In this document: positions 1 to 64,000 of the stretch, piece after piece
Position numbering within the stretch: position 1 is the stretch's first letter
Layout: every line of letters starts with the position of its first letter
Assembly (NCBI GenBank): GCA_008632985.1
Contig: QPGO01000041.1
Coordinates: 1-64,000 of the forward strand
Source: Psammoneis japonica
Lineage: Eukaryota
Reading direction: 5' to 3'
Length of the DNA stretch: 64,000 nucleotides
Made by a program: the position numbers and the translations under genes
Notes under the pieces: model-generated
Seen by the model: only the letters and a program-made list of their open reading frames with translations
The model's database searches: none
What the model was told of the DNA's origin: nothing

Positions 1-2
1 TT

Positions 3-473
3 TTGCCCCTTTCGGCTGTTCCCGAGGGTACGATCGTCTGCAACATTGAAGCCAAGGTTGGTGACCGTGGCTCGTTTGCTCGCGGATCCGGTGCCTTTGC
101 CGTGGTTGTCACTCACGATGAGGACAATGGCACGACCCGTTTGCGTTTGCCATCGGGTGGTAAAAAGACGGTCCCGTCCAATGTCCGTGCCCAGATTGGT
201 GTCGTGGCCGGAGGTGGACGTACCGACAAGCCACTCTTGAAGGCCGGAAACGCCTACCACAAGTACCGCGTCAAGCGCAACTGCTGGCCCAAGATTCGTG
301 GTGTGGCCAAGAACCCCGTGGAGCATCCCCACGGTGGTGGTAACCACCAGCACATTGGTATGCCTTCCACTGTGTCCAAGGAGCGTCCTGCTGGTCGTAA
401 GGTTGGTTTGATTGGTGCCCGCCGTACCGGACGTCTTCGTGGAGTCAAGAAGACTGCTCAGGATAAGGATTAA
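3..473 (+). CDS. RPL8: 60S ribosomal protein L8 (uL2), 5'-truncated by window edge
   Basis: C-terminal uL2 motifs [50 protein letters not shown]; stop TAA at 471-473. Confidence 0.97.
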
Positions 474-802
474 AACGAATAACAGTAGAGAAACGTTGTT
501 TTCTTGATATTTTTGTAATGGAATGGAGTGTAAGTCGGCGTAATTGTACGTAGTAATTATTGGGTTCCAACCTGTGAACAACGAATTCGCGAGAAAGAGG
601 ACGTCTGACAGACAACCACTCTAGATCTCTAGCTAGAGGCTATGGGGATGGTCCTACTTCAAACTTACCTACCTGCTGTCGAGACCGTACTACTCTTGGA
701 ATTTTCGGAATCCGCTGGCTGATCCAATCAGAATCTGTCAACACTTATCAACTTGGCGCATGCATACAGTTGCAAGTTGTCATACTGTAATAGATCGTCG
801 CC

Positions 803-1222
803 ATGTCAAATGTTCCCGGTGTCGCTAGCTCTCTTGCCGTGGGGGTTTGTCTGCTACTGATTATGTACAGTTTACGGTACATCATCTTACTTGCAGGATT
901 TCTTCTTTTTGCCTTTGCATACTACTCTGGAGAGATTGAAAGGGAGAAGGAAGAAGAAGAATTATCAAGGCTTGCAGCGAGGAATGCGTTTCGCGTACCA
1001 CGCCACCCCACCTATTCTAGCACTTATGCCGCCACGCGAATCACAGCAATCTGGGGGAAGTCTCCAGCCAGCTGCTGGCTGAAAAAAGTCTGCTCGTCAG
1101 TGCGTTTGGGGGTTTTGCAAGTACAATTTTTACGTACGCTAAAGAAAACGAGTCTGTCCAGCGTTCACCAAAACCCCCTAACGCACAGATCGACAGACTC
1201 TTTCAGTACAAATCCTACATAA
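803..1222 (+). CDS. Small hypothetical membrane protein, interrupted at 1052 by a MITE (possible pseudogene)
   Basis: ATG 803, two hydrophobic segments then a charged stretch; the ORF runs into the MITE TIR, so its 3' part is element-derived. Confidence 0.35.
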   Translation: MSNVPGVASSLAVGVCLLLIMYSLRYIILLAGFLLFAFAYYSGEIEREKEEEELSRLAARNAFRVPRHPTYSSTYAATRITAIWGKSPASCWLKKVCSSVRLGVLQVQFLRTLKKTSLSSVHQNPLTHRSTDSFSTNPT

Positions 1223-1259
1223 AATTCTTCAGCCAGCAGCTGGCTGGAGACTTCCCCCA
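1052..1259. mobile_element. MITE (208 bp), perfect 32-bp TIRs, 4-bp TSD AATC
   Basis: TGGGGGAAGTCTCCAGCCAGCTGCTGGCTGAA at 1052-1083 and its exact reverse complement at 1228-1259; AATC at 1048-1051 and 1260-1263. Confidence 0.92.
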
Positions 1260-1563
1260 AATCCAAGAAACAACCACGACCATCTCAAGCACAAGCACGC
1301 CACGAGGAGGATGCAGAACTGGAGGTGCAAGAATGAAGCTCTGCGGCTACGAAGCAGTGATCGGTTGAACGTGTACTACAATAGGGAATATGACGGCTGG
1401 TATGTTGGGCGAAGCAAAATGGGATACTAGGTTGTTCTGCCATGAGCCCACTTTTGTGATGTCCGCCGTATCTTCTGTTAGTAGCCAAACATTGCGTCTT
1501 AAATTCTAATTCTTTCTTGTATCTACTGGCCGCCTGCTTGGTACTTAGGCTACACATCTTCCA

Positions 1564-2682
1564 TCAAAACATCAAAACTCGATCTAAAAGCTCTTGTTTT
1601 GATCCGGTGCGCTTCAAGTTGCGCTTGCGCAAAATGTCTTGAAGCTGCTGCCGCGTGAGTTCCTTCAAACTGCTCTGGATGGAATCCTTGATGGGCATGG
1701 ATTCGGGTACCTTCATAAATTCAATATTATCGTCTTCATAAAAATCACGAGATATCATGTGCAACGACGGTAGGCTATGAATAATGTCTTGAGCATTGCC
1801 AATGGACGGGGACGCTTCCAAGGCTGCCTTGCAACAGAGTTTACATTCCTCCTCTCGATTGCCCATGGCGTCGCTGTGGAGTGCCAAGTAAACCCAAGCC
1901 GACAATTTCCATAACTTGACGTCCAACTCTCGACTCCCTCCAGTGGGAGAGCATGCAATGTTGTAAAGCTTGGCACGAGCGACAATCATGTCTCCAACGT
2001 TTTGTGCTAGAGACGCAGAAAACATGTCGAGAGCAACTTTGTGAACCTTGCGAGTTTCGCCCATTAATTCTTCATCATCATCCACCTGTTCTGTTGTATA
2101 TTGTTTCATTTTCAATCGACACGCATCTCTCCATATCCGTTCTTCACTCGCCACCTGCTGAAAGCGCCCTTCAAAGAAGTTTGCAGCGCTCTCTAGAATT
2201 TCTGCCGCTCGTTCATAGTCCTCTAAATAATACTTGACCATCCCCGCTTGCCACAGGTACGCTTCCGGCTTGTTTTCAAACACTACATCAAATGCTTCAT
2301 TGGCTTGAGTCAAATCCATCATTTTCAAGGCTTGCATACCCCGTTCGGTTTCTTCAAACACGAGCCGCTCCACGGCGGATGCTTGTCGCAAAAAGTCTTG
2401 CTGCGTCGCGGTGGGATTCATGGGATAATCCTTGGCGTCGGGAATGGCAGACGTTTTTCCAATCACAACATCGTCTTTGCGATCCAATCGGCGCTTTTCT
2501 TCCTTTCGACGTTCTTTTGCAGAGGCACTGAGATTGTTTTCCGAAGAAGAAGAAGAAGAAGATAGTCGCCATGATGTTGTCGCGTGTTGTTGTCTGTTCT
2601 GCTTATGTGTATTCACAAAGGCATGACTCACATTCTGGCTCCATACACACAGTATTAGAGGGATTATATATAGCTGAATCAT
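1564..2682 (-). CDS. Putative plastid-targeted TPR-like protein with C-terminal SAP domain
   Basis: ATG at 2682 gives MIQLYIIPLILCVWSQNVSHA-FVN (signal peptide + F, ASAFAP-like), then Ser-rich transit-like stretch, helical repeat-like middle and C-terminal LTRQQLQDILRKRNLKRTGSKQELLDRV (SAP pattern). The longer ORF-track start lies inside a MITE. Confidence 0.8.
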   Translation of the reverse strand: MIQLYIIPLILCVWSQNVSHAFVNTHKQNRQQHATTSWRLSSSSSSSENNLSASAKERRKEEKRRLDRKDDVVIGKTSAIPDAKDYPMNPTATQQDFLRQASAVERLVFEETERGMQALKMMDLTQANEAFDVVFENKPEAYLWQAGMVKYYLEDYERAAEILESAANFFEGRFQQVASEERIWRDACRLKMKQYTTEQVDDDEELMGETRKVHKVALDMFSASLAQNVGDMIVARAKLYNIACSPTGGSRELDVKLWKLSAWVYLALHSDAMGNREEECKLCCKAALEASPSIGNAQDIIHSLPSLHMISRDFYEDDNIEFMKVPESMPIKDSIQSSLKELTRQQLQDILRKRNLKRTGSKQELLDRVLMF

Positions 2683-2778
2683 TGTTTTAACAAACTTCGC
2701 TGATGGTGCTTTGGATAGACAACAGCTCCAACGAACGCCATTGCCGATGCAGAATTTTGATTCTGATGCCGAGCGGTT

Positions 2779-2987
2779 TGGGGGGCGTCTTTGGAAGTGA
2801 GATCGTCGAAGGCGGTCTGATCGCCAGTGCGTTTGGGGGTTTTCCCAGTACAATTTGTACGCACAAGAAAACACGTAGGATCTGTCCAGAGGTCCCAAAT
2901 ACCCAATCGCACTGATTGACAGACTGTTTTTGGTACAAATTCTACGTAACTTTTCTTCGACAGTCTCACTTCCGAAGACGTCCCCCA
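2779..2987. mobile_element. MITE (209 bp), 33-bp imperfect TIRs, 4-bp TSD GGTT; same family as 1052-1259
   Basis: Left TGGGGGGCGTCTTTGGAAGTGAGATCGTCGAAG vs right revcomp TGGGGGACGTCTTCGGAAGTGAGACTGTCGAAG; GGTT at 2775-2778 and 2988-2991; interior shares CAGTGCGTTTGGGGGTTTT...AGTACAATTT...TCTGTCCAG...GACAGACT...GTACAAAT with the first copy. Confidence 0.9.
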
Positions 2988-3159
2988 GGTTGGATTGGTG
3001 GCAGCAGCTTTCTACGTAATATTTGTTTAGAAACTTACATACGAGAGACGTCGTATCTCTCTACAGAGTATCCTTCAGAGTCTGTCTGTGTCCCGTTTGA
3101 ATCTCTCCGAGATTTATTTTTGGAACAGTTGTTGAGTTTATTTTTGAAAAAGCATCTCA

Positions 3160-6100
3160 CATGAATTGGGGGGATTTTCCTCTTTCCTTGCCATTTTTCA
3201 GCTCACCACCGGAGTGCAGCTCACAACCTGCTAGAGGATCACTCACTCGCTTTTCAAGCTGCTGCACTTTCAAGTGGTGCTTTGTGACACATCATTCTTT
3301 GACAACACAGATCGTCGTTGACCATGGTGGACATCTCCGACAAGCAAACGCTTGACACCATCATCTGTGGACAAGTGTCTGGCAAATTCTCTGTCCAAGA
3401 CCTTCACCCTAAAGAAGCAAGCATCATGCACCCATGGTTGCATCGCCTTCACACATCCTGTCCAGCCATTGCCGCTCATGTGGATGATGCTGAATGCCGC
3501 CGCTGCCTTGCGCTCCATCATGAACAAAGCAGTCAACGCTCAGCTGGAAAACAAACAAACCATGCTCAATGTGTCAAGCAAGTGGCTGTGTCACAAGTTG
3601 TTCCCAATCCTGAGCCTCATCAGAAAGATGTTGCGGACATCAACGAATTCATCTGGTGGTGACTCTGCATCAGCCCCCCACATCAACCTCAACAGAGTGA
3701 CAAAGAAGCAGTCTCACGCTGCACCCCTTGCTGTGATGATGGCTGCCATGGAGCATGGTTTCAGCTTGGCTTGGCTTTGCATTTTTGCCTGCTTGGTGCA
3801 TTCAGTGAACATTGTCAAATCAAGATGGGGGGCACGGCAAGCCACCCAAACAGCACTCTCTTGCAGCTCCACAAGGGGGAGTGTGGGGAAAGTGCCGACA
3901 CATGCTGTCATGCCCTTTGGAGTCATGAACAAGCCCACCACATGTGTCACATGGTGTGCAACTTGAAGAACAACTGGGAAAATGAAGCCAAAGTCATGGG
4001 CACCACACTTGATGACAGCGGCAGCTCCGCCACAAACATTGACGACAATTTTGGATTTGTGGAAGAAGGGTGCAACACAGGCCTGCAACATTTCAAGGCA
4101 ATCCTTTGTGTTGCCCATGCCTCTGCAACCTGTCTTGGAAACTTGAGAAACATCTGTTCTTCCCAAAGCTGGTCAAACTTGTGGGTCAGAATCTTGCAAA
4201 ACTTGGAAACCTTCCTGCACACTCCACACTTTGCAGACTGACTCAAGCACATCCATGAGCTGGTCAAGAATCATGACTTCAGTCACAAGATCAATGATGC
4301 CGAATGGGCTGATGCCCTCAACAGCAAGTTTGAAGACATCAAATCTGCCACATTGTCTGAGCCACTGCTCCATCAAGTTGATGGCAAAAAAAGTGACCAC
4401 ACCTGCATGCCGACTTTTCAGGGTGGGGGGTGGGGCATGCACTGCTCAAGCCAGGAGACACAAAGCATCATTGGCAGCTGTGGAAAGAGAAGATGCAGGT
4501 TGGAAGTGTGAACTCAACATGCCCCCATCTAGCCTGCACCTCTTTCCATGCACATTTGGCTCACAACAGTGCAAAGGCATCAAGCGATGCCTCCACTCCT
4601 GTGTTGGAGAGGGAGCAGCCCTCAGATGGGGCGATTCACAAAAGTCCTGCACAGTTCATGGCCATTTGCCAACATCAAAGACTGCCATGGGCTGCATTGG
4701 ATTGCATGCCATGAAGGCTGCAATCCTGCCATTGTCTCATTGCAAATGGAGCTGGCATCATGGCAGTTCACTGTCGCCCATCAACCCACTGGCACTCTCA
4801 TCAATGCCAACTGCTTCTCTCAATGCAGCCAAGAAGTTGACTTGGTCCCACGACCCACTGCCAGCTGAGCATGTCTCCACAGCACAAGAGCAACTGGCAC
4901 CAGATCTTCCAGCAGCCACACAGGTCAAACCCAAGAATGTGCCCCACTTTTGTTGTGATGCAAAATCTGCCAAGTCAGAGAATGTTGCCACCACAGTCCC
5001 CACAAACCTGTCCAATCCAAGTGAAGTGGAAGAAGCACCACTCGGAAAACCTGCTGAGCCAGTTGCTCTCCACCCATGTTTCAGCACCATGAAATCATCA
5101 TTTCAACTGGTGAGCCACAATTTGGCACTGCATTGTTTCTCATTCAGCAACTTCTTCTCATCATGCAAAGACCATCAGATTCATTGACAGTTGTCATTGC
5201 TGCCAACTGTGACATGTTTAGTCAAAAAATGTTGTGCAAGACATCAGACAAGACCCTGTCATCTTGTCATCAGCAGCCCATCTCCTGAGTGAACCACATC
5301 AAGTGCAGCACCACACAGGAGCTTGAAGGGAGCCATGTGACGCCACCAGATCCAGCCAGTGCATCTTCTCAGCTGCAATTTGCTCAGACTCAAGCAACCA
5401 TCATTTGTGAATCGCAGCACTGGTGGTGCCACCTTGGTGCTTTGCACTGCAAGCCTCCTCCATGTTCAAGCACACTGTCTTGTCTCAATTTTGCAAATCC
5501 TGAATGAACCACATCAAGTGCAGCACCACACAGGAGCTTGAAGGGAGCCATGTGACGCCACCAGATCCAGCCAGTGCATCTTCTCAGCTGCAATTTGCTC
5601 AGACTCAAGCAACCATCATTTGTGAATTGTGCTGGTCGCACCACCTTGGTGCTTTGCACTGCAAGCCTCCTCCATGTTCAAGCGCACTGTCTTGTCTCAA
5701 TTTTACAAATCCTGCATGACAGAAGGATGGCACATCACAGAGGATCACATCAAATGCACAACAACAGGTGATGCTGTTGATCACTCCACCTCATTCATGA
5801 TTGGACTTTGCACAGGTGTCACAGGGGAGAAAGTTTCTGTTGACATCCTTTGACCAACCCCAACAAAACCATCCATTGTGCTGCTTGACACCCTTGCAAA
5901 CCCTTCAACTCCAAAAGCTTTGGGACATCTGCTCTGCCTGATGCCACAAATGCTGAAGCCAATGATGACAAGTTTGCCCTGGAGACTGTCAATCCCATCC
6001 AACCACCATCCCTGCTTGAACTGTGATGATGGGACAGCCAATCAAGAAGGGTCCCTGACCCTCCAATCTGTGCAGTGTGGAGGTGTGTGGTGTGGGTCAT

Positions 6101-9100
6101 CCAGCTCCAGCCACTGGCTCAGTCAACAACAACGCACATTCAGTCACCTGTTTGACACCCTTTGTCATCAAGATGAAGAATCAAAACCCAAATTTGCTGC
6201 ATCTCTGCTTGTGAGTGTGTGTCTTGTTGGGATTTGGAGAGTGCAACCTCACATGCAAGTCATGTGCAGACACATGTCACCTCAATTTGTTGGCAAGTGG
6301 CACACTGAAAAAAGCAGCCGCACAACTGACTGACACACAGCTGTCATCGGTCAAGCTCATTGACACATTCACAGGAAAAAGCTCCAGCCACAACTGCTCA
6401 AGCACATTTCCCAATGGCTCAACATCAACCCATCTTCCAAGTCATTGAACTTGGATCCAGGAACACTGTCAAGATCCTGTGACAAAAAGCATGATGGGCA
6501 TGCACCAATCTCATCTGACCTGTCCTCAACCAACAAAAAGACAACTTGCAGAAGATGCACTTCTGCTGTGAGCAACCCACGCATGCAGGAAATGTCATCA
6601 TCAACAATGATGCACTCATTCTCCACAAATCAGTTGACTCTGCAGGAAATTTTGCAAAGCTTTGAATCACACCAGCCTCTCTTCAGAATGTTGTCTTTGT
6701 TGCATTCAACACAAAACCCACAGGCAGTCATTTCAGCATGTGCTGCACTTTCCATGACCTTGTCAAACTCCAGCACTGTTGACCCAACATGTGTGAGCAC
6801 ATCACAGACTGGATCAGCAAATGCCAAGGATGCACACTGGCCAGTGCATGACACCAGAAGAAATGTGAGCTCGTGCACTCCTTTTTGGTTGATGAAGTGC
6901 TCAAACTCATCCATGTGGATGTGCAGCACAATGTTGGACATCAACAGGGGTTTCATCAAGGTGAAAAATGTCACATGGATGTGGTTGATGGCCTGAGCAC
7001 ATTTGCAGCATCCAAGAAAGTCCAAGGCAAAGTCAATGCCAACAGTTTCAGAAGAGCCATCATGAAAATTCTCCGGAGCCATGGCCTCTGCCATGCTGTC
7101 ATCATCAACAAAAACTCCAAGTTCTGTGGAGCATTCATTCAGGCTGTGTCTCCCTGGCAGGACTTGACCTCCATCAAACATCAGGAGGCAACTGTGACCT
7201 GGTGTTGACCAAATGTTGTCACATGCTCCTCAACAAATCCCTCCAAATGTTCTGCACTGAACAAGACTCAGTCCACACTGGTGCCAAAGGTGTCCACCTT
7301 GCAGCACATGCATGGAGAAGTGCTGCCCCAGTTGTTGGCACTGACTCACCAAGCTGACTCCCAGAGCTGCTGTTGGTTACAACCATCAGTTCCCATTCAA
7401 ACTGCGCCAATTCAAAGCATGTCAATCTTCAGCCAATGTGACAAGCAATTGCACAATCTCCTCTCCAAATGTCAAGAAGCACTCAAAATCCTCATCCAAG
7501 AGCATCAAGCCATGTGCCATGAGCACATCAGCAGCAATCACCTGGATCCACTGGTGCACTCTGTGTTGGACACTTTGTTTTAGTTCAACAAGCCATCAAA
7601 TCAGATGCCCAACACAGACAAATCAACAAAATTGTGTTTGGCCACACTGGTCCATGGAAAATCATTGAAAGGATTCCAGGAGCCTTGCATTGCATCCATC
7701 GCTGCAGCAGGACCAAAGCAGAGGACAAAAGGCATGCTTCTCACATTTCCCCATGCCCTCTGGAGCCAGCTCCTTTCCCTCCTTTTGCAGGACCAGACAA
7801 CTCCTGTGGACACATCAACAGAGCAATCAAAAAGAAGCACCCTTTTCTGGAAGCTGGCATTGACTCCCACATGCCACTCCAACCCTGAAAACTTGCTGAT
7901 CTGAGCAGTGCACCACCATCCCAGTCCTTGCCATGTCTCTGGCAAACATGGCGTGCATTGGATCTGCTGTGCACTTTCCAACACTTGCTGATTGTGATGA
8001 CAAAGAATTTGATGGGGTGCACACTGAAGATGAGCTCTTGCCAGCAGCAACAGATCATTGCAAACCTTCATTGAATCCTGTTTTCATTGAGACACTTGAA
8101 GGCATCAATTTGAGCACAAAAAACAGTGTGGATTTGACTGGCCCTCAGTCCATGATTGGACTGTTGCCTGCACACTGCACAGCAAAACTGCAAACTGTCC
8201 CAGTTGGTGCCAAATCCAAATCACAGCTCATGTCTTGCATTGTCTGGAGCAAGCACGCAGAGCATTCTTCATCTGCAAATGATTGAGATTTCAAATTTTT
8301 CACAAAACTTGTCAAAACACAACAACAGCGGCAACCACAAATGCAACGTGCTCCATCAATGACCACAAACTCACCATGACAATGACATGTGTTGATGGCT
8401 TGCAATCAACTTCACATGCACATGCCTTGCTGTGCTTTGAAATTGATTGAGTGCTGTGAAAACAGCTGAGATGGTGGTGTTCAATGTTTTGCCCATCACT
8501 TTTTGACCACACAAGTCAACAACAAGCCCGCTGTGCTCTCACATGTCAATTCTGCCATGCACAAGTTCACAAGATGTGATGTTGATTGTTGCAGCTCTGG
8601 AAGGCAACACAGTTGAGAAAACAGTGACCACAGAGTGGTCGCCATGGTGGGGTGGTTTCCAGGAATTTCTGGCTGTGGCAAACCAACGGCAAATTCACAC
8701 CAAACTGAGTCATGTGCCCACCATTGCCAGTGGCAGGGCTGGCAGCAACAACAAATCATGACTTGGCAGGAAAAAACAACTGAGCTTCTCAGAGGGCAAA
8801 ATTTGTGTTGAACTCTTCATGCAACATCCACACAATGTCCAGCTCAATGCTTCAAACCAGACTTTTTGGAAAGAATGTCACAAACTCAATGGACAATTTG
8901 CCCTCCATGACAATTTTCATCTGCTCAAAACACCTCCCAACAAGTGCCAGCAAAAAGCACCTCATCATCTTCTTGCAATGGGCCCATGTTGTTGATCATG
9001 CAGATGTGTGCCTCCACTGCAGACCCTTCAATTTTGCCATGATCAATGGCCAGCAGATGATGCATGGTGTCAAGCAAGTGTCCTCCAAAGAATGAGCATC

Positions 9101-9300
9101 TTGTCAACATTGTCTCAGCAATGCAAGAACAAACCCCTAAGCAAGCAGCCATCCCATCCACAATTCTCACATCACATGAATGCACAGCAACAAACTGACC
9201 ATTGGGGCCCCACCACAGAAGCCCACGCATCTGCTGTCCTTGCTCATGAGTGTGTGCACAACTGTTGAATGTTGAGCTGTCACAAGCCATCGCACTTGAA
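3160..9300 (+). mobile_element. Degenerate Ty3/Gypsy LTR-retrotransposon pol (RT-RNaseH-[MTase-like]-integrase), heavily mutated
   Basis: Frameshifted remnants in Gypsy order: INLNRVTKK and MPFGVMN..., NIDD (RT, ~3650-4050); HSCVGEGAALRWG, WQFTVAHQP (RNaseH, ~4570-4830); LIHVDV, VVDGLSTF, VIINKNSKF (integrase core, ~6900-7150); GHTGPWKII (GPY/F motif, ~7640). Boundaries approximate, LTRs not identified. Confidence 0.8.
5290..5720. repeat. Tandem duplication, ~216-bp unit x2, inside the Gypsy element
   Basis: GAACCACATCAAGTGCAGCACCACACAGGAGC... at 5291 and 5507, near-identical. Confidence 0.92.
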
Positions 9301-10429
9301 AGCTGAGCTCTCAAACAATTGGTGAGCTCTGAATGAACTCCCACATCTCTCAAAATCTTGTCTTTCTCAAATTTCATTTCGTCAGTCAAATTCAGTGCTG
9401 ATTTGGTGCCAAAACCATGCCCCAGCAAGCCCAAAATGGGTGCCCCAAATTTTTTTCTTTTTCAATCAATGCCCTTCAGGTTTTTGTGACCATGCTTTTC
9501 CTCCTGGCCTGTCACATCCTTTTTCAATGTCCCCATGGTGCTCTCTCTGCTCTTCTTTTTAACACTGTTTGGGAGGCATTGTGAAAATTTTGTGGGGAAA
9601 AGGGCAGAAATGAAACAGTGCTGTTTGCAAATGTGCCAATTTGTGGAAAAACGCTCAAATGGCTTGAGGGCAAAGAGTGAAGCTGAGAGCTGCCTCACCA
9701 TGCAAACAATGCAACAATGGCCAAAATGCCGCCATTCATTGAAGGCAATGGAGGAGGTGGAGAGGCACCCAGGCCTGTTCCAGCTCCAGGTGCTCCGCTT
9801 TTCATCACGCTGGATTTTCTGTGCAGTTTTCAGCACCAGACATTTTTGTCTCCACCCGGCAGAGCTTGCACTTTTTGGCTTTTTGTGAACATCAATTGTT
9901 TGAATGACGCAACATGTTTGTCATGTCAGTGCTCATCTGCAGCAACTGAGGTGCATGTTGTGTCACAGGAAGAATCGTGTCAGTTGGCATTTAATGTTTT
10001 TCTGGCGATGCGCAGAACAATGCTGACTTCTGTGAACACGTGCCGTCCACCCAACACACACACCAGCCATGATGCAGCACACCACTGTCACCACTCCACA
10101 ACCCCCTCTTCTGCTCCTTTCATTTCAAAGTTGTGTCATTGTTGTCACAACACGATTGCAGCTCTAAGGAGCAGCTGTTGTTGCAGACAACACCATCTCT
10201 TCATGTTCCCTTGTTTCAAATTCGGCAAGTTGATTCATCGTGTTTTTTTTGCACGTCACCGTGCGCGTGCATTTTTCTCGTTGCTTCTCACGTCTCGTTT
10301 TATGGTTGTTTTGCACCAGGGCCTTCAGAATTTCTACAAAACTCAAGTGTTCCCCCGAACATTCTCCAAGTGACAGTTGCCACTGGAACAAACTTGTCTT
10401 GGTTTGTTTTCACTGTGATGCTTGCTGTT

Positions 10430-10670
10430 TGCACTTTTCAGCATCTGGAGCTGCCTCAGAGGCTGCCTCTGTTCATCTGCATCACTTTTGCGGTGACTGA
10501 TGTTGGCCCCATCTCTGGAGTGCATTTGTCATGCAAGCGGGAGTGCAGCTTGCTGTTTGATGCTTTCCAGCATCTGGAATTGCCTTGGAGGCTGCCTCTG
10601 TTCATCTGTGTCACTTTTGCGGTGGCTGATGTTGCCCCCCCTCTCTGGAGTGCATTTGTCGTGCACAAAC
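10430..10670. repeat. Tandem duplication, ~130-bp unit x2
   Basis: CAGCATCTGGA...GAGGCTGCCTCTGTTCATCTG...TCACTTTTGCGGTG...CTCTGGAGTGCATTTGTC at ~10439 and ~10568. Confidence 0.85.
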
Positions 10671-10689
10671 AGGAGTGCAAAAGCAATGC

Positions 10690-13600
10690 AGTTGCCATGG
10701 ACATGTTGGCCAAAGCAGCCTCCCAGCAGCGTCCCATTGGCGGCAGTTCCCCTCAAGCAAACGATGACTCTTCCAGCACATTGAAGGTTTCCTTTTGCAT
10801 CCAGCATTGCATCAAGGCACTCAAGGAACATTGCCCGCCACAGGGCAAAGCCAAAACTTGGTGCACTGTGCCTCTTCAAGATGCAGTTGATCCCCTTGCG
10901 TGCCCTCAAGGTCTTGCAGATTTGAGCGTCTTGACCACGGAAGATTGTGGAGCCAAGAAGATGAGCCCTCTCTTTCATGTTCTTCATCACAAGAATGGCT
11001 TCAATGGGCCCCAACAGTGCCAAAACACGGAACATGTTCCGCAACACTGTTGTTGGCTGGTTTTGTAAAAAAAATTTGATGCTGAGAATCGACTGCAACC
11101 AAACCAATGCATCAAGGACAAGAACCAGCACCTCTTGATGTTGGTTGTGGTGCCATCAGGAATGTCAATGAGGGATGCCATGAAGGACAAGCAAAACATT
11201 GCCGCTGTTTTGATGCACCGTGTCATGACAAACATTGGCCTGCTTGTTGATTGCATCCTCCGTGTGACAGAGTCTCAGGTTGTGGAGGTTGGGATGGGCA
11301 ATGAGAGACTGTTGATTGCACCATCAAGTCAAGGTGTTTGTCCTTTTTTGACTGGACTTGCCCAAGCCATTTGCTGTGGTGTTGTCAAGAAGATGGATGC
11401 ACACCTTCATTGTCAGAAGACATTGAAGTCTCATCACATGGGAGAGATGGGTTTGAGGACATCATGGACACCATGAGCAATCGTTCCAACCTGGCGAATG
11501 TCCACAAGCACTGGGAGTGGGGTCATCTCATGCAGAATGACAGAGGCAACACTGTTGCCCTGTGTGCAAAGGAGACGGTTGCTCCAATGGGCTCTGCAAT
11601 TGTTTTGGCATTGTGCCTCGCTCCAGCCCAGAGTGTCAGAATGTCGCAACAGAGATTTGCAGCAATGAAGACTGTTGGGAGCAACCACTCAATGAAGGAG
11701 GATGCACCGCTGATCATTCGTGCAATGCCAAGCACCAATTCCACAAGGCATCTTTGGTCAACATTCAAAACCTGGAAACGTGCGATGACAAAAAGTTGAC
11801 CAAAGATTTGAGGATCCATGTGTGGCTGCCTTTTGACAATGTCATGCACAAAAGTTGGTGGCAAATTGAGTCTCCAAAGGGAATGAAGAACCATTTTGAA
11901 ATGTTGGCTTTGAAGGGGTTGCATGTCAAGCTCCACTGTGAAACAAGACATCCCGTTTTATCTGCAAAACAGCACTGGGGTTCAATCTGCAACCATCGCT
12001 CTGTTCAAAACGAAATCGCTCAGAGGAAGCAGGTGGATGAAAAGCTGCGTCGAAAACCATGCATCAGCCATAAGAAGTTGAAGAAGGCCAATGTGGACGA
12101 CAGCAACGATTGTGTTTTTCATGACAAGTGTCACAAAAGGGAGAAGCTTGAACAGTCAGACGATGACATGGAGGAAGATCCCCACATTGCCAAACTTCCC
12201 ACCAACATAAAATGCAAAGTGCTCACAAGTTGCATGATTGGCTGCCGGAAGGTTTTCTCATTTGGGCCATGTGACCCCAATGAGACACTGCCATCCGAGG
12301 CATTGTTTGACATTGTTGCAGGTTGGTGGCACAACCATGTGTTGCAGATTGACACTGGTGGTGAGTGCAAAGGCTGTCAGTGTCCGCCGGACAAGCGGTG
12401 CAAGCCTCTCAAGCCGCAACAATGCTCCGAGTCAGTGGAGGCCATCACCAAAGACAAGCACATCTTTGAAGTTCACTTCCCCACCGGACCAAGCAGGAAG
12501 GACTGCTGCAAAGAGCCGCTTGCTCACCTTGCTGATTGGTGCAAGGCAGCTCCAGGACTTGCATGGCACAAGTTTTGCAGAAGGATTCATTGCCATCATC
12601 ACATGGATCACGCCAGTGTCTGTGATGCAAGGATGAAAGAGTTCAAGGAGGAAAAGGAAGAGGGAAAGGAGGGCACTGAAGCAATGGATGACCTGCAAAA
12701 GGCCAAGGCTGGCACTCAAGGTTGCAACTGCGAGACAAAAACCAGGAGGAGGAAGATGGGGCCATGGATCAATCAACTGAGGAAGAGGAGGAAGATGATG
12801 GTGTGCAAGATGAAATCCAGGAGAAGCAAGATCCAGGTTGGTCCATGGATGAATCGACTGAGGACGAGGAGGAAGATGATGCCAGGAAGAAGTTTCTGAA
12901 GCCAAGGCTGCAGAAGACTTGGCACTTGGAGACACAAAGGTGGAGAAGAGGGAGAGAGTGGGAGACGCTGCATGCAGACGTGCAAAACAGCTCATGAAAG
13001 ACACAACTGGAGCACAAAAGGATGAGGATCTCATTGGCCTTTGCAGCTCCAGGCCAAAACCAAGGGCAAAAGGAGCCACTTCATGGCATTGGTTGAGCAA
13101 AGAGCAGCAACACCAAGAAGAAAGGGATCAAGTTGAGTGTGAGCACAAAGACACTCAAGTGATGTTGTGGGCTAAAAAACTCATTTGGATTGATCCAAGT
13201 TCATGGAACAGCAGGCATCAGCATCCTTGCAATTCCAAAGGAGCTGTTCCTCACTTGTTTGGTTTTTTGCTTTGAAGGAAAAAACGAGGGCGTCATGTTG
13301 TGGGAAAATTGGTTTGATGTGCGATGCAATGAAATGAATGGCCATCCCATGAACATGTGTGCAGCCCTCATCACACATGCCAAACACAAACCAAACGTTC
13401 CCTGCCAACTCAATCAAAAATGCAGAAACAAGATTTAGGACAAGGTGGAGTCAATTTGCAACCCACCACAGATTGCCAAACTGAAGAGATTGGCTGAAGC
13501 AGAGATTCAAAACCTTCCACCTGTTGGGCAGGGAGCTGATTTCATTGGCCACAGCTTGGAGGGGAACCGTCCTGTGCATGTAACCCTGGATTGGGCTGAG

Positions 13601-14290
13601 TGCAATTTCAAGTTTCGGTTTGTAGATGTGTGGAAAGATTTGAAAGAATTGAAGCCATCGGATGGTTGTCACTCCTTGCCGGAAGGAAACGTGTTGATGC
13701 CATTGAACAGTGACTTGCCAATGAGCGCCCACCTGTGAAATTCCTGCAAGGACAAAATGACACTTGCATTTTTTCCTCCCTGGCCAGTGTTCTTGATTGT
13801 GCTGGCAACGTGGAAATGAGAGACTGCATTGCTTCTCACATTCAAACATCTGCCAACTGTGCCGACACTGACAACAAGTGCACGTTGTTTGCAAAGCACA
13901 TGTTGAATGGTTGTTTGAAGGGAAAATTCCTGCCTGCAAACTCAAACATCAAGTTTTGTGGCAGTGTGGATTGAACGATTTCCTTGGAAGCGGGTGGTGA
14001 ATTTGATGTGACAACCTGGCAATGATGACTTCATGACTTTGTGCCATCTTGTGAACAACCACTGCATTGCCTTGCACCATGGTTGGATCTTTGATTCCAA
14101 CCACCCTTTTGCATTGCCAGCAAAGGACATTGGGTGCTTGAACTGTTGTCTTGGGAACAAGGAACATGAGGTGGAGTGCGTGGCAAAAAAGCATCTGCAA
14201 CAAGTGTTCATGGTGTGCCAGTTTGAGCTTCCTGGGGTGGTGCAGCAGCAGTTGTGTGGAAAAAGGAAAGCTTTTGTGTTGGATGGTTAA
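10690..14290 (+). pseudogene. Long degenerate transposon-associated ORF with C-terminal papain/C39-like cysteine peptidase motifs
   Basis: Frameshifted ORF pieces (11562-12899, 13445-13738 etc.), acidic repeat ~12740-12890; KFLQGQNDTCIFSSLASVL (Q...C) at ~13738 and NHCIALHHGWIFDSN (H...D) at ~14057. Confidence 0.5.
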
Positions 14291-17200
14291 TCTGGTTGCA
14301 CAATGTAAAGTGACAATCACATTGTTTGTTTGTTTTCCCATTGCCATTTTGTTCATCCAACTCATCACTGTCACTGTCCCCTGCTGCGCTCTTGTCATCC
14401 TTTGCAGTGTTCTCCTTGTTGTCATTCTCTCCCTCCCACTCATCAGCTTCACTGTCATGTTCCTCCACCTTGTCTGAACAGTCCTCAAAATGATCCATTG
14501 CCTCCCGCTGTCGGATGGCATCCAGAATTCCTTCATGCTCATCATCACTCAAATGACGTGGATCAAGAAGTGAAGCCTCACTCCTGTTGCATGCACTTGG
14601 CAGTTCCAGAGTGGCCGATGGTTCATTGAGCTCAATGTTGGCAATTGCAATTTGCTTGAGCAACACTCTTGTCTTGCATTCCTCAGCATCACCGGGAGTG
14701 TGCCATCCTCTGGCCCTTGGAACAGGGTCAAGATGCGTTCCCTCACAAACCCATTCACCGGCCTCAACAGTTGTGGGTGGGTCAAACTCTTTCCACACCT
14801 TGTCCTCCTGTGCCTTGTGGGGGAGTTCATCCCATTGCAGCAGATAAAAGCCCTCCTCAGATTCACAAGACAATGTGGCGCAGCTGTTTGGAACAACTTC
14901 CTTGGCCATTTCCTCAGTCAGGAAGTCCAACACAGATTTGTGAACCAACTGCACCTTGTCGGTGTCACTCTTGTCTGTTTGAATCACCTGGCACACTTGC
15001 CAGTTGTTCAGTCCCTCAAAGATGGGCCACAGTTTGCAAGCTCGGTTGCCACCTGCATGTTGTGGCTGCTCTGTTGGCTCAACATTTTTCACCCAAGGCC
15101 GTTTGAGCTGATCCAGCCAGGCTTCACAAGCACAAGGAATTCTTTGCATGGCAACCCAACCAATGGGGAAAAGAGGTTCAAATCAGATGTGGTGCAAGGC
15201 TCCAATGCCACAATGGCATGTGCACACTTGCATCAATCCAATCAACTTGACTTTGATTAAAGAGCCAAGAACTTCATCAGCTTCCTGCAGACAACACACC
15301 CTTTCTGTTGACTTTTGAAGGGATTCCCTCTTGGCATGTTTCCTGTCACCAACTGCGCCAAGAGCATTCTTTTTCTTTGTGTCTGTTTTGTGACATTCCT
15401 TGGCACAACTGTGCATGGCTGCAACACTGTTGTCATCCATGACCAAAGCTTTAGGTCTGATTTTCCCATCCTCATCATTGACTCCTGCAACAGTTGTGGA
15501 CTGCATTTCTCAATGCATGGGTGATTTGATGCAGGCTCCAATGCCATCAACCTCTCCTTTGCCATGTCCAGGTGCTCCAATGGCAGGTCAAACACAATGT
15601 TGCATTTGTGCACAACCACAGACAACAAGTGCAGTGCCAAAGCACATCGGCGCTGTTTGGCACAACCATTGGTGTGATCCCAAATCACAAGCCACGTCTC
15701 ACACAAGTTGTGGTTTTTTAACCATGTGACAAACTTTTCCAAGTGAGCATGGGTGGTGGTGGCATCTTGCTTGGAAGAGTCAGAGAGATGTGCATGATGT
15801 GTTTTCTGAAGCACATTGTCAACCATTGCATCACAAACTCTTCCTTCAATTGACAATGTTCAATTGTTGCCACAATGATCACCCTGAACTTGTTTGTTGA
15901 ACTCTGCCTTCTGATGCTCGGAGCAATCATGAGACATGAACAGGCTGTTGGGCATTGACTCAAATGCTTTGCGGCACATTTCCATGCAATGATTTTTCCC
16001 AAGAATGGCCATGTGGGGAAGGTGGCAGTGCAGCTTTTTTAAACTTGGGATGTGGTGCTCTTTGCAAAGACCCTGACTGGTTTGCGGAACCTTGTCAACA
16101 AGGTCCTTCGTTTGACGTTTGCATCCTTGTTCCCATCTGGATCTGCCTCACAAAAAGGACATGCTTCCATGTGCACACCATGCTTGGAACAACTTTTTGC
16201 AGTCAAGCACACTGAAACAAAACTTGGGGTGCACTGGGACTTTCATTCTGTTCCAACAACAGAGTTGGATGGGATGGGCATGCTTGCATTCACCCAAAAC
16301 GCATTTCCAATGAGGATGATCCTGACCATTGACATTGCCACAAATGATGGTTGCAACTGCATCTAGAGCTTTGGGATGAAGGTGATGGCCACTGGGGCCA
16401 AACGCTTCCTCTTGACAGCCACGCATTGTTTCCTCCAATTTGCCAAGGGCACTGTCACAGTTCTCCAAGTTCTCAGGATCCTCGCTCGCAAGCTTCGCCT
16501 GATTTTGTTCCACCTCCATCTCTTTTAAAAGCTTCCTTCGAAACCTGTTCAACGCATCTTGTGGAAAATTTGCATTGGTGCAATTGCTGCATTGACACAT
16601 GCTGCATTGACTTGCACTCATTTTTCAACACTGCTTGGGAATCAAAAAACAAAACATCGTGCCACTGATGAGGGTCTTGCCACTGGCATCACGTGCATGT
16701 TTGAATCCACCAAGAGACACAGGCTTCAACATGTCATTGTGGAGCTCACGCATGGACACATTGTGCAACCATTTGTTTGCTCATTTTTTGTTTCCATCTT
16801 CATCTTTAATGACAATCATGTCTCGTGTGTTGGGAGGCTGCACCATGTCAGGATGATTCAACAACCAGCGCACAAATGCACCGCGGATCTCAGGGAAACT
16901 TTGTGAGGATGTCGACGGGGTTGCACTGAAGACTGCACAACATCGTCAGTGTTTGAAATCAAGGCCTCTCTGGCAATCTTTCCCTGCTTCATTTGGTGAC
17001 AAACAGTGCTTCGTTTCAGGCCAAGTGCATTGGCGTAGTCACAGGAAGACAATTTTTCCTCATCACCAGGTTTGTTTTCTGGTGAACCAGAGATTCCAGT
17101 TTCCAGAGCACGGACAAATGATTTTTTGTCATCGGCGGGGTGTTGACCATTGCTGGTGTTGTTGGCACATGCCAACATTTTGGCCAACTGCTGGGTCATT

Positions 17201-17600
17201 TGCAAGGCCACAGAATTTGTTTTTGGCAGTGTCAAATTGCAAGCCTGAGCACATGGGGCTAACTTGGGAAAATGCAAAGCGCACACAAAGGCACAGATTT
17301 GTTGTTCTTGAGTGGCGGCACAAGACAACACTCCTTCTCTTGCTTTGACCACTGCACAATGAAGTGCCTGTTGGGGATCTTTGTGGTGTCTGCACACGTC
17401 CCCAGTGTGTGTGCATTTGTCCGTCACTTTTTTCACCCTGTTGCCCCAGTCCATTCAGATGTGTCATCCGGTTTTGTGCGTGGCACGGATCTCTTCACAA
17501 TTGTCCAAACTGCAGGTCCAAAGTCTGTCCTCTGGGGCTTGCAACGCCATCAGACAAAACTGTCATGGTCAAAACAGCACACACTCACTTGCACTCATTT
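14290..17600 (-). mobile_element. Degenerate DDD-type DNA transposase, Sola-like
   Basis: Minus-strand remnants FMSHDCSEHQKAEFNKQVQGDH...LSIEG (~15940-15840), KQDATTTHAHL, IWDHTNGCAKQRRC (cf. DGCAxQY), AIGAPGHGKGEVDGI (15580-15540). Superfamily assignment is from motif memory. Confidence 0.65.
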
Positions 17601-20489
17601 GAACAGAAAAGTTTTGTCATTTGTGTTGGTGTTCTTCACAATTGAAAATTTTGTTTAAATGCGGCAATCGTGCAAAACCACATGGGTGCAGAAAAAGTTA
17701 AAACATCAGTCATTTTTGATGCTTTCAACAAACACATGTAAAAAAAAACAAGGGTTTTCCCACCCTTTGGGTGGTTTGAGATGAAAATGGCTGTGGGGAT
17801 TTTTTTCTGGTGTGATTTCGCACATTTCTGTGCAAAATGTGGTCGCACTTTGACCTCTCCCAAGATGCCATCAAATGCTGCATTTCATTCAACCAAGTGT
17901 CCTGGTGCACCCTCAACCAGTGTCTCCTTCACTTGTTCTCAAAAAGAAGCTGGAAATTTGAGGTTCAATCATCAATGAGATGTTGCAGTTGACAAAAAAC
18001 AGTTTGCCCTGAATTTTTGAATTGGCTGCTCATGCAGATGATGGCATCAAAAGGTGCAATTTCTGTCACTCAAAAGGCAGCCAAGACAGCAAAGAAAGTG
18101 CCCACATGCTTGAGTTTTGAAGTGCCTTTCATGGCCCTTCTAAGATGATGCAGAGAAAGACAAGAGGTGACAAATGAGCAACACATTTGTGATCACATGT
18201 GTGCAGACCCATTGTTGGTTTGCTGATGAAACACAGTGCTTTTGTCTGATGGCTGATTTCTGACTCCTGTGATTCTCAATGAAAGTGCACGCAGAAATGA
18301 TTTTCACAATTTTTGTCTTGCACCACCTCAAAACAGCAGTCAAAAGAGAACCTGGCACACTTCATCCACAGAAGCTGCTCAAGAGCCAAGCACATGCATT
18401 CCCACACAGCAGCCTCAGCACAGAAAAAAGGAAAGCACCACATTCCACAAAATGACTCACAACTCACAACAATGCTGCCAGATCACACAATGCATTAAAA
18501 TGGTGTCATTCATTGTCATCATTCAAAGGGCCAAGGAAAGCTCACAAGCACTCTCTTGTGGCTGAACACTGCAAACAAGAAAGATGTGTTTTTGTTGCAC
18601 AATCCCAGAATGAAACAGATTGTCAAAAGAGGCATGTGCGCATGTTGGCTGCAATGGCCAAATTAGGCGCCAGTCACTCTAGAACATCAATGGAGGCTTG
18701 ATGCCCCAATGAAATAAATCTGCTGTCCCACAATCTTGTGCATGCAGCACACGGTTGTCAGATTGTGCAGGTGTGTGTGCATCATGTGTGAGGTGCAAGC
18801 AGGCAGAATCACTGCTGAAAAAGTTGTCAGGTGGCAGATTTTTGCCAGTGCACCATCTGCAGGCTCTGCAGGGAAGACAAATTTGTGTTTGTTCCTGAGG
18901 CTTGTTTTGGACAACACAAAAGATTCTTGTGCTTTTAATGTGTGTGCACATGGCTGCTAAAAAATCTGACAGAGCACCCCTGTCAACGGTCTAAACAGGG
19001 TTGTTGTAAAGCGCTTCTCAAAATGTCTTCATCAGGCTGGACACAAGAAAGAATCTGCTGTCACCAAAACAGATTCTCTGCAAGCCAAATGGAGGGCACC
19101 CATCCTTCATGCACAAACAGCAGCCCACAACAGCAGCGCCTGACAACACCATGGCAAGCAATGCAAGACCTGTTCACTGGTCTGCCAGCCAGCATTTCCA
19201 GACAAGATCAAAGCAGTTGGAGTCTGACAACATTTGTGCACTGCATTCCTGGGTCAAGTTGGGTTTCTTCTCATTGCTTGTTGTCCTGTCAACGTTTTGA
19301 CCCACACGGTGTTTTTTTTTGCTTGAAACTTCTGCTCACAAGCCACCGCCACTGACAGCTTTTCCTGCAGGACATGGCCAGTTGCACAATCACATTGAAC
19401 CCAAATGTGCGTGACCAGCTGGCCCTGCCCTGGCTGGCTCACAAACAACAAAGCTTGCTCCAGAGCTCTTCTTGTTGGCACGAACTCTCCAGCTGCTTTT
19501 GAGGCTTGACTTGCCCTGCCTTTGTGCATGAAACATCAGCTGCTCTCCTTTTCACTCTCTAATTTTGTTGCACTGGCTGACAACAATGCAGGCAAATGAG
19601 CCACACATTGTTTCCAGCTTGCAAACTGCCTCACAGAATGAAGAAACAATCTGTGCCTCCACAATTGCCACAATGCATTTTTCTGTCAAGTGAAGCTCTG
19701 CATCACCCAAATCTGAGCTGTCAAGAGCTCAAGCATGATCTTCAGACACAATGGACACAATCTCCCACTTTGACTGTGAAGCCACCCTGACGCTGCAACT
19801 GTGACCCAGACTTGTCGTCAGACTGCCGTGGCCACTGCCGTGCAGTGCAATTGATGTCCCAAGCAAGCACTTCTTTCTCAGGTGTGGCTCATGGCAAGGG
19901 AAACCCTGCAGAACAAAACAACAATGAGGAAAGACAACATGTGTGTGCATGTCGAAACAATGTGAATGCACAAGCACTCAATGAAGTGCAAAGCATGATG
20001 GTGGCTGGTGCACAAGTTGCAATGTGATGCAGCAAAGAAATCAGCAATGTCAGTGCCAATCTTCAATTCAAAATTTTGCCATGATCCACCCACATGCATG
20101 AACCTGAACATGCTTCTCAAGCTTGTCTTGCATCTCATGATGCAATGCACCAAATGCTGTTGAGAGTGTGCAGGTTTCAACCTCAGAGATGATCGCATTT
20201 TTCAAGTCAGTGAAGCACCGTTGTTCATCATGTCATTTTTCATGTCATTTTGAGCCACAAGCCAGAAAACACTCCCAAAAGCTGTTCTGGCAAAATGCAC
20301 TGAATCCACACAGACTGGGCCACACAGAAAGTGAGAGGGCCAAAAACTCTGGTGTGCCAACTTGGGGCTAGATCGGTTTTTTTGCGAGCACGCAATTTTT
20401 GAAAAGAACCCAGACGCATCACACCAAATGTGTTTGCCAAAAAATTTTCAGCAGTGGGTCGAACTTTGTCCATTTGGTGCCAGAGACAT

Positions 20490-21280
20490 CATGGAATGCA
20501 CAAATGACAGTTGAAACCATGATGCACACCAGCTCCAGCAGGTTGGACCTTGCACCGCTGCACTGTGACACAAAGAGTTTTTTGGGATTGTGCCTCATGT
20601 TGCACACACACCATTCTGCATGTGATTTTCTGCCAAACAGTTTCATGCTCCCTGTCTTGTGAAGCCAAAGGCTTTCCATTTTCCACATTTGTGAAAATGA
20701 AAAATGGGCTGGGTGCATTCTTTAAAATGTCTGAAGAGTGCACCTGGGAAAACTGAAAATGATGCACTTCAAGTGTGGAGGAGGAGTTGCATTTGCAAAA
20801 TTCTTGTCTCTTTTTCTGCTGGCAATCATTCACATGTTCATTGCTCAACAATTTCACTGTGACACTTGCAGGAGCTCCACCTCTGGCACTGGAATGCACC
20901 ACTTGTGTGATCTTTGGCTTGACAACTGCAGACATGCTGCTGCCCACAGCAAGATGCGTTCCAGATCTGGGTGGGACCTCGTGCCACTGGACTGTGACAC
21001 AATTGTTTTTTTGTCATCCATCGCATGTTTCACATGCACATTTCTGCATGTTCCATTGTGAAAAATTGTTCCACACTGCCTGTTTTGTGAAGCCAAAGGC
21101 TTTCTGTTTTCTGCATTTGTGACAATGAAAATGCACTGGGCATGTCCTTTAATGTCTGAAGAACATGCCCGGGCATGCTGTCAACAATGTGCTTCAAGTG
21201 TGGAGGAGGAGATGCGTTCACAAAATTGCCTCTTTTTCTGTTGGCAATCATTCACATTTTCATTGCTCAACAATTTTACT
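20490..21280. repeat. Diverged tandem duplication, ~430-bp unit x2
   Basis: GTGAAGCCAAAGGCTTTC...AATGTCTGAAGA...CTTCAAGTGTGGAGGAGGAG...TGGCAATCATTCACAT at ~20659 and ~21088. Confidence 0.8.
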
Positions 21281-23049
21281 GCGGAGCTCCCACGTGGAAT
21301 TCTACGGGCCCAATGTCACAAAAAGTCCCGCCTGGGACTGGAACGCGTCGCAAGTCAAATGCCAGCTGTCAGCATTTTCTGGAAAGTTGTGGCTTGTGGC
21401 TTGTCTCCCACAAACAGCGAAAGTGTGTCCCTTGGATTTTGGAACGGCATGGGTTCTTCAGTGCAAATGAATTGTTCGGATTTGAAGAATGATCATTGAG
21501 GACATCAGAGGTCATGGGGACATCCTAAAAAATCAACAAATTCCCTGCGATGGATACGTGGAACGGTTTTTCAGGAGAGCTCGAAAGTGCTGTAAAGTTG
21601 GGATTGCCAGCATGGCATGTTGAAAAATGTGCCGAGCTTTGAACAAAGACAATTTGTTGTGAATTCTACACAAGACAGTCACATTGAAAAAACACATTGA
21701 ACAATGAGTGGTTTGTGCGATGCACCAAAGAGTGTCCGTGCACCTTGCCACAGCCCCAAAAACAGCGTGAGCCATCAAACATGACAGCAATCTGCATCAC
21801 CGGTGCAGTGGCCAGCAAGCCACCTGCCCCACTCTAGCCACCCTCTGCCACATGCTGCACAGTGCATGCAACATGTGCCAGCCCCGGCAGTGGGGCCCTG
21901 CTGCACTTGCGCACACACAGGCAGCACAGCATTCAATGGCACACACCCACACCCACAAAGATGGACAAGTGGTCAATGCTCCCCGCAGGCCTTGTTTTGG
22001 TGAGAAACAGCAGTTTTTTGAAAAATGCAACAACTGTGCCAAATCTGACAGCTGGGGGTGTTCGCGCATGTGCAGCCAACACGCGACCTTGAGAATCCAG
22101 TCAAAGCCCAGACAAGCTCTCAAAATTGCTCAATCCACCAGCAGAAAAAAACCTGCAATTCTGTGTGCACACTTCAATGTGTTTTTTTTCCCCAAACATT
22201 GCACTTGGGTGTCCAGAATCATTCTCCTGCGCAGCTCAAAGCGCAAATTGCACAGGGAAAACCCGGATGTGGGCACTTTTTGGACACTCCTGGACACAAG
22301 GACAAAGGTCCATCAGTCCCGATGGGGGCTGGACACACTCACAAGAGTTTGGGGGTGCTCAGAGGCATTGCAAAATGATGTGGGCCAACTGCAGATGGAA
22401 CAAACAGGTGTCAGACACCAGTTTCCGAGCATTTTGCTGGCAAAGTGGTTGTGCAGCAATTTCGCACAATTTCAAAAAAGAGATGAGGTTGAATCAAAAA
22501 ATTGCCACAGATGCTTGCAAAAGTGCAACACAACACGAGAAGCAACAATGACATCCATGTGGGGATGAAACAACATCCACACCAATTTGAGGCATGCATG
22601 CATGACAACACAAATGTGACAAATTTTTGATTGATGCACCATTTGGCTCACTCTGTCTGTCTGAGTGCTCCAATCGACCATTTGAGATGACGCCATTGTC
22701 GTCAATGTTCTGCATGGTTGTTGCACGCAATTCACACAGAAAATTGCAAAAATGGCTGGCCAACAATGACGCCCTGAATTCAACTGCAACCTGCATGCAC
22801 GGTCGATGTGGGCACATGTTTGCACTTGTCACTCACCAAACGACACGTCTGGTGCATTCGTCACATGCACAATTGATTGATGGCATCACCGGTGGCACGC
22901 CATTGTCAGCATTGAATGCCGCACAAAAAGCACGGGGACAACAGAAATCGACTCTTCTGTCACATTTGTCTGTCTGTCACCCGTTTGTCTCGTAGAATCT
23001 GTGTGAAAGTTCCTGCACTTTACAGTCTGTCCATGCTTCATCTGACAAC

Positions 23050-23827
23050 TGTTCATTCCTCTGTGCATGACAACCATTTGTTCTGCGTGCAGCAAAGTGC
23101 AGGAAAAGAGAAAAAATGCAAGCCAGCCAAAGGGAGAACCAGTGCATCCGCGAGCAGCAAGTTTCTTTTCCAAGGACTTGACGTGGCTGTTGAAAGCCTT
23201 GATGTTTTGACCATCAACTGCAGCCATGCAAGCATCTGGGTTGCCCATTTGGTCACAGATTGAGCCTTGAGGAAGGCTGCACTGCATTCTTTGTCTCCAA
23301 CAGTGCACTGAGCTTTTTCTTCCATTGCCGTGATGGTCTTGGAGGGCTCGTCTGGGGTGCTCTGGAGCCATGCAAGGAGTTGGCAGTTGTTCTGCACATT
23401 GTGTTGTGCCAGATTGAGGCGTGCAGCAGATGCAGTGTGAATCTGCTCTGCTGAAATTTGTCCATGCTTGGTGAGCATGTCCTTGTTCTCTGCCAGCAAA
23501 GCAGGAGCTGCGCCGTGGTTGATGTTGATCGTGAGAACCTCGTTCCAACCATTGGCTTTGGAACGGACCGTGAGTTCTTCCAGTGGGAAGATTGGGATGT
23601 CAGGTGATTCAAGACCAAACTGGGTGTCCGTCCAATGGCTTGGTCACGTCTTCGAAAACGAGCACGTCACCTTTCTTGGTGTGGCCCAGAACGTTGGCAC
23701 TGGCCAGCACTGGTGACTTGGCGAAAGGTCCTGGAGCAGCTGCTGCTGGCATGTTGTTCACAATCAGTTGGACAGCTGCCTGGACAGCTTGAGTGATGGC
23801 TTGAGCGAGCACGTTGGCATCCGCCAT
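23050..23827 (-). mobile_element. Ty1/Copia (diatom CoDi-type) gag 5' fragment, degenerate
   Basis: ATG 23827: MADANVLAQAITQAVQAA...FAKSPVLASANVLGHTKK...TKPL; NGWNEVLTINI; DMLTKHGQISAEQI...QNNCQLLAWLQS, resembling CoDi gag with Y replaced by H/C. Confidence 0.65.
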
Positions 23828-24289
23828 GATGAGGTCTTGAAATTCCTGAACACGTCTTTCTGCTCCTCTTGTCAAACGGCGCATCTTGTTGGTTCGGAGA
23901 GAACATTGCTGGTTCGATTGAGAACACTTTATCGCAGAAGAAGCGTGTGAGCTAACAGTTTAATTAGAACTGAACGGACAACTAGCCTTGTGATGAACAC
24001 AGACGAACTAATGTGATCACTTTGAATCTGAAAAGGTGAGAAGAGAGATGTCTCAATTAAGTGTTTTCGGATAAATGTTTGAGATGTCTTTAACAGTTTG
24101 TGGGCCATACGAGTAAACAATTTGGGGCCATAGAATAGAAATCGAATGTCGATAAACGGTTGTCGTAGATGTCGTGAGGCACGAACAAGTAAGCGTCAAT
24201 GTTAGTCACAGACTCGAAGGTGGAAGTCGCAAAAAGCCGCCGACAAGCGACAAGTTCTGGTGGCTCTCAAAGCTGGTGTGCCTTTCAAC

Positions 24290-25303
24290 ATGTTGGAAGG
24301 CAGTGCAGGGGCTGCGACGTTGGTGCTTGTGACGTTGGTGTTGATCACCATTTTGATTATAACCTTCCTCGACACACCACTCATTTCGGCAGCATCGTCA
24401 ATCAGAACCAGGATGAGGGGAGCCAACTTTGCGTCCCGCTCGCCTAACCAGCTCGAACATGATGGAGCAAAGTTTGTTTTCTTCATGGGTCTCGAAGGGA
24501 CGGGTCATCACATGATGGCAAGCCTTGTGGAGAGCTCGCCAATAAAGAAAAATATTCACAGGCTGAAATTAGAGGCAGATTTGTATACGTTGCAAATGAG
24601 TCTGTACGACAACGATAAAAAATCGGCCGGTTTGTGGAGTCTACCCTGTGAGCCAAATGGCGAGTACGGTCACAGTAGACCTATGGACGTTGTGACCGAT
24701 TTGCTGCAAAGGATGAAGACTCGCGCCTCATCTAATTTCAGCACTACCTCTAATGATATTGCCATCCCGATCAACTGCATCGGATTAGCCAGCCGCCCCC
24801 CTACCAACATGTTAAGCTACCCAAACTACTTGGGCACTTGTCGTCCATTGCAGTATCCAAATGTGGAGTTACTTGATCAAAGCTGCGCTGCTGCCAATGT
24901 CACTTGTGCCTATGTATATCTGTATCGAGATCCGCATGCAATTCTGCATTCGACGGCAGTGCGCCGCCATTACCATGCTACAATGAGCTCCGCCATTAAG
25001 CTTTACACGGGCCTCTACCATATTTTAGAAAGTCAGCTCCGCAATGTTGCTTCCTCGTTGCTGTTGTGTCACGACTATGATGATGAACCCAGCTGGGAAC
25101 TCGGGCGTCTACTTGGTTGGGAGAACAAAACAGCTTTTGGCATTATGCTTAAGGAAGTTTGGATGCGTTCACCTCCCATGACTCAAACAGAGAAAGAAGA
25201 GATGGTACCGTGGGAATTGCAGCCTTATATGAAATCAATGTTGCATGCTCATGGACAAACAAAGGACACCTGTCTCGCTCTTACGGGCCATAGCACACGA
25301 TGA
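24290..25303 (+). CDS. Sulfotransferase-like type II membrane protein
   Basis: N-terminal TM helix; FVFFMGLEGTGHH (5'-PSB-like loop) and YLYRDPHAILHS (3'-PB-like RDPxxxxxS). Start uncertain. Confidence 0.7.
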   Translation: MLEGSAGAATLVLVTLVLITILIITFLDTPLISAASSIRTRMRGANFASRSPNQLEHDGAKFVFFMGLEGTGHHMMASLVESSPIKKNIHRLKLEADLYTLQMSLYDNDKKSAGLWSLPCEPNGEYGHSRPMDVVTDLLQRMKTRASSNFSTTSNDIAIPINCIGLASRPPTNMLSYPNYLGTCRPLQYPNVELLDQSCAAANVTCAYVYLYRDPHAILHSTAVRRHYHATMSSAIKLYTGLYHILESQLRNVASSLLLCHDYDDEPSWELGRLLGWENKTAFGIMLKEVWMRSPPMTQTEKEEMVPWELQPYMKSMLHAHGQTKDTCLALTGHSTR

Positions 25304-25902
25304 AGCAGACTTGCAGACTCACTGTCGGGACTCCTTTACTGCACCGACACTGTGCTCCGACTACTGCACTGCATGCTTCATTCCCAAGCTGCTTGTGGGC
25401 TGTTGGCAAAGGCCAAAGGCATGGTCAACATTGTCGCTCCACGGGCAATATCTAGCAGAGGATTATCTCGCCTGAACAAACTTGTAATGGTCATTTTAGC
25501 ATAGACAACAGTTTCAATGGCATTGGAAAGATGCTTAACCACTACTTCTAATAGGCACCGGCACAAGTAGACTCTACTCTACTAGAGAAGACGAACGATA
25601 TACGGTATCGATGCAACGGGCCCGCTGGCGGGCGGAGCAACTTTTTACCGCGCTGTCTGTGTCCCGTGAATTGAATTCTCGCTCAGAGGTGACACGTACA
25701 TTCAGTACCTGAAGCTACGCAGCGAGAATCTCACCTCATTTTTTTGGCGCGGCGACCGCTCTTTTTCGCGCTGTACATACGTAGTGTGATTTCTGATTTC
25801 TGCTATTGCTGTCGCGTTGCGGTTGTTGTTTAGCTCGGCGGATTGTGATCGTAATACCCTTTGCCACTTGCTCTTGTCGTCGCACACCTCTGTTCTTAAG
25901 CT

Positions 25903-27422
25903 ATGAATGTTGTCCAGAGCAGCCGTCGTCGTACGTCGATTCTTCAAGAGTCGAGTGCAGACAACGCAAATCATGGTGGAGTTAATATTTTCTACAAGGA
26001 TCCTCCCAACTACGAACTGTCCTTGGATGAATTTGAAGAGTTTGCATTGGCTCGTCTCAAGGTATGTAATTGAATAGTTGGTATATGATGGATCTTGTAT
26101 GCACTGTCTAAGCTCTGATATTTCTGATTCACATCATATAACTCTTTGTTATCAATTTCAGGTACTTCGCAAAATTGAAGAACTCAAGGTTCGCAACGTG
26201 ACAGGGGAAGCTTATCGCGTCGCTCTCGACTCGACTCTCAAGGCGCAGGGCTTTACGAAGGATGAAAAGAAGAATACAGCCTCTCATTTCATCTTACGGG
26301 CCGCGTATTGCCGTACCGAGGACCTCCGCCGCTGGTTTCTGACGCATGAATCTCACTTGTTTCGTCACCGCATGGACGCGCTGCTCCAGAGTCCTCACAA
26401 GCTGCAAGCGTTCTTACGAACCAACATGCCCGACTTGACGCCAATGTCATCGGCGCAAAAGGAAGCATTGAGGGAAGAACTCCTCTGTGTCAACACGACA
26501 AGTCCAGCGGAATTTGCCTCTACGCCGTACTACGCAATTCCCTTTGTGCAAGCCTTGGAACTGGTAGCGCATCGGTCATGTCTTGTGAAAAAGGGAATTG
26601 CCTATGTCCCCGGAACCAAGATTGTCTCGACACTTGCGGCCAAGTTTCGCATGAATCTCTCCAAGAGTTTGTCCATGGCCTCGTTGGAACTGGCCAATGT
26701 GTTGGAGGAAAAGAGCCGCATAGCTCCGCTGCTCAAGAATATGAATTCCCAATACGCGATTTCTGCCAATGAACGCGAAACCAAATTGCCCGGTGGTCTT
26801 GAACTCACGGCTGCGACGGTCGACAAGTATGCCAAAAACATGCCGCTCTGCATGTCGCAACTTCACAAGGGCCTCAAGCAGGATTCCAAGTTGCGTCACT
26901 GGGGACGATTGCAGTACGGACTCTTTCTCAAGGGTGCCGGCATGTCCATGGAAGAATCCACGTTTTTTTCCAAAGCGTCTTTACCAAGATCATGACGACG
27001 GACGCCTTTCACAAGAATTACAGTTACGGTATCCGTCACATGTACGGAAAGGAAGGAAAGCGCGCTTCCTATACGCCCTACAATTGTATGAAAATCATCA
27101 TGGGCGCGGCTCCCACGACTTCGGGTGAGCACCACGGCTGTCCCTATCGTCATTACGATGCGGATCACTTGAATGCACTCTTGACCAAAATGAAAATTGG
27201 AACTCCTCAAGATCGGGCTGCCATTCTGCGGGAGAAAAAGCAAGCAATTACCAATTGGCTTGTGTCAAGCACTTTCAAATCATGCATCCAAACACCACGG
27301 TCAACATGGAGGGAGTTGGGAATCATCCCAATGCGTGGTTTGCGTCGAGTGTGGCGCATGTTTATGGAGACAACGACAAGGGCAAATCAGAGGACGCGGT
27401 TGTGGAGATGCAGCAAACGTAA
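25903..27422 (+). CDS. PRIM2: DNA primase large subunit (intron 26062-26161; apparent frameshifts near 26965 and 27240)
   Basis: LSLDEFEEFALARLK|VLRKIE, SHFILRAAYC, MPLCMSQLH, LRHWGRLQYGLFLKGAG, YGIRHMYGKEGKR, HGCPYRH, NYQLAC, NHPNAWF; Fe-S cysteines present. Confidence 0.95.
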
Positions 27423-27851
27423 AGCGCAATAGAATTGAGAGTGTCGTAGTATGAACTCTCTAGAGAGTGTTTCTAGAGAGTTGCAGTAGTAAACAGGAGT
27501 AATCAGTGAAGTTATTGTCCGTTTTCATTTTTCGGAAATATGAATTATGGGCCGCCGTGCTTTTCATTCCCAAAATGTCGGATTCGATGACGTCATTAGT
27601 GAAAGTACACAAATTGCGATAGTGACATCAGAAAATCGGAATTCGTCACAATTTCATCTGCCCGCCAAAAGAAAAGGATTCTGCTTCCGATGCAAATCAT
27701 GGAAGTTGCAGTGAATCTGTTAGAGATGTGACAAACGGGTGTCGACTGACGCCAGCCACAATCTTGGCGAGGGAGGACCTCGTCCACGAAAAACAGGCCC
27801 GCACTGTCTGTAGAAACGATTGAGTGGCGAGTGTTTGAGGGAGTCGCGAAG

Positions 27852-29476
27852 ATGGCGGAGGAAACAACGCCGTTGACAAAGACCACTCTTCTGTTCTCTG
27901 CTGGTAGTTTTTCTTCTTCTGGTAGTGGACTAACATCAATTGAAGAAGGGGATGAAGGGATTAGTGGTGAATATAACAATGAAAATACTGATTACCCCAA
28001 TCAGATTGAATGTCTCAAGCCGGTAGAGTTGCCAAAGTCAAAGCCCAAGTCGACCATATGGAAGAAGCATGCGTTTATGAGACGCATTGACAAGAGCGCC
28101 CTGTTCTTTGCCATTCGAATGGCGACGCTTTTGACTATCTCTGCTCTTTTTGTACTCGTTCCCATCAACAAGCGCTACTTTCCTTCGGGCATGTGGGTGC
28201 TAGTGTCGGTTCTGTTTGTTTCTTGGTTCCCCTCTCTGGATGCTGCGTCAGTCATTGAAAAGATCATTCAACGACTTATAGGCACGTTTGTGGGTGCCTT
28301 CTTAGGGCTCAGCTGTGGCTTTACATCTCTACTGTTCTTCAATTCAAGAAACAGCCAAGCCGTCTTTTTGGCAGTTTGCACTTTTATCTTTACCTTTGGT
28401 ATTATCTTTTTTGCCGGTCAATGCAAAGTGGGACGAGTCAAGGTGATTCGGAGATTTGCCTATGCCACCATTCTTTGCGTGTTGACGTTTTGCATCTGCG
28501 TCTTGCCTTTCGGTTTAGACGAAATCCAAAATGGTTAAGAGCGACGTGGCGAGTCATTAACGTCGTGGTGGGGTGCATCATTGGAGCCATTGGCTCAATC
28601 ACGGTGTTTCCCACGTCTACAACGGACGTTCTATACCAGAAGGCTGCCCGTCAAGTTCAAATGGCCGGTACCGCAAGTGAGGCAGTGTTGCACATGGCTG
28701 CTAATTTCTTTGCTGGTCGAATTCGTGTGAATCGATTGGCAGATGAGCTGCTACAGACTCCGCTGGAGAGCGAGTTGCGCTGGAAGCTACTCCGATCAGG
28801 CGATAACAGCTTTTGTAGCGAAGCATCGACGGAAAACAGTGGCGCCACAGACGTGGCACTGAAGAAATACGAGGACGCCATTGCAGATTGGAAAACGAGC
28901 AAGGCACTTTTTCCGCTCACCAAGTATGACCCGTTTCGTCTCAATATGGAAAACGACGATATTGCAATGGCTTTTCATACCGAGATTGCAAGAACCTTGG
29001 CGAGAACCTTGAGGATCCAAACGACGATTGTGGTCATTGATGGTATGGTACGAAGTGATGCCGATTATTCGTTTACGCAAGGTCAGCTATCATCATTTAT
29101 AGAAACAGGTTCACTGATCAAAAACATGCTGAAATTGCCACTGGATCAAAGCCGATCCAAGCTGGCAGCGAAACACCTCTTTGAAAAGCTAGAGGAAACG
29201 AGGTTGGATATTGTGAAGGTATCTGCATCCGTTTCAGGAGAGTCAGAACTCGAGGATGAGCGATACGAGAGCTTGGAGGACTTCAAATCAAACCTCTTTG
29301 GCGGGTATCAAGAAAGCATAAGGACCGAAGATGACATGGGCAGAGGTATTCCAAAGAACGCAACAGGTCAAAGTGACAATACACTTTTCTTTCTGCAATT
29401 AGTGGAGCACCTCATTCTTAGGTCTCTCCGACTATATCAAGCTTGGCAACACGTAGAAACAATACGTCAAAACTAA
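27852..29476 (+). CDS. Aluminium-activated malate transporter / FUSC-like membrane protein (apparent frameshift ~28520)
   Basis: FAIRMATLL, WVLVSVLFV, KIIQRLIGTFVGAFLG, WRVINVVVGCIIG...VFP TM pattern followed by a helical soluble C-terminus. Confidence 0.8.
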
Positions 29477-29812
29477 AACGTAGTTGCGCATAATATTTCT
29501 GTTTGTGGAATTCTTCACGACTTTTCTCGACAGCTCAAGGTAGTAACTACAAGTACGCACAACTCTGGTCTTGTTATTTTAGTCGATATAGATGAAATGG
29601 AAAACGCTCCAGTGTTGCAATAAAGTACGGTAGGAATACAACAGTATCCGCCACCAACACAGGGCTTATTACAATCCCCTACTTCGTAACAAACCACCAG
29701 ATGATTGAAATGCCGCATTTTTGCCGATTCCTTCGAAATTGCGATGCGCCACGGACTGTTGCGTACTGTCAACTTGCATATGATACGGTGACGGCAAGTT
29801 ACTGCAGAGCAT

Positions 29813-30862
29813 CTAACAGCCTTTGAGCACCTTTTCAAGCACCCATTCAGGCACATTGGATGTCGGACGAAACGTTTTTCTATCCAAGGTGTACAGAGTG
29901 ACAACACCCTGTGCGAGACGGTTTCCACCCTCCAGACACAATGTTTGAAAAAAATCCATACGCATGCCACCTTTGCGGACCTTGACAGTAGATTTCACAG
30001 TTAATTCTTCTCCAACCAATGGCTTTTCCACCTCTTGTTGAAGCAACATCAAGTCTTCAACGGCTGCCACCACAAAAACAAGGTCGTGCTCCTCTTGCAC
30101 CTTGCGTAGCACGTCTGGACCTCCCAATTGATTGGTTCGAAGACGTTCAAAGAAAGTCAAGACGGTGCGTAGAGGTAGGTGAGTGGGGTGATGGGGATCA
30201 AACTCGTCGCGGTATGCCACAAACGAGTGACTCAGTTCAATTTGATCGTCATCAGCGACAAAAGGTTCTGCGGAATGAAAAGGAACTGATTTTTCAGAAG
30301 CACCGTTTGCGGAGGAAAGGCATCTAGCGAGAGACATCCCTTGCACAATATGAAAAACAGTGTCGCCGTCTAAACTCTGCATGGTCAAATCCCAGACTTG
30401 ACGACTGTCTCCATCGTGCTGCTTTAATTCTCCCTTGACGACAAAGGCATCCCCAAGCTTGGGTGATGTTCGAAACTTTTGTTGCTTCACCGACGTAATG
30501 ACAAAGTCGCTGCTACCGCCATCACTGTTGAACAGATTTAACTGCAGAGCCCTATCGTAAAAGCGCAAGTAGTTGGAATTGTACACGACCCCGTAAAAAT
30601 CCGTATCTTCAATGTTGACTTTCATTGGATTCGACGTGAAGGAGGATTGGATAGAATCTGCAGAGGGCGCACCATTTACAGCAGCAGGAGGAACCAACTC
30701 GGTCCTACTGACAGAGAGCTGTATCGCTCCATTGGTAGTCCTCGAAGATGAATGACGACCAACGACCTGAAACGATTGTACGCTGTCGAGACGAGGAACT
30801 AGCAACATGATCGAAAGGAACGTTACCCGAACGCAGCTGCCGAGGAATGGCGCCAAGATCAT
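29813..30862 (-). CDS. Double hotdog-fold (4HBT/YbgC-like) acyl thioesterase, possibly plastid-targeted
   Basis: VNIEDTDFYGVVYNSNYLRFYDRA; second hotdog repeat (FERLRTNQLGG...VFVV); N-terminal signal-like sequence ending VQS-F. Start uncertain. Confidence 0.8.
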   Translation of the reverse strand: MILAPFLGSCVRVTFLSIMLLVPRLDSVQSFQVVGRHSSSRTTNGAIQLSVSRTELVPPAAVNGAPSADSIQSSFTSNPMKVNIEDTDFYGVVYNSNYLRFYDRALQLNLFNSDGGSSDFVITSVKQQKFRTSPKLGDAFVVKGELKQHDGDSRQVWDLTMQSLDGDTVFHIVQGMSLARCLSSANGASEKSVPFHSAEPFVADDDQIELSHSFVAYRDEFDPHHPTHLPLRTVLTFFERLRTNQLGGPDVLRKVQEEHDLVFVVAAVEDLMLLQQEVEKPLVGEELTVKSTVKVRKGGMRMDFFQTLCLEGGNRLAQGVVTLYTLDRKTFRPTSNVPEWVLEKVLKGC

Positions 30863-32505
30863 TGTCACTAACAGCGCTGATGCCACAAGCTTCTAAGGTT
30901 TCACTAGACTCGAAAGACTACCCGTTCTCTCCACTCAAAACGTAAGCGTAGTATTGTGAGGGGGGCTCATGCGTCGTGTTTTCGCAATCGAGAGAGGACC
31001 AACGCAACGGAGGTGTGCAAGGAATTTGAAAATTTTCGACGTCAGTGCACCTCCAACTGAATAGTTGACGTCATCATTACGATGCCTAACCTTCGTCGGG
31101 TGACTGTCATTCGTCGGCACCGCCTGTGTCCTCTCTCGCGTGAAGAAAACCAGCAATGTTCCGCCATCACCCCTTAGCCTCCCTCTCGAATGTTCCTTCC
31201 AGTGTCATTCAGTTTCCCTTTCCACTCACATTCTCTTCACATTTGCCTCAATCGCTTTCCAAACATCATCTGCCTCTGCAGAGCGGCATGGAGGAAATCA
31301 GCCCCCCCCTCCTTGGCCATGTGGGATTTGGTGCTGAGCTGCCCGCCAGTGATGCCATGCAACACCTTCTCAGCAGGGCCTGCAAAGCATCGGGTTTGCC
31401 AAAACCAAAGCCATGGCCAGACAACTGTCCTCACACACAAAAGAATTGGCTCCAAGAAGCTTGGTGCTTTCTTGTTCTCCAGCTGCCAGCAGCCTCACTC
31501 TCTGGCGCACACTCCCCTCTTGCAGCAGCACAACCTGTCTGCTTCTTCTTCTTTCTCATCCTCATTTCCTGCCTCCTTTGTCCTGCACACTCATGCTGTG
31601 TGCCCCTCTCCAAGCAACATGACACTTGAGCTCCTGCTTGTGTGCGCTTTTGTGAGGCAGCGCATGAGACCTCTCTGGACAAACGCGCGTCTGTGACAAT
31701 TGAGCCTCGGTGACCCTCATGCTTCCAGCTCTGCATGATCTCTCACTGGTTTTGCAGTGTTGTGATTTTGCCAATGTGATGTCATCCTTGGTTTGGCATT
31801 TTGCTGCATCTTGTCATTTCAGCTGCTGCCGGCTGTTTCGGTGCATGCAGTCAGAGTGTGGCACAGCTGGCAGTCCTTTGTGAAAGAGACTTGTGCCTGG
31901 CTGGACTTTTTTCAAGGGGGACTGTGGAGTGGGGGCATCATTGTTTTGGGATTTGACTGGCCCACATCATGTGAGTTTGAGCATCAAGGTTGCTGCACTC
32001 GACAATGGCTGCAGGTTTTGCAAAATGTGACAGCTGTTGCAGCCACATTTGTGAAGTGTTTTGTGGTGCCTGAGGTGGGACACTCAGCATGTGCCAAAGA
32101 GATTGAGAGGTGCCATTGAGAGGTGTTTGCAGCTGGTGTTGTTGTTTTCTTGATTCTGCACAGCAAAAATTCTTGGAGAGTGCAAGCCCCTTGCTGGGGT
32201 CAACATGTTCCTTGAGCAGTGTGCCGCACATCATGCAGGAGGGGATTTTGATTTTTTGCAGTCACAGGGCTGCTTGAGCAACTTTCATCTGGAAACCAGC
32301 GCAGCGTGCAGCGGTTCCGTCTGGACTTTGTCGGGGTGCTGCAAAACACCTCTGTTGGGAAAACATCAAAAAAACGCACACCATGATGAGCACCGTCTTG
32401 TCGACGTTTATTTCACCACAACTGCAAGGTGTGTCACAGTGATGCTAAAGGAACAATTTCTTCTTCTACACTCAGGTGACACTGTGTCTTCAAATTTTTC
32501 ACAGG

Positions 32506-35500
32506 ATGTCACTGTCAGTGAAGAAAAGGTCTCGGAGAGTGTACGGTGGTTCCTCTCGGTCAAACGTGGTGACTGTTGATTGTGAGCTCGGATTGCTTTG
32601 TTCATCAGAGAAGACGTGCACGAGTTGTGAGAATGCAACACACACTTCAATTGAAAGCCAGTGTGAGCTGGGTTGTGCCGATGAATGTGCAAGATGCGTC
32701 AGTTGCTTCGGCAGTGCTGTTGCATTGAGAGGTTGTGATGCAATGCTGTGCTGCGGGGCATGCAACAACCAAACAACGGAGTGTGCAATGCATGCAGTCC
32801 GATTTGAACGCAACAATGGTGCTGTCAAACCCATTCAACAACCCAGCTGTCGTGAAATCACTCCTCCCGATTCCAAGATGGATCCGGTGCATCATTTCAT
32901 CTGAAACAAGGAAACGCCGGACCAACTCTTCGGAGACAACACTTGCGTCGCGTCATCAAGGATTCAAGATTGCGCCTCCACAACCTTTGCTGGATGCAAG
33001 GGCGATGGAAATCTTTCATTGGTTTCCACTGTCTGCCTGCTTGCTCTCAGGAACATTGGAATGATGCCATGAAAGAAGCAATTGAGAAAATCTTCAAGTT
33101 TTTTCACACCGTCCTAATCACCCTTTGCCCAACAAAAAAGTTTGATTCATCAGAGCTGTCGAATCGGTCAACTTTAACAAAGCTTGCATGCAATCAGGAG
33201 TTCATTCTCCTCAGATGTCTCTGCTCTCTTGGGTGTGGAGAAATGCTGGACGACAGCATGCCAGAACTCCAAGTGCTGAGCCAGTCCAAAGTGTGGGACA
33301 AGCACTTGAAGTGCATCTTTGCTGCTGCTGATGTGCTGCTCTGCCTTCGAAATGAGCATTCAGGGATTACAAAATCGGTGCCAAGCAAGCAGTTGGTGGC
33401 ACAAGCTGTCCCAAAGGCTGTTTTCTCCTCCTTGGGTGATTGTGGGACAGTGCAGGGGAAGGGTGCCGAGAACAAGAGCACGCACTTGCGAGTCCAAGAA
33501 CTGATCAGAAAGGGCATTGACTTTAAAGAGTTTTCAAAGTGTTGTCATGTCACTGTTCATTTTGATGACATTGGCCACAAGAGCCGGGGCGGTGAAAATG
33601 TGGGATGCAAACAATCGATGCTCCGTGTCATCGTGGAGACCACAGTTGACGAGTTGAAGCAACACAAGATTTATGACAACGCCAACCAACCAAGTTGGAC
33701 AAGCAAGACATGGTCTAAGGAGATTGTCAAGCCTGACTTTCCGGGTGCAGAAGAAATTGCTGCTCCACCGGCAAAAGCGGTCGACCGCACAGGTGAAGAA
33801 TTTCTCCGTTCATTGGAACATGCAATGAAACTCGAGAGCAATGGACGATTCGTTTCTCACAAAGATGCAGAGACCATTGTCAGCAGAGGAACAACTTGGA
33901 GCACAGAGTTTGATGATTGGTGTCATCAAGGTTCGCGTTTAGCTGCAAAAGATGGGTTTGCACCTTCGGGTGGCGGAAACCAGGCCCCAACCGCAAACCA
34001 TGATGCAGAGGTCAATGCGTTGATGGAGACAAACAATGGAATTGGAGATCTGCCACTCGAGCTTGACTTGTCAATGACTGGTGCAAATGACAAACTCCTG
34101 GAGCATGGCACCTACATTGAAAAGATGATTCTAGCTCATGGAAAGGATGACGATGAGCTCACAAGTTGGGGGGCTGAACCAACAATGAAACACGCATCCG
34201 TCACGCATGCATGCGATGGAGACCCTGCTGTTGTCATGAATGATTTGAAGCGACAGAATCCTTTGCATGCCCGTGCCTTGATTGTTTCACAGGGCTTTCA
34301 CCTGGGGATGAAGAGCTTGAAAGTTGATGGCTTGCTGTTCGGTCCGTGCCTTGTTCAGGAGATGTTCATGATGCTTGGTCGCAACACATCAGGCAAACTG
34401 AACTGGGTGCTGAATCCGGGCGACCCGCGTCAAGCTGAAGAGGAGCATGAGATTGTTGTTTGTACAATGTTCACAGATGCAATACGAGGCTGCTGTGAAT
34501 GTCAAAATGGCGATCCCGATTCTGTGGAAGTGAGTCCCGTCGACGTGTTGGACCACATCATTGCACGAGCTTTGAAGCATCCGGCAATTCTTCGTTTGCC
34601 AGTGCACCTTCAATTGATGATGACTTTTTTGTTCTGTGTCATTCGGAAAAAAATGCAGATGCAGAAGAATGCGAAATGAGCTTGAGGTTGATGGCACTCT
34701 TCACTTCAGCGGGTCATGCTGCTGGGTGCGTCTCACTGATCGCTGACCAAATTCGAGATTTTCACTGTTGCAGTGATCCTCAGAAGAAAATGTGGGTGCT
34801 TTCGCTGTTCCGCAAGACCGTGCATGGGAAAAATCAGTTCAGCGACCAATTCTTTGAGAACATTGTTGGGCATGCAAGACTGCACTTGGGCAAGCATGCG
34901 TGTGGCAACGATGATGACAAACACTGCAAACGGCTTCGTGAAGTTGCCATGGAATCAAACAACAACCAGAGATGCCGGAACATGAACAAGAAAGCGCCAA
35001 AATCTGATGAAGCGGGCCCTCGGCAAATGCGAGTGAACAAGAATTTTTGTGAGTTGTTGTTGCATCTTCGAGACGTCAATTGCTTTGGCCCTGGTGCTCC
35101 GCGTGTCATCCCTGCAGAGCCATTCATGAAAAGAATGCCCATTGCAAGTTGTCGTGAAGTGGAAGAACTAGAATGTGTGGGACCATCGGGAAGATCTGCG
35201 AATGCTCAAAGCTGCTTCGTCACATCAACAGGACAAAACCGATTCGTGGACTGCTTTGAGAAATTCATTGCAAATGGCAATCCATCTGATTGTGCTCGTC
35301 CAGAGACAGGTGAAGACGGAGTTGATCTTTCACTGATGCCGCCAGAAGCAGACAAGAAGGACACAGCACTTGAGGATGAGCTGAGGCAATGCTGCTCAGA
35401 GGATTACAGCTTCTTGATGAAGCGGTTTGTCTGCACAGTGCCAGAGCTTGACAAGGAGCCAGCACATCTGGCAGCAAAGCTTGAGCCGTCGGCGTGGCAA

Positions 35501-35914
35501 GGAATCGTGGCGGCTTGCCCGAAACCTGTCAAAGGGGGTTTGAACAAACCTTTGAAAGTCCACAGAATTATTTTAGGGAGGCAAGCAATGCGCAAGATGG
35601 ATCCAGAATGGCCGGAGTCTCGAAAGGAGGAGTTTAAGGTGAAACGGCAGTCGGAGAGAGCTAGCGAATTTGCCAAATTTGAAGCAAGACTGAAAGCAGA
35701 GATTGACCAAGACATCCTGTCGATGAATGAACGTGTCCGATCTAAATTTGCTCGCAAGCATGCGATCACACGCAAGCGGCAAACTGCTGAAAATGCTGCG
35801 ACTGTGCCACCCTCGCCTGCATCCCAAGAGAGTTCAGCAGCTTTCTCAGTGCGGTCCAATCAATCTGCTGTGTGTGGATTGACGGGATTTTCTCAGTCTC
35901 CAGCATGGTTTTGA
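32506..35914 (+). pseudogene. Academ-like transposase, frameshifted and TpA-mutated
   Basis: HFDDIGHK (cf. DNI), ACDGDPAV...QGFHLGMKSL (cf. D.....GGFH.M), FTSAGHAAGC, FSDQFFENIV (cf. DQ..EQ); Cys-rich N-terminus. Confidence 0.65.
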
Positions 35915-35989
35915 TTCTACAAGTTAGGGCCCCAGTGGTGCCAAATAAATCTTGATGCAGCAAAAGAGCAAATGCAATGCAAAGCCTCT

Positions 35990-37633
35990 TACGTGACTGG
36001 GCCCTGCAGTGACACGAAGTGGGCGGTCCTTCGAAAATTTTCTCTAAGTCGAAGAGGCATTTCCCCCTCTACACAGTCGCGGCAGCAGTGCCGAATTGCC
36101 AACTTAGAATCTGTGGAACTGATCCAGTCTATGTCTTCCTCATTGACAGAGCTTTCGGGCATGCAAAACAGATTGGTCATCATCTTAGGAGGTGAATGTC
36201 GGAGGCAGTTTTAGCGATCCAGATTGATCCAACGGAAAGATTCTCTACGGCAAAGTCGGAAAACAGACGGATTTGTTCATGGGGCTCTCCACTGGTGAAA
36301 GCAGGCTAGCGAACATAAATTTACACAGTGCGACGCTCGTCAGTTGAAATGTTCTTCATGTGTGGTGTGTGCAAAGCAGTGGGCAGTGTAGACCAGTTTT
36401 AGACCACCACAATCACAGCTCTTCAATGACTTCAGTGAAGGGTCTGGGCGTTTTTGACGGTTTCATGCGACTCTTCTTGAAAGATTCAATGCAGTCTTCG
36501 ACAGCAGGCAAAACCAAACTGTCTTCACCTGCAACTGGTGGGCAGAAATGAAAAGAGTCATTGCACCGGCTTTCACTCCTGGTGACTGTCTTGAATGCTG
36601 TCATGACTGGCTTTGTGTCATGCTTCGAATGCATCAGTGCCAACAACTCAGGTTTCTTCGCCGGAAGGTCAATGGGATTGCGTCGTCCACCGTCAATGTC
36701 GGTTGGCTCAATTTCATTCAGCACCAAGCACACAATGTGCACACAAGGCTCATCACCAAGCCGATCTGGACAATGTGAAGTGTCAATGGCAGTCCCCACT
36801 TTCCTCAACAATCCGTGAATCGATTCAATGACGTGTCTGTCTGCCTGTTGACACAGCGTGGTGGCATTCGTTCCAACTGGGTGCGGTTTGACGGTTGATT
36901 TTTTCACGTTCTCAGCCTTTTTTGCCAGTGCCATGCGTTCCTCTTCTGGAGAAAGAAGTGATGTGGCCTTGAGATTGAAATTTGCACCACCATCGTCTTC
37001 GGCGGCACTCACCTGCTCTTCGGAATCTGGCGCTGGGGTTGTGACATGACGCTTCTTGTTCGCAGTGCCTCTAAAAAAATTTCTCGACGATTCCAACAAA
37101 GTTGGTGATGTGAGCCTTTCTTTGGGTGGAGTGTCATTCACAGAAGGTTCCTGTGGCGACTCTCTAGCCAATTGACTTCCTCCAACATGTGCAGTTTGTT
37201 CCGCAGCAGTGTCCGGCATGGGTGAAACTGCTCGCGGCAACGCCGCAGCTCTGTTGTCAACTGGAGCAAGCTTGGTTTCAATTGCAGCCTTTTGATCCAT
37301 CAAAACACAAACTCGTTGCTCACACACAGTTTTCTCCCATCGTGGCATCTCACTCCAGCGTTTTTGCTCCAGCTTCCGCTCAGCGGCGTCCATCTCAACA
37401 AAACTCCGAACCTTCTTGAAAATGGTGCGCCAACTCGTGTCACAACCAACCACATGGCGTGGCATTGAGTCTCCATCACATTCCAACTTTAGTGCCGCAA
37501 CGATTGACAAGCTGTCTGTGGCATCAATCAGCATCATTTGCCTCTCCTCGGTCCGATTGTACGATGGAACAGGAATCAGTACGTCACATCGGGTGACCCC
37601 ATTCAACTGCGCATCATTCGATGATGGGGCCAT
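35990..37633 (-). pseudogene. Second (accessory) ORF of the Academ-like element, Cys-rich C-terminal part
   Basis: 406-aa ORF 36413-37633 starting ~110 bp inside the right TIR; further Cys-rich fragments continue to ~35990. Confidence 0.5.
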
Positions 37634-38341
37634 CTCTCATCAATCTTGAAACTTCAACAGTCACTGGAGCACTCTTAGATTGTGAGTGTGAAGTGTGAGA
37701 GCCTTGGGCGTCATTTCAGTGGAGCCACAAGACGATGCGTCGGCAGCGCTCGTCATGGTGTGCGTTTTTTTGATGTTTTCCCAACAGAGGCATTTTGCAG
37801 CACCCCGACGAAGTCCAGATGGAACCGCTGCACGCTGCGCTGGTTTCCAGATGAACTTGGAGATGCACAATGAAGATGCACGCTGCTCCCCCCCCTCCCT
37901 TGCACACTTCCCCCCCATGTGTGCACTCGTCTTTGAAAACTGCAGCTCAGTGGCAAAAGAATTTCTGGGGTGCCATGTCTCATTTAAGAAGTGCATCTCT
38001 CTGTGTTGTTGGACGATTGCCACACCCTGCCTTTTCTTGCCTTGATGGCCAACAGAGCCCAGAAAGACGGACGCGGACGGACTCCGGGACATCGACCCGT
38101 CCGTCGGTCGTCACGCAATGGTTTGCGCGATTGACACCACCAAATCACACCGGCATCATCATCAGCGGCGGCGCTTGCTGCACTGCCGCCCGCACCCCTG
38201 TGGTGGGGGAGAATGTGGTGATGTCATGGTTGCGTGGCAGTTCACATCTTGTTCATTGCATTTTCACATGAATGTCCTCACATTTGTTCATGCATTTGTG
38301 CACAAATGCCAACAGCAGCAGGAAAAATCCTGAACCACATT

Positions 38342-39875
38342 CTCCCCTAAAACTCCAACCACCAAAAACCGAGGGGTCGGAAGCACACTTTTGAGAGCTC
38401 TTTTTCTCCGCACAAAAAACACGCGTTTCGTCAACTCGACCATGACGACCTCCCGTTCTTCGTCCCCCACACCACCTGATGCATCCCTGCCTGCCATGTC
38501 TGATGCGGCAGTCCCTCCTGTGTTGGCCGGTGCCGTTGCACCCGCTGTCGTTACCCAAACACAGCCGATTTGCCATCCGGAGGATTTGGGCTTCTGTTCG
38601 CCGGATCCTGTGCCTGAAACACAAACACAGCGCCGTGATTGGTCTACTCCTGTCATTGCGTCCCCAGAGAAACTGGATTCTCGTTCGCATCGCCATGTCA
38701 TGGAAGGCACTGATGAGCCTTCTCTCAAACGGTCTGGGGTGCAGCTCCGAAACCAGGTCAAAAAACAAAAGCAACAAACCGATGTCAAGGTTCAGTGGGT
38801 GTGGCAGAGGAGCATCTATGACAGGAGGCATGGTGATGACCTTTCTCAGGATGGTTGTTCCCAAGCAGAACCATGTCTGTCTGGAGGTGATTGAGACTCA
38901 CCCAGAGCCCAGCGGAACCAATCGGAGCCAACAACAAGTGTCAAGATGAACCGCAGCAACATGTGAAGGAGGGTGCAGCCAATGGAGTGCGGGCAGAGAA
39001 GGTGCCGGCATGCAAGGGGGCCGAAACGCAGGTGCGGCGTTGGAATTCGTGATGGCATCTGTGGGAGGCGGTGGGGCGAGAATGAAAGAAGTGTGAGTTG
39101 TTGGCATTTGACGTCATTGGCAAAATGCAACAACAGCATCAACAGCACCTGCGGCAGCAAGGGTGGGAGCAACAGTGTCGGGCATGCCAGGGGGCCGAAA
39201 CGCAGGTGCGGCGTTGGAATTCGTGACAGCATCTGTGGGAGGCGGTGGGGCGAGAATGAAAGAAGTGTGAGTTACAAGCATTTCGTTGTGGACGTTGTTG
39301 GCAAAATGCAATGACAGCATCAACAGCACCTGTGGCAGCAAGGGCAGGAGTGACAGCATCGGGCATGCCAGGGGGCCGAAACGCAGGTGCGGCATTGGAA
39401 TTCGTGATGGCATCTGTGGGAGGCGGTGGGGCGAGAATGAAAGAAGTGTGAGTTGCAAGCATTTCGTTGTGGACGTCATTGGCAAAAGACAATGACAGCA
39501 TCAACAGCACCTGCGGCAGCAAGGGCAGGAGTGACAGCATCGGGCATGCCAGGGGCCCGAAATGCAGGTGCGGCGTTGGAATTCGTGACAGCATCTGTGG
39601 GAGGCGGTGGAGCGCGCAAACAACAGTGTGAGTTTGCAGCATCTTATTTTGTACGCATCACACCCACGAGAACCGGAATGATGACATCACCTGTTGTGTC
39701 AGTGTCACCAGCAACGGTGTCAGTAGGATCGGCATCCTGGGAAGGCGATGGGGAAGAACCACGAGGCATCATCATGGTCGAGTCGACGAAACGCGTGTTT
39801 TTTGTGCGGAGAAAAAGAGCTCCCGAAAGTGCGCTTCCGACCCCTCGGTTTTTGGTGGTTAGAGTTTTAGGGGAG
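38342..39875. mobile_element. Non-autonomous TIR (foldback-type) element with internal tandem array
   Basis: CTCCCCTAAAACTCCAACCACCAAAAACCGAGGGGTCGGAAGC...CGACCATGA at 38342-~38450 and reverse complement at ~39770-39875; no clear TSD. Confidence 0.8.
39005..39640. repeat. Tandem repeat, ~174-181-bp unit, ~3.5 copies
   Basis: GGCATGC(C/A)AGGGG(G)CC...GCAGGTGCGGC.TTGGAATTCGTGA at ~39007, 39181, 39362, 39543. Confidence 0.92.
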
Positions 39876-39904
39876 CTGTGGGGCAGGTCGTCAAATGGTG
39901 TGGG

Positions 39905-40065
39905 TTAGCGTACATAACGACGTTGCTGACGCAGACGGTCATCCTTTAAGTAAGTAGCCCTATGTACGCTATAAAGTTTATAGCGTACATAAAGAGCTGC
40001 TGACGTTATAGGGTCATTCTGCTTCTATGTACGCTACAAATCTCCCCTATGTACGCTATAAAGTG
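39905..40065. repeat. Cluster of TATGTACGCTA motifs in both orientations, including a perfect hairpin
   Basis: TATGTACGCTATAAA-G-TTTATAGCGTACATA at 39961-39991; other copies at ~39906 (rev), ~40026, ~40048. Confidence 0.85.
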
Positions 40066-40155
40066 ACATCCACAATTAAGAAGAAAGACAGAAAGGTAAT
40101 GGGTCAATTTTCAGTTTGGATTACCGACATACATCGATGAATGTGTATGCTTCGC

Positions 40156-41142
40156 CAGAAAACGTATCCGCGGTATGGTAAGTGCGGTCAAAACGGCGGT
40201 ATGGAAATCTGATTGGACAAACGACGTCAGCTACGAAAAGATGACATCATCCTTACCCCACCATCTATTCGGCCCGTGCGTCGCCGCCGCCAGAGCAGGC
40301 CAGAGCAACTTCAAAAATTCTCAAGTCCCCCAAGAGCCAAGAGCCGTGAAAAGACAACACACTGTGTACGCAAACAGCACGAACCGCCCATGACAGCGGC
40401 AACTTTCGGACTGGTGAGCATAAAAATAACACCATTAGAACCGCAGTATTCTTATTAGTATGTGTTCATTGTTTCTCTTTTTGTTCAATGCAAGTCCGAC
40501 ACTCTTATGGGATAATTTCTTCAACTTTCAAGTAGAAAGTTTTGCACCGTCCTTCTCGGGCCATTTAGTCCACCTATACTAAAATCATTTAGCTTACATA
40601 TAACACCGTTCAATCAGCTATATCTAAATTACTCTCTATGGTAGTTTCTGTGTCATAGAGATCTAGTTTAGGGACCTTATGCATGGCCATCTGCGATGCA
40701 AGAAAAGACCTGAAAAATTCTTTCAATACAACAGGTCCATTTTGGAAAGAAGTACGCAAAGCGTTACCATTTCCTTCTCGACACGTATCATAACTACTTC
40801 ATATTATCGATTGATGCTACTTCTACTGTCATAAAGTAGAGAGAAGTTGTCCAAAACAACCACACACCGCCATGGCGACTTGCACAAAAACAATTCTACG
40901 CGCGGCTTCAGTACTTGACGTGATGCGTCTGATACAGTGTACAGTACTGTACCGTACGTACCGTACTGTACCGGTAGGTACGGTACAGATTGCGTGCGTG
41001 CTACCGTAGTAGCTGGGGGGGCAATAATGATGTCAACATTACTTATTGTGAACAACAAAGTTTTTAGCTGACGTCGTTTGTCCAATCAGATTTCCATACC
41101 GCCGTTATGACCGCACTTACCATACCGCGGATACGTTTTCTG
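40156..41142. mobile_element. Non-autonomous Mutator/MULE-type element (987 bp), 78-bp TIRs, 9-bp TSD ATGCTTCGC
   Basis: CAGAAAACGTATCCGCGG...GTCAGCTA 40156-40233 vs 41065-41142 (1 mismatch); ATGCTTCGC at 40147-40155 and 41143-41151; 9-bp TSD is typical of MULEs. Confidence 0.92.
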
Positions 41143-41528
41143 ATGCTTCGCAGGCACCACGCAACAAACTGCAGCACCACAATGATGCGTGCCGCCGGTG
41201 TCTCACTTTACGGCATGATGTCTCAATGACGCTTTCGCCGATTTTCCTGTTTGTTTTTGATTTCTTAACAAAAATTGTACAATTCATCCGAAAAGCTTGG
41301 CGCTGTGGCTTCTTGACTTTGCTCATGCCATCCTCACAAAAGCAAGCCTTTGTTTCCTTGCCCTGCTTCTGCTTTCTGCTGCTGCTCACCTTGGGCTTTG
41401 GCATGTGCTGGAGATCATTTCTGGCCACCTCAGATGCTGCATGCCTGTGAACTTGTCTGTGCTTTTTGTCTTTTCTTTTTGTTGTTGCTCTGGCTTCTTG
41501 CTGCTCCAACACACAGAGCACTGCTTTT

Positions 41529-41530
<2 letters not shown>

Positions 41531-41560
<30 letters not shown>
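41531..41560. repeat. (GCT)10 microsatellite within a TpA-free degenerate repeat region (~41290-42590)
   Basis: Direct reading. Confidence 0.9.
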
Positions 41561-41562
<2 letters not shown>

Positions 41563-42590
41563 TGTTCATGATCATCATGCTGGGGAGCTCCTTGCCAAAG
41601 CTGCAAAGAGATGATTTTCCAGATCTGCAACAAGCATCAAAGCAGCAGTTCTTTGTGAGGCAGCTCTCAACAACAACTGGGCCAAACCCCAAAGTGGTGC
41701 TGAGAACACTTTGCAGTTTGCAAGGTGTTGCTTGGTCATGGACAACATGCAGAGTTTCTCAGCTGGCTTGCTGTGGTGGCAATGAGCTCTTGCTGGGTTG
41801 TGCTGTGTGGAGCATCTCAGCTGCTTGTGCTTTTGGCACCCAAAGCCGTCTCACAAGTTTCTCTTTTGGCATCATCTTGTTCATCCCTTCCACCTGTTTC
41901 TTCAAGATGCAGCATGCAGCAGGGCTCTCTGTGAGAGCTGGCATGTGGTGCCATCCTGGCTTCTTTTGCTTTGCCTCTTGCAGCCATCAGAGCTGCAGCT
42001 GGACACACTGGTTCTGCACAAACTCTCCTTGTCTGCACGCCACACTTTGTTCCACACCAAATTGTGAGGCAAATCTCAACTGGCGCAGCTGTCACACACC
42101 CCAAAATGGCATTGAAAACACTTTGTGGGGTGCTGCTTGGCTGCAGACAACCTTCGGCCTTCTTGGCTGGGGCCAGCTGGGGGGCAGCAGCCAGCTCTCT
42201 TGCTGCTGGGTCACAGCACAACACGCTGCAGAGCATCTCTCAACTGCTGCTTGCTTTTGGTGCCCAAAACAGTCTCACAATTTTCCCTTTTTGGCATTTT
42301 GTTCACCCCTTCCACCCAGTTCTTCAGTGCACAGCACACACCACTCTCCTCTCTGCACCCCGGCTCTTGCCCCTCTTCCTCTGGCTCTCTGCGCATCTTT
42401 TTTGCTTCTTGCTGCTTTGCCTTTTGTTGCAGCCACTGGTGCTGTGGCCAGACACTCTGTTTTGGCACAAGCTCCTTGTCTGCATGTTGCACTTTGCTTC
42501 AAATGTTGTTCCTTGTCCTTTTGAGAGGAGATGCCTTTGGTGATGGGTGCTTGTGCAGAGTTGTTTGTTCTCCCCACTTTAACATCCGGG

Positions 42591-42940
42591 NNNNNNNNNN
42601 NNNNNNNNNNNNNNNNNNNNNNNNNNNNNNNNNNNNNNNNNNNNNNNNNNNNNNNNNNNNNNNNNNNNNNNNNNNNNNNNNNNNNNNNNNNNNNNNNNNN
42701 NNNNNNNNNNNNNNNNNNNNNNNNNNNNNNNNNNNNNNNNNNNNNNNNNNNNNNNNNNNNNNNNNNNNNNNNNNNNNNNNNNNNNNNNNNNNNNNNNNNN
42801 NNNNNNNNNNNNNNNNNNNNNNNNNNNNNNNNNNNNNNNNNNNNNNNNNNNNNNNNNNNNNNNNNNNNNNNNNNNNNNNNNNNNNNNNNNNNNNNNNNNN
42901 NNNNNNNNNNNNNNNNNNNNNNNNNNNNNNNNNNNNNNNN
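42591..42940. other. Assembly gap (350 N)
   Basis: Run of n. Confidence 1.
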
Positions 42941-42954
42941 NAGGACGGCCGTCC

Positions 42955-45900
42955 ATGACGAGACGAGCGTCTGTGTCGGTGCCGAACTTTGACATTGGTG
43001 CTGGCAGCGTGAAAAAGTCAAAGCCACCACCGCCACGCAAGAGCATCGCCCCTGCTGCTCAGCAACCTGACGAGCCCGTTCCGGTGCTCCAGGGGAAAAA
43101 CACCATTGAACGACTTACGGATTGGACGAAAAACAGGAGTATGATAGGCTTGGGCTCAAAGGCAGAAAAGCAGCCAGCGAAAGTTTCGCTCTTGTCGCTT
43201 CTGTTAAGCTACTCGACTCGACAGGAGAATTTTCTCATGGCGTTTGGGCTGATTGTTAGCGGTTTCGCTGGTCTGTGCTTGCCCACTTGGCTTGCCCTGT
43301 TAGCGAAGAGTCTAGACACCTTTAGTAACCTAGCGAACCTTGGCAACGCTGGTGGCGACATTGCGGATATTCTGCAGCGAGAGTTGAACAAGCTCATTGT
43401 TGCCTTTATCTGTCTTGGAGCCTTTTCTTTGTTGGTTGGATTCGGATATGTCACAATCTGGACGTATACAGGAGAGCGACAGTCTCTTCGCATCAAGGAG
43501 AAGTTTGTCAAGTCAGCTCTCAAGCAGGATGCCGAGTTTTTTGACCTGAACAATCGTGAGGAGCTCCCGACCGAGATTGCGAATGCTATGGTCCATATAA
43601 GCGCCGCTGTTGGAAGGCAGACTGCTGATTTATTTTCCAATCTTGTCAGTGCTGCTGGGTCTCTTGCTGTGGCCCTTGTACTCAATGCACCTCTGGCACT
43701 GATCATGTTATGCGTCGTCCCGATTATCGGCATTATCATGATGATATTCAGCTGCTTTCTTCGTAAAAGCAGCAAGGAGGCTTCAGAGAGCTTTGTCAGT
43801 GCTGGAGCTCATGCAACAGAAGTCATTAGTGGCATCAAGACGGTGGCGTCTCTCTGTGCCGAACGATGGGCGCTATTTACCTACAACGATAGGATCACCA
43901 ACGGACAGAAAAAGAGCGTGAAAACGGGTGCCCTGACAGGCCTTATGTCGGGAGTTACAGGTTTTCTTTTCTACTGCACCTACACCATGGCTTTTACTGT
44001 CGGAACAGAACAGGTTGCCAATGATGCGGGAATGGCGACGGTCATTGGCTGTTTCTTCAGTGAAGATCCAAACTGCAGAGTAACGGGGGCAAGCGTGATG
44101 TGTTGTATTTATGGCGTAATTCTGTGCGCCACTTTCTTTGGTTTAATGGCCCCAGGGCTTCAAGCGGTCAACCTTGGTCGACAAGCAGCAGTAAAGGTGT
44201 TTGCCACTATCGATCGAGTTCCCGAAATTGATGCATCATCCCCTGACGGAGAGGTTCTCTCGGAAGTCACTGGAGCGCTTGAGTTCCAAAACGTTTTCTT
44301 TGCCTATCCTTCGCGTCCCAAGCAACCAATCTTTACGAACTTCAACCTCGTCATTCCTCAGGGATCGTCGGTTGCGTTTTGCGGTCCCTCGGGTGCAGGT
44401 AAGCTTGGCGCTTTGGTCTGAGAATAAAGTGGTTTATCTCTCTTTGTCTAACGCATTGGTGTTTTATCCAGGCAAAAGTACGATTGCCAAACTCCTTCTC
44501 CGCTTTTACGATCCGATGGCCGGGAGCGTCCTTGCGGACGGAGCTCCTGTTGATAGTCTCAATGTTTCGTGGTGGAGGTCACAGCTTGGTTACGTTTCAC
44601 AGCAGCCAATTATGTTTCCTGGAACGATCCGCTACAACATTGCTTGTGGCAAGGAAGGGGCATCCGAGGAAGAAATTGTTGCCGCTGCAAAGGCAGCCTG
44701 TGCACATGAGTTTATCAAGGATCTGCCCGACGGGTATGACACATTCTACTCAGGAGCGTCCATTCAACTCTCTGGCGGACAGCTCCAGCGGATCTGCATT
44801 GCGAGGGCTATCATTCGTGCTCCGCCCATCCTTCTCTTGGACGAGGCTACTAGCGCTTTAGACACCAACTCTGAGAGGCAAGTCCAGGCTGCTCTTGAAA
44901 ACATTCGCAAGCTGAAGCAAATGACGACGGTGACGGTGGCACACCGCTTGTCTACCATTGTGAGTAGTGATCAGATTGCCGTCATCTCAGGTGGAGTGAT
45001 CGCCGAGCTTGGGTCGCACAAGTCTTTACTTGAGAAGGGAGGTATCTACACCGAACTCTGTGAATCACAAGGAATTACTGCCGAGTCAACGTTTGACGCC
45101 CCACCAACAGAGCCAAGGAAGGTGACACCAGTGCCTCATTCAGCGCCAAACAATCGCAAGACATTGAGACTGGACTTCTCAAGGAGGAGGATGTTCAGGA
45201 CGAAGATGCGGACCCAGAAAAGGAGGAAGGAACAGCGGGTGATTCTCATCGTTTGTTCATGCTCAATAAGCCAGAATGGGGATATCTTTTTATGGGACTC
45301 ATTGGCGCCGGCATTGTTGGTGCGCTTCCTCCATGTGAAGCAATTCTGACTGCGCGAATTGTTTCAAACTTCTATAGTGTTGATGCCGACAAGATGATGG
45401 AGGCCAACAGGGATGAATACTTTCTTTCTTCATTTTTGCTGGGGCAGCACTGATCGGTCATGTCATGAGTGGTTGCGGCTTTTCCGTTTCGGGTTATCGT
45501 TTGACAGGGCGTTTGCGATCTCTCGTCTTTGAATCAATAGTGCGACGACCCCTAGGCTGGTTTGATTTCCCTGAGCACTCTGTTGGAGAGCTTACGAGCC
45601 GTCTCGAATCTGATGCGGAGGCTGTTGCCAAAGTGTCAGGATGGTCTCTTGGCTATCGAATTCGAGTGTTGGCGTCTCTACTAGCTGGCATAGCGATTGC
45701 GTTGGCGTACTCTTGGCAGGTCGGGCTCACTGCAATTGCCTGTGTTCCGATGATTATGGGCGCTGCCATCATTCAGAAATGTTGTCTAGCAAGTCGATAT
45801 GTCGTGGACCAGGAGGGCCTATCTCCTGAGAATATCTTTGAACAAGGCTTACGTGGGATTGATGCTGTCCAGTCGTACGATCTTCAGGACCATGTCAGTG

Positions 45901-47164
45901 ACGAGTACTCCAAAGCGCTGGCGCCTCATTCAAAGAACACTATCAAAAGCGGATTCATAGCAGGCCTGGTCTATGGTCTAAGCTTGTTTGCTGTATTTGG
46001 CACGTTCGCGATAGTGTTTTTTGTGTCTTCGAAACTATTGACGTCAGGAAAGGTTGATTTCATCGGATTCTTTACTGCTCTCTTGGCGGTTATGTTTGGG
46101 GCCTTGGCCATTGGACAGGTTAATGCAGATTTCAATGCTCGGCAGAACGGGTTGGCGGCAGCCCGCAAAGTGTTCACACTCATTGATGAGCCTCTTGATA
46201 ACACGGATCCCTTCAGCACTGAGGGAGAAGAGCCAGCCTCGTTGAAAGGTGCCGTTAAATTCCAATCGTGCTCATTTGCCTACCCGACTCGTCCGAATCA
46301 TCCAATTTATTATCCTTCGAAAGACAAAGATGGGTTCTCGCTCTCCATCGGCGAGAAGAAATCCGTTGCTTTCGTGGGTAAGTTAGGTTTAGTGCCCTGC
46401 GGGATTGTCTTGCTTTATGGTCGTGCGAGATCGTTCGATCTTTCATGTTTCCCCTGAAGCGGCGGTATGGTGTTTTTCCGCATATCCTTGGTAACCGCTG
46501 ACCCCGTTTCTCGTTACCTTGTTGTGCAGGTCGAAGTGGATGCGGGAAGTCCACGGCATTGCAGATCTTGCTTCGCTTTTATGCTGTGTCCTCTGGAAAA
46601 GTTACAGTCGACGACAACAACATTGAAGAACTCAATATCGGCTGGTTGCGCCGCCAAATTGGATATGTCGGTCAGATGCCGGCGCTTTTTGCTGGAACAG
46701 TCAAGGACAATATTCTCTTGGGTAAACCCGATGCAACGCAGGAGGAGATTGAAGCTGCAGCCAAGGCAGCAAACGCACACGGTTTTATTCAGGGCTTTAG
46801 CAATGGCTATGACACGGATCTTGGTGGAGGATCGTTGCTATCTGGCGGACAGAAGCAGCGCATTGCCATTGCACGCGCTATCGTTCAGGATCCCCCGATT
46901 CTTGTGCTGGATGAAGCGACCGCCGCATTGGATAATGTCAGCGAGGAGGTTGTCCAGAATGCTTTGGATGACATACAGAGGACAAATCCTCGCACGACAT
47001 TGATGGTTGCGCATCGTTTGACAACTGTGCAGAATTGTGACGCGATTGCCGTTCTAGGTGATGGCGGTGTCAAGGAACTTGGATCGCATTCGGAGTTGTT
47101 GGAGATGAAAGGATTGTACTACGATTTATGGCAGAAACAAGGAGCAAAGAGCAAGGAAGATTAG
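42955..47164 (+). CDS. Full-size ABCB (MDR/P-glycoprotein-type) transporter; introns 44399-44471 and 46378-46529; apparent frameshifts ~45100-45450; true start may lie in the gap
   Basis: TMD-NBD-TMD-NBD; spliced Walker A GPSGAGKST and GRSGCGKST, LSGGQ signatures, ILLLDEATSALD / ILVLDEATAALD, VAHRL. Confidence 0.95.
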
Positions 47165-47610
47165 GCCTTGAAAACCGGGTTAAAAGTATATATCTTAGTC
47201 GGAGTACGGGTATGTGTTAAAGTTTCGAAAGAAAAATGCAGCTGTCTCTACATACTCTAGCTAGTAGACTACTTAGTAGCTAGAGCCACTCTAACTAGAA
47301 GTACTCTAGTAGTAGAGAGCAGGCCTACTCTTAGCTACTAGTAAGAGAGAGAGAGAGTCTCTAGCTGTGTGATTTCGCGGTCGCATACGTTGTCTTCCCC
47401 CGGCGTACAGACAGACCTTTATTTTAATTTTGCATGCATACATGCCGGATGCCGCGGCCGCGGTGTTCTTGTTCCCACAAGAGGGTTTTCAACTTGTTGG
47501 GATTGGGATTCTTTTATGTTTTATCCAACCCATTTCGTCTCATTCGCCGCTTTTTCTGACAGTCAAACTCGGTACGAGATTCCTGGACGCTGATTGTTTC
47601 ATAGAGTAGC

Positions 47611-48264
47611 ATGGCTTCATCCAAAAACGCATCCAAGTTCGAGACGAAGGACATCGACGCCTCTATCAATATCCTATGCTGGATTTTGTTGTGTCCCTGC
47701 ACTTTCGGGGCAGTTCCTTACAGCACACAGCTCCATCTGGACGAAGAAGAAGTAACCAAAACCGACAAGTAAGTTGAGAATCGACTGTTGAGGTTCCGAT
47801 GGAGAGAGCTTCTCGCGCATGGCGGTGTTCTGATTACTGCTATTCTTCCACCGGAAATTTTAAACTTAGGAATCTCTGCTGTAAGACAGTGTCAAAGCGG
47901 CCTTATGGTGAGCTTGGCAGTGTTGATCGCTCAAATTGCTTATGCTGTGTAAGCGCCCAATCGGGATTCGGTAAGTTTCATTTTGAGTCAACCAAATTGG
48001 AAACGGAAACACTGCAAGCCCTGACGACGACTCGACTGCTACCGCATGTCATTAGGCGAGATTTCCCCTGGTTGTGGCTGTGAGACGGAAACAGTGGACG
48101 AGATTGTCGATGAACTGAAGCAGCGACAACGGGGACGAGGCGACACGGCTCAGATTCAGCGTGCTGAGCAGACTCTTAATCAACTGGACAATGTGGAGAA
48201 GAAGCTTGATCTAATTTTGGAACATCTCAACATACCCACACCGCTTGAAATGGAGGACCGCTAA
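47611..48264 (+). CDS. Small Cys-rich hypothetical protein, 3 exons (introns 47769-47869, 47971-48055)
   Basis: ATG 47611; two GTAAGT...AG introns restore one frame: ...EEEVTKTDK|NLCCKTVSKRPYGELGSVDRSNCLCCVSAQSGF|GEISPGCGC...coiled coil, TAA 48264. Confidence 0.8.
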
Positions 48265-48736
48265 GCAGACCAGTCTTCATTAGCATAGAAGTTTGGCACC
48301 AAGTTTACCGAGTTGGCATGGTGTTTTTCAAAAACTAAGTTAGTTTACAGTCCTCCTCGACAGAAAGCTTGGCCGTTTGTCACGCGATTGCCAGCGCCGC
48401 TCTGCCCTCATGATTTCTATTTTCGCACTCGGGTCGTAACAGATGTTCCCACTGTAGCAGCGCACGTTTTATTGAGAATATCCCAGTAACGTACTCTAAG
48501 TGAATGTAGGTTCAAGGGATCATACACTACACTAGGTCTATTCCCTTGGTAGGTATTCAACCTCAGAATCAAAGATCGAAAAAATGCATCTGCCCATCGA
48601 GGTCCGAGGTCCGAGCTTCAGAATTCTCTCCGCGAGTCGTCACTGCGCAGTTTTCGCTTCACAACAAAACCTCCAAACCGCGGCAATGGCCGGTGGATGA
48701 TGGCTACTTAATTCTCTCGCAGAACTGTCAACAACA

Positions 48737-49909
48737 ATGGCCAGTGACTTTCGCTCCCTGCTCTCCAACTTTCAAGCCGCTACTGGTGACCAGGAAGAGC
48801 GAAATCAAACAAAAAACGACGGAGAAAAGGAGTCGCTGTTGCAACTCACAACGAAGCTATTGCAAGTTACTCAATTGAGACAGTGCACCAAGAAGACGAG
48901 CCCTGAACCAGATAGAAAACCTGCAACTGCAGACCAAAAGATAAATATTGCAGTATGCCTCTGTGTTGTTGACGCACTTCCTCACGAAGAAATATGGAGA
49001 TACTGGATGGACACTGCTGAAAAAGACGATGGAATATCTGCAGAGCTGTACATTCATGCAAAACATCCAGAGCGAATAGCCTCCCCTTGGGCGAAAAGCA
49101 AATTGATTCCAACCTCCTATCGACCCAACTGGAATGATGTACGAATCATACGCGCCATGTTAAAATTAGCAGAGACGGCATTGAAACAGGAAAAGACAAC
49201 TCATGTCTTGTTTGGTACAGAGTCGTGTATTCCGATTTGTACTTTGCAACAAGGGAAATCCGAAATATCACTCAATACTTCCTATGCAAAGTGCTTTGGT
49301 TATCGTGAAAGCACACGATTTGATGAACATAATATATGGAATGTGTTACAATCTTCCGTACCACGCGACGCAATTTACAAGGCCTTGCCGGGTTGGTGCT
49401 GTTTGTGTCGCTCGCATATGCAAGCCGTTCTGGATTTGCCGTTAAAGCACTTGCAAAACCAGCCTCTTTGGCCAGCGTTTGAACGTGTTTGGGCACCAGA
49501 AGAGGTTTACTTTCCGACTTGCCTCGCACTCTTGGGGCTTCTCGAAGAAACAGATACCGAAAGATCATTGACCTTTTGCAAATGGGACCACCAAGCCAGA
49601 AATCACAAGGACCGCGCGCATCCAAAGTTCTTCGATGCTGACTTTGACTCGAATCTGGTACAGTCACTGCGAAGGCGGGAAAGGTGTTTATTCTTGCGAA
49701 AAGTCAAGGACCCAATGCCGCTACATCTGTGGCAAGAGGCGGTAGGCCATGGCTTGGACGGTAAGACTTCGACGAGGGAATATCATGCTGGCGATAAACG
49801 AAAAGCTTACAATGACCATCGTGGGTCAGCTCGCTATGATGACCGGCATCCGCAAAGTCACCATCGACATCGACATGACCATGGTTACTACTCTAGGCGG
49901 CGTCGATAG
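48737..49909 (+). CDS. Core-2/I-branching (GT14/DUF266-like) glycosyltransferase-family protein
   Basis: LPHEEIWRYW, LYIHAKHP, W...IRAMLKL...AL, FGTESCIPI, APEEVYFPT, LFLRKV. Confidence 0.8.
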   Translation: MASDFRSLLSNFQAATGDQEERNQTKNDGEKESLLQLTTKLLQVTQLRQCTKKTSPEPDRKPATADQKINIAVCLCVVDALPHEEIWRYWMDTAEKDDGISAELYIHAKHPERIASPWAKSKLIPTSYRPNWNDVRIIRAMLKLAETALKQEKTTHVLFGTESCIPICTLQQGKSEISLNTSYAKCFGYRESTRFDEHNIWNVLQSSVPRDAIYKALPGWCCLCRSHMQAVLDLPLKHLQNQPLWPAFERVWAPEEVYFPTCLALLGLLEETDTERSLTFCKWDHQARNHKDRAHPKFFDADFDSNLVQSLRRRERCLFLRKVKDPMPLHLWQEAVGHGLDGKTSTREYHAGDKRKAYNDHRGSARYDDRHPQSHHRHRHDHGYYSRRRR

Positions 49910-49917
49910 ATTGTCAT

Positions 49918-49977
49918 ACTATGGCGCAGCGAACAAGATAGAAATCGACTATAGCGCAGCGAACAAGATAGAAATCG
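49918..49977. repeat. 30-bp tandem duplication between convergent genes
   Basis: ACTAT(G/A)GCGCAGCGAACAAGATAGAAATCG x2. Confidence 0.9.
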
Positions 49978-50068
49978 ATGATTCGAACTGCGGGAGACGA
50001 CTAACAGCATGGCAATAACTTGTTCTCTAGCTTTCTTTCCATTAATTGTCTCTAGAGTTCATGGAATT

Positions 50069-53000
50069 TTATCCTGTCGCATATGCGTTGACTGTCTTGA
50101 GCACGTCAACGACTTTTTTGATTTGTTTCTGATTCATGTTCTCGAGTTGCACAGTCTTGCACACGCTCATCCTGCCAGATTTATCGCCTACCAACAGTGT
50201 GTCTTGTTGTCCACTACCCATCCGCAATGCCGTGATGGGGCACGAGTGAGGATTCTCTGGCATTAAATGGCGCATCACCAACACGTCCTCGTCGTAATCG
50301 AGGCTCCACAAGCGAATGCTCCCTTTCGTATGTCCTGTAACGGCCACTATCCCTTGCTCCATCCATTCGGGACAGTCTGTGGATATCGCACAAGTTGGGC
50401 AGTCATTGTCGACACTATAATGCTCGCCCGGGCCCTGAGATGCCAACAGATTGCCATTCACGTCAAATACGCTCAGATGCGGTCCAAGAAGTGTCACAAT
50501 GTTTCCGTTTCTGTCGTTAATCGAAACGGATACGGCGGGAGAGCGCAACTCCTCGGTTGCATTATCCTTGACTCCATCGTTGAATGAATGACGAAGTCTC
50601 CTCAAGAAGGTGAGTGTCCGAAGGTCCCACACTAACACAGTCCCACGCGCACATCCCGTTATGACTATACCAAATACAGTGCTGACCGCAATGCAGGTAA
50701 TCCTCCCTCCTTCGTGACCACAAAGAGTAGCTCTGAAATCAAGGTTTGTATTCTCGTGTCTCCATACGCGGACTGTGGAGTCAATGCATCCCGTCACCAG
50801 CCACATTCCATTATTGGATACACTGGCACAACTTATCGGAGCTCTGTGCATACCGTCATGGATACTAATCATCTTGTTCACTTCCCTGTGCCTTGTAGAC
50901 GGGGAAGCGACGTGTATACTCACGCCATTGTTGGGCCCTCCAAAGCGATAGTATTTCTTCTCTGGTTCAATCAACACGCAGGTCTTCCCGACTCCAACAA
51001 CTTGTCCCCTGACTAAGCACATGTCACCGACGGAAGAATCCATCTGTCCCGACATACCCACCTTGCACGTATCAGTCATGGTTGAGCGAATGCGTACCAG
51101 ATGAGGAGCGCCCGGGACGCAAAATGGAGGAGTTAGAGGTGCTAGGGCACTCAAAACCCCGAAGTCAATGTTCTTCTCTTCTTTCAATAAAGAAACAACG
51201 TTCCTTGGCGGGAAGGTTTCCTCTCCAAACGACTTGGCGTTTGTCCAAAGTTCTGAATCTGCGCAATCGTTGATTCGCGCTGGATGGGATCATCCATTGC
51301 CTCGAGATCAACTTCTCCCTCGTAGGTTACATGTACAAACATGTTCAATGCTTCGATGGCTTCTTCGCCTCGTTGCTTGTAACCAAATACAAGGTCACAC
51401 CATTGATGCAAATGCCTGCTGACATGGTCGCTCTCTAGTGCCTGTGGTTCGAGACAACAAAGAAGTTAGCAACTGTGCAAGTAAACATGAAACACTATTC
51501 AATCTGAAGAGTCCTTTAGCGTACCTGTCGATTGATGCGAACAAAACGTCTTGGGTCGTTCTTTGCCCAAGGAGGGAGCGTCACGTCATGAACAGTCTTC
51601 CCCGTCTGGGTAGTACCGAAGTCGAACAGATTTTTATTGACGAGGAATTCCGGAAGGTAGAAGAATTCGGGGATAAGCTCACGAACATCTTGCAGGTTCT
51701 CAGAACTTGCACTACGCCAGCTGTGCCCAATGTTGTGAAATAGTCGATCAGCAACGTCAAACTTTCCTCCCTGAAGCGACAAAGCAAGTCGAGAGAAGGG
51801 TTCCAACCGCATCAAATAATACAAAACGTAAGCCGAGGTCGAGTAATGAGTTCCATAGTGAAAAGGTGGCGGTTCGTCTTCGTTGAAGTAATTTGATGCC
51901 AAGGCTTCATATCGATCCAAAAACTGTTGTGCTCGTGCTTCGCCGAGCGCTCCCATGGGTTTCGATAGATCACGATATGTTGAAGGATTGTCCAAGTCGA
52001 TCTCTTCGCTTTCATAATCAGCAATTACCCACGGAAATACGGGATACTGCGTTAGATCGTTGTAAGTTCTGCCAGCAAAAGAGTTTAAGTGCATCAAAAA
52101 ATCAAAGTTGGTCATCTTCCCGTTCACCCATTGAGACACAATTTTCGCCTTCCATTGATTCATAAACTTCTTGTAGTTGATAGAGGTACCGTAGCCTGAC
52201 GAGCCAAATATGCTATTAGGTAAAGGGGTCACCAGGATCTGATTGAGCACCTCTTCGCGATCCGCACTGCTGGAGAAGGCAACAAGCGTGCCGTTTCGAT
52301 GGACGTCAAAAAACTCAAGCGCATTTCCTTGCAGCTGGTACTTTCTTCGAAACACAGAGTACAGATCATCGAAGGCGATCCTTTGGCTCCTATGCTGATA
52401 AGTAATCTCGTCACTGGACTTTTGTGCAGCTTTCGACTTGTTGCTTTGTGAGCTTTTCTTGTCGCCTGATTCGCCGTTGTCTTGTAATTCAGCGCCTTCC
52501 TCAGAAGCTTTGAAGTCCTTTGGGCGCAAGTTGATAAAAAAAGTTGAACTCTCTCTTTCAACACGTTTAATGTAGCCCTCCAGTCCGTCGCCGTCTTTCT
52601 GTTCAAATCCATCGACAATGTATATCGCGTCCCGGCACCAAAGAAGCAACCCCTGTCGGACCTCTAACCCAGTACACCTGTTGACGTTGTAAGACTTTTC
52701 CGGCCAGTCTCCGGCCTGAAGAAGACCAGTGATGAGGTCGTAGCTGGAAGCCAATTCGTTGTCTTTTGCATCGGCTGCAGCCTGTTCTTCCTTGCCCTCT
52801 TCGGTTTGAATATCATCTTGAGCATTTCCTCGCAGATTCTGTTCTGGCACTGTATCCCCTTTGGCCGAAACCGACTCTGATGCACTAGTGCTATCGTCTT
52901 GATAGGAGCTCATAGCCGTGGAAGCGGTGTCATTTTCATCGTCCATGTCTGCATAATCAAGTTCATCATAGAAGTCGTCCTCATCTTTGTGCCTCCCTCT

Positions 53001-56000
53001 TTTCAGGTTTAGATCTTTGAGCAAGGCAGCCGTCGCCTCCATCGTCTCCCCAGCGCCATACACCGACGCCCTGTTTTGATCATACACGCTACCCGGTATC
53101 ACCCCGGACTTCGCTTGTCCAGAGCCTAAACTGTCGGCGTCAGCTTCAGCCTCATTGTCTTCCATAGTTGCTACAATTGCTTCATGATCTGCCATTTCGT
53201 CCAAGTTGTACAGACTGTGAAACTCGTAGTTCGGAAGAAATCGCCGCCGCTGTCGTTCGTAACCCTCCGTTAGGTCGAGCTTCCATCGCTTAACCATTTC
53301 AATCTTTTCAAGGCGCTTTTCGTCGTACCCGTCATCTTCTATTGCCTTCTTCGGTTTACATCCTTCAATCAAATGAGATTTCTTGTAAAGCGAAGACTCA
53401 TACTCATATAAGGTACCTCCTTCCCATATTGAGCAGGACCCTTTCAACTGTCGGAGAAGGAACTTCCACTGCATTGCACCGGAAGATAGATCATCAAAGC
53501 CCTGGCGCATCCAGAGATCATGGTTATCAGCAGTTTTACCGTAACATCTTTGAGCCAGTTCAGCTCTCTCCAGCCCTCCCAAAATGGTACGATCAGAGGA
53601 TTCTTGAGAAGTGAGTTTGAGGAGCATGTTTTTCTGCTCGTTCTCGATGGCTTCTTCTGGTGTGGCAGCGCCTACTTCAGCGCCTGGGAAAAGACGGCGA
53701 GACTCCTTCTGTATGGCATCAAAAACTACATCTGCCTGAGCCTGATGGCGTTCCAGCCACTCAAAGAACGAGGCATACTTGCCCTTCGTCGCTGGAACAC
53801 CACGCCCACTGCCGCCACGGCGCGGGACCGTCGAAACATTCGCCGCCACTGTCGCTGCCTCGTGAGCAACTAGAAGGGCTCCAAAGCCTCCGCGTTGCAT
53901 GACGTCAACGGTCTCCATCCGATCTCCGCGGGGGGCTTCCACAACAAGTATCTCGGCCATAATCGCTCTCCGCTGTTGAAGCAGAGCGACAATTATCGAA
54001 ACAGCTGTGTCTCGCATATCCTCTCTTCGATCGTACAGCAAGGCATACATTTCATCCATTAATGCAACTACAAATGCTCGATCTGGTGCCGCCATTGTAG
54101 ACAGGTCTGGATAGGCACATTGAACGAAAGACCTTGATAGACTTGCCGACAGCCAGAGCGGGTACGTTCTGCTGTTACTCGGTGGGGGCGGGTTTGCAGG
54201 TGCCCCCTTCGCTTGCCGTCGTGAGCCTTGACTCCCTCCTGAGGGAACAAGCAGCAACTTTTCGATATTGTCATTAACAATATCTAGAATTGCAATTTTC
54301 AAGTCATCATCTCCTTCATCATATGGGGTCAAAGGCCTGCTCCGCTGCAAAGCGGATAAGCAAGTAAGACGTCCCATGTGAGCAGCATCGACAGCAAGAA
54401 TAGCGACGTCGGCACTATTCAACACATTTGTAGCGTTTGTGCCGGTGGTTGTGAGGCTCGTCACAACCGACATAATGATTTGGACGGTCTCGAGAGTCGG
54501 TTCGGACGTGTAGAAACCTGCCATCAAGCGATCAAGAAGGACGGAGCACAAGCCAATGCAGTTCGCAAATGCAAGAGGTTCGCCGCATAGCAACGCATCT
54601 TCGACCACCGAGCGACAGTGCTCAATCATTACCAGATGGAAAGCTTCCACTTGCTCCGGCGAGGCATGAATAGGGAACGAACGAAATAGGGCACTGATGA
54701 GTGGGGCAGCCAGGGGACCTGCCATTACTGCGTGCGAAACAACTAATCGCAAAAGGTGCACCATTCCAATGCCGCTGCTCCCTGTTACTTCTTCAGGCCG
54801 ACCAACGAACCTCTCGGTCGGGGTAGTATGTCTTGGTACATCAGACAAGCTACCCCGTCGTCTGGTTTTGGAGGCGCTTGTAGGGCCCAAGTTAGGACTG
54901 AAAACTTCAGATATAACTGTCCCGCCATCCATATTATTCTGCATTCGCTGTAACTTCTCGTCGTGAACCAGACATAGAGCTTGCGCTAGCGGCTCCAAAA
55001 AATCTGGAGTGCGGCAAAACTGCTGGAAGACAGGTGAATGTTTATGCTGATGAGCCAGCAACTGCAGGACTGCTTCGTTCGTCTGCCGGGCTTTACGACC
55101 AAGATCGTTCTTGAATGGAGCAAGCTGGATGTTTCGACCCAAGCATTCGGCGAGAAGGGCAAAAATACCGCAAGACGGTTCAGACTTTTGCCGACCGCCA
55201 CTCTGCACCTTTTCTCTCATCACCAAACAATGGGCGTCGCTTTCTTTATCGAAAGCTTGGCATAGCTGCGACGCATCAAGAACCCCGAAGCAAGGCAGGT
55301 GGAGAATAGGGGCGTGCAGCAGTTGGCTCAACATGGACATGATGATGCTCGGGCAGGTGGAAAACTTTGGAATACTGAGTACAAGAGGGGCGAAACCGCC
55401 GGCATCTTCAAAGGAAGCAGTAAACGCTGGAGAACTCTGTAGCATTAGAACCATGAGACGAAGTACCGCCGACGCTGAAGCTTCCTCGTGACAGCCCTCA
55501 AGCAAGCATGCAAACCAAATTGGAGTCAGAACGCCAGCAAAAGCCTGAAGGAAGGCTTGCGCTTGTTGGTGCTTTGGATGAAGAGAAAATTCATCAGCCA
55601 AAGATCCGTCTGGCGCCTTTCTCGTTCTTGTCATCATAGACGTGAAGTAGGATTGGTTAGTACTGGCCCCTCCGCCATGATGAGGTTCAATTGTTGGCTC
55701 TGCTTGTCCTTCGACATCTTGGGAGCCCTTCTTGTCACCCCCCGCGGTCACTATTTCGTTAACGCCGTCCACAACAAGTTCTTCTATGAGTCGAAGGAGA
55801 TACACTCTAGTAACTGGGGCTGGTAGGAGCTTATCTTCCTTGGTATCTCGTCCATCCATTTTCCGAGTTTTTGACATTATTTTGAGTTTCTCTGATCCGC
55901 TTAGCTTCGTGTTGGGGCCGGTGATGGAGACGGTGTATATCGCAGCTTCCGCTATAGCTTCGAGATCGCCCGGAGTCAACATGAAGGTCAAGACTCGGCG

Positions 56001-59000
56001 AAGCAGTGTTTTGCACGCTAGCAGCATGGTATTATCAGGGTCGCCCCCAATAGAGGTGGACTCCACGGAAGGGGCTCGGGAGCGCCAGCCGTTGTTCAGC
56101 GCTGCCGTTGCCGCGGCGGGGACGTTGCCTTTTTTCCCGGGGGAGGAATTGTTGTCTCGCCGCGACCCATCGTCAGAGGAGCCATAAGTTTCCGCGGATT
56201 CGGCTACCTCAGCCGCTGTATAAAGCTCGGCAGCTTCTAACATCAAGTGTATCGTCCAGTGGACGATACCTAAAAGATGTAAGCGCCGTGAGTTGAACGC
56301 CTTGTGTATGGAATTGTGCGCCACGAGCCCATTGAGGAAAGAGAGCAGTCTCAATGGCATAGCTGGGCCAGAACCACGCAAATCCCACACCTGATGGTTC
56401 AAGAGCAAATATTTCATCGCGTCCAGATCTGAAAATACCCATTTTTCCGCCGTTGGCCACAACTGCAGTGGGCCTGTTCCATCGTATTCGACATTTGTGA
56501 TATTATCCGCGGCAGAGATCGGATCGAACCCGTTAACAGCAAACGCGAAGCATTGATCGAGGAGGTATTCATCCATAATCTTTTTCTGATGAAGCAGTGT
56601 TCCAAGAATCCGGTATCCACCTCCAGACTGAAGCATTTCAAGGTTCGGAACGTGGCATTTCGAGCTTTCTCGGAGCAGGCGCAGGGCGAGAACAAGGCTG
56701 CGTGAAGATCGAGCAGCGTTGACGAGCGGCATCAATAAATTAGGCCCTCCGATCCACTGAACATTATCAGCAAAACAATGAGGAGATATGATGCTGCCTC
56801 CGCCGTACACAACCGCATCAGTCGAGACGGTCTCGATGCTTGCATTCATTCTTGCAATATTCACTAGCCGCTTCGCGTGGTTTCTCTTGTTACTTGGGAT
56901 CACACCATCTCTAATGCTGGTACTTGAAGAACCAGGGAGGAACCCAAATACGACATATTCCGGTGAAATTGTGCAGAGCAAGCCAACCACGGCCAAACTG
57001 TCGGCTTCCGGTCCTTGTACACGGCCGCCTCCAAAACCTCGCTCAGGAATTACATGACCAGCAGCTTCAACTTCTGGAACCTGTCGCCGTCGTAATGCCC
57101 CAGCAACACTGCCTGGTTCACCGCTCTCTGCTAACATCACAAATGCAGCTGTAGCCGTTGCTGTCAATGATAAACGCTGGGGTCTGTCGCCCCAGAAAAG
57201 ACCTTGAAAGTCAGGACCAGCAGCGTATATTGAAGTAGCGTCTCTATTTGACACAAGAGTGGAAAGCATTAGTGTCGGACCTAAGTCCCAACGAGGAAGC
57301 TTGCCCCTGATGATGCCACTGCTTGCCAGGTATGCATTGGGAACGCCGATTTGCACGTGGGAATTTGGCGGCAAATTGACGCTATCGACGCGGATTTCGG
57401 CTTCCAGAGGTCTGCCATCGACGAATAGACCAAGAACGGCTTTTCTGTTCAGCATGGATCGTTTTGGGGGAAGGTAAGCAACTAAGATGTGATGCCAGAC
57501 CCCAGCCCGAAGCGGAGATGGTGGAAAACAAGTTGGTTCATTGCGATGTGAGGACGAAGAAAGAATATTGAATCTCTGAGTATGGAGATCAAACCACAGG
57601 GTCATGAATTCCTTCGAGCCTCCTTGGCTGGAATTCTCTCCCTGTGGGCTTGAGAGGTCAAGGATGAACACATTCCCGGATGGCTTCTGTCCTTCGAGGT
57701 CTTTTATTCTGAGCCAAATAGAATAGGAAAACCCAGTTGTCGCGAGAGGTGTCCATATTCTCTCCGCTGCATTTGAGGGAGATTGAGTTCCCGCAGTTGT
57801 GCTCCCGCCGACGGCTGAAGAGTCAATACTTTTCATTTCTAGGAATTTGAGGTCCCCTTCTTCCGCCAACTTGTAGAGGCGATCTTTAATCTCTGTGTCT
57901 TCCATACGCAACGTCATTCGGTCAAGCGATTCACCACCCAAGTCACAACGAGGCGTCCTTTCGCCTCGTCCTGCAATAGTGCAAAGCATTTCTAAGTTTG
58001 TACAAAATTCTGCCTCCTGGGATTGCCACGATTCTGAAGACATTATATCGGACGAAGGTTTGGACGACGTGCTTTTTGCCACAGAGGAAATAACAGGCAA
58101 TCGGATAATGTCCTTCAAGTGATCTGGTCCATCTTTCGTGTCAGCCATTAACATCGGACCGGCAATGCCTCGAAGCAATGCCACGAAGTCAGTGTAGGAC
58201 ATACTATAAGCAGCTAGTCGTCGAAGGAGCAGCACGAAACGTGAGTAGAGGTGATGCGCGCTATTCTCCATCAGAGGTGCAAACTCATGTCGACTTGTGA
58301 GGCTCGAACACAGACCGCAAGATGACATTTGTGTCAGTGTCGAACCCGCCATCTCTGGCGAGCAAAGACGGAGCATCTCATCCAGGACACGCTTTGATAG
58401 AGAAACACCATATTCCTTCCGCGGTAGGGATGTTGCCAATCCCATGACAAATCTGGACGCGTCTGGGTTACGGATAACTTGTACCTGTCGTGAAGCCGTC
58501 TTCTTTGCATTCTCGTTGCTTTTTTCTTTGTCGTCCCGAAGTTGCAGCGAGGGATCCATATAGGCTAGTGCTAGGTTCAACACAGAGAGCGTATGACGAG
58601 AACGACTGAAAATACCGGTGCTCGATATCGCGTTCACATAGTCGATGTAGAAACCTTTACGAAGCAGATACTGTCGATTCTTTGTCGTAGGTTCCGACAG
58701 CTGAAGGTCGTCCACCAAAACATCTGTCGACGATGAAGCCTGTGCGCCGCCACCATGTCTCCGTGTCGCTCCCACGGAAGCGCCAAGTAAACCACAGGCA
58801 CTTTCGAAAAGTTTCAATGTTGCAGCTGCCTTCTCTTCATCGAGATCACGGTCCTTCTTTTTACGCTTTCCTTTGTCGTCTTTGCTTGAGGGTGACTTTT
58901 GAGCATATCCTTCGAGGCATAATGTAATTTGGATTATATACTGGAAGCCATCGCAGGTTCGAAACGCATCCTGTGCCACACTGTTTGACTCCAAGACGGA

Positions 59001-61547
59001 TTTGAGCATAGAAAAGATATCCGCTGCTCTGAGAACAGTGCGTGGATTTATGACGATCTTCTTCTTAGGGGCATTCGGGTCTTTCTCTTTTTCTTTCTTG
59101 GTTCGTTTCTTGGTAAAGGCTCCGGTGCCTATAAGCTTCATTAATTCCGCAAAGTAGTCCAGAATCTCAACGACAAACTCCATATCCTTTGTCAGTGATT
59201 CGACCGAAATTTGTGCACTCATCATGGCATCAAACACTCCTAGGGCAGCGGATGATGCTTCGTCACCAAGATCCTTCATCGCCGACGTGAACAAGACATG
59301 GAGCTGTGATTCGTCAGATGGCATATCCTCTTCGAGGGTTTCATCCGCAGCGTTTCTTGGGGACGACGTAGCAAATTGCTGTACAACCACAACTCTCAGG
59401 ACACGGCATATGGCAGCAAAGATCCGATCGAGAGATGTGGAGGCCGGTGGTTGGACAAAAACCTTACCTCCTGATTCGAAAGCACTTTTATCCTTCTTTC
59501 TTCCTGCTTTGGACACTTGCAGCACATAGTGCATGACGTCGTTCAGCTTGGAGGTTAAAACTCCCCCGTCCAGCATTACTTCACTCACGCGATCGTCAAA
59601 TTCTAGCAACTTTTCGACTGTAGCACACATCATGTCTGTATCCGTCAAGAGAGATTCGAAGATTTTCGCGTCTTCTTCGGTATCCATCTGGACACCATTT
59701 GCACCCTTCAATAAGTTCTTGCACAGCGTAAAGAATATCTCGCTTGTCACTTTGAGAGGTTTCACGGCATCCGTGCCAGCAACGCCTGTGCACACGTACT
59801 CAAGCGTTTTCAAAATAAGAACTTTCAAACTCACGTCTTCGAAAGTGGGGAACGCTAGAAGGTAGTACGACAACACGTTGTGTTTCTCTTCAATAATAGA
59901 GTAGTTCTTGGCGTGGTCCGAATACATCTGCAAGGTTGTGACAAGCAACTCCATGGATAGCTCAGAACCTTCCATTGCGCCGCCAGAAAAGCGCAGGTTG
60001 AAGGCAGTGCTAAGCGAAAACGTCGCACACTCTTTCAAACTCTCCTCTGTCGAAATATCGGGCCGATCATCACCATAAACTTCCCCGTGTTCTTTCAAAA
60101 GCGGCATGGAAGTATGCAGCAAATCTACCACAACATCCAAGGCAGCAGCGTTGGTAATGAGTTTCCCTTCTTCCTGCTGCTCGCTCGTCGGGAGTTTCTT
60201 TTCGACAACCAGAGGGCCCTTTTTCTTGTCAGATTCGCCTGCCGGTTTTGGTGCCGGTGGTTGAGTATTACAATACGCAAGAGTTGGTATAAGCTCCATC
60301 AGCATCTTGGCATGATCGTGGTTCGACGCTTTAATCGCGTCTAGCAACACGTCGTATCCTCCAGCATCATCAAAATCATTCAGTAATTCCAGACACTCGT
60401 GGTTGCAAGAAAAGACGACCAGAGAAACAAGAGCTCTTAGAGCTTGAACCCACAAGCCGGCTGCTTCCGCGTCCGTTCCATAAAGACATTGCGACGAGTT
60501 GGTCAAGGGAGCTTCTGAGGAGCAGAGCTCCTTAACATCGTCCGTCATGTGTACAACCATTTTCTTATCGTGAAGATACCAAACCAGTTGTTCTGACAAG
60601 CAATTTTCTGAAAAGGCCACAATAACGGCAGAGGCTGCGTTGGCTACGTGAACACCCGATATTGGGTAGGATGCACCAGACAAGGCGAGCAGTCCAAACA
60701 GGTGGGGGCCCAACTGTGCTCCAACACTAGCGTCTTTGCAAACAAGGCACAAAAGCTTAGACACGTTGGCGGTAGCTTGTTTGCTGAGTGGTTCAAGCGC
60801 CATTCCCTTCTCGTGCATCTCGGCAGCGTGGCTCAGTTCCATCACACGCAGCAGCCGTAAACAGTGAATCAAGTTCGGTGGCAGCTCATTCTCGACGCAT
60901 CGTAATACAAACTTCTCACAGTGCGAGTTGGCTAACAGTACTTCAATATCAGACTGGGCGCCATCCTTCTCGTCGTTATCTGACCCACCCAATAGATCCA
61001 AGAGCTCGGATTTCCATTCCAATTGCGCTGCAGTTGGCTGTTTAGTTTTTGCCGCAATTACGAGCTTCAGAACTCGCTCCCCTAATCGATTTGCAGCGAT
61101 GCTAACCTTTCGTTCCACTTCTATATCCTGTATGTTTACACCCCGTGCCATATTTTGAAATGCAGACATGAAACCAACATCGCTAGTCCTTCGATTATTC
61201 GCCATGGTTCTAGGACTGAGTTCATAATATAAAAAAAAGACAGAGCAAAAGGTTAGAATTAGGGTTGAACATAAGCCCCCAAAAATTGCACTGTAAACGC
61301 CAGAAATCGTCATAAGCCAACTCTCCCAGCACCAGCAAATCTCCCAATTGCAGTTCATACAAAAATGCCAACCACAAGCAACAACATGGCCACAACAGAC
61401 TTACTAGCCAGGGCCGCCCGTAAGTGGACTTCTTTGCCCAGAACCCGGAAATCGCGTAGAATCAGTACCAGACGCCCCGTTCCCCTCCGCCGCCGCGGAC
61501 GGATCCTGCTGTTTCTCATCGTTGGATCCGAATAACCATGACCTCAT
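50069..61547 (-). CDS. Giant BEACH-domain protein (ConA-like, PH, BEACH, WD40); introns 61216-61404 and 51442-51524; apparent frameshift ~51200
   Basis: WVNGKMTNFDFLMHLNSFAGRTYNDLTQYPVFPWV, YRDLSKPMG, FHYGTHYS, DVRELIPEFFYLPEF, NFGQTP, C-terminal WD repeats; exon 1 MRSWLFG... 61547-61405 splices in frame. Confidence 0.95.
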
Positions 61548-61744
61548 TTTGATTGCGTTCGAGACCCCTGTCTTTATACTACAGTTCAGCAAGTCCCATT
61601 TGAGGTGAATGCGCTTCCGGGGTATTGAATCAATGCGCTGTCCCTCTCGAACAAAAGGATGCTCTTGAGTTGGCTCTCTGATGAAGGATGAGGTTACTTC
61701 TACTTGGGCGTTGAATATTTCCCGCCAAATCGAATCGACGTCGG

Positions 61745-62146
61745 TGTTGAGATGACCGGAATGCAAGTAAATTAAAAATATTTGTCATTTAGACTTAGAT
61801 TATGTTGGACATCCGTTGAAAATCAACACATCTCGTAGAAGTCTACGCGTGACTTGGGCGTTAAGAAGTTTTATTCAGAACATCGAGAATGTATAAATGT
61901 CAATGAAAGGAAATGCAAATTGAACTTTTCAAACTGAAATATCTTTATTCGGTCATAATGACTCCGTGAAACCTGCAGTGTCTCGCACCCTATTTTTCTG
62001 ATATATGGTATTAATGAATCTATTAGATATAACGGAAGCCGTTGTAACGGGCTTCGCTGAAAGCGACCCTCGTTACCTCGGTCTTTCGCTCACAATTTTG
62101 TTATCACTAAAGTCTTTATCTCGTTAGACCTTGCACTGTAATTACA
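61745..62146 (+). mobile_element. Putative 5' LTR of the downstream Gypsy element
   Basis: AT-rich segment starting TGTT and ending ...ATTACA just upstream of gag; second LTR is outside the window, so boundaries are guessed. Confidence 0.35.
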
Positions 62147-62164
62147 GTCGATTCAAAGAACTGG

Positions 62165-62380
62165 ATGGAGACTAGGAACAATACAAACAAATTGACTAAA
62201 CGTGAGAAAAGAGAACTGCGCGCAAGAGCAGCAGTTTGGGCCATTGAGCACCAGAAACAAGTGCAACAGCGCAAACGACACGAGCAGAATTTGGCGAGCC
62301 GAGTGCATCATTTGGAGTCAAAGGTAGAGTCCCTGGAAAGGACTATTGAACAATTGTATTCCCTTTTTCATGATGAGTGA
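62165..62380 (+). CDS. Short coiled-coil upstream ORF of the Gypsy element, overlapping gag start
   Basis: 71-aa ORF with heptad pattern (LASRVHHLESKVESLERTIEQLY); stop overlaps ATGATG of gag. Confidence 0.45.
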   Translation: METRNNTNKLTKREKRELRARAAVWAIEHQKQVQQRKRHEQNLASRVHHLESKVESLERTIEQLYSLFHDE

Positions 62381-64000
62381 ATCGTTGAAGGAGCCTTGCA
62401 TCAGCTGTGAAGCTAAATTTGAGCATTCTGACTTGGAGGACATGAAATTGACCCAATCGCATGATGACGGTAGCACTCGTACAAAAAAGTGTCCGCGTTT
62501 TGATGGCACTCATGGTGTTGAAGCATTGTTATTCGTTGAGGATCGTTTTCGTAAAATTGCTGTGAAACTGGAGCACACTGCTGGCGAGGAGTTGTTCGAA
62601 AATTTCGAGGAAGTGCTCACGGATGCGGCAGAGGACAAATGGGCGAATTTGACCAATGCAATTGACGATGCCGATAAAACTGTCGAGCGTTTTGATCAGG
62701 AAATCAATCGTTTTTACTTGTCTTATTGTGACAATGAAGCGCGTGATACGATGATTGAATGTTTGCCAACTTTGAAAAAACCATTCAAATCTGAAGTGCA
62801 GGCGCGCGCGGATCGCATGGAAACCTTGATTCGGTGCTCCAACAAACTTCCGGGAAATGCTCCTCAAGTCAACGAAGCTCAGAAGAAAAAGATGACATTT
62901 GACAGCTTCCCTCGTCCGTGGCGTGAGATGTGTGCTCGAGCAGGACGAGCGACAGCGAATGACACTCTCGCTGAGATCATCAGTTGCGTGAACAATGAGA
63001 AATCTTTTGCTGACAAGAGCAGCAACAAGAAGCAGGACAAGAAGAGGAAAGACAGTGGTGCTTCGTCTCAAGCTTCAAGACGCTCTCGTGGCAACAGTGG
63101 CAGAACGGATCCAGAATCTAGATGCCCGGTGCACGCAAATCACGACCACAAGTGGAAGGACCGCACTTTGAATCCAGAAAGCCAAAACTGTCGGCCGAGG
63201 TCCAACCGTGGCGGTCATGGCGGAGGCCGTGGTGGAGGCCGAGGAAACTGCCAAGGCAGAGGACCCCAAGGTCGAGGCGGTCGTGGCAACTTCCAAGGTC
63301 GAGGACGTGGCAATTGTGGCAATCAAGGAGGATGTGGAGGCCGAGGTTATGGCAACCACAACAACTCCCAGAATTCTCAAGGGAATGGATCCCATTGTCA
63401 AAATCAAAACGGCACCCAAGCCAACGGTGATGCCCAAGGCTGTGGAAATCCGGCTGGAGCAGCTCCTCCTGGTGGCTGGCAAATGGAGTCGCACCATTTT
63501 GATCAAGGAGGGCCTCGTGAGATGCGAGGTGGAAATGGATGCGATCAGAACGGTCGTGCCCATCAAGGCCAACGAAGTTGGCGCAATTGACAAGGGACGG
63601 AAGCGCCCGAGTCAGAGCGTGTCGCTCAATCTTTTTATGTTTGTGTGATTGTGAAGAAAACACATGTTTTAATGTTGATGACAATGTGGGAGACCTGATG
63701 GAATCTTGTGCTGTGAATGAAGAAAAATTGGGCGGCGTTTTGGAGTGCGCTGCACCAACCCCTAAAACTGCGACTCCCAAACCATTGAGTGTGGTGCCAA
63801 TGACGTTGATGGCGGCGCGCACCATTCAAAATCAAGAGAGCAAGCGAGTGTCACGCGTGCCATTGGATTCAGGAGGTGCTGACACTCTTGTTCATTCTCG
63901 AGTTTTGCCGAAGGGAGCGAATCCGACCATGAACGATGAAGGATGGTTGAGCTTTCAGATGGCAGCCGGACGACATGAATCCTCCCGACACGTTGTCATG
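62370..64000 (+). mobile_element. Ty3/Gypsy gag (62370-63590) and start of pol (aspartic protease), TpA-mutated, truncated by window edge
   Basis: Gag with CPVH..HDHKW knuckle-like motif and RGG-rich tail; protease RVSRVPLDSGGADTLV at ~63845-63895. Confidence 0.85.

Follow-up and report, generated by a model that had tools for sequence, protein, structure and literature searches.

Blocks of inserted DNA nearly devoid of TpA in the diatom Psammoneis japonica: footprint of a probable TpA-specific A:T→G:C hypermutation

RESULTS

Four TA-erased blocks in the window

The window, i.e. the whole stretch analysed here, comprises the first 64,000 nucleotides of contig QPGO01000041.1 from the diatom Psammoneis japonica. 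A diatom host is also suggested by the named homologues of one gene and by long exons. Approximately half of this 64-kb window is transposon-type DNA, in which nearly all TA steps now read TG or CA. The affected DNA forms four blocks (Table 1). Block 1 was the subject of the initial annotation, which placed it at 3145..23925; the same signature is present in blocks 2, 3 and 4, outside those coordinates.

In 1-kb windows between 4001 and 23000, the observed/expected (o/e) ratio of TA is 0.00–0.12 (0–8 TA per kb), compared to 0.41–0.94 (29–75 TA per kb) in the host-like parts. This sliding-window check, which the initial annotation had proposed for the whole genome, was run within the 64-kb window. 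For block 1 (3200–23850, 20,651 bp), base composition predicts 1413 TA; only 58 are present, which is 4% of the expectation. The longest stretch without TA is 1,673 bp in block 1 and 190 bp in host DNA (43000–62500). The block edges are sharp, within about 100 bp, and the adjoining host DNA is TA-normal. On the left side of block 1, dense TA ends at 3139 and is followed only by the TA at 3232 and 3410; on the right side, the TA at 23021 is followed by the next one at 23930. The claimed scarcity of TA across block 1 and its frequency in the flanks are thus confirmed, and the original coordinates agree well with the edges given by the TA positions. When the 1.4-kb island between blocks 2 and 3 is divided into 14 bins of 100 bp, 13 of them contain 4–14 TA each, and the 40300 bin has one TA.

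Table 1. Features of the 64-kb window
Feature	Coordinates	Strand	Basis and remarks
Block 1, TA-erased, CpG-poor, probable mobile/foreign DNA	3140..23929		fTA 0.0028, fCG 0.0144, fTG+CA 0.230
Block 1 part, single-copy at at least 90% identity	3567..9569		X1 contig depth 54–71; 8236–8902 bin, 211
Block 1, high-copy repeat part	9570..17573		Summed contig depth 1,050–3,420 vs about 55–62 for single copy
Block 1, high-copy repeat part	20242..22899		Depth 1,087–3,363
Block 2, TA-erased, CpG partly lost	31176..39859		fTA 0.0066, fCG 0.040, GC 0.50
DNA transposon, 108-nt terminal inverted repeats (TIRs)	32284..37855	+	TIRs 32284–32391 and 37748–37855, 95% complementary
Transposase-like gene, unnamed family, one frameshift near 34620	33054..35890	+	tblastn of homologues, two frames
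181-bp tandem array, 4 copies, inside block 2	38936..39652		Copies differ via TG↔CA doubles
Host-like island with normal TA, separating blocks 2 and 3	39906..41278		In-place negative control
Block 3, TA-erased, runs into assembly gap	41279..42590		fTA 0.0054, fCG 0.017
Assembly gap, 351 N	42591–42941		Composition host-like beyond gap
Block 4, TA-erased, CpG at host level, cut by window end	62748..64000		TA positions

Missing TA is balanced by TG and CA

In 1-kb windows of block 1, TG o/e is 1.6–2.2 and CA o/e is 1.6–2.0. The sum of the pyrimidine-purine steps (TA+CG+TG+CA) is 0.233–0.251 in the blocks and 0.237–0.245 in host DNA, and the remaining dinucleotide classes of the blocks are equal to those of the host. 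With the sum conserved and the other classes unchanged, the change consists of transitions only. The initial annotation had listed Pol-eta-like WA→WG error-prone repair among its candidate mechanisms. Such a WA signature should deplete ApA; because AA+TT is not depleted in block 1 (0.168 vs 0.150–0.160 in the host), this candidate is contradicted.

The trinucleotides follow the same pattern. Counted per kb on both strands in block 1 and host, respectively, TAT is 0.17 vs 10.98, TAC 0.41 vs 10.83, TAA 1.43 vs 8.66 and TAG 0.80 vs 8.58, whereas TGA is 26.5 vs 18.1, TGT/TGC 29.9/33.4 vs 17.4/19.2 and CAT/CAC 28.1/26.8 vs 17.5/13.5. These counts bear out the description of block 1 as rich in TG and CA, with almost no Tyr, abundant Cys/His and stops that are nearly all TGA.

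CpG is depleted too, with o/e of 0.07–0.5 in block 1 and 0.07–0.7 over the blocks, a point the initial annotation did not stress. Where TA alone was lost (block 4; at 63000–64000, fTA 0.005, fCG 0.057), GC is 0.53; block 2, with part of its CpG gone, has 0.50, and block 1, which lost both steps, has 0.477, as predicted. In block 4, 88% of TA is gone with CpG at host level, and block 2 retains 72% of its CpG vs 16% of its TA. The loss of TA is therefore independent of the loss of CpG, and much faster than CpG decay within the same elements.

Surviving TA reveals a flanking-base preference

The two strands are about equally affected, with TG/(TG+CA) of 0.41–0.62 per kb. Relative to the host, the density of surviving TA is 0.29 for YTAR, 0.089 for YTAY, 0.054 for RTAR and 0.019 for RTAY, and YTAR is strongly enriched among the survivors (Fisher p 2e-17). 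A model of independent hits per strand gives 0.54 × 0.14 = 0.074 for the mixed classes (YTAY and RTAR). As the surviving TA is mostly YTAR, the pattern fits independent strand hits with a preference for a pyrimidine after T-A; the order of preference is T-A-Y > T-A-G > T-A-A. Comparison of the outcomes leans the same way, albeit weakly: the host-scaled excess in block 1 is about +518 for YTGY+RCAR vs about +409 for YCAY+RTGR, assuming a host-like ancestral composition.

A modified base at the palindromic TpA of silenced DNA (N6-methyladenine, or 5-hydroxymethyluracil on the T), subsequently deaminated, mispaired or badly repaired, would also turn A:T into G:C, much as 5-methylcytosine yields C→T at CpG. 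It would suit the nearly equal treatment of the strands, the CpG decay in the same blocks is itself a footprint of base modification, and the 5-hydroxymethyluracil of dinoflagellates is enriched at TpA. However, the eukaryotic N6-methyladenine systems known to us act at ApT rather than TpA. In block 4, moreover, TA was erased with CpG untouched, so marks on TpA and CpG are not coupled, and recognition of each strand separately explains the T-A-Y preference at least as well as a symmetric mark does. We consider this route unlikely.

Block 2 carries a DNA transposon whose transposase-like gene lost its tyrosines

The TIR DNA transposon of block 2 is the only element that could be defined in the window, and it lies outside the region first annotated. 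Its TIRs differ at five mismatch columns, made up of three CG↔TG/CA singles and one TG↔CA double. For the transposase-like gene, an exhaustive search identified 107 representative homologues at E ≤ 0.001 (best 1.9e-40), and a word-indexed homologue search with the protein gave no match. The family could not be named: comparison of its profile with PDB sequences produced no meaningful match, Pfam found DUF6589 alone, weakly and in 4 of 17 members, and a metagenome scan with the protein returned no relative. Among 70 ORFs of blocks 2–4, Pfam detected no domain.

Tyr makes up only 3 of the 1074 residues of the transposase-like gene, compared to at least 1.25% (median 3.0%) in 107 of 107 homologues. 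Eight columns are strongly conserved as Tyr (at least 55% Tyr among 45 homologues, which are 24–31% identical); at these columns, the block 2 gene has Cys five times and His, Tyr and Phe once each. Both the Tyr deficit and the Cys/His residues at the conserved-Tyr columns support, at the level of the predicted protein, a TA→TG/CA polarity of the change.

The same observations bear on native avoidance of TA, by which selection would help the elements to escape UA-specific RNases, transposons that target TA or a nuclease that cuts at TA; we weigh it together with the Pol-eta-type repair discussed above. To our knowledge, mild under-representation of TA is universal, and the host DNA here is itself mildly TA-poor (o/e 0.4–0.75). 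But selection would neither swap conserved Tyr for Cys/His in the element's own transposase nor leave a frameshift in it, the relatives have all kept their Tyr, and o/e values of 0.00–0.05 across kilobases far exceed any selected depletion. We find these explanations barely credible.

Block 1 includes a single-copy part, and its sequence is rebuilt by contigs of a public run

The four peptide strings cited in the initial annotation as conserved motifs altered by TA conversion (GHTGPW, HSCVGE, QNNCQL and TKHGQI) are present, at 7640–7657(+), 4594–4611(+), 23377–23394(−) and 23455–23472(−). The accompanying labels Gypsy, Copia and Sola-like remained unconfirmed, as the Pfam scans of block 1 detected no transposon domain. 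At E ≤ 0.01, 159 (29 + 130) stop-to-stop ORFs of at least 70 aa gave chance-level matches only; re-scanning 50 block 1 ORFs at E ≤ 1 gave no transposon-like match, and neither the three read-through frames of 3600–8100 with Pfam nor a homologue search with ORF 4147–5184, which carries HSCVGE, gave any match. In frame 1, at ~6.9–7.7 kb, an integrase core-like stretch followed by the GPY/F-like 'GHTGPW' can be seen by eye; it has no statistical support and is not claimed. One OTT_1508-like deaminase match (6428–6682(−), 17.9 bits) was below the cut-off, in a junk translation inflated in Cys/His, and was rejected as chance. As no protein homology could be recognised in block 1, polarity there is read from composition by itself.

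Repeat status in block 1 was taken from the depth of Logan contigs of one public run, X1, only. Most of 9570–17573 and 18908–22899 has an X1 contig depth of about 600–3,400, and the most abundant piece, 20909–21575, reaches 40,780. Most of block 1 is thus high-copy, but 3567–9569, about 6 kb, is single-copy at at least 90% identity by X1 depth, so that a restriction of the erasure to repeats is not shown. The signature tracks inserted DNA rather than demonstrated repetition. A metagenome scan with a 20-mer of the most abundant repeat returned one contig of normal TA o/e (0.65); it has no similarity to the window and was discarded as a chance match.

Could the missing TA be an artefact of sequencing or assembly, for instance through polishing errors or through modified bases that are consistently miscalled? 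Heavily modified DNA causes miscalls on some platforms, and the assembly does contain the 351-N gap. But the X1 contigs rebuild the TA-free sequence of 3656–9767 and other parts with 99.4–99.7% identity: three contigs, covering 3656–5319, 5654–8107 and 8421–9767, differ from the window at 10, 8 and 5 positions, i.e. 5–10 differences per 1.3–2.5 kb. Since X1 and the assembly may share their culture or even their data set, this agreement rules out assembly error, not every sequencing artefact. The change is, besides, coherent at the protein level and stops sharply at host DNA, and a hemi-modified site should yield mixed calls instead of a fixed TG or CA. We regard an artefact as extremely improbable.

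At three places, the window and X1 differ at one and the same locus by a TG↔CA double. They are the only hint of possible recent activity, and the block 1 differences also include many transitions outside TA/CG contexts.

Tandem copies diverged in place

Tandem copies inside a block differ mainly by double changes, one copy having TG where the other has CA. Between copies 2 and 3 of the 181-bp array, the 15 mismatch columns are fully accounted for by six TG↔CA doubles, two CG singles and one TA single; the array has 2 TA but 40 CG in 717 bp, which is the host level of CpG. A 320-bp duplication in block 1 (20541–20859 / 20970–21281) shows nine TG↔CA double differences. Eight paralogue comparisons gave 26 doubles in total; in principle, such a double could also stem from an ancestral CpG, an origin we argue against only where CpG is intact. 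The doubles between tandem copies with intact CpG indicate, from the aligned copies, that the mutation acted in place and after the duplication.

These data also bear on editing before integration, by which retroelement transcripts or cDNA would be edited A→I by an ADAR/ADAT-like enzyme and then inserted, leaving the chromosome untouched. Such editing would end exactly at insertion edges, as the erasure does, and ADARs prefer U at −1, as does the fungal Tad2/Tad3 mRNA editing (PMC11087585, PMC11156358). But the TIR DNA transposon, which has no RNA intermediate, was erased as well; adjacent tandem copies have independent TG/CA outcomes after in-place duplication; the strands are equally affected; and the window/X1 doubles occur at one locus. 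Editing before integration is therefore very improbable. ADARs are metazoan, have a loose 5′ neighbour preference (U>A>C>G) and act on RNA, so that their changes are passed on only in elements that go through an RNA intermediate. ADAR-type hyperediting of dsRNA was rejected, given the affected TIR DNA transposon and in-place tandem array and an AA content that is not depleted.

DISCUSSION

Probable host-driven mutation of integrated DNA

The blocks are probably integrated mobile or foreign DNA that was hit by host-driven, TpA-specific hypermutation. This agrees with the core of the initial annotation, namely a host process that is confined to mobile DNA and, on either strand of integrated DNA, turns TpA into TpG or CpA; composition, Tyr columns and paralogue doubles converge on it indirectly, all evidence in the window being a mutation footprint. 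That footprint, as read from the window, gives the signature, its polarity and in-place action on both strands. In the proposed process, the A of 5′-TA-3′ would be changed to G on either strand, a hit on the top strand turning TA into TG and one on the bottom strand turning it into CA, repeatedly, until nearly no TA remains. It would work on DNA that is already chromosomal and end at the edge of the inserted DNA. Genes would be disabled through missense changes (Tyr→Cys/His, Ile→Thr/Met, Leu→Ser/Pro), with no stop codons made. Silencing marks or small RNAs may provide the targeting, and the role may be genome defence.

The catalyst may be a TadA/ADAT2-like DNA adenine deaminase, producing inosine that is read as G, a candidate that we hold with somewhat less than even confidence. 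The natural tRNA substrate of ADAT2/ADAT3 is A34 after an invariant U33. In line with the process proposed here, these enzymes turn A into I, which is read as G, and strongly favour U/T directly 5′ of the edited A; unlike it, they are RNA enzymes. In the sections cited here, ADAT2/ADAT3 (Tad2/Tad3)-type enzymes edit mRNA in the fungal sexual stage, with U preferred at −1 (PMC11087585, PMC11156358).

Comparison with known systems

The initial annotation knew of no description of such a process in diatoms, and we likewise found no description of TpA→TpG/CpA hypermutation in diatoms in the literature searched. Exactly such hypermutation was, however, measured in a 2026 preprint on the chlorarachniophyte Bigelowiella natans (Rhizaria), where it is TpA-specific and affects integrated viral DNA (Mettrop et al., bioRxiv 10.64898/2026.01.13.699255). 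According to the parts of that preprint used here, 230 of 231 mutations in two viral hypermutable regions of mutation-accumulation lines were A→G or T→C, all 230 on TpA; the elevated de novo rate was measured directly and was episodic among lines (10.64898/2026.01.13.699255). The B. natans genome has 124 clusters of several kb in which TpA is depleted while CpA+TpG is enriched, and transposon Pfams such as reverse transcriptase and DDE endonuclease are over-represented among its TpA-depleted coding sequences. An ADAT2 homologue is the candidate catalyst there, unproven, and ADAT2 activity on DNA is cited as reported only for trypanosome and amphioxus (10.64898/2026.01.13.699255).

As far as those parts allow comparison, both cases share exclusive A:T→G:C change at TpA, giving TpG or CpA by strand (here as a footprint), and confinement to delimited foreign DNA, a single-copy stretch included, with neighbouring host DNA normal in the window; in both, many affected sequences lie beyond annotation. 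The process in the window thus appears, by analogy, to be of the same kind. The two differ in that the host here is a diatom, that de novo events were measured in B. natans whereas the window offers the footprint alone, and that active B. natans regions keep much TpA (Rho 0.45, NCLDV region), whereas the blocks are saturated (o/e 0.00–0.1). Flanking-base preference, the relation to CpG and diatoms are not discussed in the preprint (10.64898/2026.01.13.699255).

[quoted passage not shown] In Neurospora and other fungi, RIP changes C:G to T:A, mainly at CpA, which makes stop codons as well as TpA and reduces GC; in the blocks, by contrast, TpA disappears without new stop codons and GC goes up, to 0.53 in DNA with intact CpG. 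RIP also requires duplicated sequence and a premeiotic stage, whereas 3567–9569 is single-copy at at least 90% in X1, with the reservation that independent TA/CG outcomes alone would, by our estimate, separate old copies by about 8–9%. CpG decay through deamination of 5-methylcytosine is described for methylated diatom transposable elements in the section consulted (PMC9998398). It likewise yields TG/CA from a palindromic pyrimidine-purine step, and the same blocks show it; the loss of TA, however, is beyond its reach and is seen without CpG loss in block 4 and the 181-bp array.

Implications

Until the single chlorarachniophyte preprint, no natural case of targeted A:T→G:C hypermutation of DNA was known, and the diatom is a new, second lineage for this just-described kind of system. 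A saturated footprint in a second, ecologically dominant lineage argues for a general defence against mobile DNA, not a curiosity. Many transposons escape annotation in such genomes because Tyr, Ile and Leu codons are lost, Cys and His are gained, TAA/TAG stops disappear and long spurious ORFs arise; other genomes can be screened by comparing, for each 1-kb window, the o/e of TpA with that of CpA+TpG. Since TA is lost faster than CpG, the two provide a relative clock for dating insertions. The mechanism is testable in transformable diatoms, and a natural DNA adenine-editing activity with T-A-Y preference, such as the footprint suggests, would be of interest to base-editing work.

More tentatively, diatoms, and perhaps the whole SAR supergroup, might possess a dedicated defence enzyme that deaminates chromosomal adenine at 5′-T-A-Y-3′ on either strand and is guided to new transposons and viruses, erasing TpA much sooner than CpG decays; we consider this possible but rather doubtful. 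If true, it would be a natural DNA adenine editor, the A:T→G:C mirror image of fungal RIP, and B. natans would be a single case of a system that is ancient and widespread rather than a lineage oddity.

TA loss in four blocks of the window

Across 4001-23000, TA is nearly absent: 1-kb windows have an o/e ratio of 0.00-0.12 (0-8 TA per kb), compared to 0.41-0.94 (29-75 TA per kb) in the host-like parts. Within 3200-23850, 58 TA were found against 1413 expected from base composition, and stretches lacking TA reach 1,673 bp; in 19.5 kb of host DNA the maximum is 190 bp. As judged from the TA positions, block 1 lies between the TA at 3139 and the TA at 23930; both the depletion and the interval 3145..23925 proposed in the initial annotation were thus confirmed. 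TG and CA in block 1 reach 1.6-2.2 times expectation, and CpG is likewise depleted (o/e 0.07-0.5). In counts over both strands, each Tyr trinucleotide occurs about 11 times per kb in host DNA, and block 1 has only 0.17 TAT and 0.41 TAC per kb; TAA and TAG drop from 8.6-8.7 per kb to 1.43 and 0.80, and TGA, TGT, TGC, CAT and CAC are each increased by half to double. The Tyr scarcity and almost exclusive use of TGA stops noted earlier agree with these values, and the four peptide strings quoted as examples are all present in the sequence.

Three more blocks carry the same signature, and all four together cover about 31.8 of the 64 kb (see the table). Sequence past the assembly gap is host-like, with the start of an ABC transporter gene near 43000. 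TA loss ends abruptly: blocks 2 and 3 are separated by one TA-normal 1.4-kb island (39906-41278), in which 13 of 14 bins contain 4-14 TA per 100 bp; it could be either a very young insertion or old intergenic DNA of the host. Short TA-rich direct motifs lie near 39950-40070 in the island, which also holds a 78-nt inverted repeat (40156-40233 and 41065-41142, 98.7% complementary). The edges of the blocks suggest that targeting is guided by sequence or chromatin, not by regional spread.

Coordinates of TA-erased blocks and other features in the window
Feature	Position	Strand	Remarks
Block 1	3140-23929		TA-erased
Block 2	31176-39859		same signature; outside 3145..23925
Terminal inverted repeats	32284-32391 and 37748-37855		108 nt, 95% complementary
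TIR DNA transposon	32284-37855		5.6 kb, bounded by the 108-nt inverted repeats
Transposase-like gene	33054-35890	+	inside the inverted repeats; two frames, one frameshift near 34620
181-bp tandem repeat	38936-39652		right end of block 2; four copies, 67-92% identical to reference copy
Block 3	41279-42590		same signature; abuts the 351-N gap; outside 3145..23925
Assembly gap	42591-42941		351 N, truncates block 3
WD40 exon	50072-51289	-	follows the BEACH ORF
BEACH gene	51519-61400	-	uninterrupted 3,294-codon ORF; PH-BEACH and BEACH domains
Block 4	62748-64000		same signature; ends at window end; outside 3145..23925

Nature of the inserted DNA

Contigs of one public sequencing run, coded X1, were compared with 2900-22899. 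Contig depth is about 55-70 over 3567-9569, so this part is single-copy at an identity of at least 90%. Depths of about 600-3,400 over most of 9570-17573 and 18908-22899, and of about 40,800 over 20909-21575, indicate that the greater part of block 1 has tens to hundreds of copies. In the host-side bin 2900-3566, the summed contig depth is about 2,000 and several short contigs end near 2927-2990; there seems to be a short repeat of high copy number immediately to the left of block 1.

The elements of block 1 had been labeled Gypsy, Copia and Sola-like, which could not be confirmed. None of its 159 ORFs of at least 70 aa contains a Pfam transposon domain; a lenient re-scan of 50 of these ORFs and a scan of three read-through frames of 3600-8100 identified no such domain either, and a word-indexed search with the ORF carrying HSCVGE returned no homologue. 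One weak Pfam match to an OTT_1508-like deaminase (6428-6682, minus strand) has an E-value of 0.003 and 17.9 bits against a cut-off of 27; it is most likely a chance match of a Cys/His-inflated translation, noteworthy only since the suspected catalyst is a deaminase.

Block 2 is more informative. The gene between its 108-nt inverted repeats carries a single frameshift and has no internal stops; its product of about 1,000 aa matches 107 representative proteins (best E-value 1.9e-40), typically 1,000-1,140 aa in length. This family has no Pfam model, the sole match being a weak one to DUF6589 in 4 of 17 members, and the search of solved structures gave no relative. It looks like an unnamed transposase superfamily, and we call the 5.6-kb element a TIR DNA transposon of an unnamed family. 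The 181-bp array is flanked by another inverted repeat (38329-38467 and 39750-39887, 88%).

Direction of change

Four lines of sequence evidence point to TA->TG/CA as the direction of change. Summed, TA, CG, TG and CA have a frequency of 0.233-0.251 in the blocks, compared with 0.237-0.245 in host DNA, and all other dinucleotide classes are the same in both; transitions confined to these four steps are expected to give this pattern. GC content reaches 0.53 in block 4, which has lost TA but kept CpG; blocks 2 and 1 are lower, at 0.50 and 0.477, because CpG loss offsets the gain. This order is as predicted and gives a second support for the direction.

The block 2 gene has 3 Tyr among 1074 residues, whereas Tyr never falls below 1.25% in the 107 homologues (median, 3.0%). 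Conversion of TAY codons by TA->TG or TA->CA yields Cys (TGY) or His (CAY), respectively. At the eight columns with Tyr in at least 55% of 45 homologues, the window copy has five Cys, one His, one Tyr and one Phe; at the 12 columns with Tyr plurality (at least 40%), it has five Cys, two His, one Tyr and four others. This comparison is small in sample, and the homologues are only 24-31% identical. The same alignment table contains Ile->Thr/Met, Leu->Ser/Pro and Arg->Gln replacements.

Eight comparisons between paralogues within the blocks, three of them within one array and hence not independent, revealed 26 adjacent TG<->CA doubles, together with 20 CG<->TG/CA singles and four TA<->TG/CA singles; the remaining differences are 59 transversions and 35 transitions of other kinds. 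The clearest example is the pair of copies 2 and 3 in the 181-bp array, whose 15 mismatch columns consist entirely of six TG<->CA doubles, two CpG singles and one TA single. With 40 CpG in 717 bp the array is at host level, and it has only two TA; since its CpG is intact, the doubles must derive from ancestral TA, resolved separately in each copy after side-by-side duplication.

Action on chromosomal DNA

Per kb, TG/(TG+CA) is 0.41-0.62, i.e. TG and CA are near-equal. Together with the array and the erased DNA transposon, this balance indicates that the process acts on chromosomal DNA and on both strands, as the initial annotation had argued. Action on an RNA or cDNA intermediate fits none of this evidence.

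Relative to host frequencies, block 2 retains about 16% of TA but about 72% of CpG, and block 4 retains about 12% of TA and all CpG; TA erasure is faster than CpG decay. Because TAA can be converted only to TGA or CAA, the process is unable to make stop codons, which accounts for the many long spurious ORFs and the almost exclusive TGA stops.

The X1 contigs differ from the window by 5-10 positions per 1.3-2.5 kb. Among the 40 of 280 rows of differences listed, the 27 at 3778-9680 include at least three TG<->CA doubles, and many others lie outside TA or CG contexts. The doubles hint that erasure continued once the strains or haplotypes behind the two sequences had split.

Flanking-base preference

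The four blocks retain 119 TA and host DNA has 1154. Relative to host, survivor density is 0.29 for YTAR, 0.089 for YTAY, 0.054 for RTAR and 0.019 for RTAY; among survivors, YTAR is enriched (Fisher p 2e-17) and RTAY depleted (p 6e-10). YTAR makes up 35 of 58 survivors in block 1 and 27 of 55 in block 2, each taken separately. In our model each strand is a separate target and sites with a pyrimidine 3' of the A are preferred. Survival per strand is then about 0.54 at unfavoured and 0.14 at favoured sites, and the expected value for the mixed classes is 0.074, near the 0.089 and 0.054 observed. Ranked by trinucleotide, loss is strongest for TAT, followed by TAC, TAG and TAA. The outcome bias in block 1 leans as the T-A-Y model predicts; it is weak and rests on an assumed ancestral composition.

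Survivors of YTAY and its reverse-complement class RTAR number 18 and 4 in block 2, and 9 and 13 in block 1. The imbalance in block 2 may mean that the mutator favours one strand with respect to the plus-strand transposase gene, but the numbers are small.

The host, known systems and mechanism

The host genes in the window encode one ribosomal L2/L8 fragment, a SAP-domain protein, the primase large subunit, an ABCB transporter, a Branch-type glycosyltransferase and a BEACH protein, the last being a very large, nearly intron-free gene of neurobeachin/LYST type. For the glycosyltransferase, 105 homologues were found, the best being about 50% identical; those with an organism name are all from diatoms (Thalassiosira, Cyclotella, Stephanocyclus, 'Dacty...'), and the homologue collection searched contains no near-identical protein. 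Based on this one gene and exon structure, we infer that the host is a diatom or close relative, not Bigelowiella.

Our full-text literature search for the TpA signature returned one description, by Mettrop et al., and nothing else relevant for diatoms or TpA depletion. According to the text of this preprint, mutation-accumulation lines of Bigelowiella natans gained 302 nuclear point mutations, of which 231 fall in one integrated giant-virus region and one virophage region; 230 of the 231 are A->G or T->C, every one on TpA. Rates in these regions are about 1000 times the background, in some of the lines only (bioRxiv 10.64898/2026.01.13.699255). It also reports that TpA-depleted coding sequences are enriched in reverse-transcriptase and DDE domains, and proposes an ADAT2-like DNA adenine deaminase. 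The words 'diatom', 'CpG', 'context' and 'flanking' each have zero occurrences in the preprint text. The process in the window is of the same kind, but in another lineage and saturated.

The initial annotation was right in its core reading of a host process converting TA to TG/CA in inserted DNA. It knew of no description in diatoms. The process is not categorically new, since it was demonstrated in 2026 in another alga, B. natans; in a diatom-like host the feature is new. Fungal RIP is its mirror image, making CpA->TpA, creating stops and lowering GC, while 5mC decay is present in the blocks yet separate from TA loss. ADAR-type RNA editing and Pol-eta WA mutagenesis both failed their defining tests here; with the latter falls the WA->WG repair candidate of the initial annotation.

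Our data show TpA specificity, transition to G:C and independent hits on both strands, as well as T-A-Y preference, action in place and confinement to inserted DNA. The best candidate for the catalyst, at slightly less than even odds, is a deaminase of the TadA/ADAT2 family that works on DNA while it is transiently single-stranded. Enzymes of this family naturally deaminate the A after U33 in tRNA. Fungal Tad2/Tad3 mRNA editing is described as having a strong preference for U at -1 (PMC11087585, PMC11156358), and DNA activity of ADAT2 is cited in the B. natans preprint. The main alternative, a modified-base route through 6mA or 5hmU at palindromic TpA, appears unlikely. Beyond the text of the preprint, the window adds the saturated end-state, a loss of TA that does not depend on CpG decay, and a T-A-Y preference consistent with separate hits on each strand.

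Follow-up and report, generated by a model that had tools for sequence, protein, structure and literature searches.

The window, the whole 64,000-nucleotide stretch of DNA that was analysed, ends inside a mobile element. Sequence comparison supports reading 62004-64000 as the 5′ part of a single Ty3/Gypsy LTR retrotransposon whose family has many copies, the assignment to Gypsy coming via its relatives. The left edge of the repeat lies at ~62004: a single-copy contig of the read set (depth 62.8) ends at 62003, and the summed contig depth beyond it is 466-5331. The element therefore begins well before 62370, where the earlier note on this DNA had placed its start. Beyond 62135, five read-set contigs diverge, and this divergence together with the depth edge suggests a short LTR. 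As judged from this one end, with the second LTR lying off the window, 62004-62135 is probably an LTR. We did not identify a primer site at the left end of the element within the window, and neither blastn nor tblastx found a second copy of the Gypsy element within the window. The parts of the element are the following.

62004-62135, + strand: left end of the repeat, putative 5′ LTR (depth jump at 62004, contig divergence past 62135)
62165-62380, + strand: 71-aa leader ORF with a coiled-coil look, overlapping the start of gag (from the ORF list)
62370-63590, + strand: gag ORF, 406 aa plus stop, open from the ATG at 62370 to the TGA at 63588-63590
63539-64000, + strand: beginning of pol (-1 frame), cut off by the end of the window (from the ORF list and relatives)

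The leader ORF had no Pfam match, and tblastn found no counterpart of it in 14 related loci. The gag frame is open, as had been noted earlier, and encodes a Cys/His knuckle remnant (63123-63164) and an RGG-rich tail from 63207. Gag has 45 homologues (E ≤ 1e-3), of which the best show 45-48% identity and one is in Ditylum brightwellii; related loci have pol immediately downstream of gag. The start of pol has 57 relatives; several carry RVP, and in one PR precedes RVT_1. Its protease active site DSG (63866-63874) aligns to relatives that match RVP. No Pfam family matched the gag or the protease fragment of the window itself. The window stops at 64000, within the protease, and the domain order downstream comes from related loci: RVT_1, RT_RNaseH and Integrase_H2C2 follow one another in all three loci checked (L004, L007 and L009), and RVP was matched in one of the three (L004). 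The assignment to Gypsy made in the earlier note is thus upheld through these relatives.

TpA is nearly absent from most of this copy. Between 62761 and 64000, where about 5 TA and plentiful CG had been counted by eye, there are exactly 5 TA (o/e 0.07), 74 CG (0.88), 110 TG (1.53) and 99 CA (1.24). At the host o/e of 0.58, 39.5 TA would be expected (Poisson P(≤5) = 6.6e-12). The counts for 62370-64000 are 14 TA (o/e 0.14) and 97 CG (0.96), and the host stretches of the window have a TA o/e of 0.5-0.75 and a CG o/e of ~1.0. TA o/e changes along the element, from 1.16 in 62004-62135 (13 TA; TA-rich and unconverted in the window copy) to 0.48 in 62136-62369, 0.29 in 62370-62760, 0.05 in 62761-63590 and 0.12 in 63591-64000. 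Two tracts can be delimited by their degree of conversion.

62370-62760, + strand: half-converted tract (9 TA, o/e 0.29, vs ~19 TA expected at the density of the relatives)
62761-64000, + strand: almost fully converted tract, TpA erased and CpG retained (TA o/e 0.07, CG o/e 0.88)

In the half-converted tract, Tyr is retained in FYLSYC and altered in CISCE. The earlier statement that CpG had been kept holds for the ratio; it does not hold for every site, as the window copy has lost CpGs present in sister copies and relatives (e.g., at 62442 and 63960).

Comparison with relatives indicates that the TpA loss is derived and not native to the Gypsy family. The gag loci of relatives have a TpA o/e of 0.52-0.74 in 14 of 14 cases. 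The window gag contains 3 Tyr and 17 Cys, where 41 relatives have 6-28 and 0-11, respectively, and six family-conserved Tyr columns read Cys in the window and none His (two-sided sign test 0.03). The peptides quoted in the earlier note are all present (MIECL, 62751-62765; IRCSNKLPG, 62829-62855; EHTAGEELF, 62571-62597; GRGNCQGRG, 63237-63263; GGCGGRGYG, 63327-63353; VSRVPLDSGG, 63848-63877). The replacement of Tyr by Cys proposed there is borne out by the six columns, whereas replacement by His is weak, with no majority-Tyr column and one possible case (QSHDDGS). Among 26 residue differences from the family consensus that a single transition could account for, 14 restore TA (11 from TG and 3 from CA), against a chance expectation of ~16% (P = 1.1e-5). 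Inferred A:T>G:C transitions that change a residue fall at TpA in 14 of 19 cases and at CpA in 4 of the other 5. Three coding-strand T>C changes at TpA were found: Leu to Ser at 63852, Leu to Pro at 63861 and Ile to Thr at 62896. The first two had been proposed before from the protease motif; Ser (63851-63853) and Pro (63860-63862) stand where 14 and 17, respectively, of 18 relatives have Leu.

We also calculated the dinucleotide balance of the gag frame from 62370 against 13 relatives (35-50% identical and from other organisms), leaving out L012, which has 30 stops in the naive frame. Per 1000 codons, TA goes from 148 to 26, TG from 172 to 285 and CA from 226 to 218. These changes of -122, +112 and -7 amount to a strong coding-strand bias. 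Three relatives from other data sets (P0001, P0002 and P0028) show partial Tyr>Cys/His replacement; the fetched related loci do not include the DNA of P0001 and P0002. The claim that TpA was removed specifically, separately from CpG decay and from ageing, is sustained by the TA content of the relatives and by the TA-restoring differences.

Other copies of the family were compared with the window using 706 contigs of read set X1, the one sequencing run found to contain the sequence (0.43 of the words); read sets X2 and X3 did not cover the element. No RNA run was among those listed as containing it, which has no bearing on expression. Transitions make up 242 of the 288 variable places. Among the 40 of these 288 places that were listed, 37 are transitions inside the element, and 32 of the 37 fall in the quartet TA/CG/TG/CA (expected share 47%; P = 8e-7); CpG decay between family copies accounts for 13 of the 37. 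At 62007, 63558, 63584, 63661 and 63852, among the places listed, other copies have TA and the window has TG or CA. The proposed protease Ser site is one of these: at 63852 other copies read T (TTA) at a depth of 862 of 1181, with C>T in 7 contigs. The reverse is seen at 62109, where the window keeps TA and most other copies have TG (4978 of 5846), and the 5′ 130-370 bases of the window copy are unconverted whereas sister copies are converted there. At several listed places (e.g., 62442, 63204 and 63604) no contig carries the window letter, so that independent reads do not confirm the window copy in full. Over the 2003 bases of unique flank, 2 bases and 1 indel set the window apart from the read set. 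The earlier note had regarded sharing of the replaced residues by sister copies as evidence against its reading. Sharing was found in part, as a minority of the depth has the window's letters, and this is expected because each TA has just two possible products.

TpA erasure is found elsewhere in the window, in the following stretches (no strand assigned).

3232-23930: older tract 1, TpA-erased and CpG-poor (o/e of TA 0.04, CG 0.26, TG 1.87, CA 1.81; other dinucleotides host-like)
31175-39645: tract 2, TpA-erased with CpG half kept (TA o/e 0.11, CG o/e 0.63)
39007-39614: 181-bp tandem array inside tract 2
41278-42590: tract 3, TpA-erased (TA o/e 0.10, CG o/e 0.26), abutting the N run at 42591-42941

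The three larger tracts total ~30 kb. Their edges are sharp at 3139/3232, 23021/23930, 31175 and 39645, and the adjoining host kilobases have a TA o/e of 0.5-0.75. The focal tract sits inside a repeat family, and the flanking host DNA is spared. TA (o/e 0.04-0.11) and CG are the only dinucleotides depressed in the four depleted tracts, and TG and CA the only ones raised; AA, AT, TT and the remaining dinucleotides are at host level, so that TA alone is low among the AT-containing dinucleotides. In tracts 1-3, TG is about equal to CA, and the TG/CA skews are small and mixed. Units of the 181-bp array alternate between TG and CA at 6 sites with no CG left; its CpG sites include 7 that never vary and 3 that just one unit has lost. 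The array shows conversion in place, on both strands. Nine duplicate pairs within the window have 30 TG<->CA double differences. Of the 113 surviving TA, 63 are in YTAR and 6 in RTAY, corresponding to survival relative to host density of 0.29 and 0.016; the YTAR survivors could in part be newer TA made later. For tract 1, neither the six-frame translation (3001-13500) nor its ORFs had a Pfam match, and 63 ORFs of the other tracts scored no higher than noise. A PDB sequence search with three long tract 2 ORFs gave no meaningful match, and the 607-aa ORF at 32856-34676 had no near-length homologue.

These comparisons reveal a signature together with its direction, its dinucleotide specificity and its confinement to repeats. 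The sequence evidence makes it likely that the focal element copy was changed after it had been made, by A:T to G:C transitions restricted to TpA. TpA would mostly become TpG on the coding strand and sometimes CpA, in a process faster than CpG decay that would keep to mobile DNA with sharp edges and would prefer TA-pyrimidine as its target. Proteins would be disabled by missense: Tyr to Cys, Leu to Ser or Pro, and Ile to Val or Thr. Frames stay open because conversion of TA to TG or CA never makes a stop codon, and for the same reason the open gag frame is not a sign of the youth that the earlier note had proposed. The DNA itself may be altered where it stands, as it is in Bigelowiella natans, and a TadA/ADAT2-like polynucleotide adenine deaminase that targets silenced or foreign DNA might be responsible. 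As a tentative proposal, diatoms like the rhizarian B. natans might run a RIP-like defence of opposite polarity. In it, a TadA/ADAT-type adenine deaminase would act on silenced mobile DNA, erasing TpA most readily where a pyrimidine follows. Its action on a transcribed retroelement would fall mainly on the coding (non-template) strand and spread downstream from the LTR, causing pure missense with long frames kept.

The same copy might instead have been born mutated, if an ADAR-like or ADAT-like enzyme had hyper-edited its RNA (A to I) at UA before reverse transcription. This would account for the patchy conversion along the element and for the nearly exclusive coding-strand A>G in the focal copy (TG +112 vs CA -7 per 1000 codons; Tyr>Cys 6 vs Tyr>His 0), and ADARs favour U before the edited A (bioRxiv 10.64898/2026.01.13.699255). 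We nevertheless consider it unlikely. Coding-strand T>C is present too (63852, 63861 and 62896), and the tandem array and the ~30 kb of tracts with TG about equal to CA point to both strands being changed in place; the older tracts lack the strand bias of the focal copy. ADAR edits after A as well, whereas ApA is at host level in the depleted tracts. The events described for B. natans in the main text of the preprint happened in place, in single-copy DNA (bioRxiv 10.64898/2026.01.13.699255).

The DNA signature of a deaminase would also arise if silenced DNA were marked at TpA by a modified thymine prone to mispair with G, for example one of the 5-hydroxymethyluracil type, and all our counts fit this reading equally because T>C on one strand is A>G on the other. 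Thymine marks of this type prefer TpA in some protists, and the tracts coincide with CpG-decayed repeats, that is, with marked chromatin. Set against this, there is no evidence for such a base in the host organism, and the TA-pyrimidine preference is similar to the U-A-C loop context in which tRNA adenosine deaminases act. A deaminase, with a named candidate, is also the explanation preferred by the authors of the B. natans preprint (bioRxiv 10.64898/2026.01.13.699255, main text). We judge a thymine mark slightly less likely than editing of the RNA.

It is very improbable that modified repeat bases were misread as TG or CA in a long-read assembly. The window letters carried by no contig at a few listed places and the differences in the unique flank would fit such an artefact, but both base differences in the flank are unsystematic, the read-set contigs themselves vary between TA, TG and CA among copies, and the three partly converted relatives come from other data sets. 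The signature was also seen in Illumina data of B. natans (bioRxiv 10.64898/2026.01.13.699255, main text). Least credible of all is native avoidance of TA by the family, through codon usage or a TA-cutting or TA-inserting agent: it would suit the open frame and the extreme depletion, but the open frame follows from the mutation type, TA is ordinary in all 14 related gag loci and present in sister copies, and functional positions, among them those beside the protease active site, have lost their conserved Tyr, Leu and Ile. GC-biased gene conversion was rejected, as AA, AT and TT are unaffected.

The closest parallel to the signature seen here is B. natans. In its mutation-accumulation lines, two integrated viral regions gained 231 mutations, of which 230 were A>G/T>C, all at TpA, and the long-term trace consists of TpA-poor, CpA- and TpG-rich clusters with reverse-transcriptase/DDE genes and many unannotatable ORFs, according to the main text of the preprint (bioRxiv 10.64898/2026.01.13.699255). 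The two cases share A:T>G:C change at TpA only, to TpG or CpA, and its confinement to foreign or mobile DNA. They differ in host, a chlorarachniophyte there and a diatom-like organism (stramenopile) here, and in target, integrated viral DNA there and a many-copy Gypsy family here. Erasure is also deeper here, with an o/e of 0.04-0.11 over ~30 kb vs 0.45 in the NCLDV region of B. natans. The B. natans events arose de novo in living lines, whereas ours are known from sequence comparison alone. Coding-strand bias and TA-pyrimidine preference are features of the window copy, and the words context, flanking, trinucleotide, logo, diatom and stramenopile are all absent from the main text of the preprint (bioRxiv 10.64898/2026.01.13.699255). 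In the literature we found no diatom report of the TpA-to-TpG/CpA signature; the B. natans preprint (2026) was the sole report found.

Three better-known processes share part of this pattern. Fungal RIP is likewise repeat-confined and dinucleotide-specific, produces transitions only, has sharp edges and disables mobile elements. It differs in changing C:G to T:A mainly at CpA, creating TpA (PMC2621366) and also many stops, whereas here TpA is destroyed and no stops arise. The TpA enrichment that marks RIP is replaced by its opposite, a TpA o/e of 0.04-0.11 with CpA and TpG enriched. CpG methylation decay yields the same TG and CA products and is seen in the older tracts (CG o/e 0.26-0.63) and between family copies, but it cannot remove TpA, and the focal CpG o/e is 0.88 while that of TpA is 0.07. 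In animals, APOBEC3 and ADAR act by deamination against retroelements and viruses and leave strand-biased clusters of one transition, and ADAR prefers U before A; APOBEC gives G>A, and ADAR acts on RNA only and edits after A too. Here, in contrast, both DNA strands are altered in non-retro repeats and ApA is untouched. The B. natans preprint likewise reviews what APOBEC and ADAR do (bioRxiv 10.64898/2026.01.13.699255). An ADAR-type pattern of coding-strand A>G only, with editing after A, does not describe our data, given the three T>C changes, host-level ApA and converted non-retro tandem repeats.

With the case described here, TpA-specific hypermutation would be known from two distant lineages and, for the first time, from a retrotransposon family, which would turn a single-species curiosity into a candidate for a widespread eukaryotic genome defence. 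If the proposal of a defence shared by diatoms and B. natans were true, the system would be old, SAR-wide or older, and many diatom orphan ORFs would be explained. TpA-erased tracts escape domain searches (no Pfam match in ~30 kb) yet are rich in long ORFs, and are therefore prone to be mistaken for orphan genes in annotation. Builders of base editors would have an interest in a natural enzyme that edits A to G in DNA specifically at TA, and the TA-pyrimidine preference and the coding-strand bias offer mechanistic handles toward the enzyme. The graded states within the window, from the unconverted LTR through the half-converted gag start and the erased gag/pol to the CpG-depleted old tracts, order the two processes in time.

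The Gypsy element copy at the right end of the window (about 62004–64000) is nearly devoid of TpA over most of its length. A dinucleotide count of 62761–64000 returned 5 TA (observed/expected ratio, o/e, 0.07) and 74 CG (o/e 0.88), while the o/e of TG was 1.53 and that of CA 1.24, in agreement with the earlier note, which had judged TA scarce and CG plentiful and whose quoted peptide strings are all present. Host parts of the window had a TA o/e of 0.5–0.75 and a CG o/e of ~1.0; at host TA o/e, 39.5 TA would be expected in 62761–64000 (P(≤5) = 6.6e-12). The depletion was graded along the element.

TA o/e by segment of the element
62004–62135: 1.16
62136–62369: 0.48
62370–62760: 0.29
62761–63590: 0.05
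63591–64000: 0.12

We aligned the contigs of X1, the one public sequencing run found to contain this stretch, to 60001–64000. A single-copy contig (depth 62.8) ended at 62003, beyond which 706 contigs piled up at 80–100% identity; the repeat thus starts near 62004, by our figure 370 bases to the left of 62370, where the element had been taken to begin. Past 62135 five contigs diverge, pointing to a short LTR at the left end. Two coding features follow.

62370 (ATG) to 63588–63590 (TGA), + strand: gag, open reading frame
63539 to past the window end, + strand, –1 frame: start of pol, with protease DSG at 63866–63874

Gag had 45 homologues, including a Ditylum brightwellii protein, the best at 45–48% identity. 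The pol fragment had 57 relatives, several matching the retroviral protease family and one extending into RVT_1. The window itself stops within the protease, and the Gypsy label is supported by the domain order of related loci: RVT_1, RNase H and integrase zinc domain in all three metagenome loci examined, with an RVP (protease) match in one (L004). In the metagenome contig L007 (151–8630), pol, gag and pol lie in tandem and both pol ORFs are 1139 aa long, reflecting either a tandem or circular element form or an assembly wrap-around. A 71-aa ORF of coiled-coil appearance in the leader (62165–62380) overlaps the gag start and had no counterpart among 14 related loci.

Relatives of gag and protease indicate the direction of change. 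All 14 related gag loci had a TA o/e of 0.52–0.74, with 10–63 TA per matched segment (189–1227 bases), and the focal gag contains 3 Tyr (6–28 in 41 relatives) and 17 Cys (0–11 in the relatives). When focal codons were checked against the residue most common among the relatives, 79 of 269 columns differed, and a single transition could explain 26 of these differences: 11 reverted TG to TA, 3 CA to TA, 2 to CG, and 10 were other transitions. TA-type reversions thus made up 14 of 26, against ~16% by chance (P = 1.1e-5). Judged from these sequences, TpA loss is derived, not ancestral to the family. The proposed replacement of Tyr by Cys held in 6 majority-Tyr columns, whereas His occupied none, and Tyr>His is weak; a smaller alignment offered one possible case, QSHDDGS. 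Both predicted protease changes were borne out, with Leu in 14 of 18 relatives at the present Ser (63851–63853) and in 17 of 18 at the present Pro (63860–63862); at 63852, seven X1 contigs carry T (depth 862/1181). Three gag relatives from other assemblies (P0001, P0002 and P0028) have Cys or His at 3–4 of ~10 conserved Tyr columns, a hint that partly converted copies may occur in other organisms.

Sister copies in X1 differ at 288 places, 242 of them transitions. Among the 40 places listed, 32 of 37 transitions inside the element fell within the TA/CG/TG/CA quartet (47% expected, P = 8e-7). Within these transitions, the window had TG or CA against TA in others at five places and TA against TG in most others at two (62109 and 62174), and six sites had TG in one copy set and CA in another; sister copies were therefore converted at differing places. 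CpG stood against TG/CA, in either direction, at 13 of the 37, so CpG decay is active in the family too. At some places the window's letter occurs in no X1 contig; the exact copy is only partly confirmed by independent reads.

The earlier note named the open gag frame alongside the element's youth. TA>TG and TA>CA alter TAA and TAG yet never turn a sense codon into a stop; the frame (62370–63590) is indeed open, but as a by-product of the mutation type and not as a mark of youth. For the same reason the window holds 39 ORFs of at least 200 aa, many overlapping on both strands within three further TpA-free tracts. These tracts (~30 kb) have sharp edges against host genes, and no Pfam, PDB or homologue match was found in the searches run.

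TpA and CpG in the depleted tracts
About 3232–23930: tract 1, TA o/e 0.04, CG o/e 0.26
31175–39645: tract 2, TA o/e 0.11, CG o/e 0.63
41278–42590: tract 3, TA o/e 0.10, CG o/e 0.26
62761–64000: focal copy, TA o/e 0.07, CG o/e 0.88

TpA has already vanished however far CpG decay has advanced, and the process acting on it is thus the faster. A 181-bp tandem array (39007–39614; 3.4 units, 90% matches) lies at tract 2's right end. At six of its sites TG and CA alternate between units without CG or TA, while seven CpG sites do not vary and three others are missing from one unit only. TA must thus have stood at the six sites, and conversion hit the units independently of one another, in place and on either strand. 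Across nine duplicate pairs within the window, 30 such TG<->CA double differences were counted.

Tract 2 also contains a 5.5-kb unit enclosed by 108-bp inverted repeats (32284–32391 and 37748–37855, 95% identical), possibly a DNA transposon of unknown kind that has undergone conversion. Its three long ORFs had no Pfam, PDB or database homologue.

32856–34676, + strand: ORF, 607 aa
34499–35911, + strand: ORF, 471 aa
36416–37636, – strand: ORF, 407 aa

Between two TpA-free tracts, a TA-rich island (39860–41132; TA o/e 0.94 in 40001–41000) escaped conversion. It carries 78-bp inverted repeats (40156–40233 and 41065–41142, 98.7%) and short GTAC-type tandem repeats (40938–40986).

Low values were confined to TA and CG, and high values to TG and CA, in every depleted tract; AA, AT, TT and the remaining dinucleotides were at host level, which speaks against both GC-biased conversion and an editor also acting after A. 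Surviving TA in 31.5 kb of depleted tracts numbered 113, 63 of them YTAR and 6 RTAY. Relative to host density, YTAR survived at 0.29 and RTAY at 0.016, with the one-sided classes between them (0.087 and 0.051). The preferred target is therefore the A in T-A-pyrimidine on either strand, and some surviving TA may instead be newly made. A strand mass balance of the focal coding sequence against 13 relatives (L012, a related locus, dropped) gave, per 1000 codons, TA 148 to 26, TG 172 to 285, CA 226 to 218 and CG 142 to 179; nearly all missing TA is now TG on the coding strand. This bias persists where motif context favours the other strand (GTA to GTG not GCA, ATA to ATG not ACA). The claim that CpG was kept is right as a ratio, although some CpGs of the copy are lost too. 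Of the ten transitions outside TpA that separate the copy from the family consensus, four are A>G following C on one strand or the other (62806, 62988, 63162 and 63222) and generate new CpGs; 62806 is CA in most sister copies. The copy is also denser in CpG than its relatives (179 against 142 per 1000 codons). CpA may be a weaker secondary target, so part of the CpG counted as kept may in fact be newly made.

The TpA loss is real, and the earlier interpretation stands after four corrections: where the element starts, how weak Tyr>His is, what the open frame means, and that some CpGs were lost as well. Best supported is a DNA-level TpA conversion directed at mobile DNA, of the type described in Bigelowiella natans. 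A 2026 preprint on that species (bioRxiv 10.64898/2026.01.13.699255) describes mutation-accumulation lines in which two integrated viral regions mutated at ~1000 times the rate of the remaining genome; of 231 mutations there, 230 were A>G or T>C, and all of these lay at TpA. It also counts 124 genomic clusters of TpA-poor, CpA+TpG-rich windows, in which reverse-transcriptase domains, DDE domains and unannotated genes are over-represented, and it puts forward a DNA adenine deaminase resembling ADAT2 as the agent. Its main text does not contain the words diatom, stramenopile, context, flanking or trinucleotide, and our full-text search, which was not exhaustive, found no report of a TpA-loss signature in diatoms. 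Going by that text, ours is the same kind of TpA hypermutation, described once before, in a distant lineage; near-complete erasure, strand bias and flanking preference are added here and render the mechanism testable.

A candidate agent is an adenine deaminase from the family that edits tRNA. In the natural loop substrate of these enzymes an invariant U precedes the edited A and a pyrimidine follows, a context that would fit. Single-stranded non-template DNA exposed by transcription may be the substrate, which could account for the coding-strand bias and the spared LTR of this copy. RNA editing ahead of reverse transcription would also account for that bias but is improbable, since three things remain unexplained by it: the tandem array, ApA at host level, and T>C at positions 62896, 63852 and 63861. 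A mispairing modified thymine, equivalent by sequence to adenine deamination, seems a shade less probable still. A base-calling artefact is contradicted by the TA/TG/CA variation of X1 contigs and by the relatives, and a native TA-poor composition by the TA o/e of all 14 related gag loci.

The host is diatom-like. Its genes are nearly intron-free, as in a 3294-aa BEACH ORF (51516–61400, minus strand), and named matches of a host glycosyltransferase all come from diatoms, with identities of about 50% at most. One contig of X2, another public run, connects 61215 straight to 61405; the skipped 61216–61404 has the look of an intron (189 bases) at the BEACH gene's 5′ end, and X2 may therefore hold transcripts.
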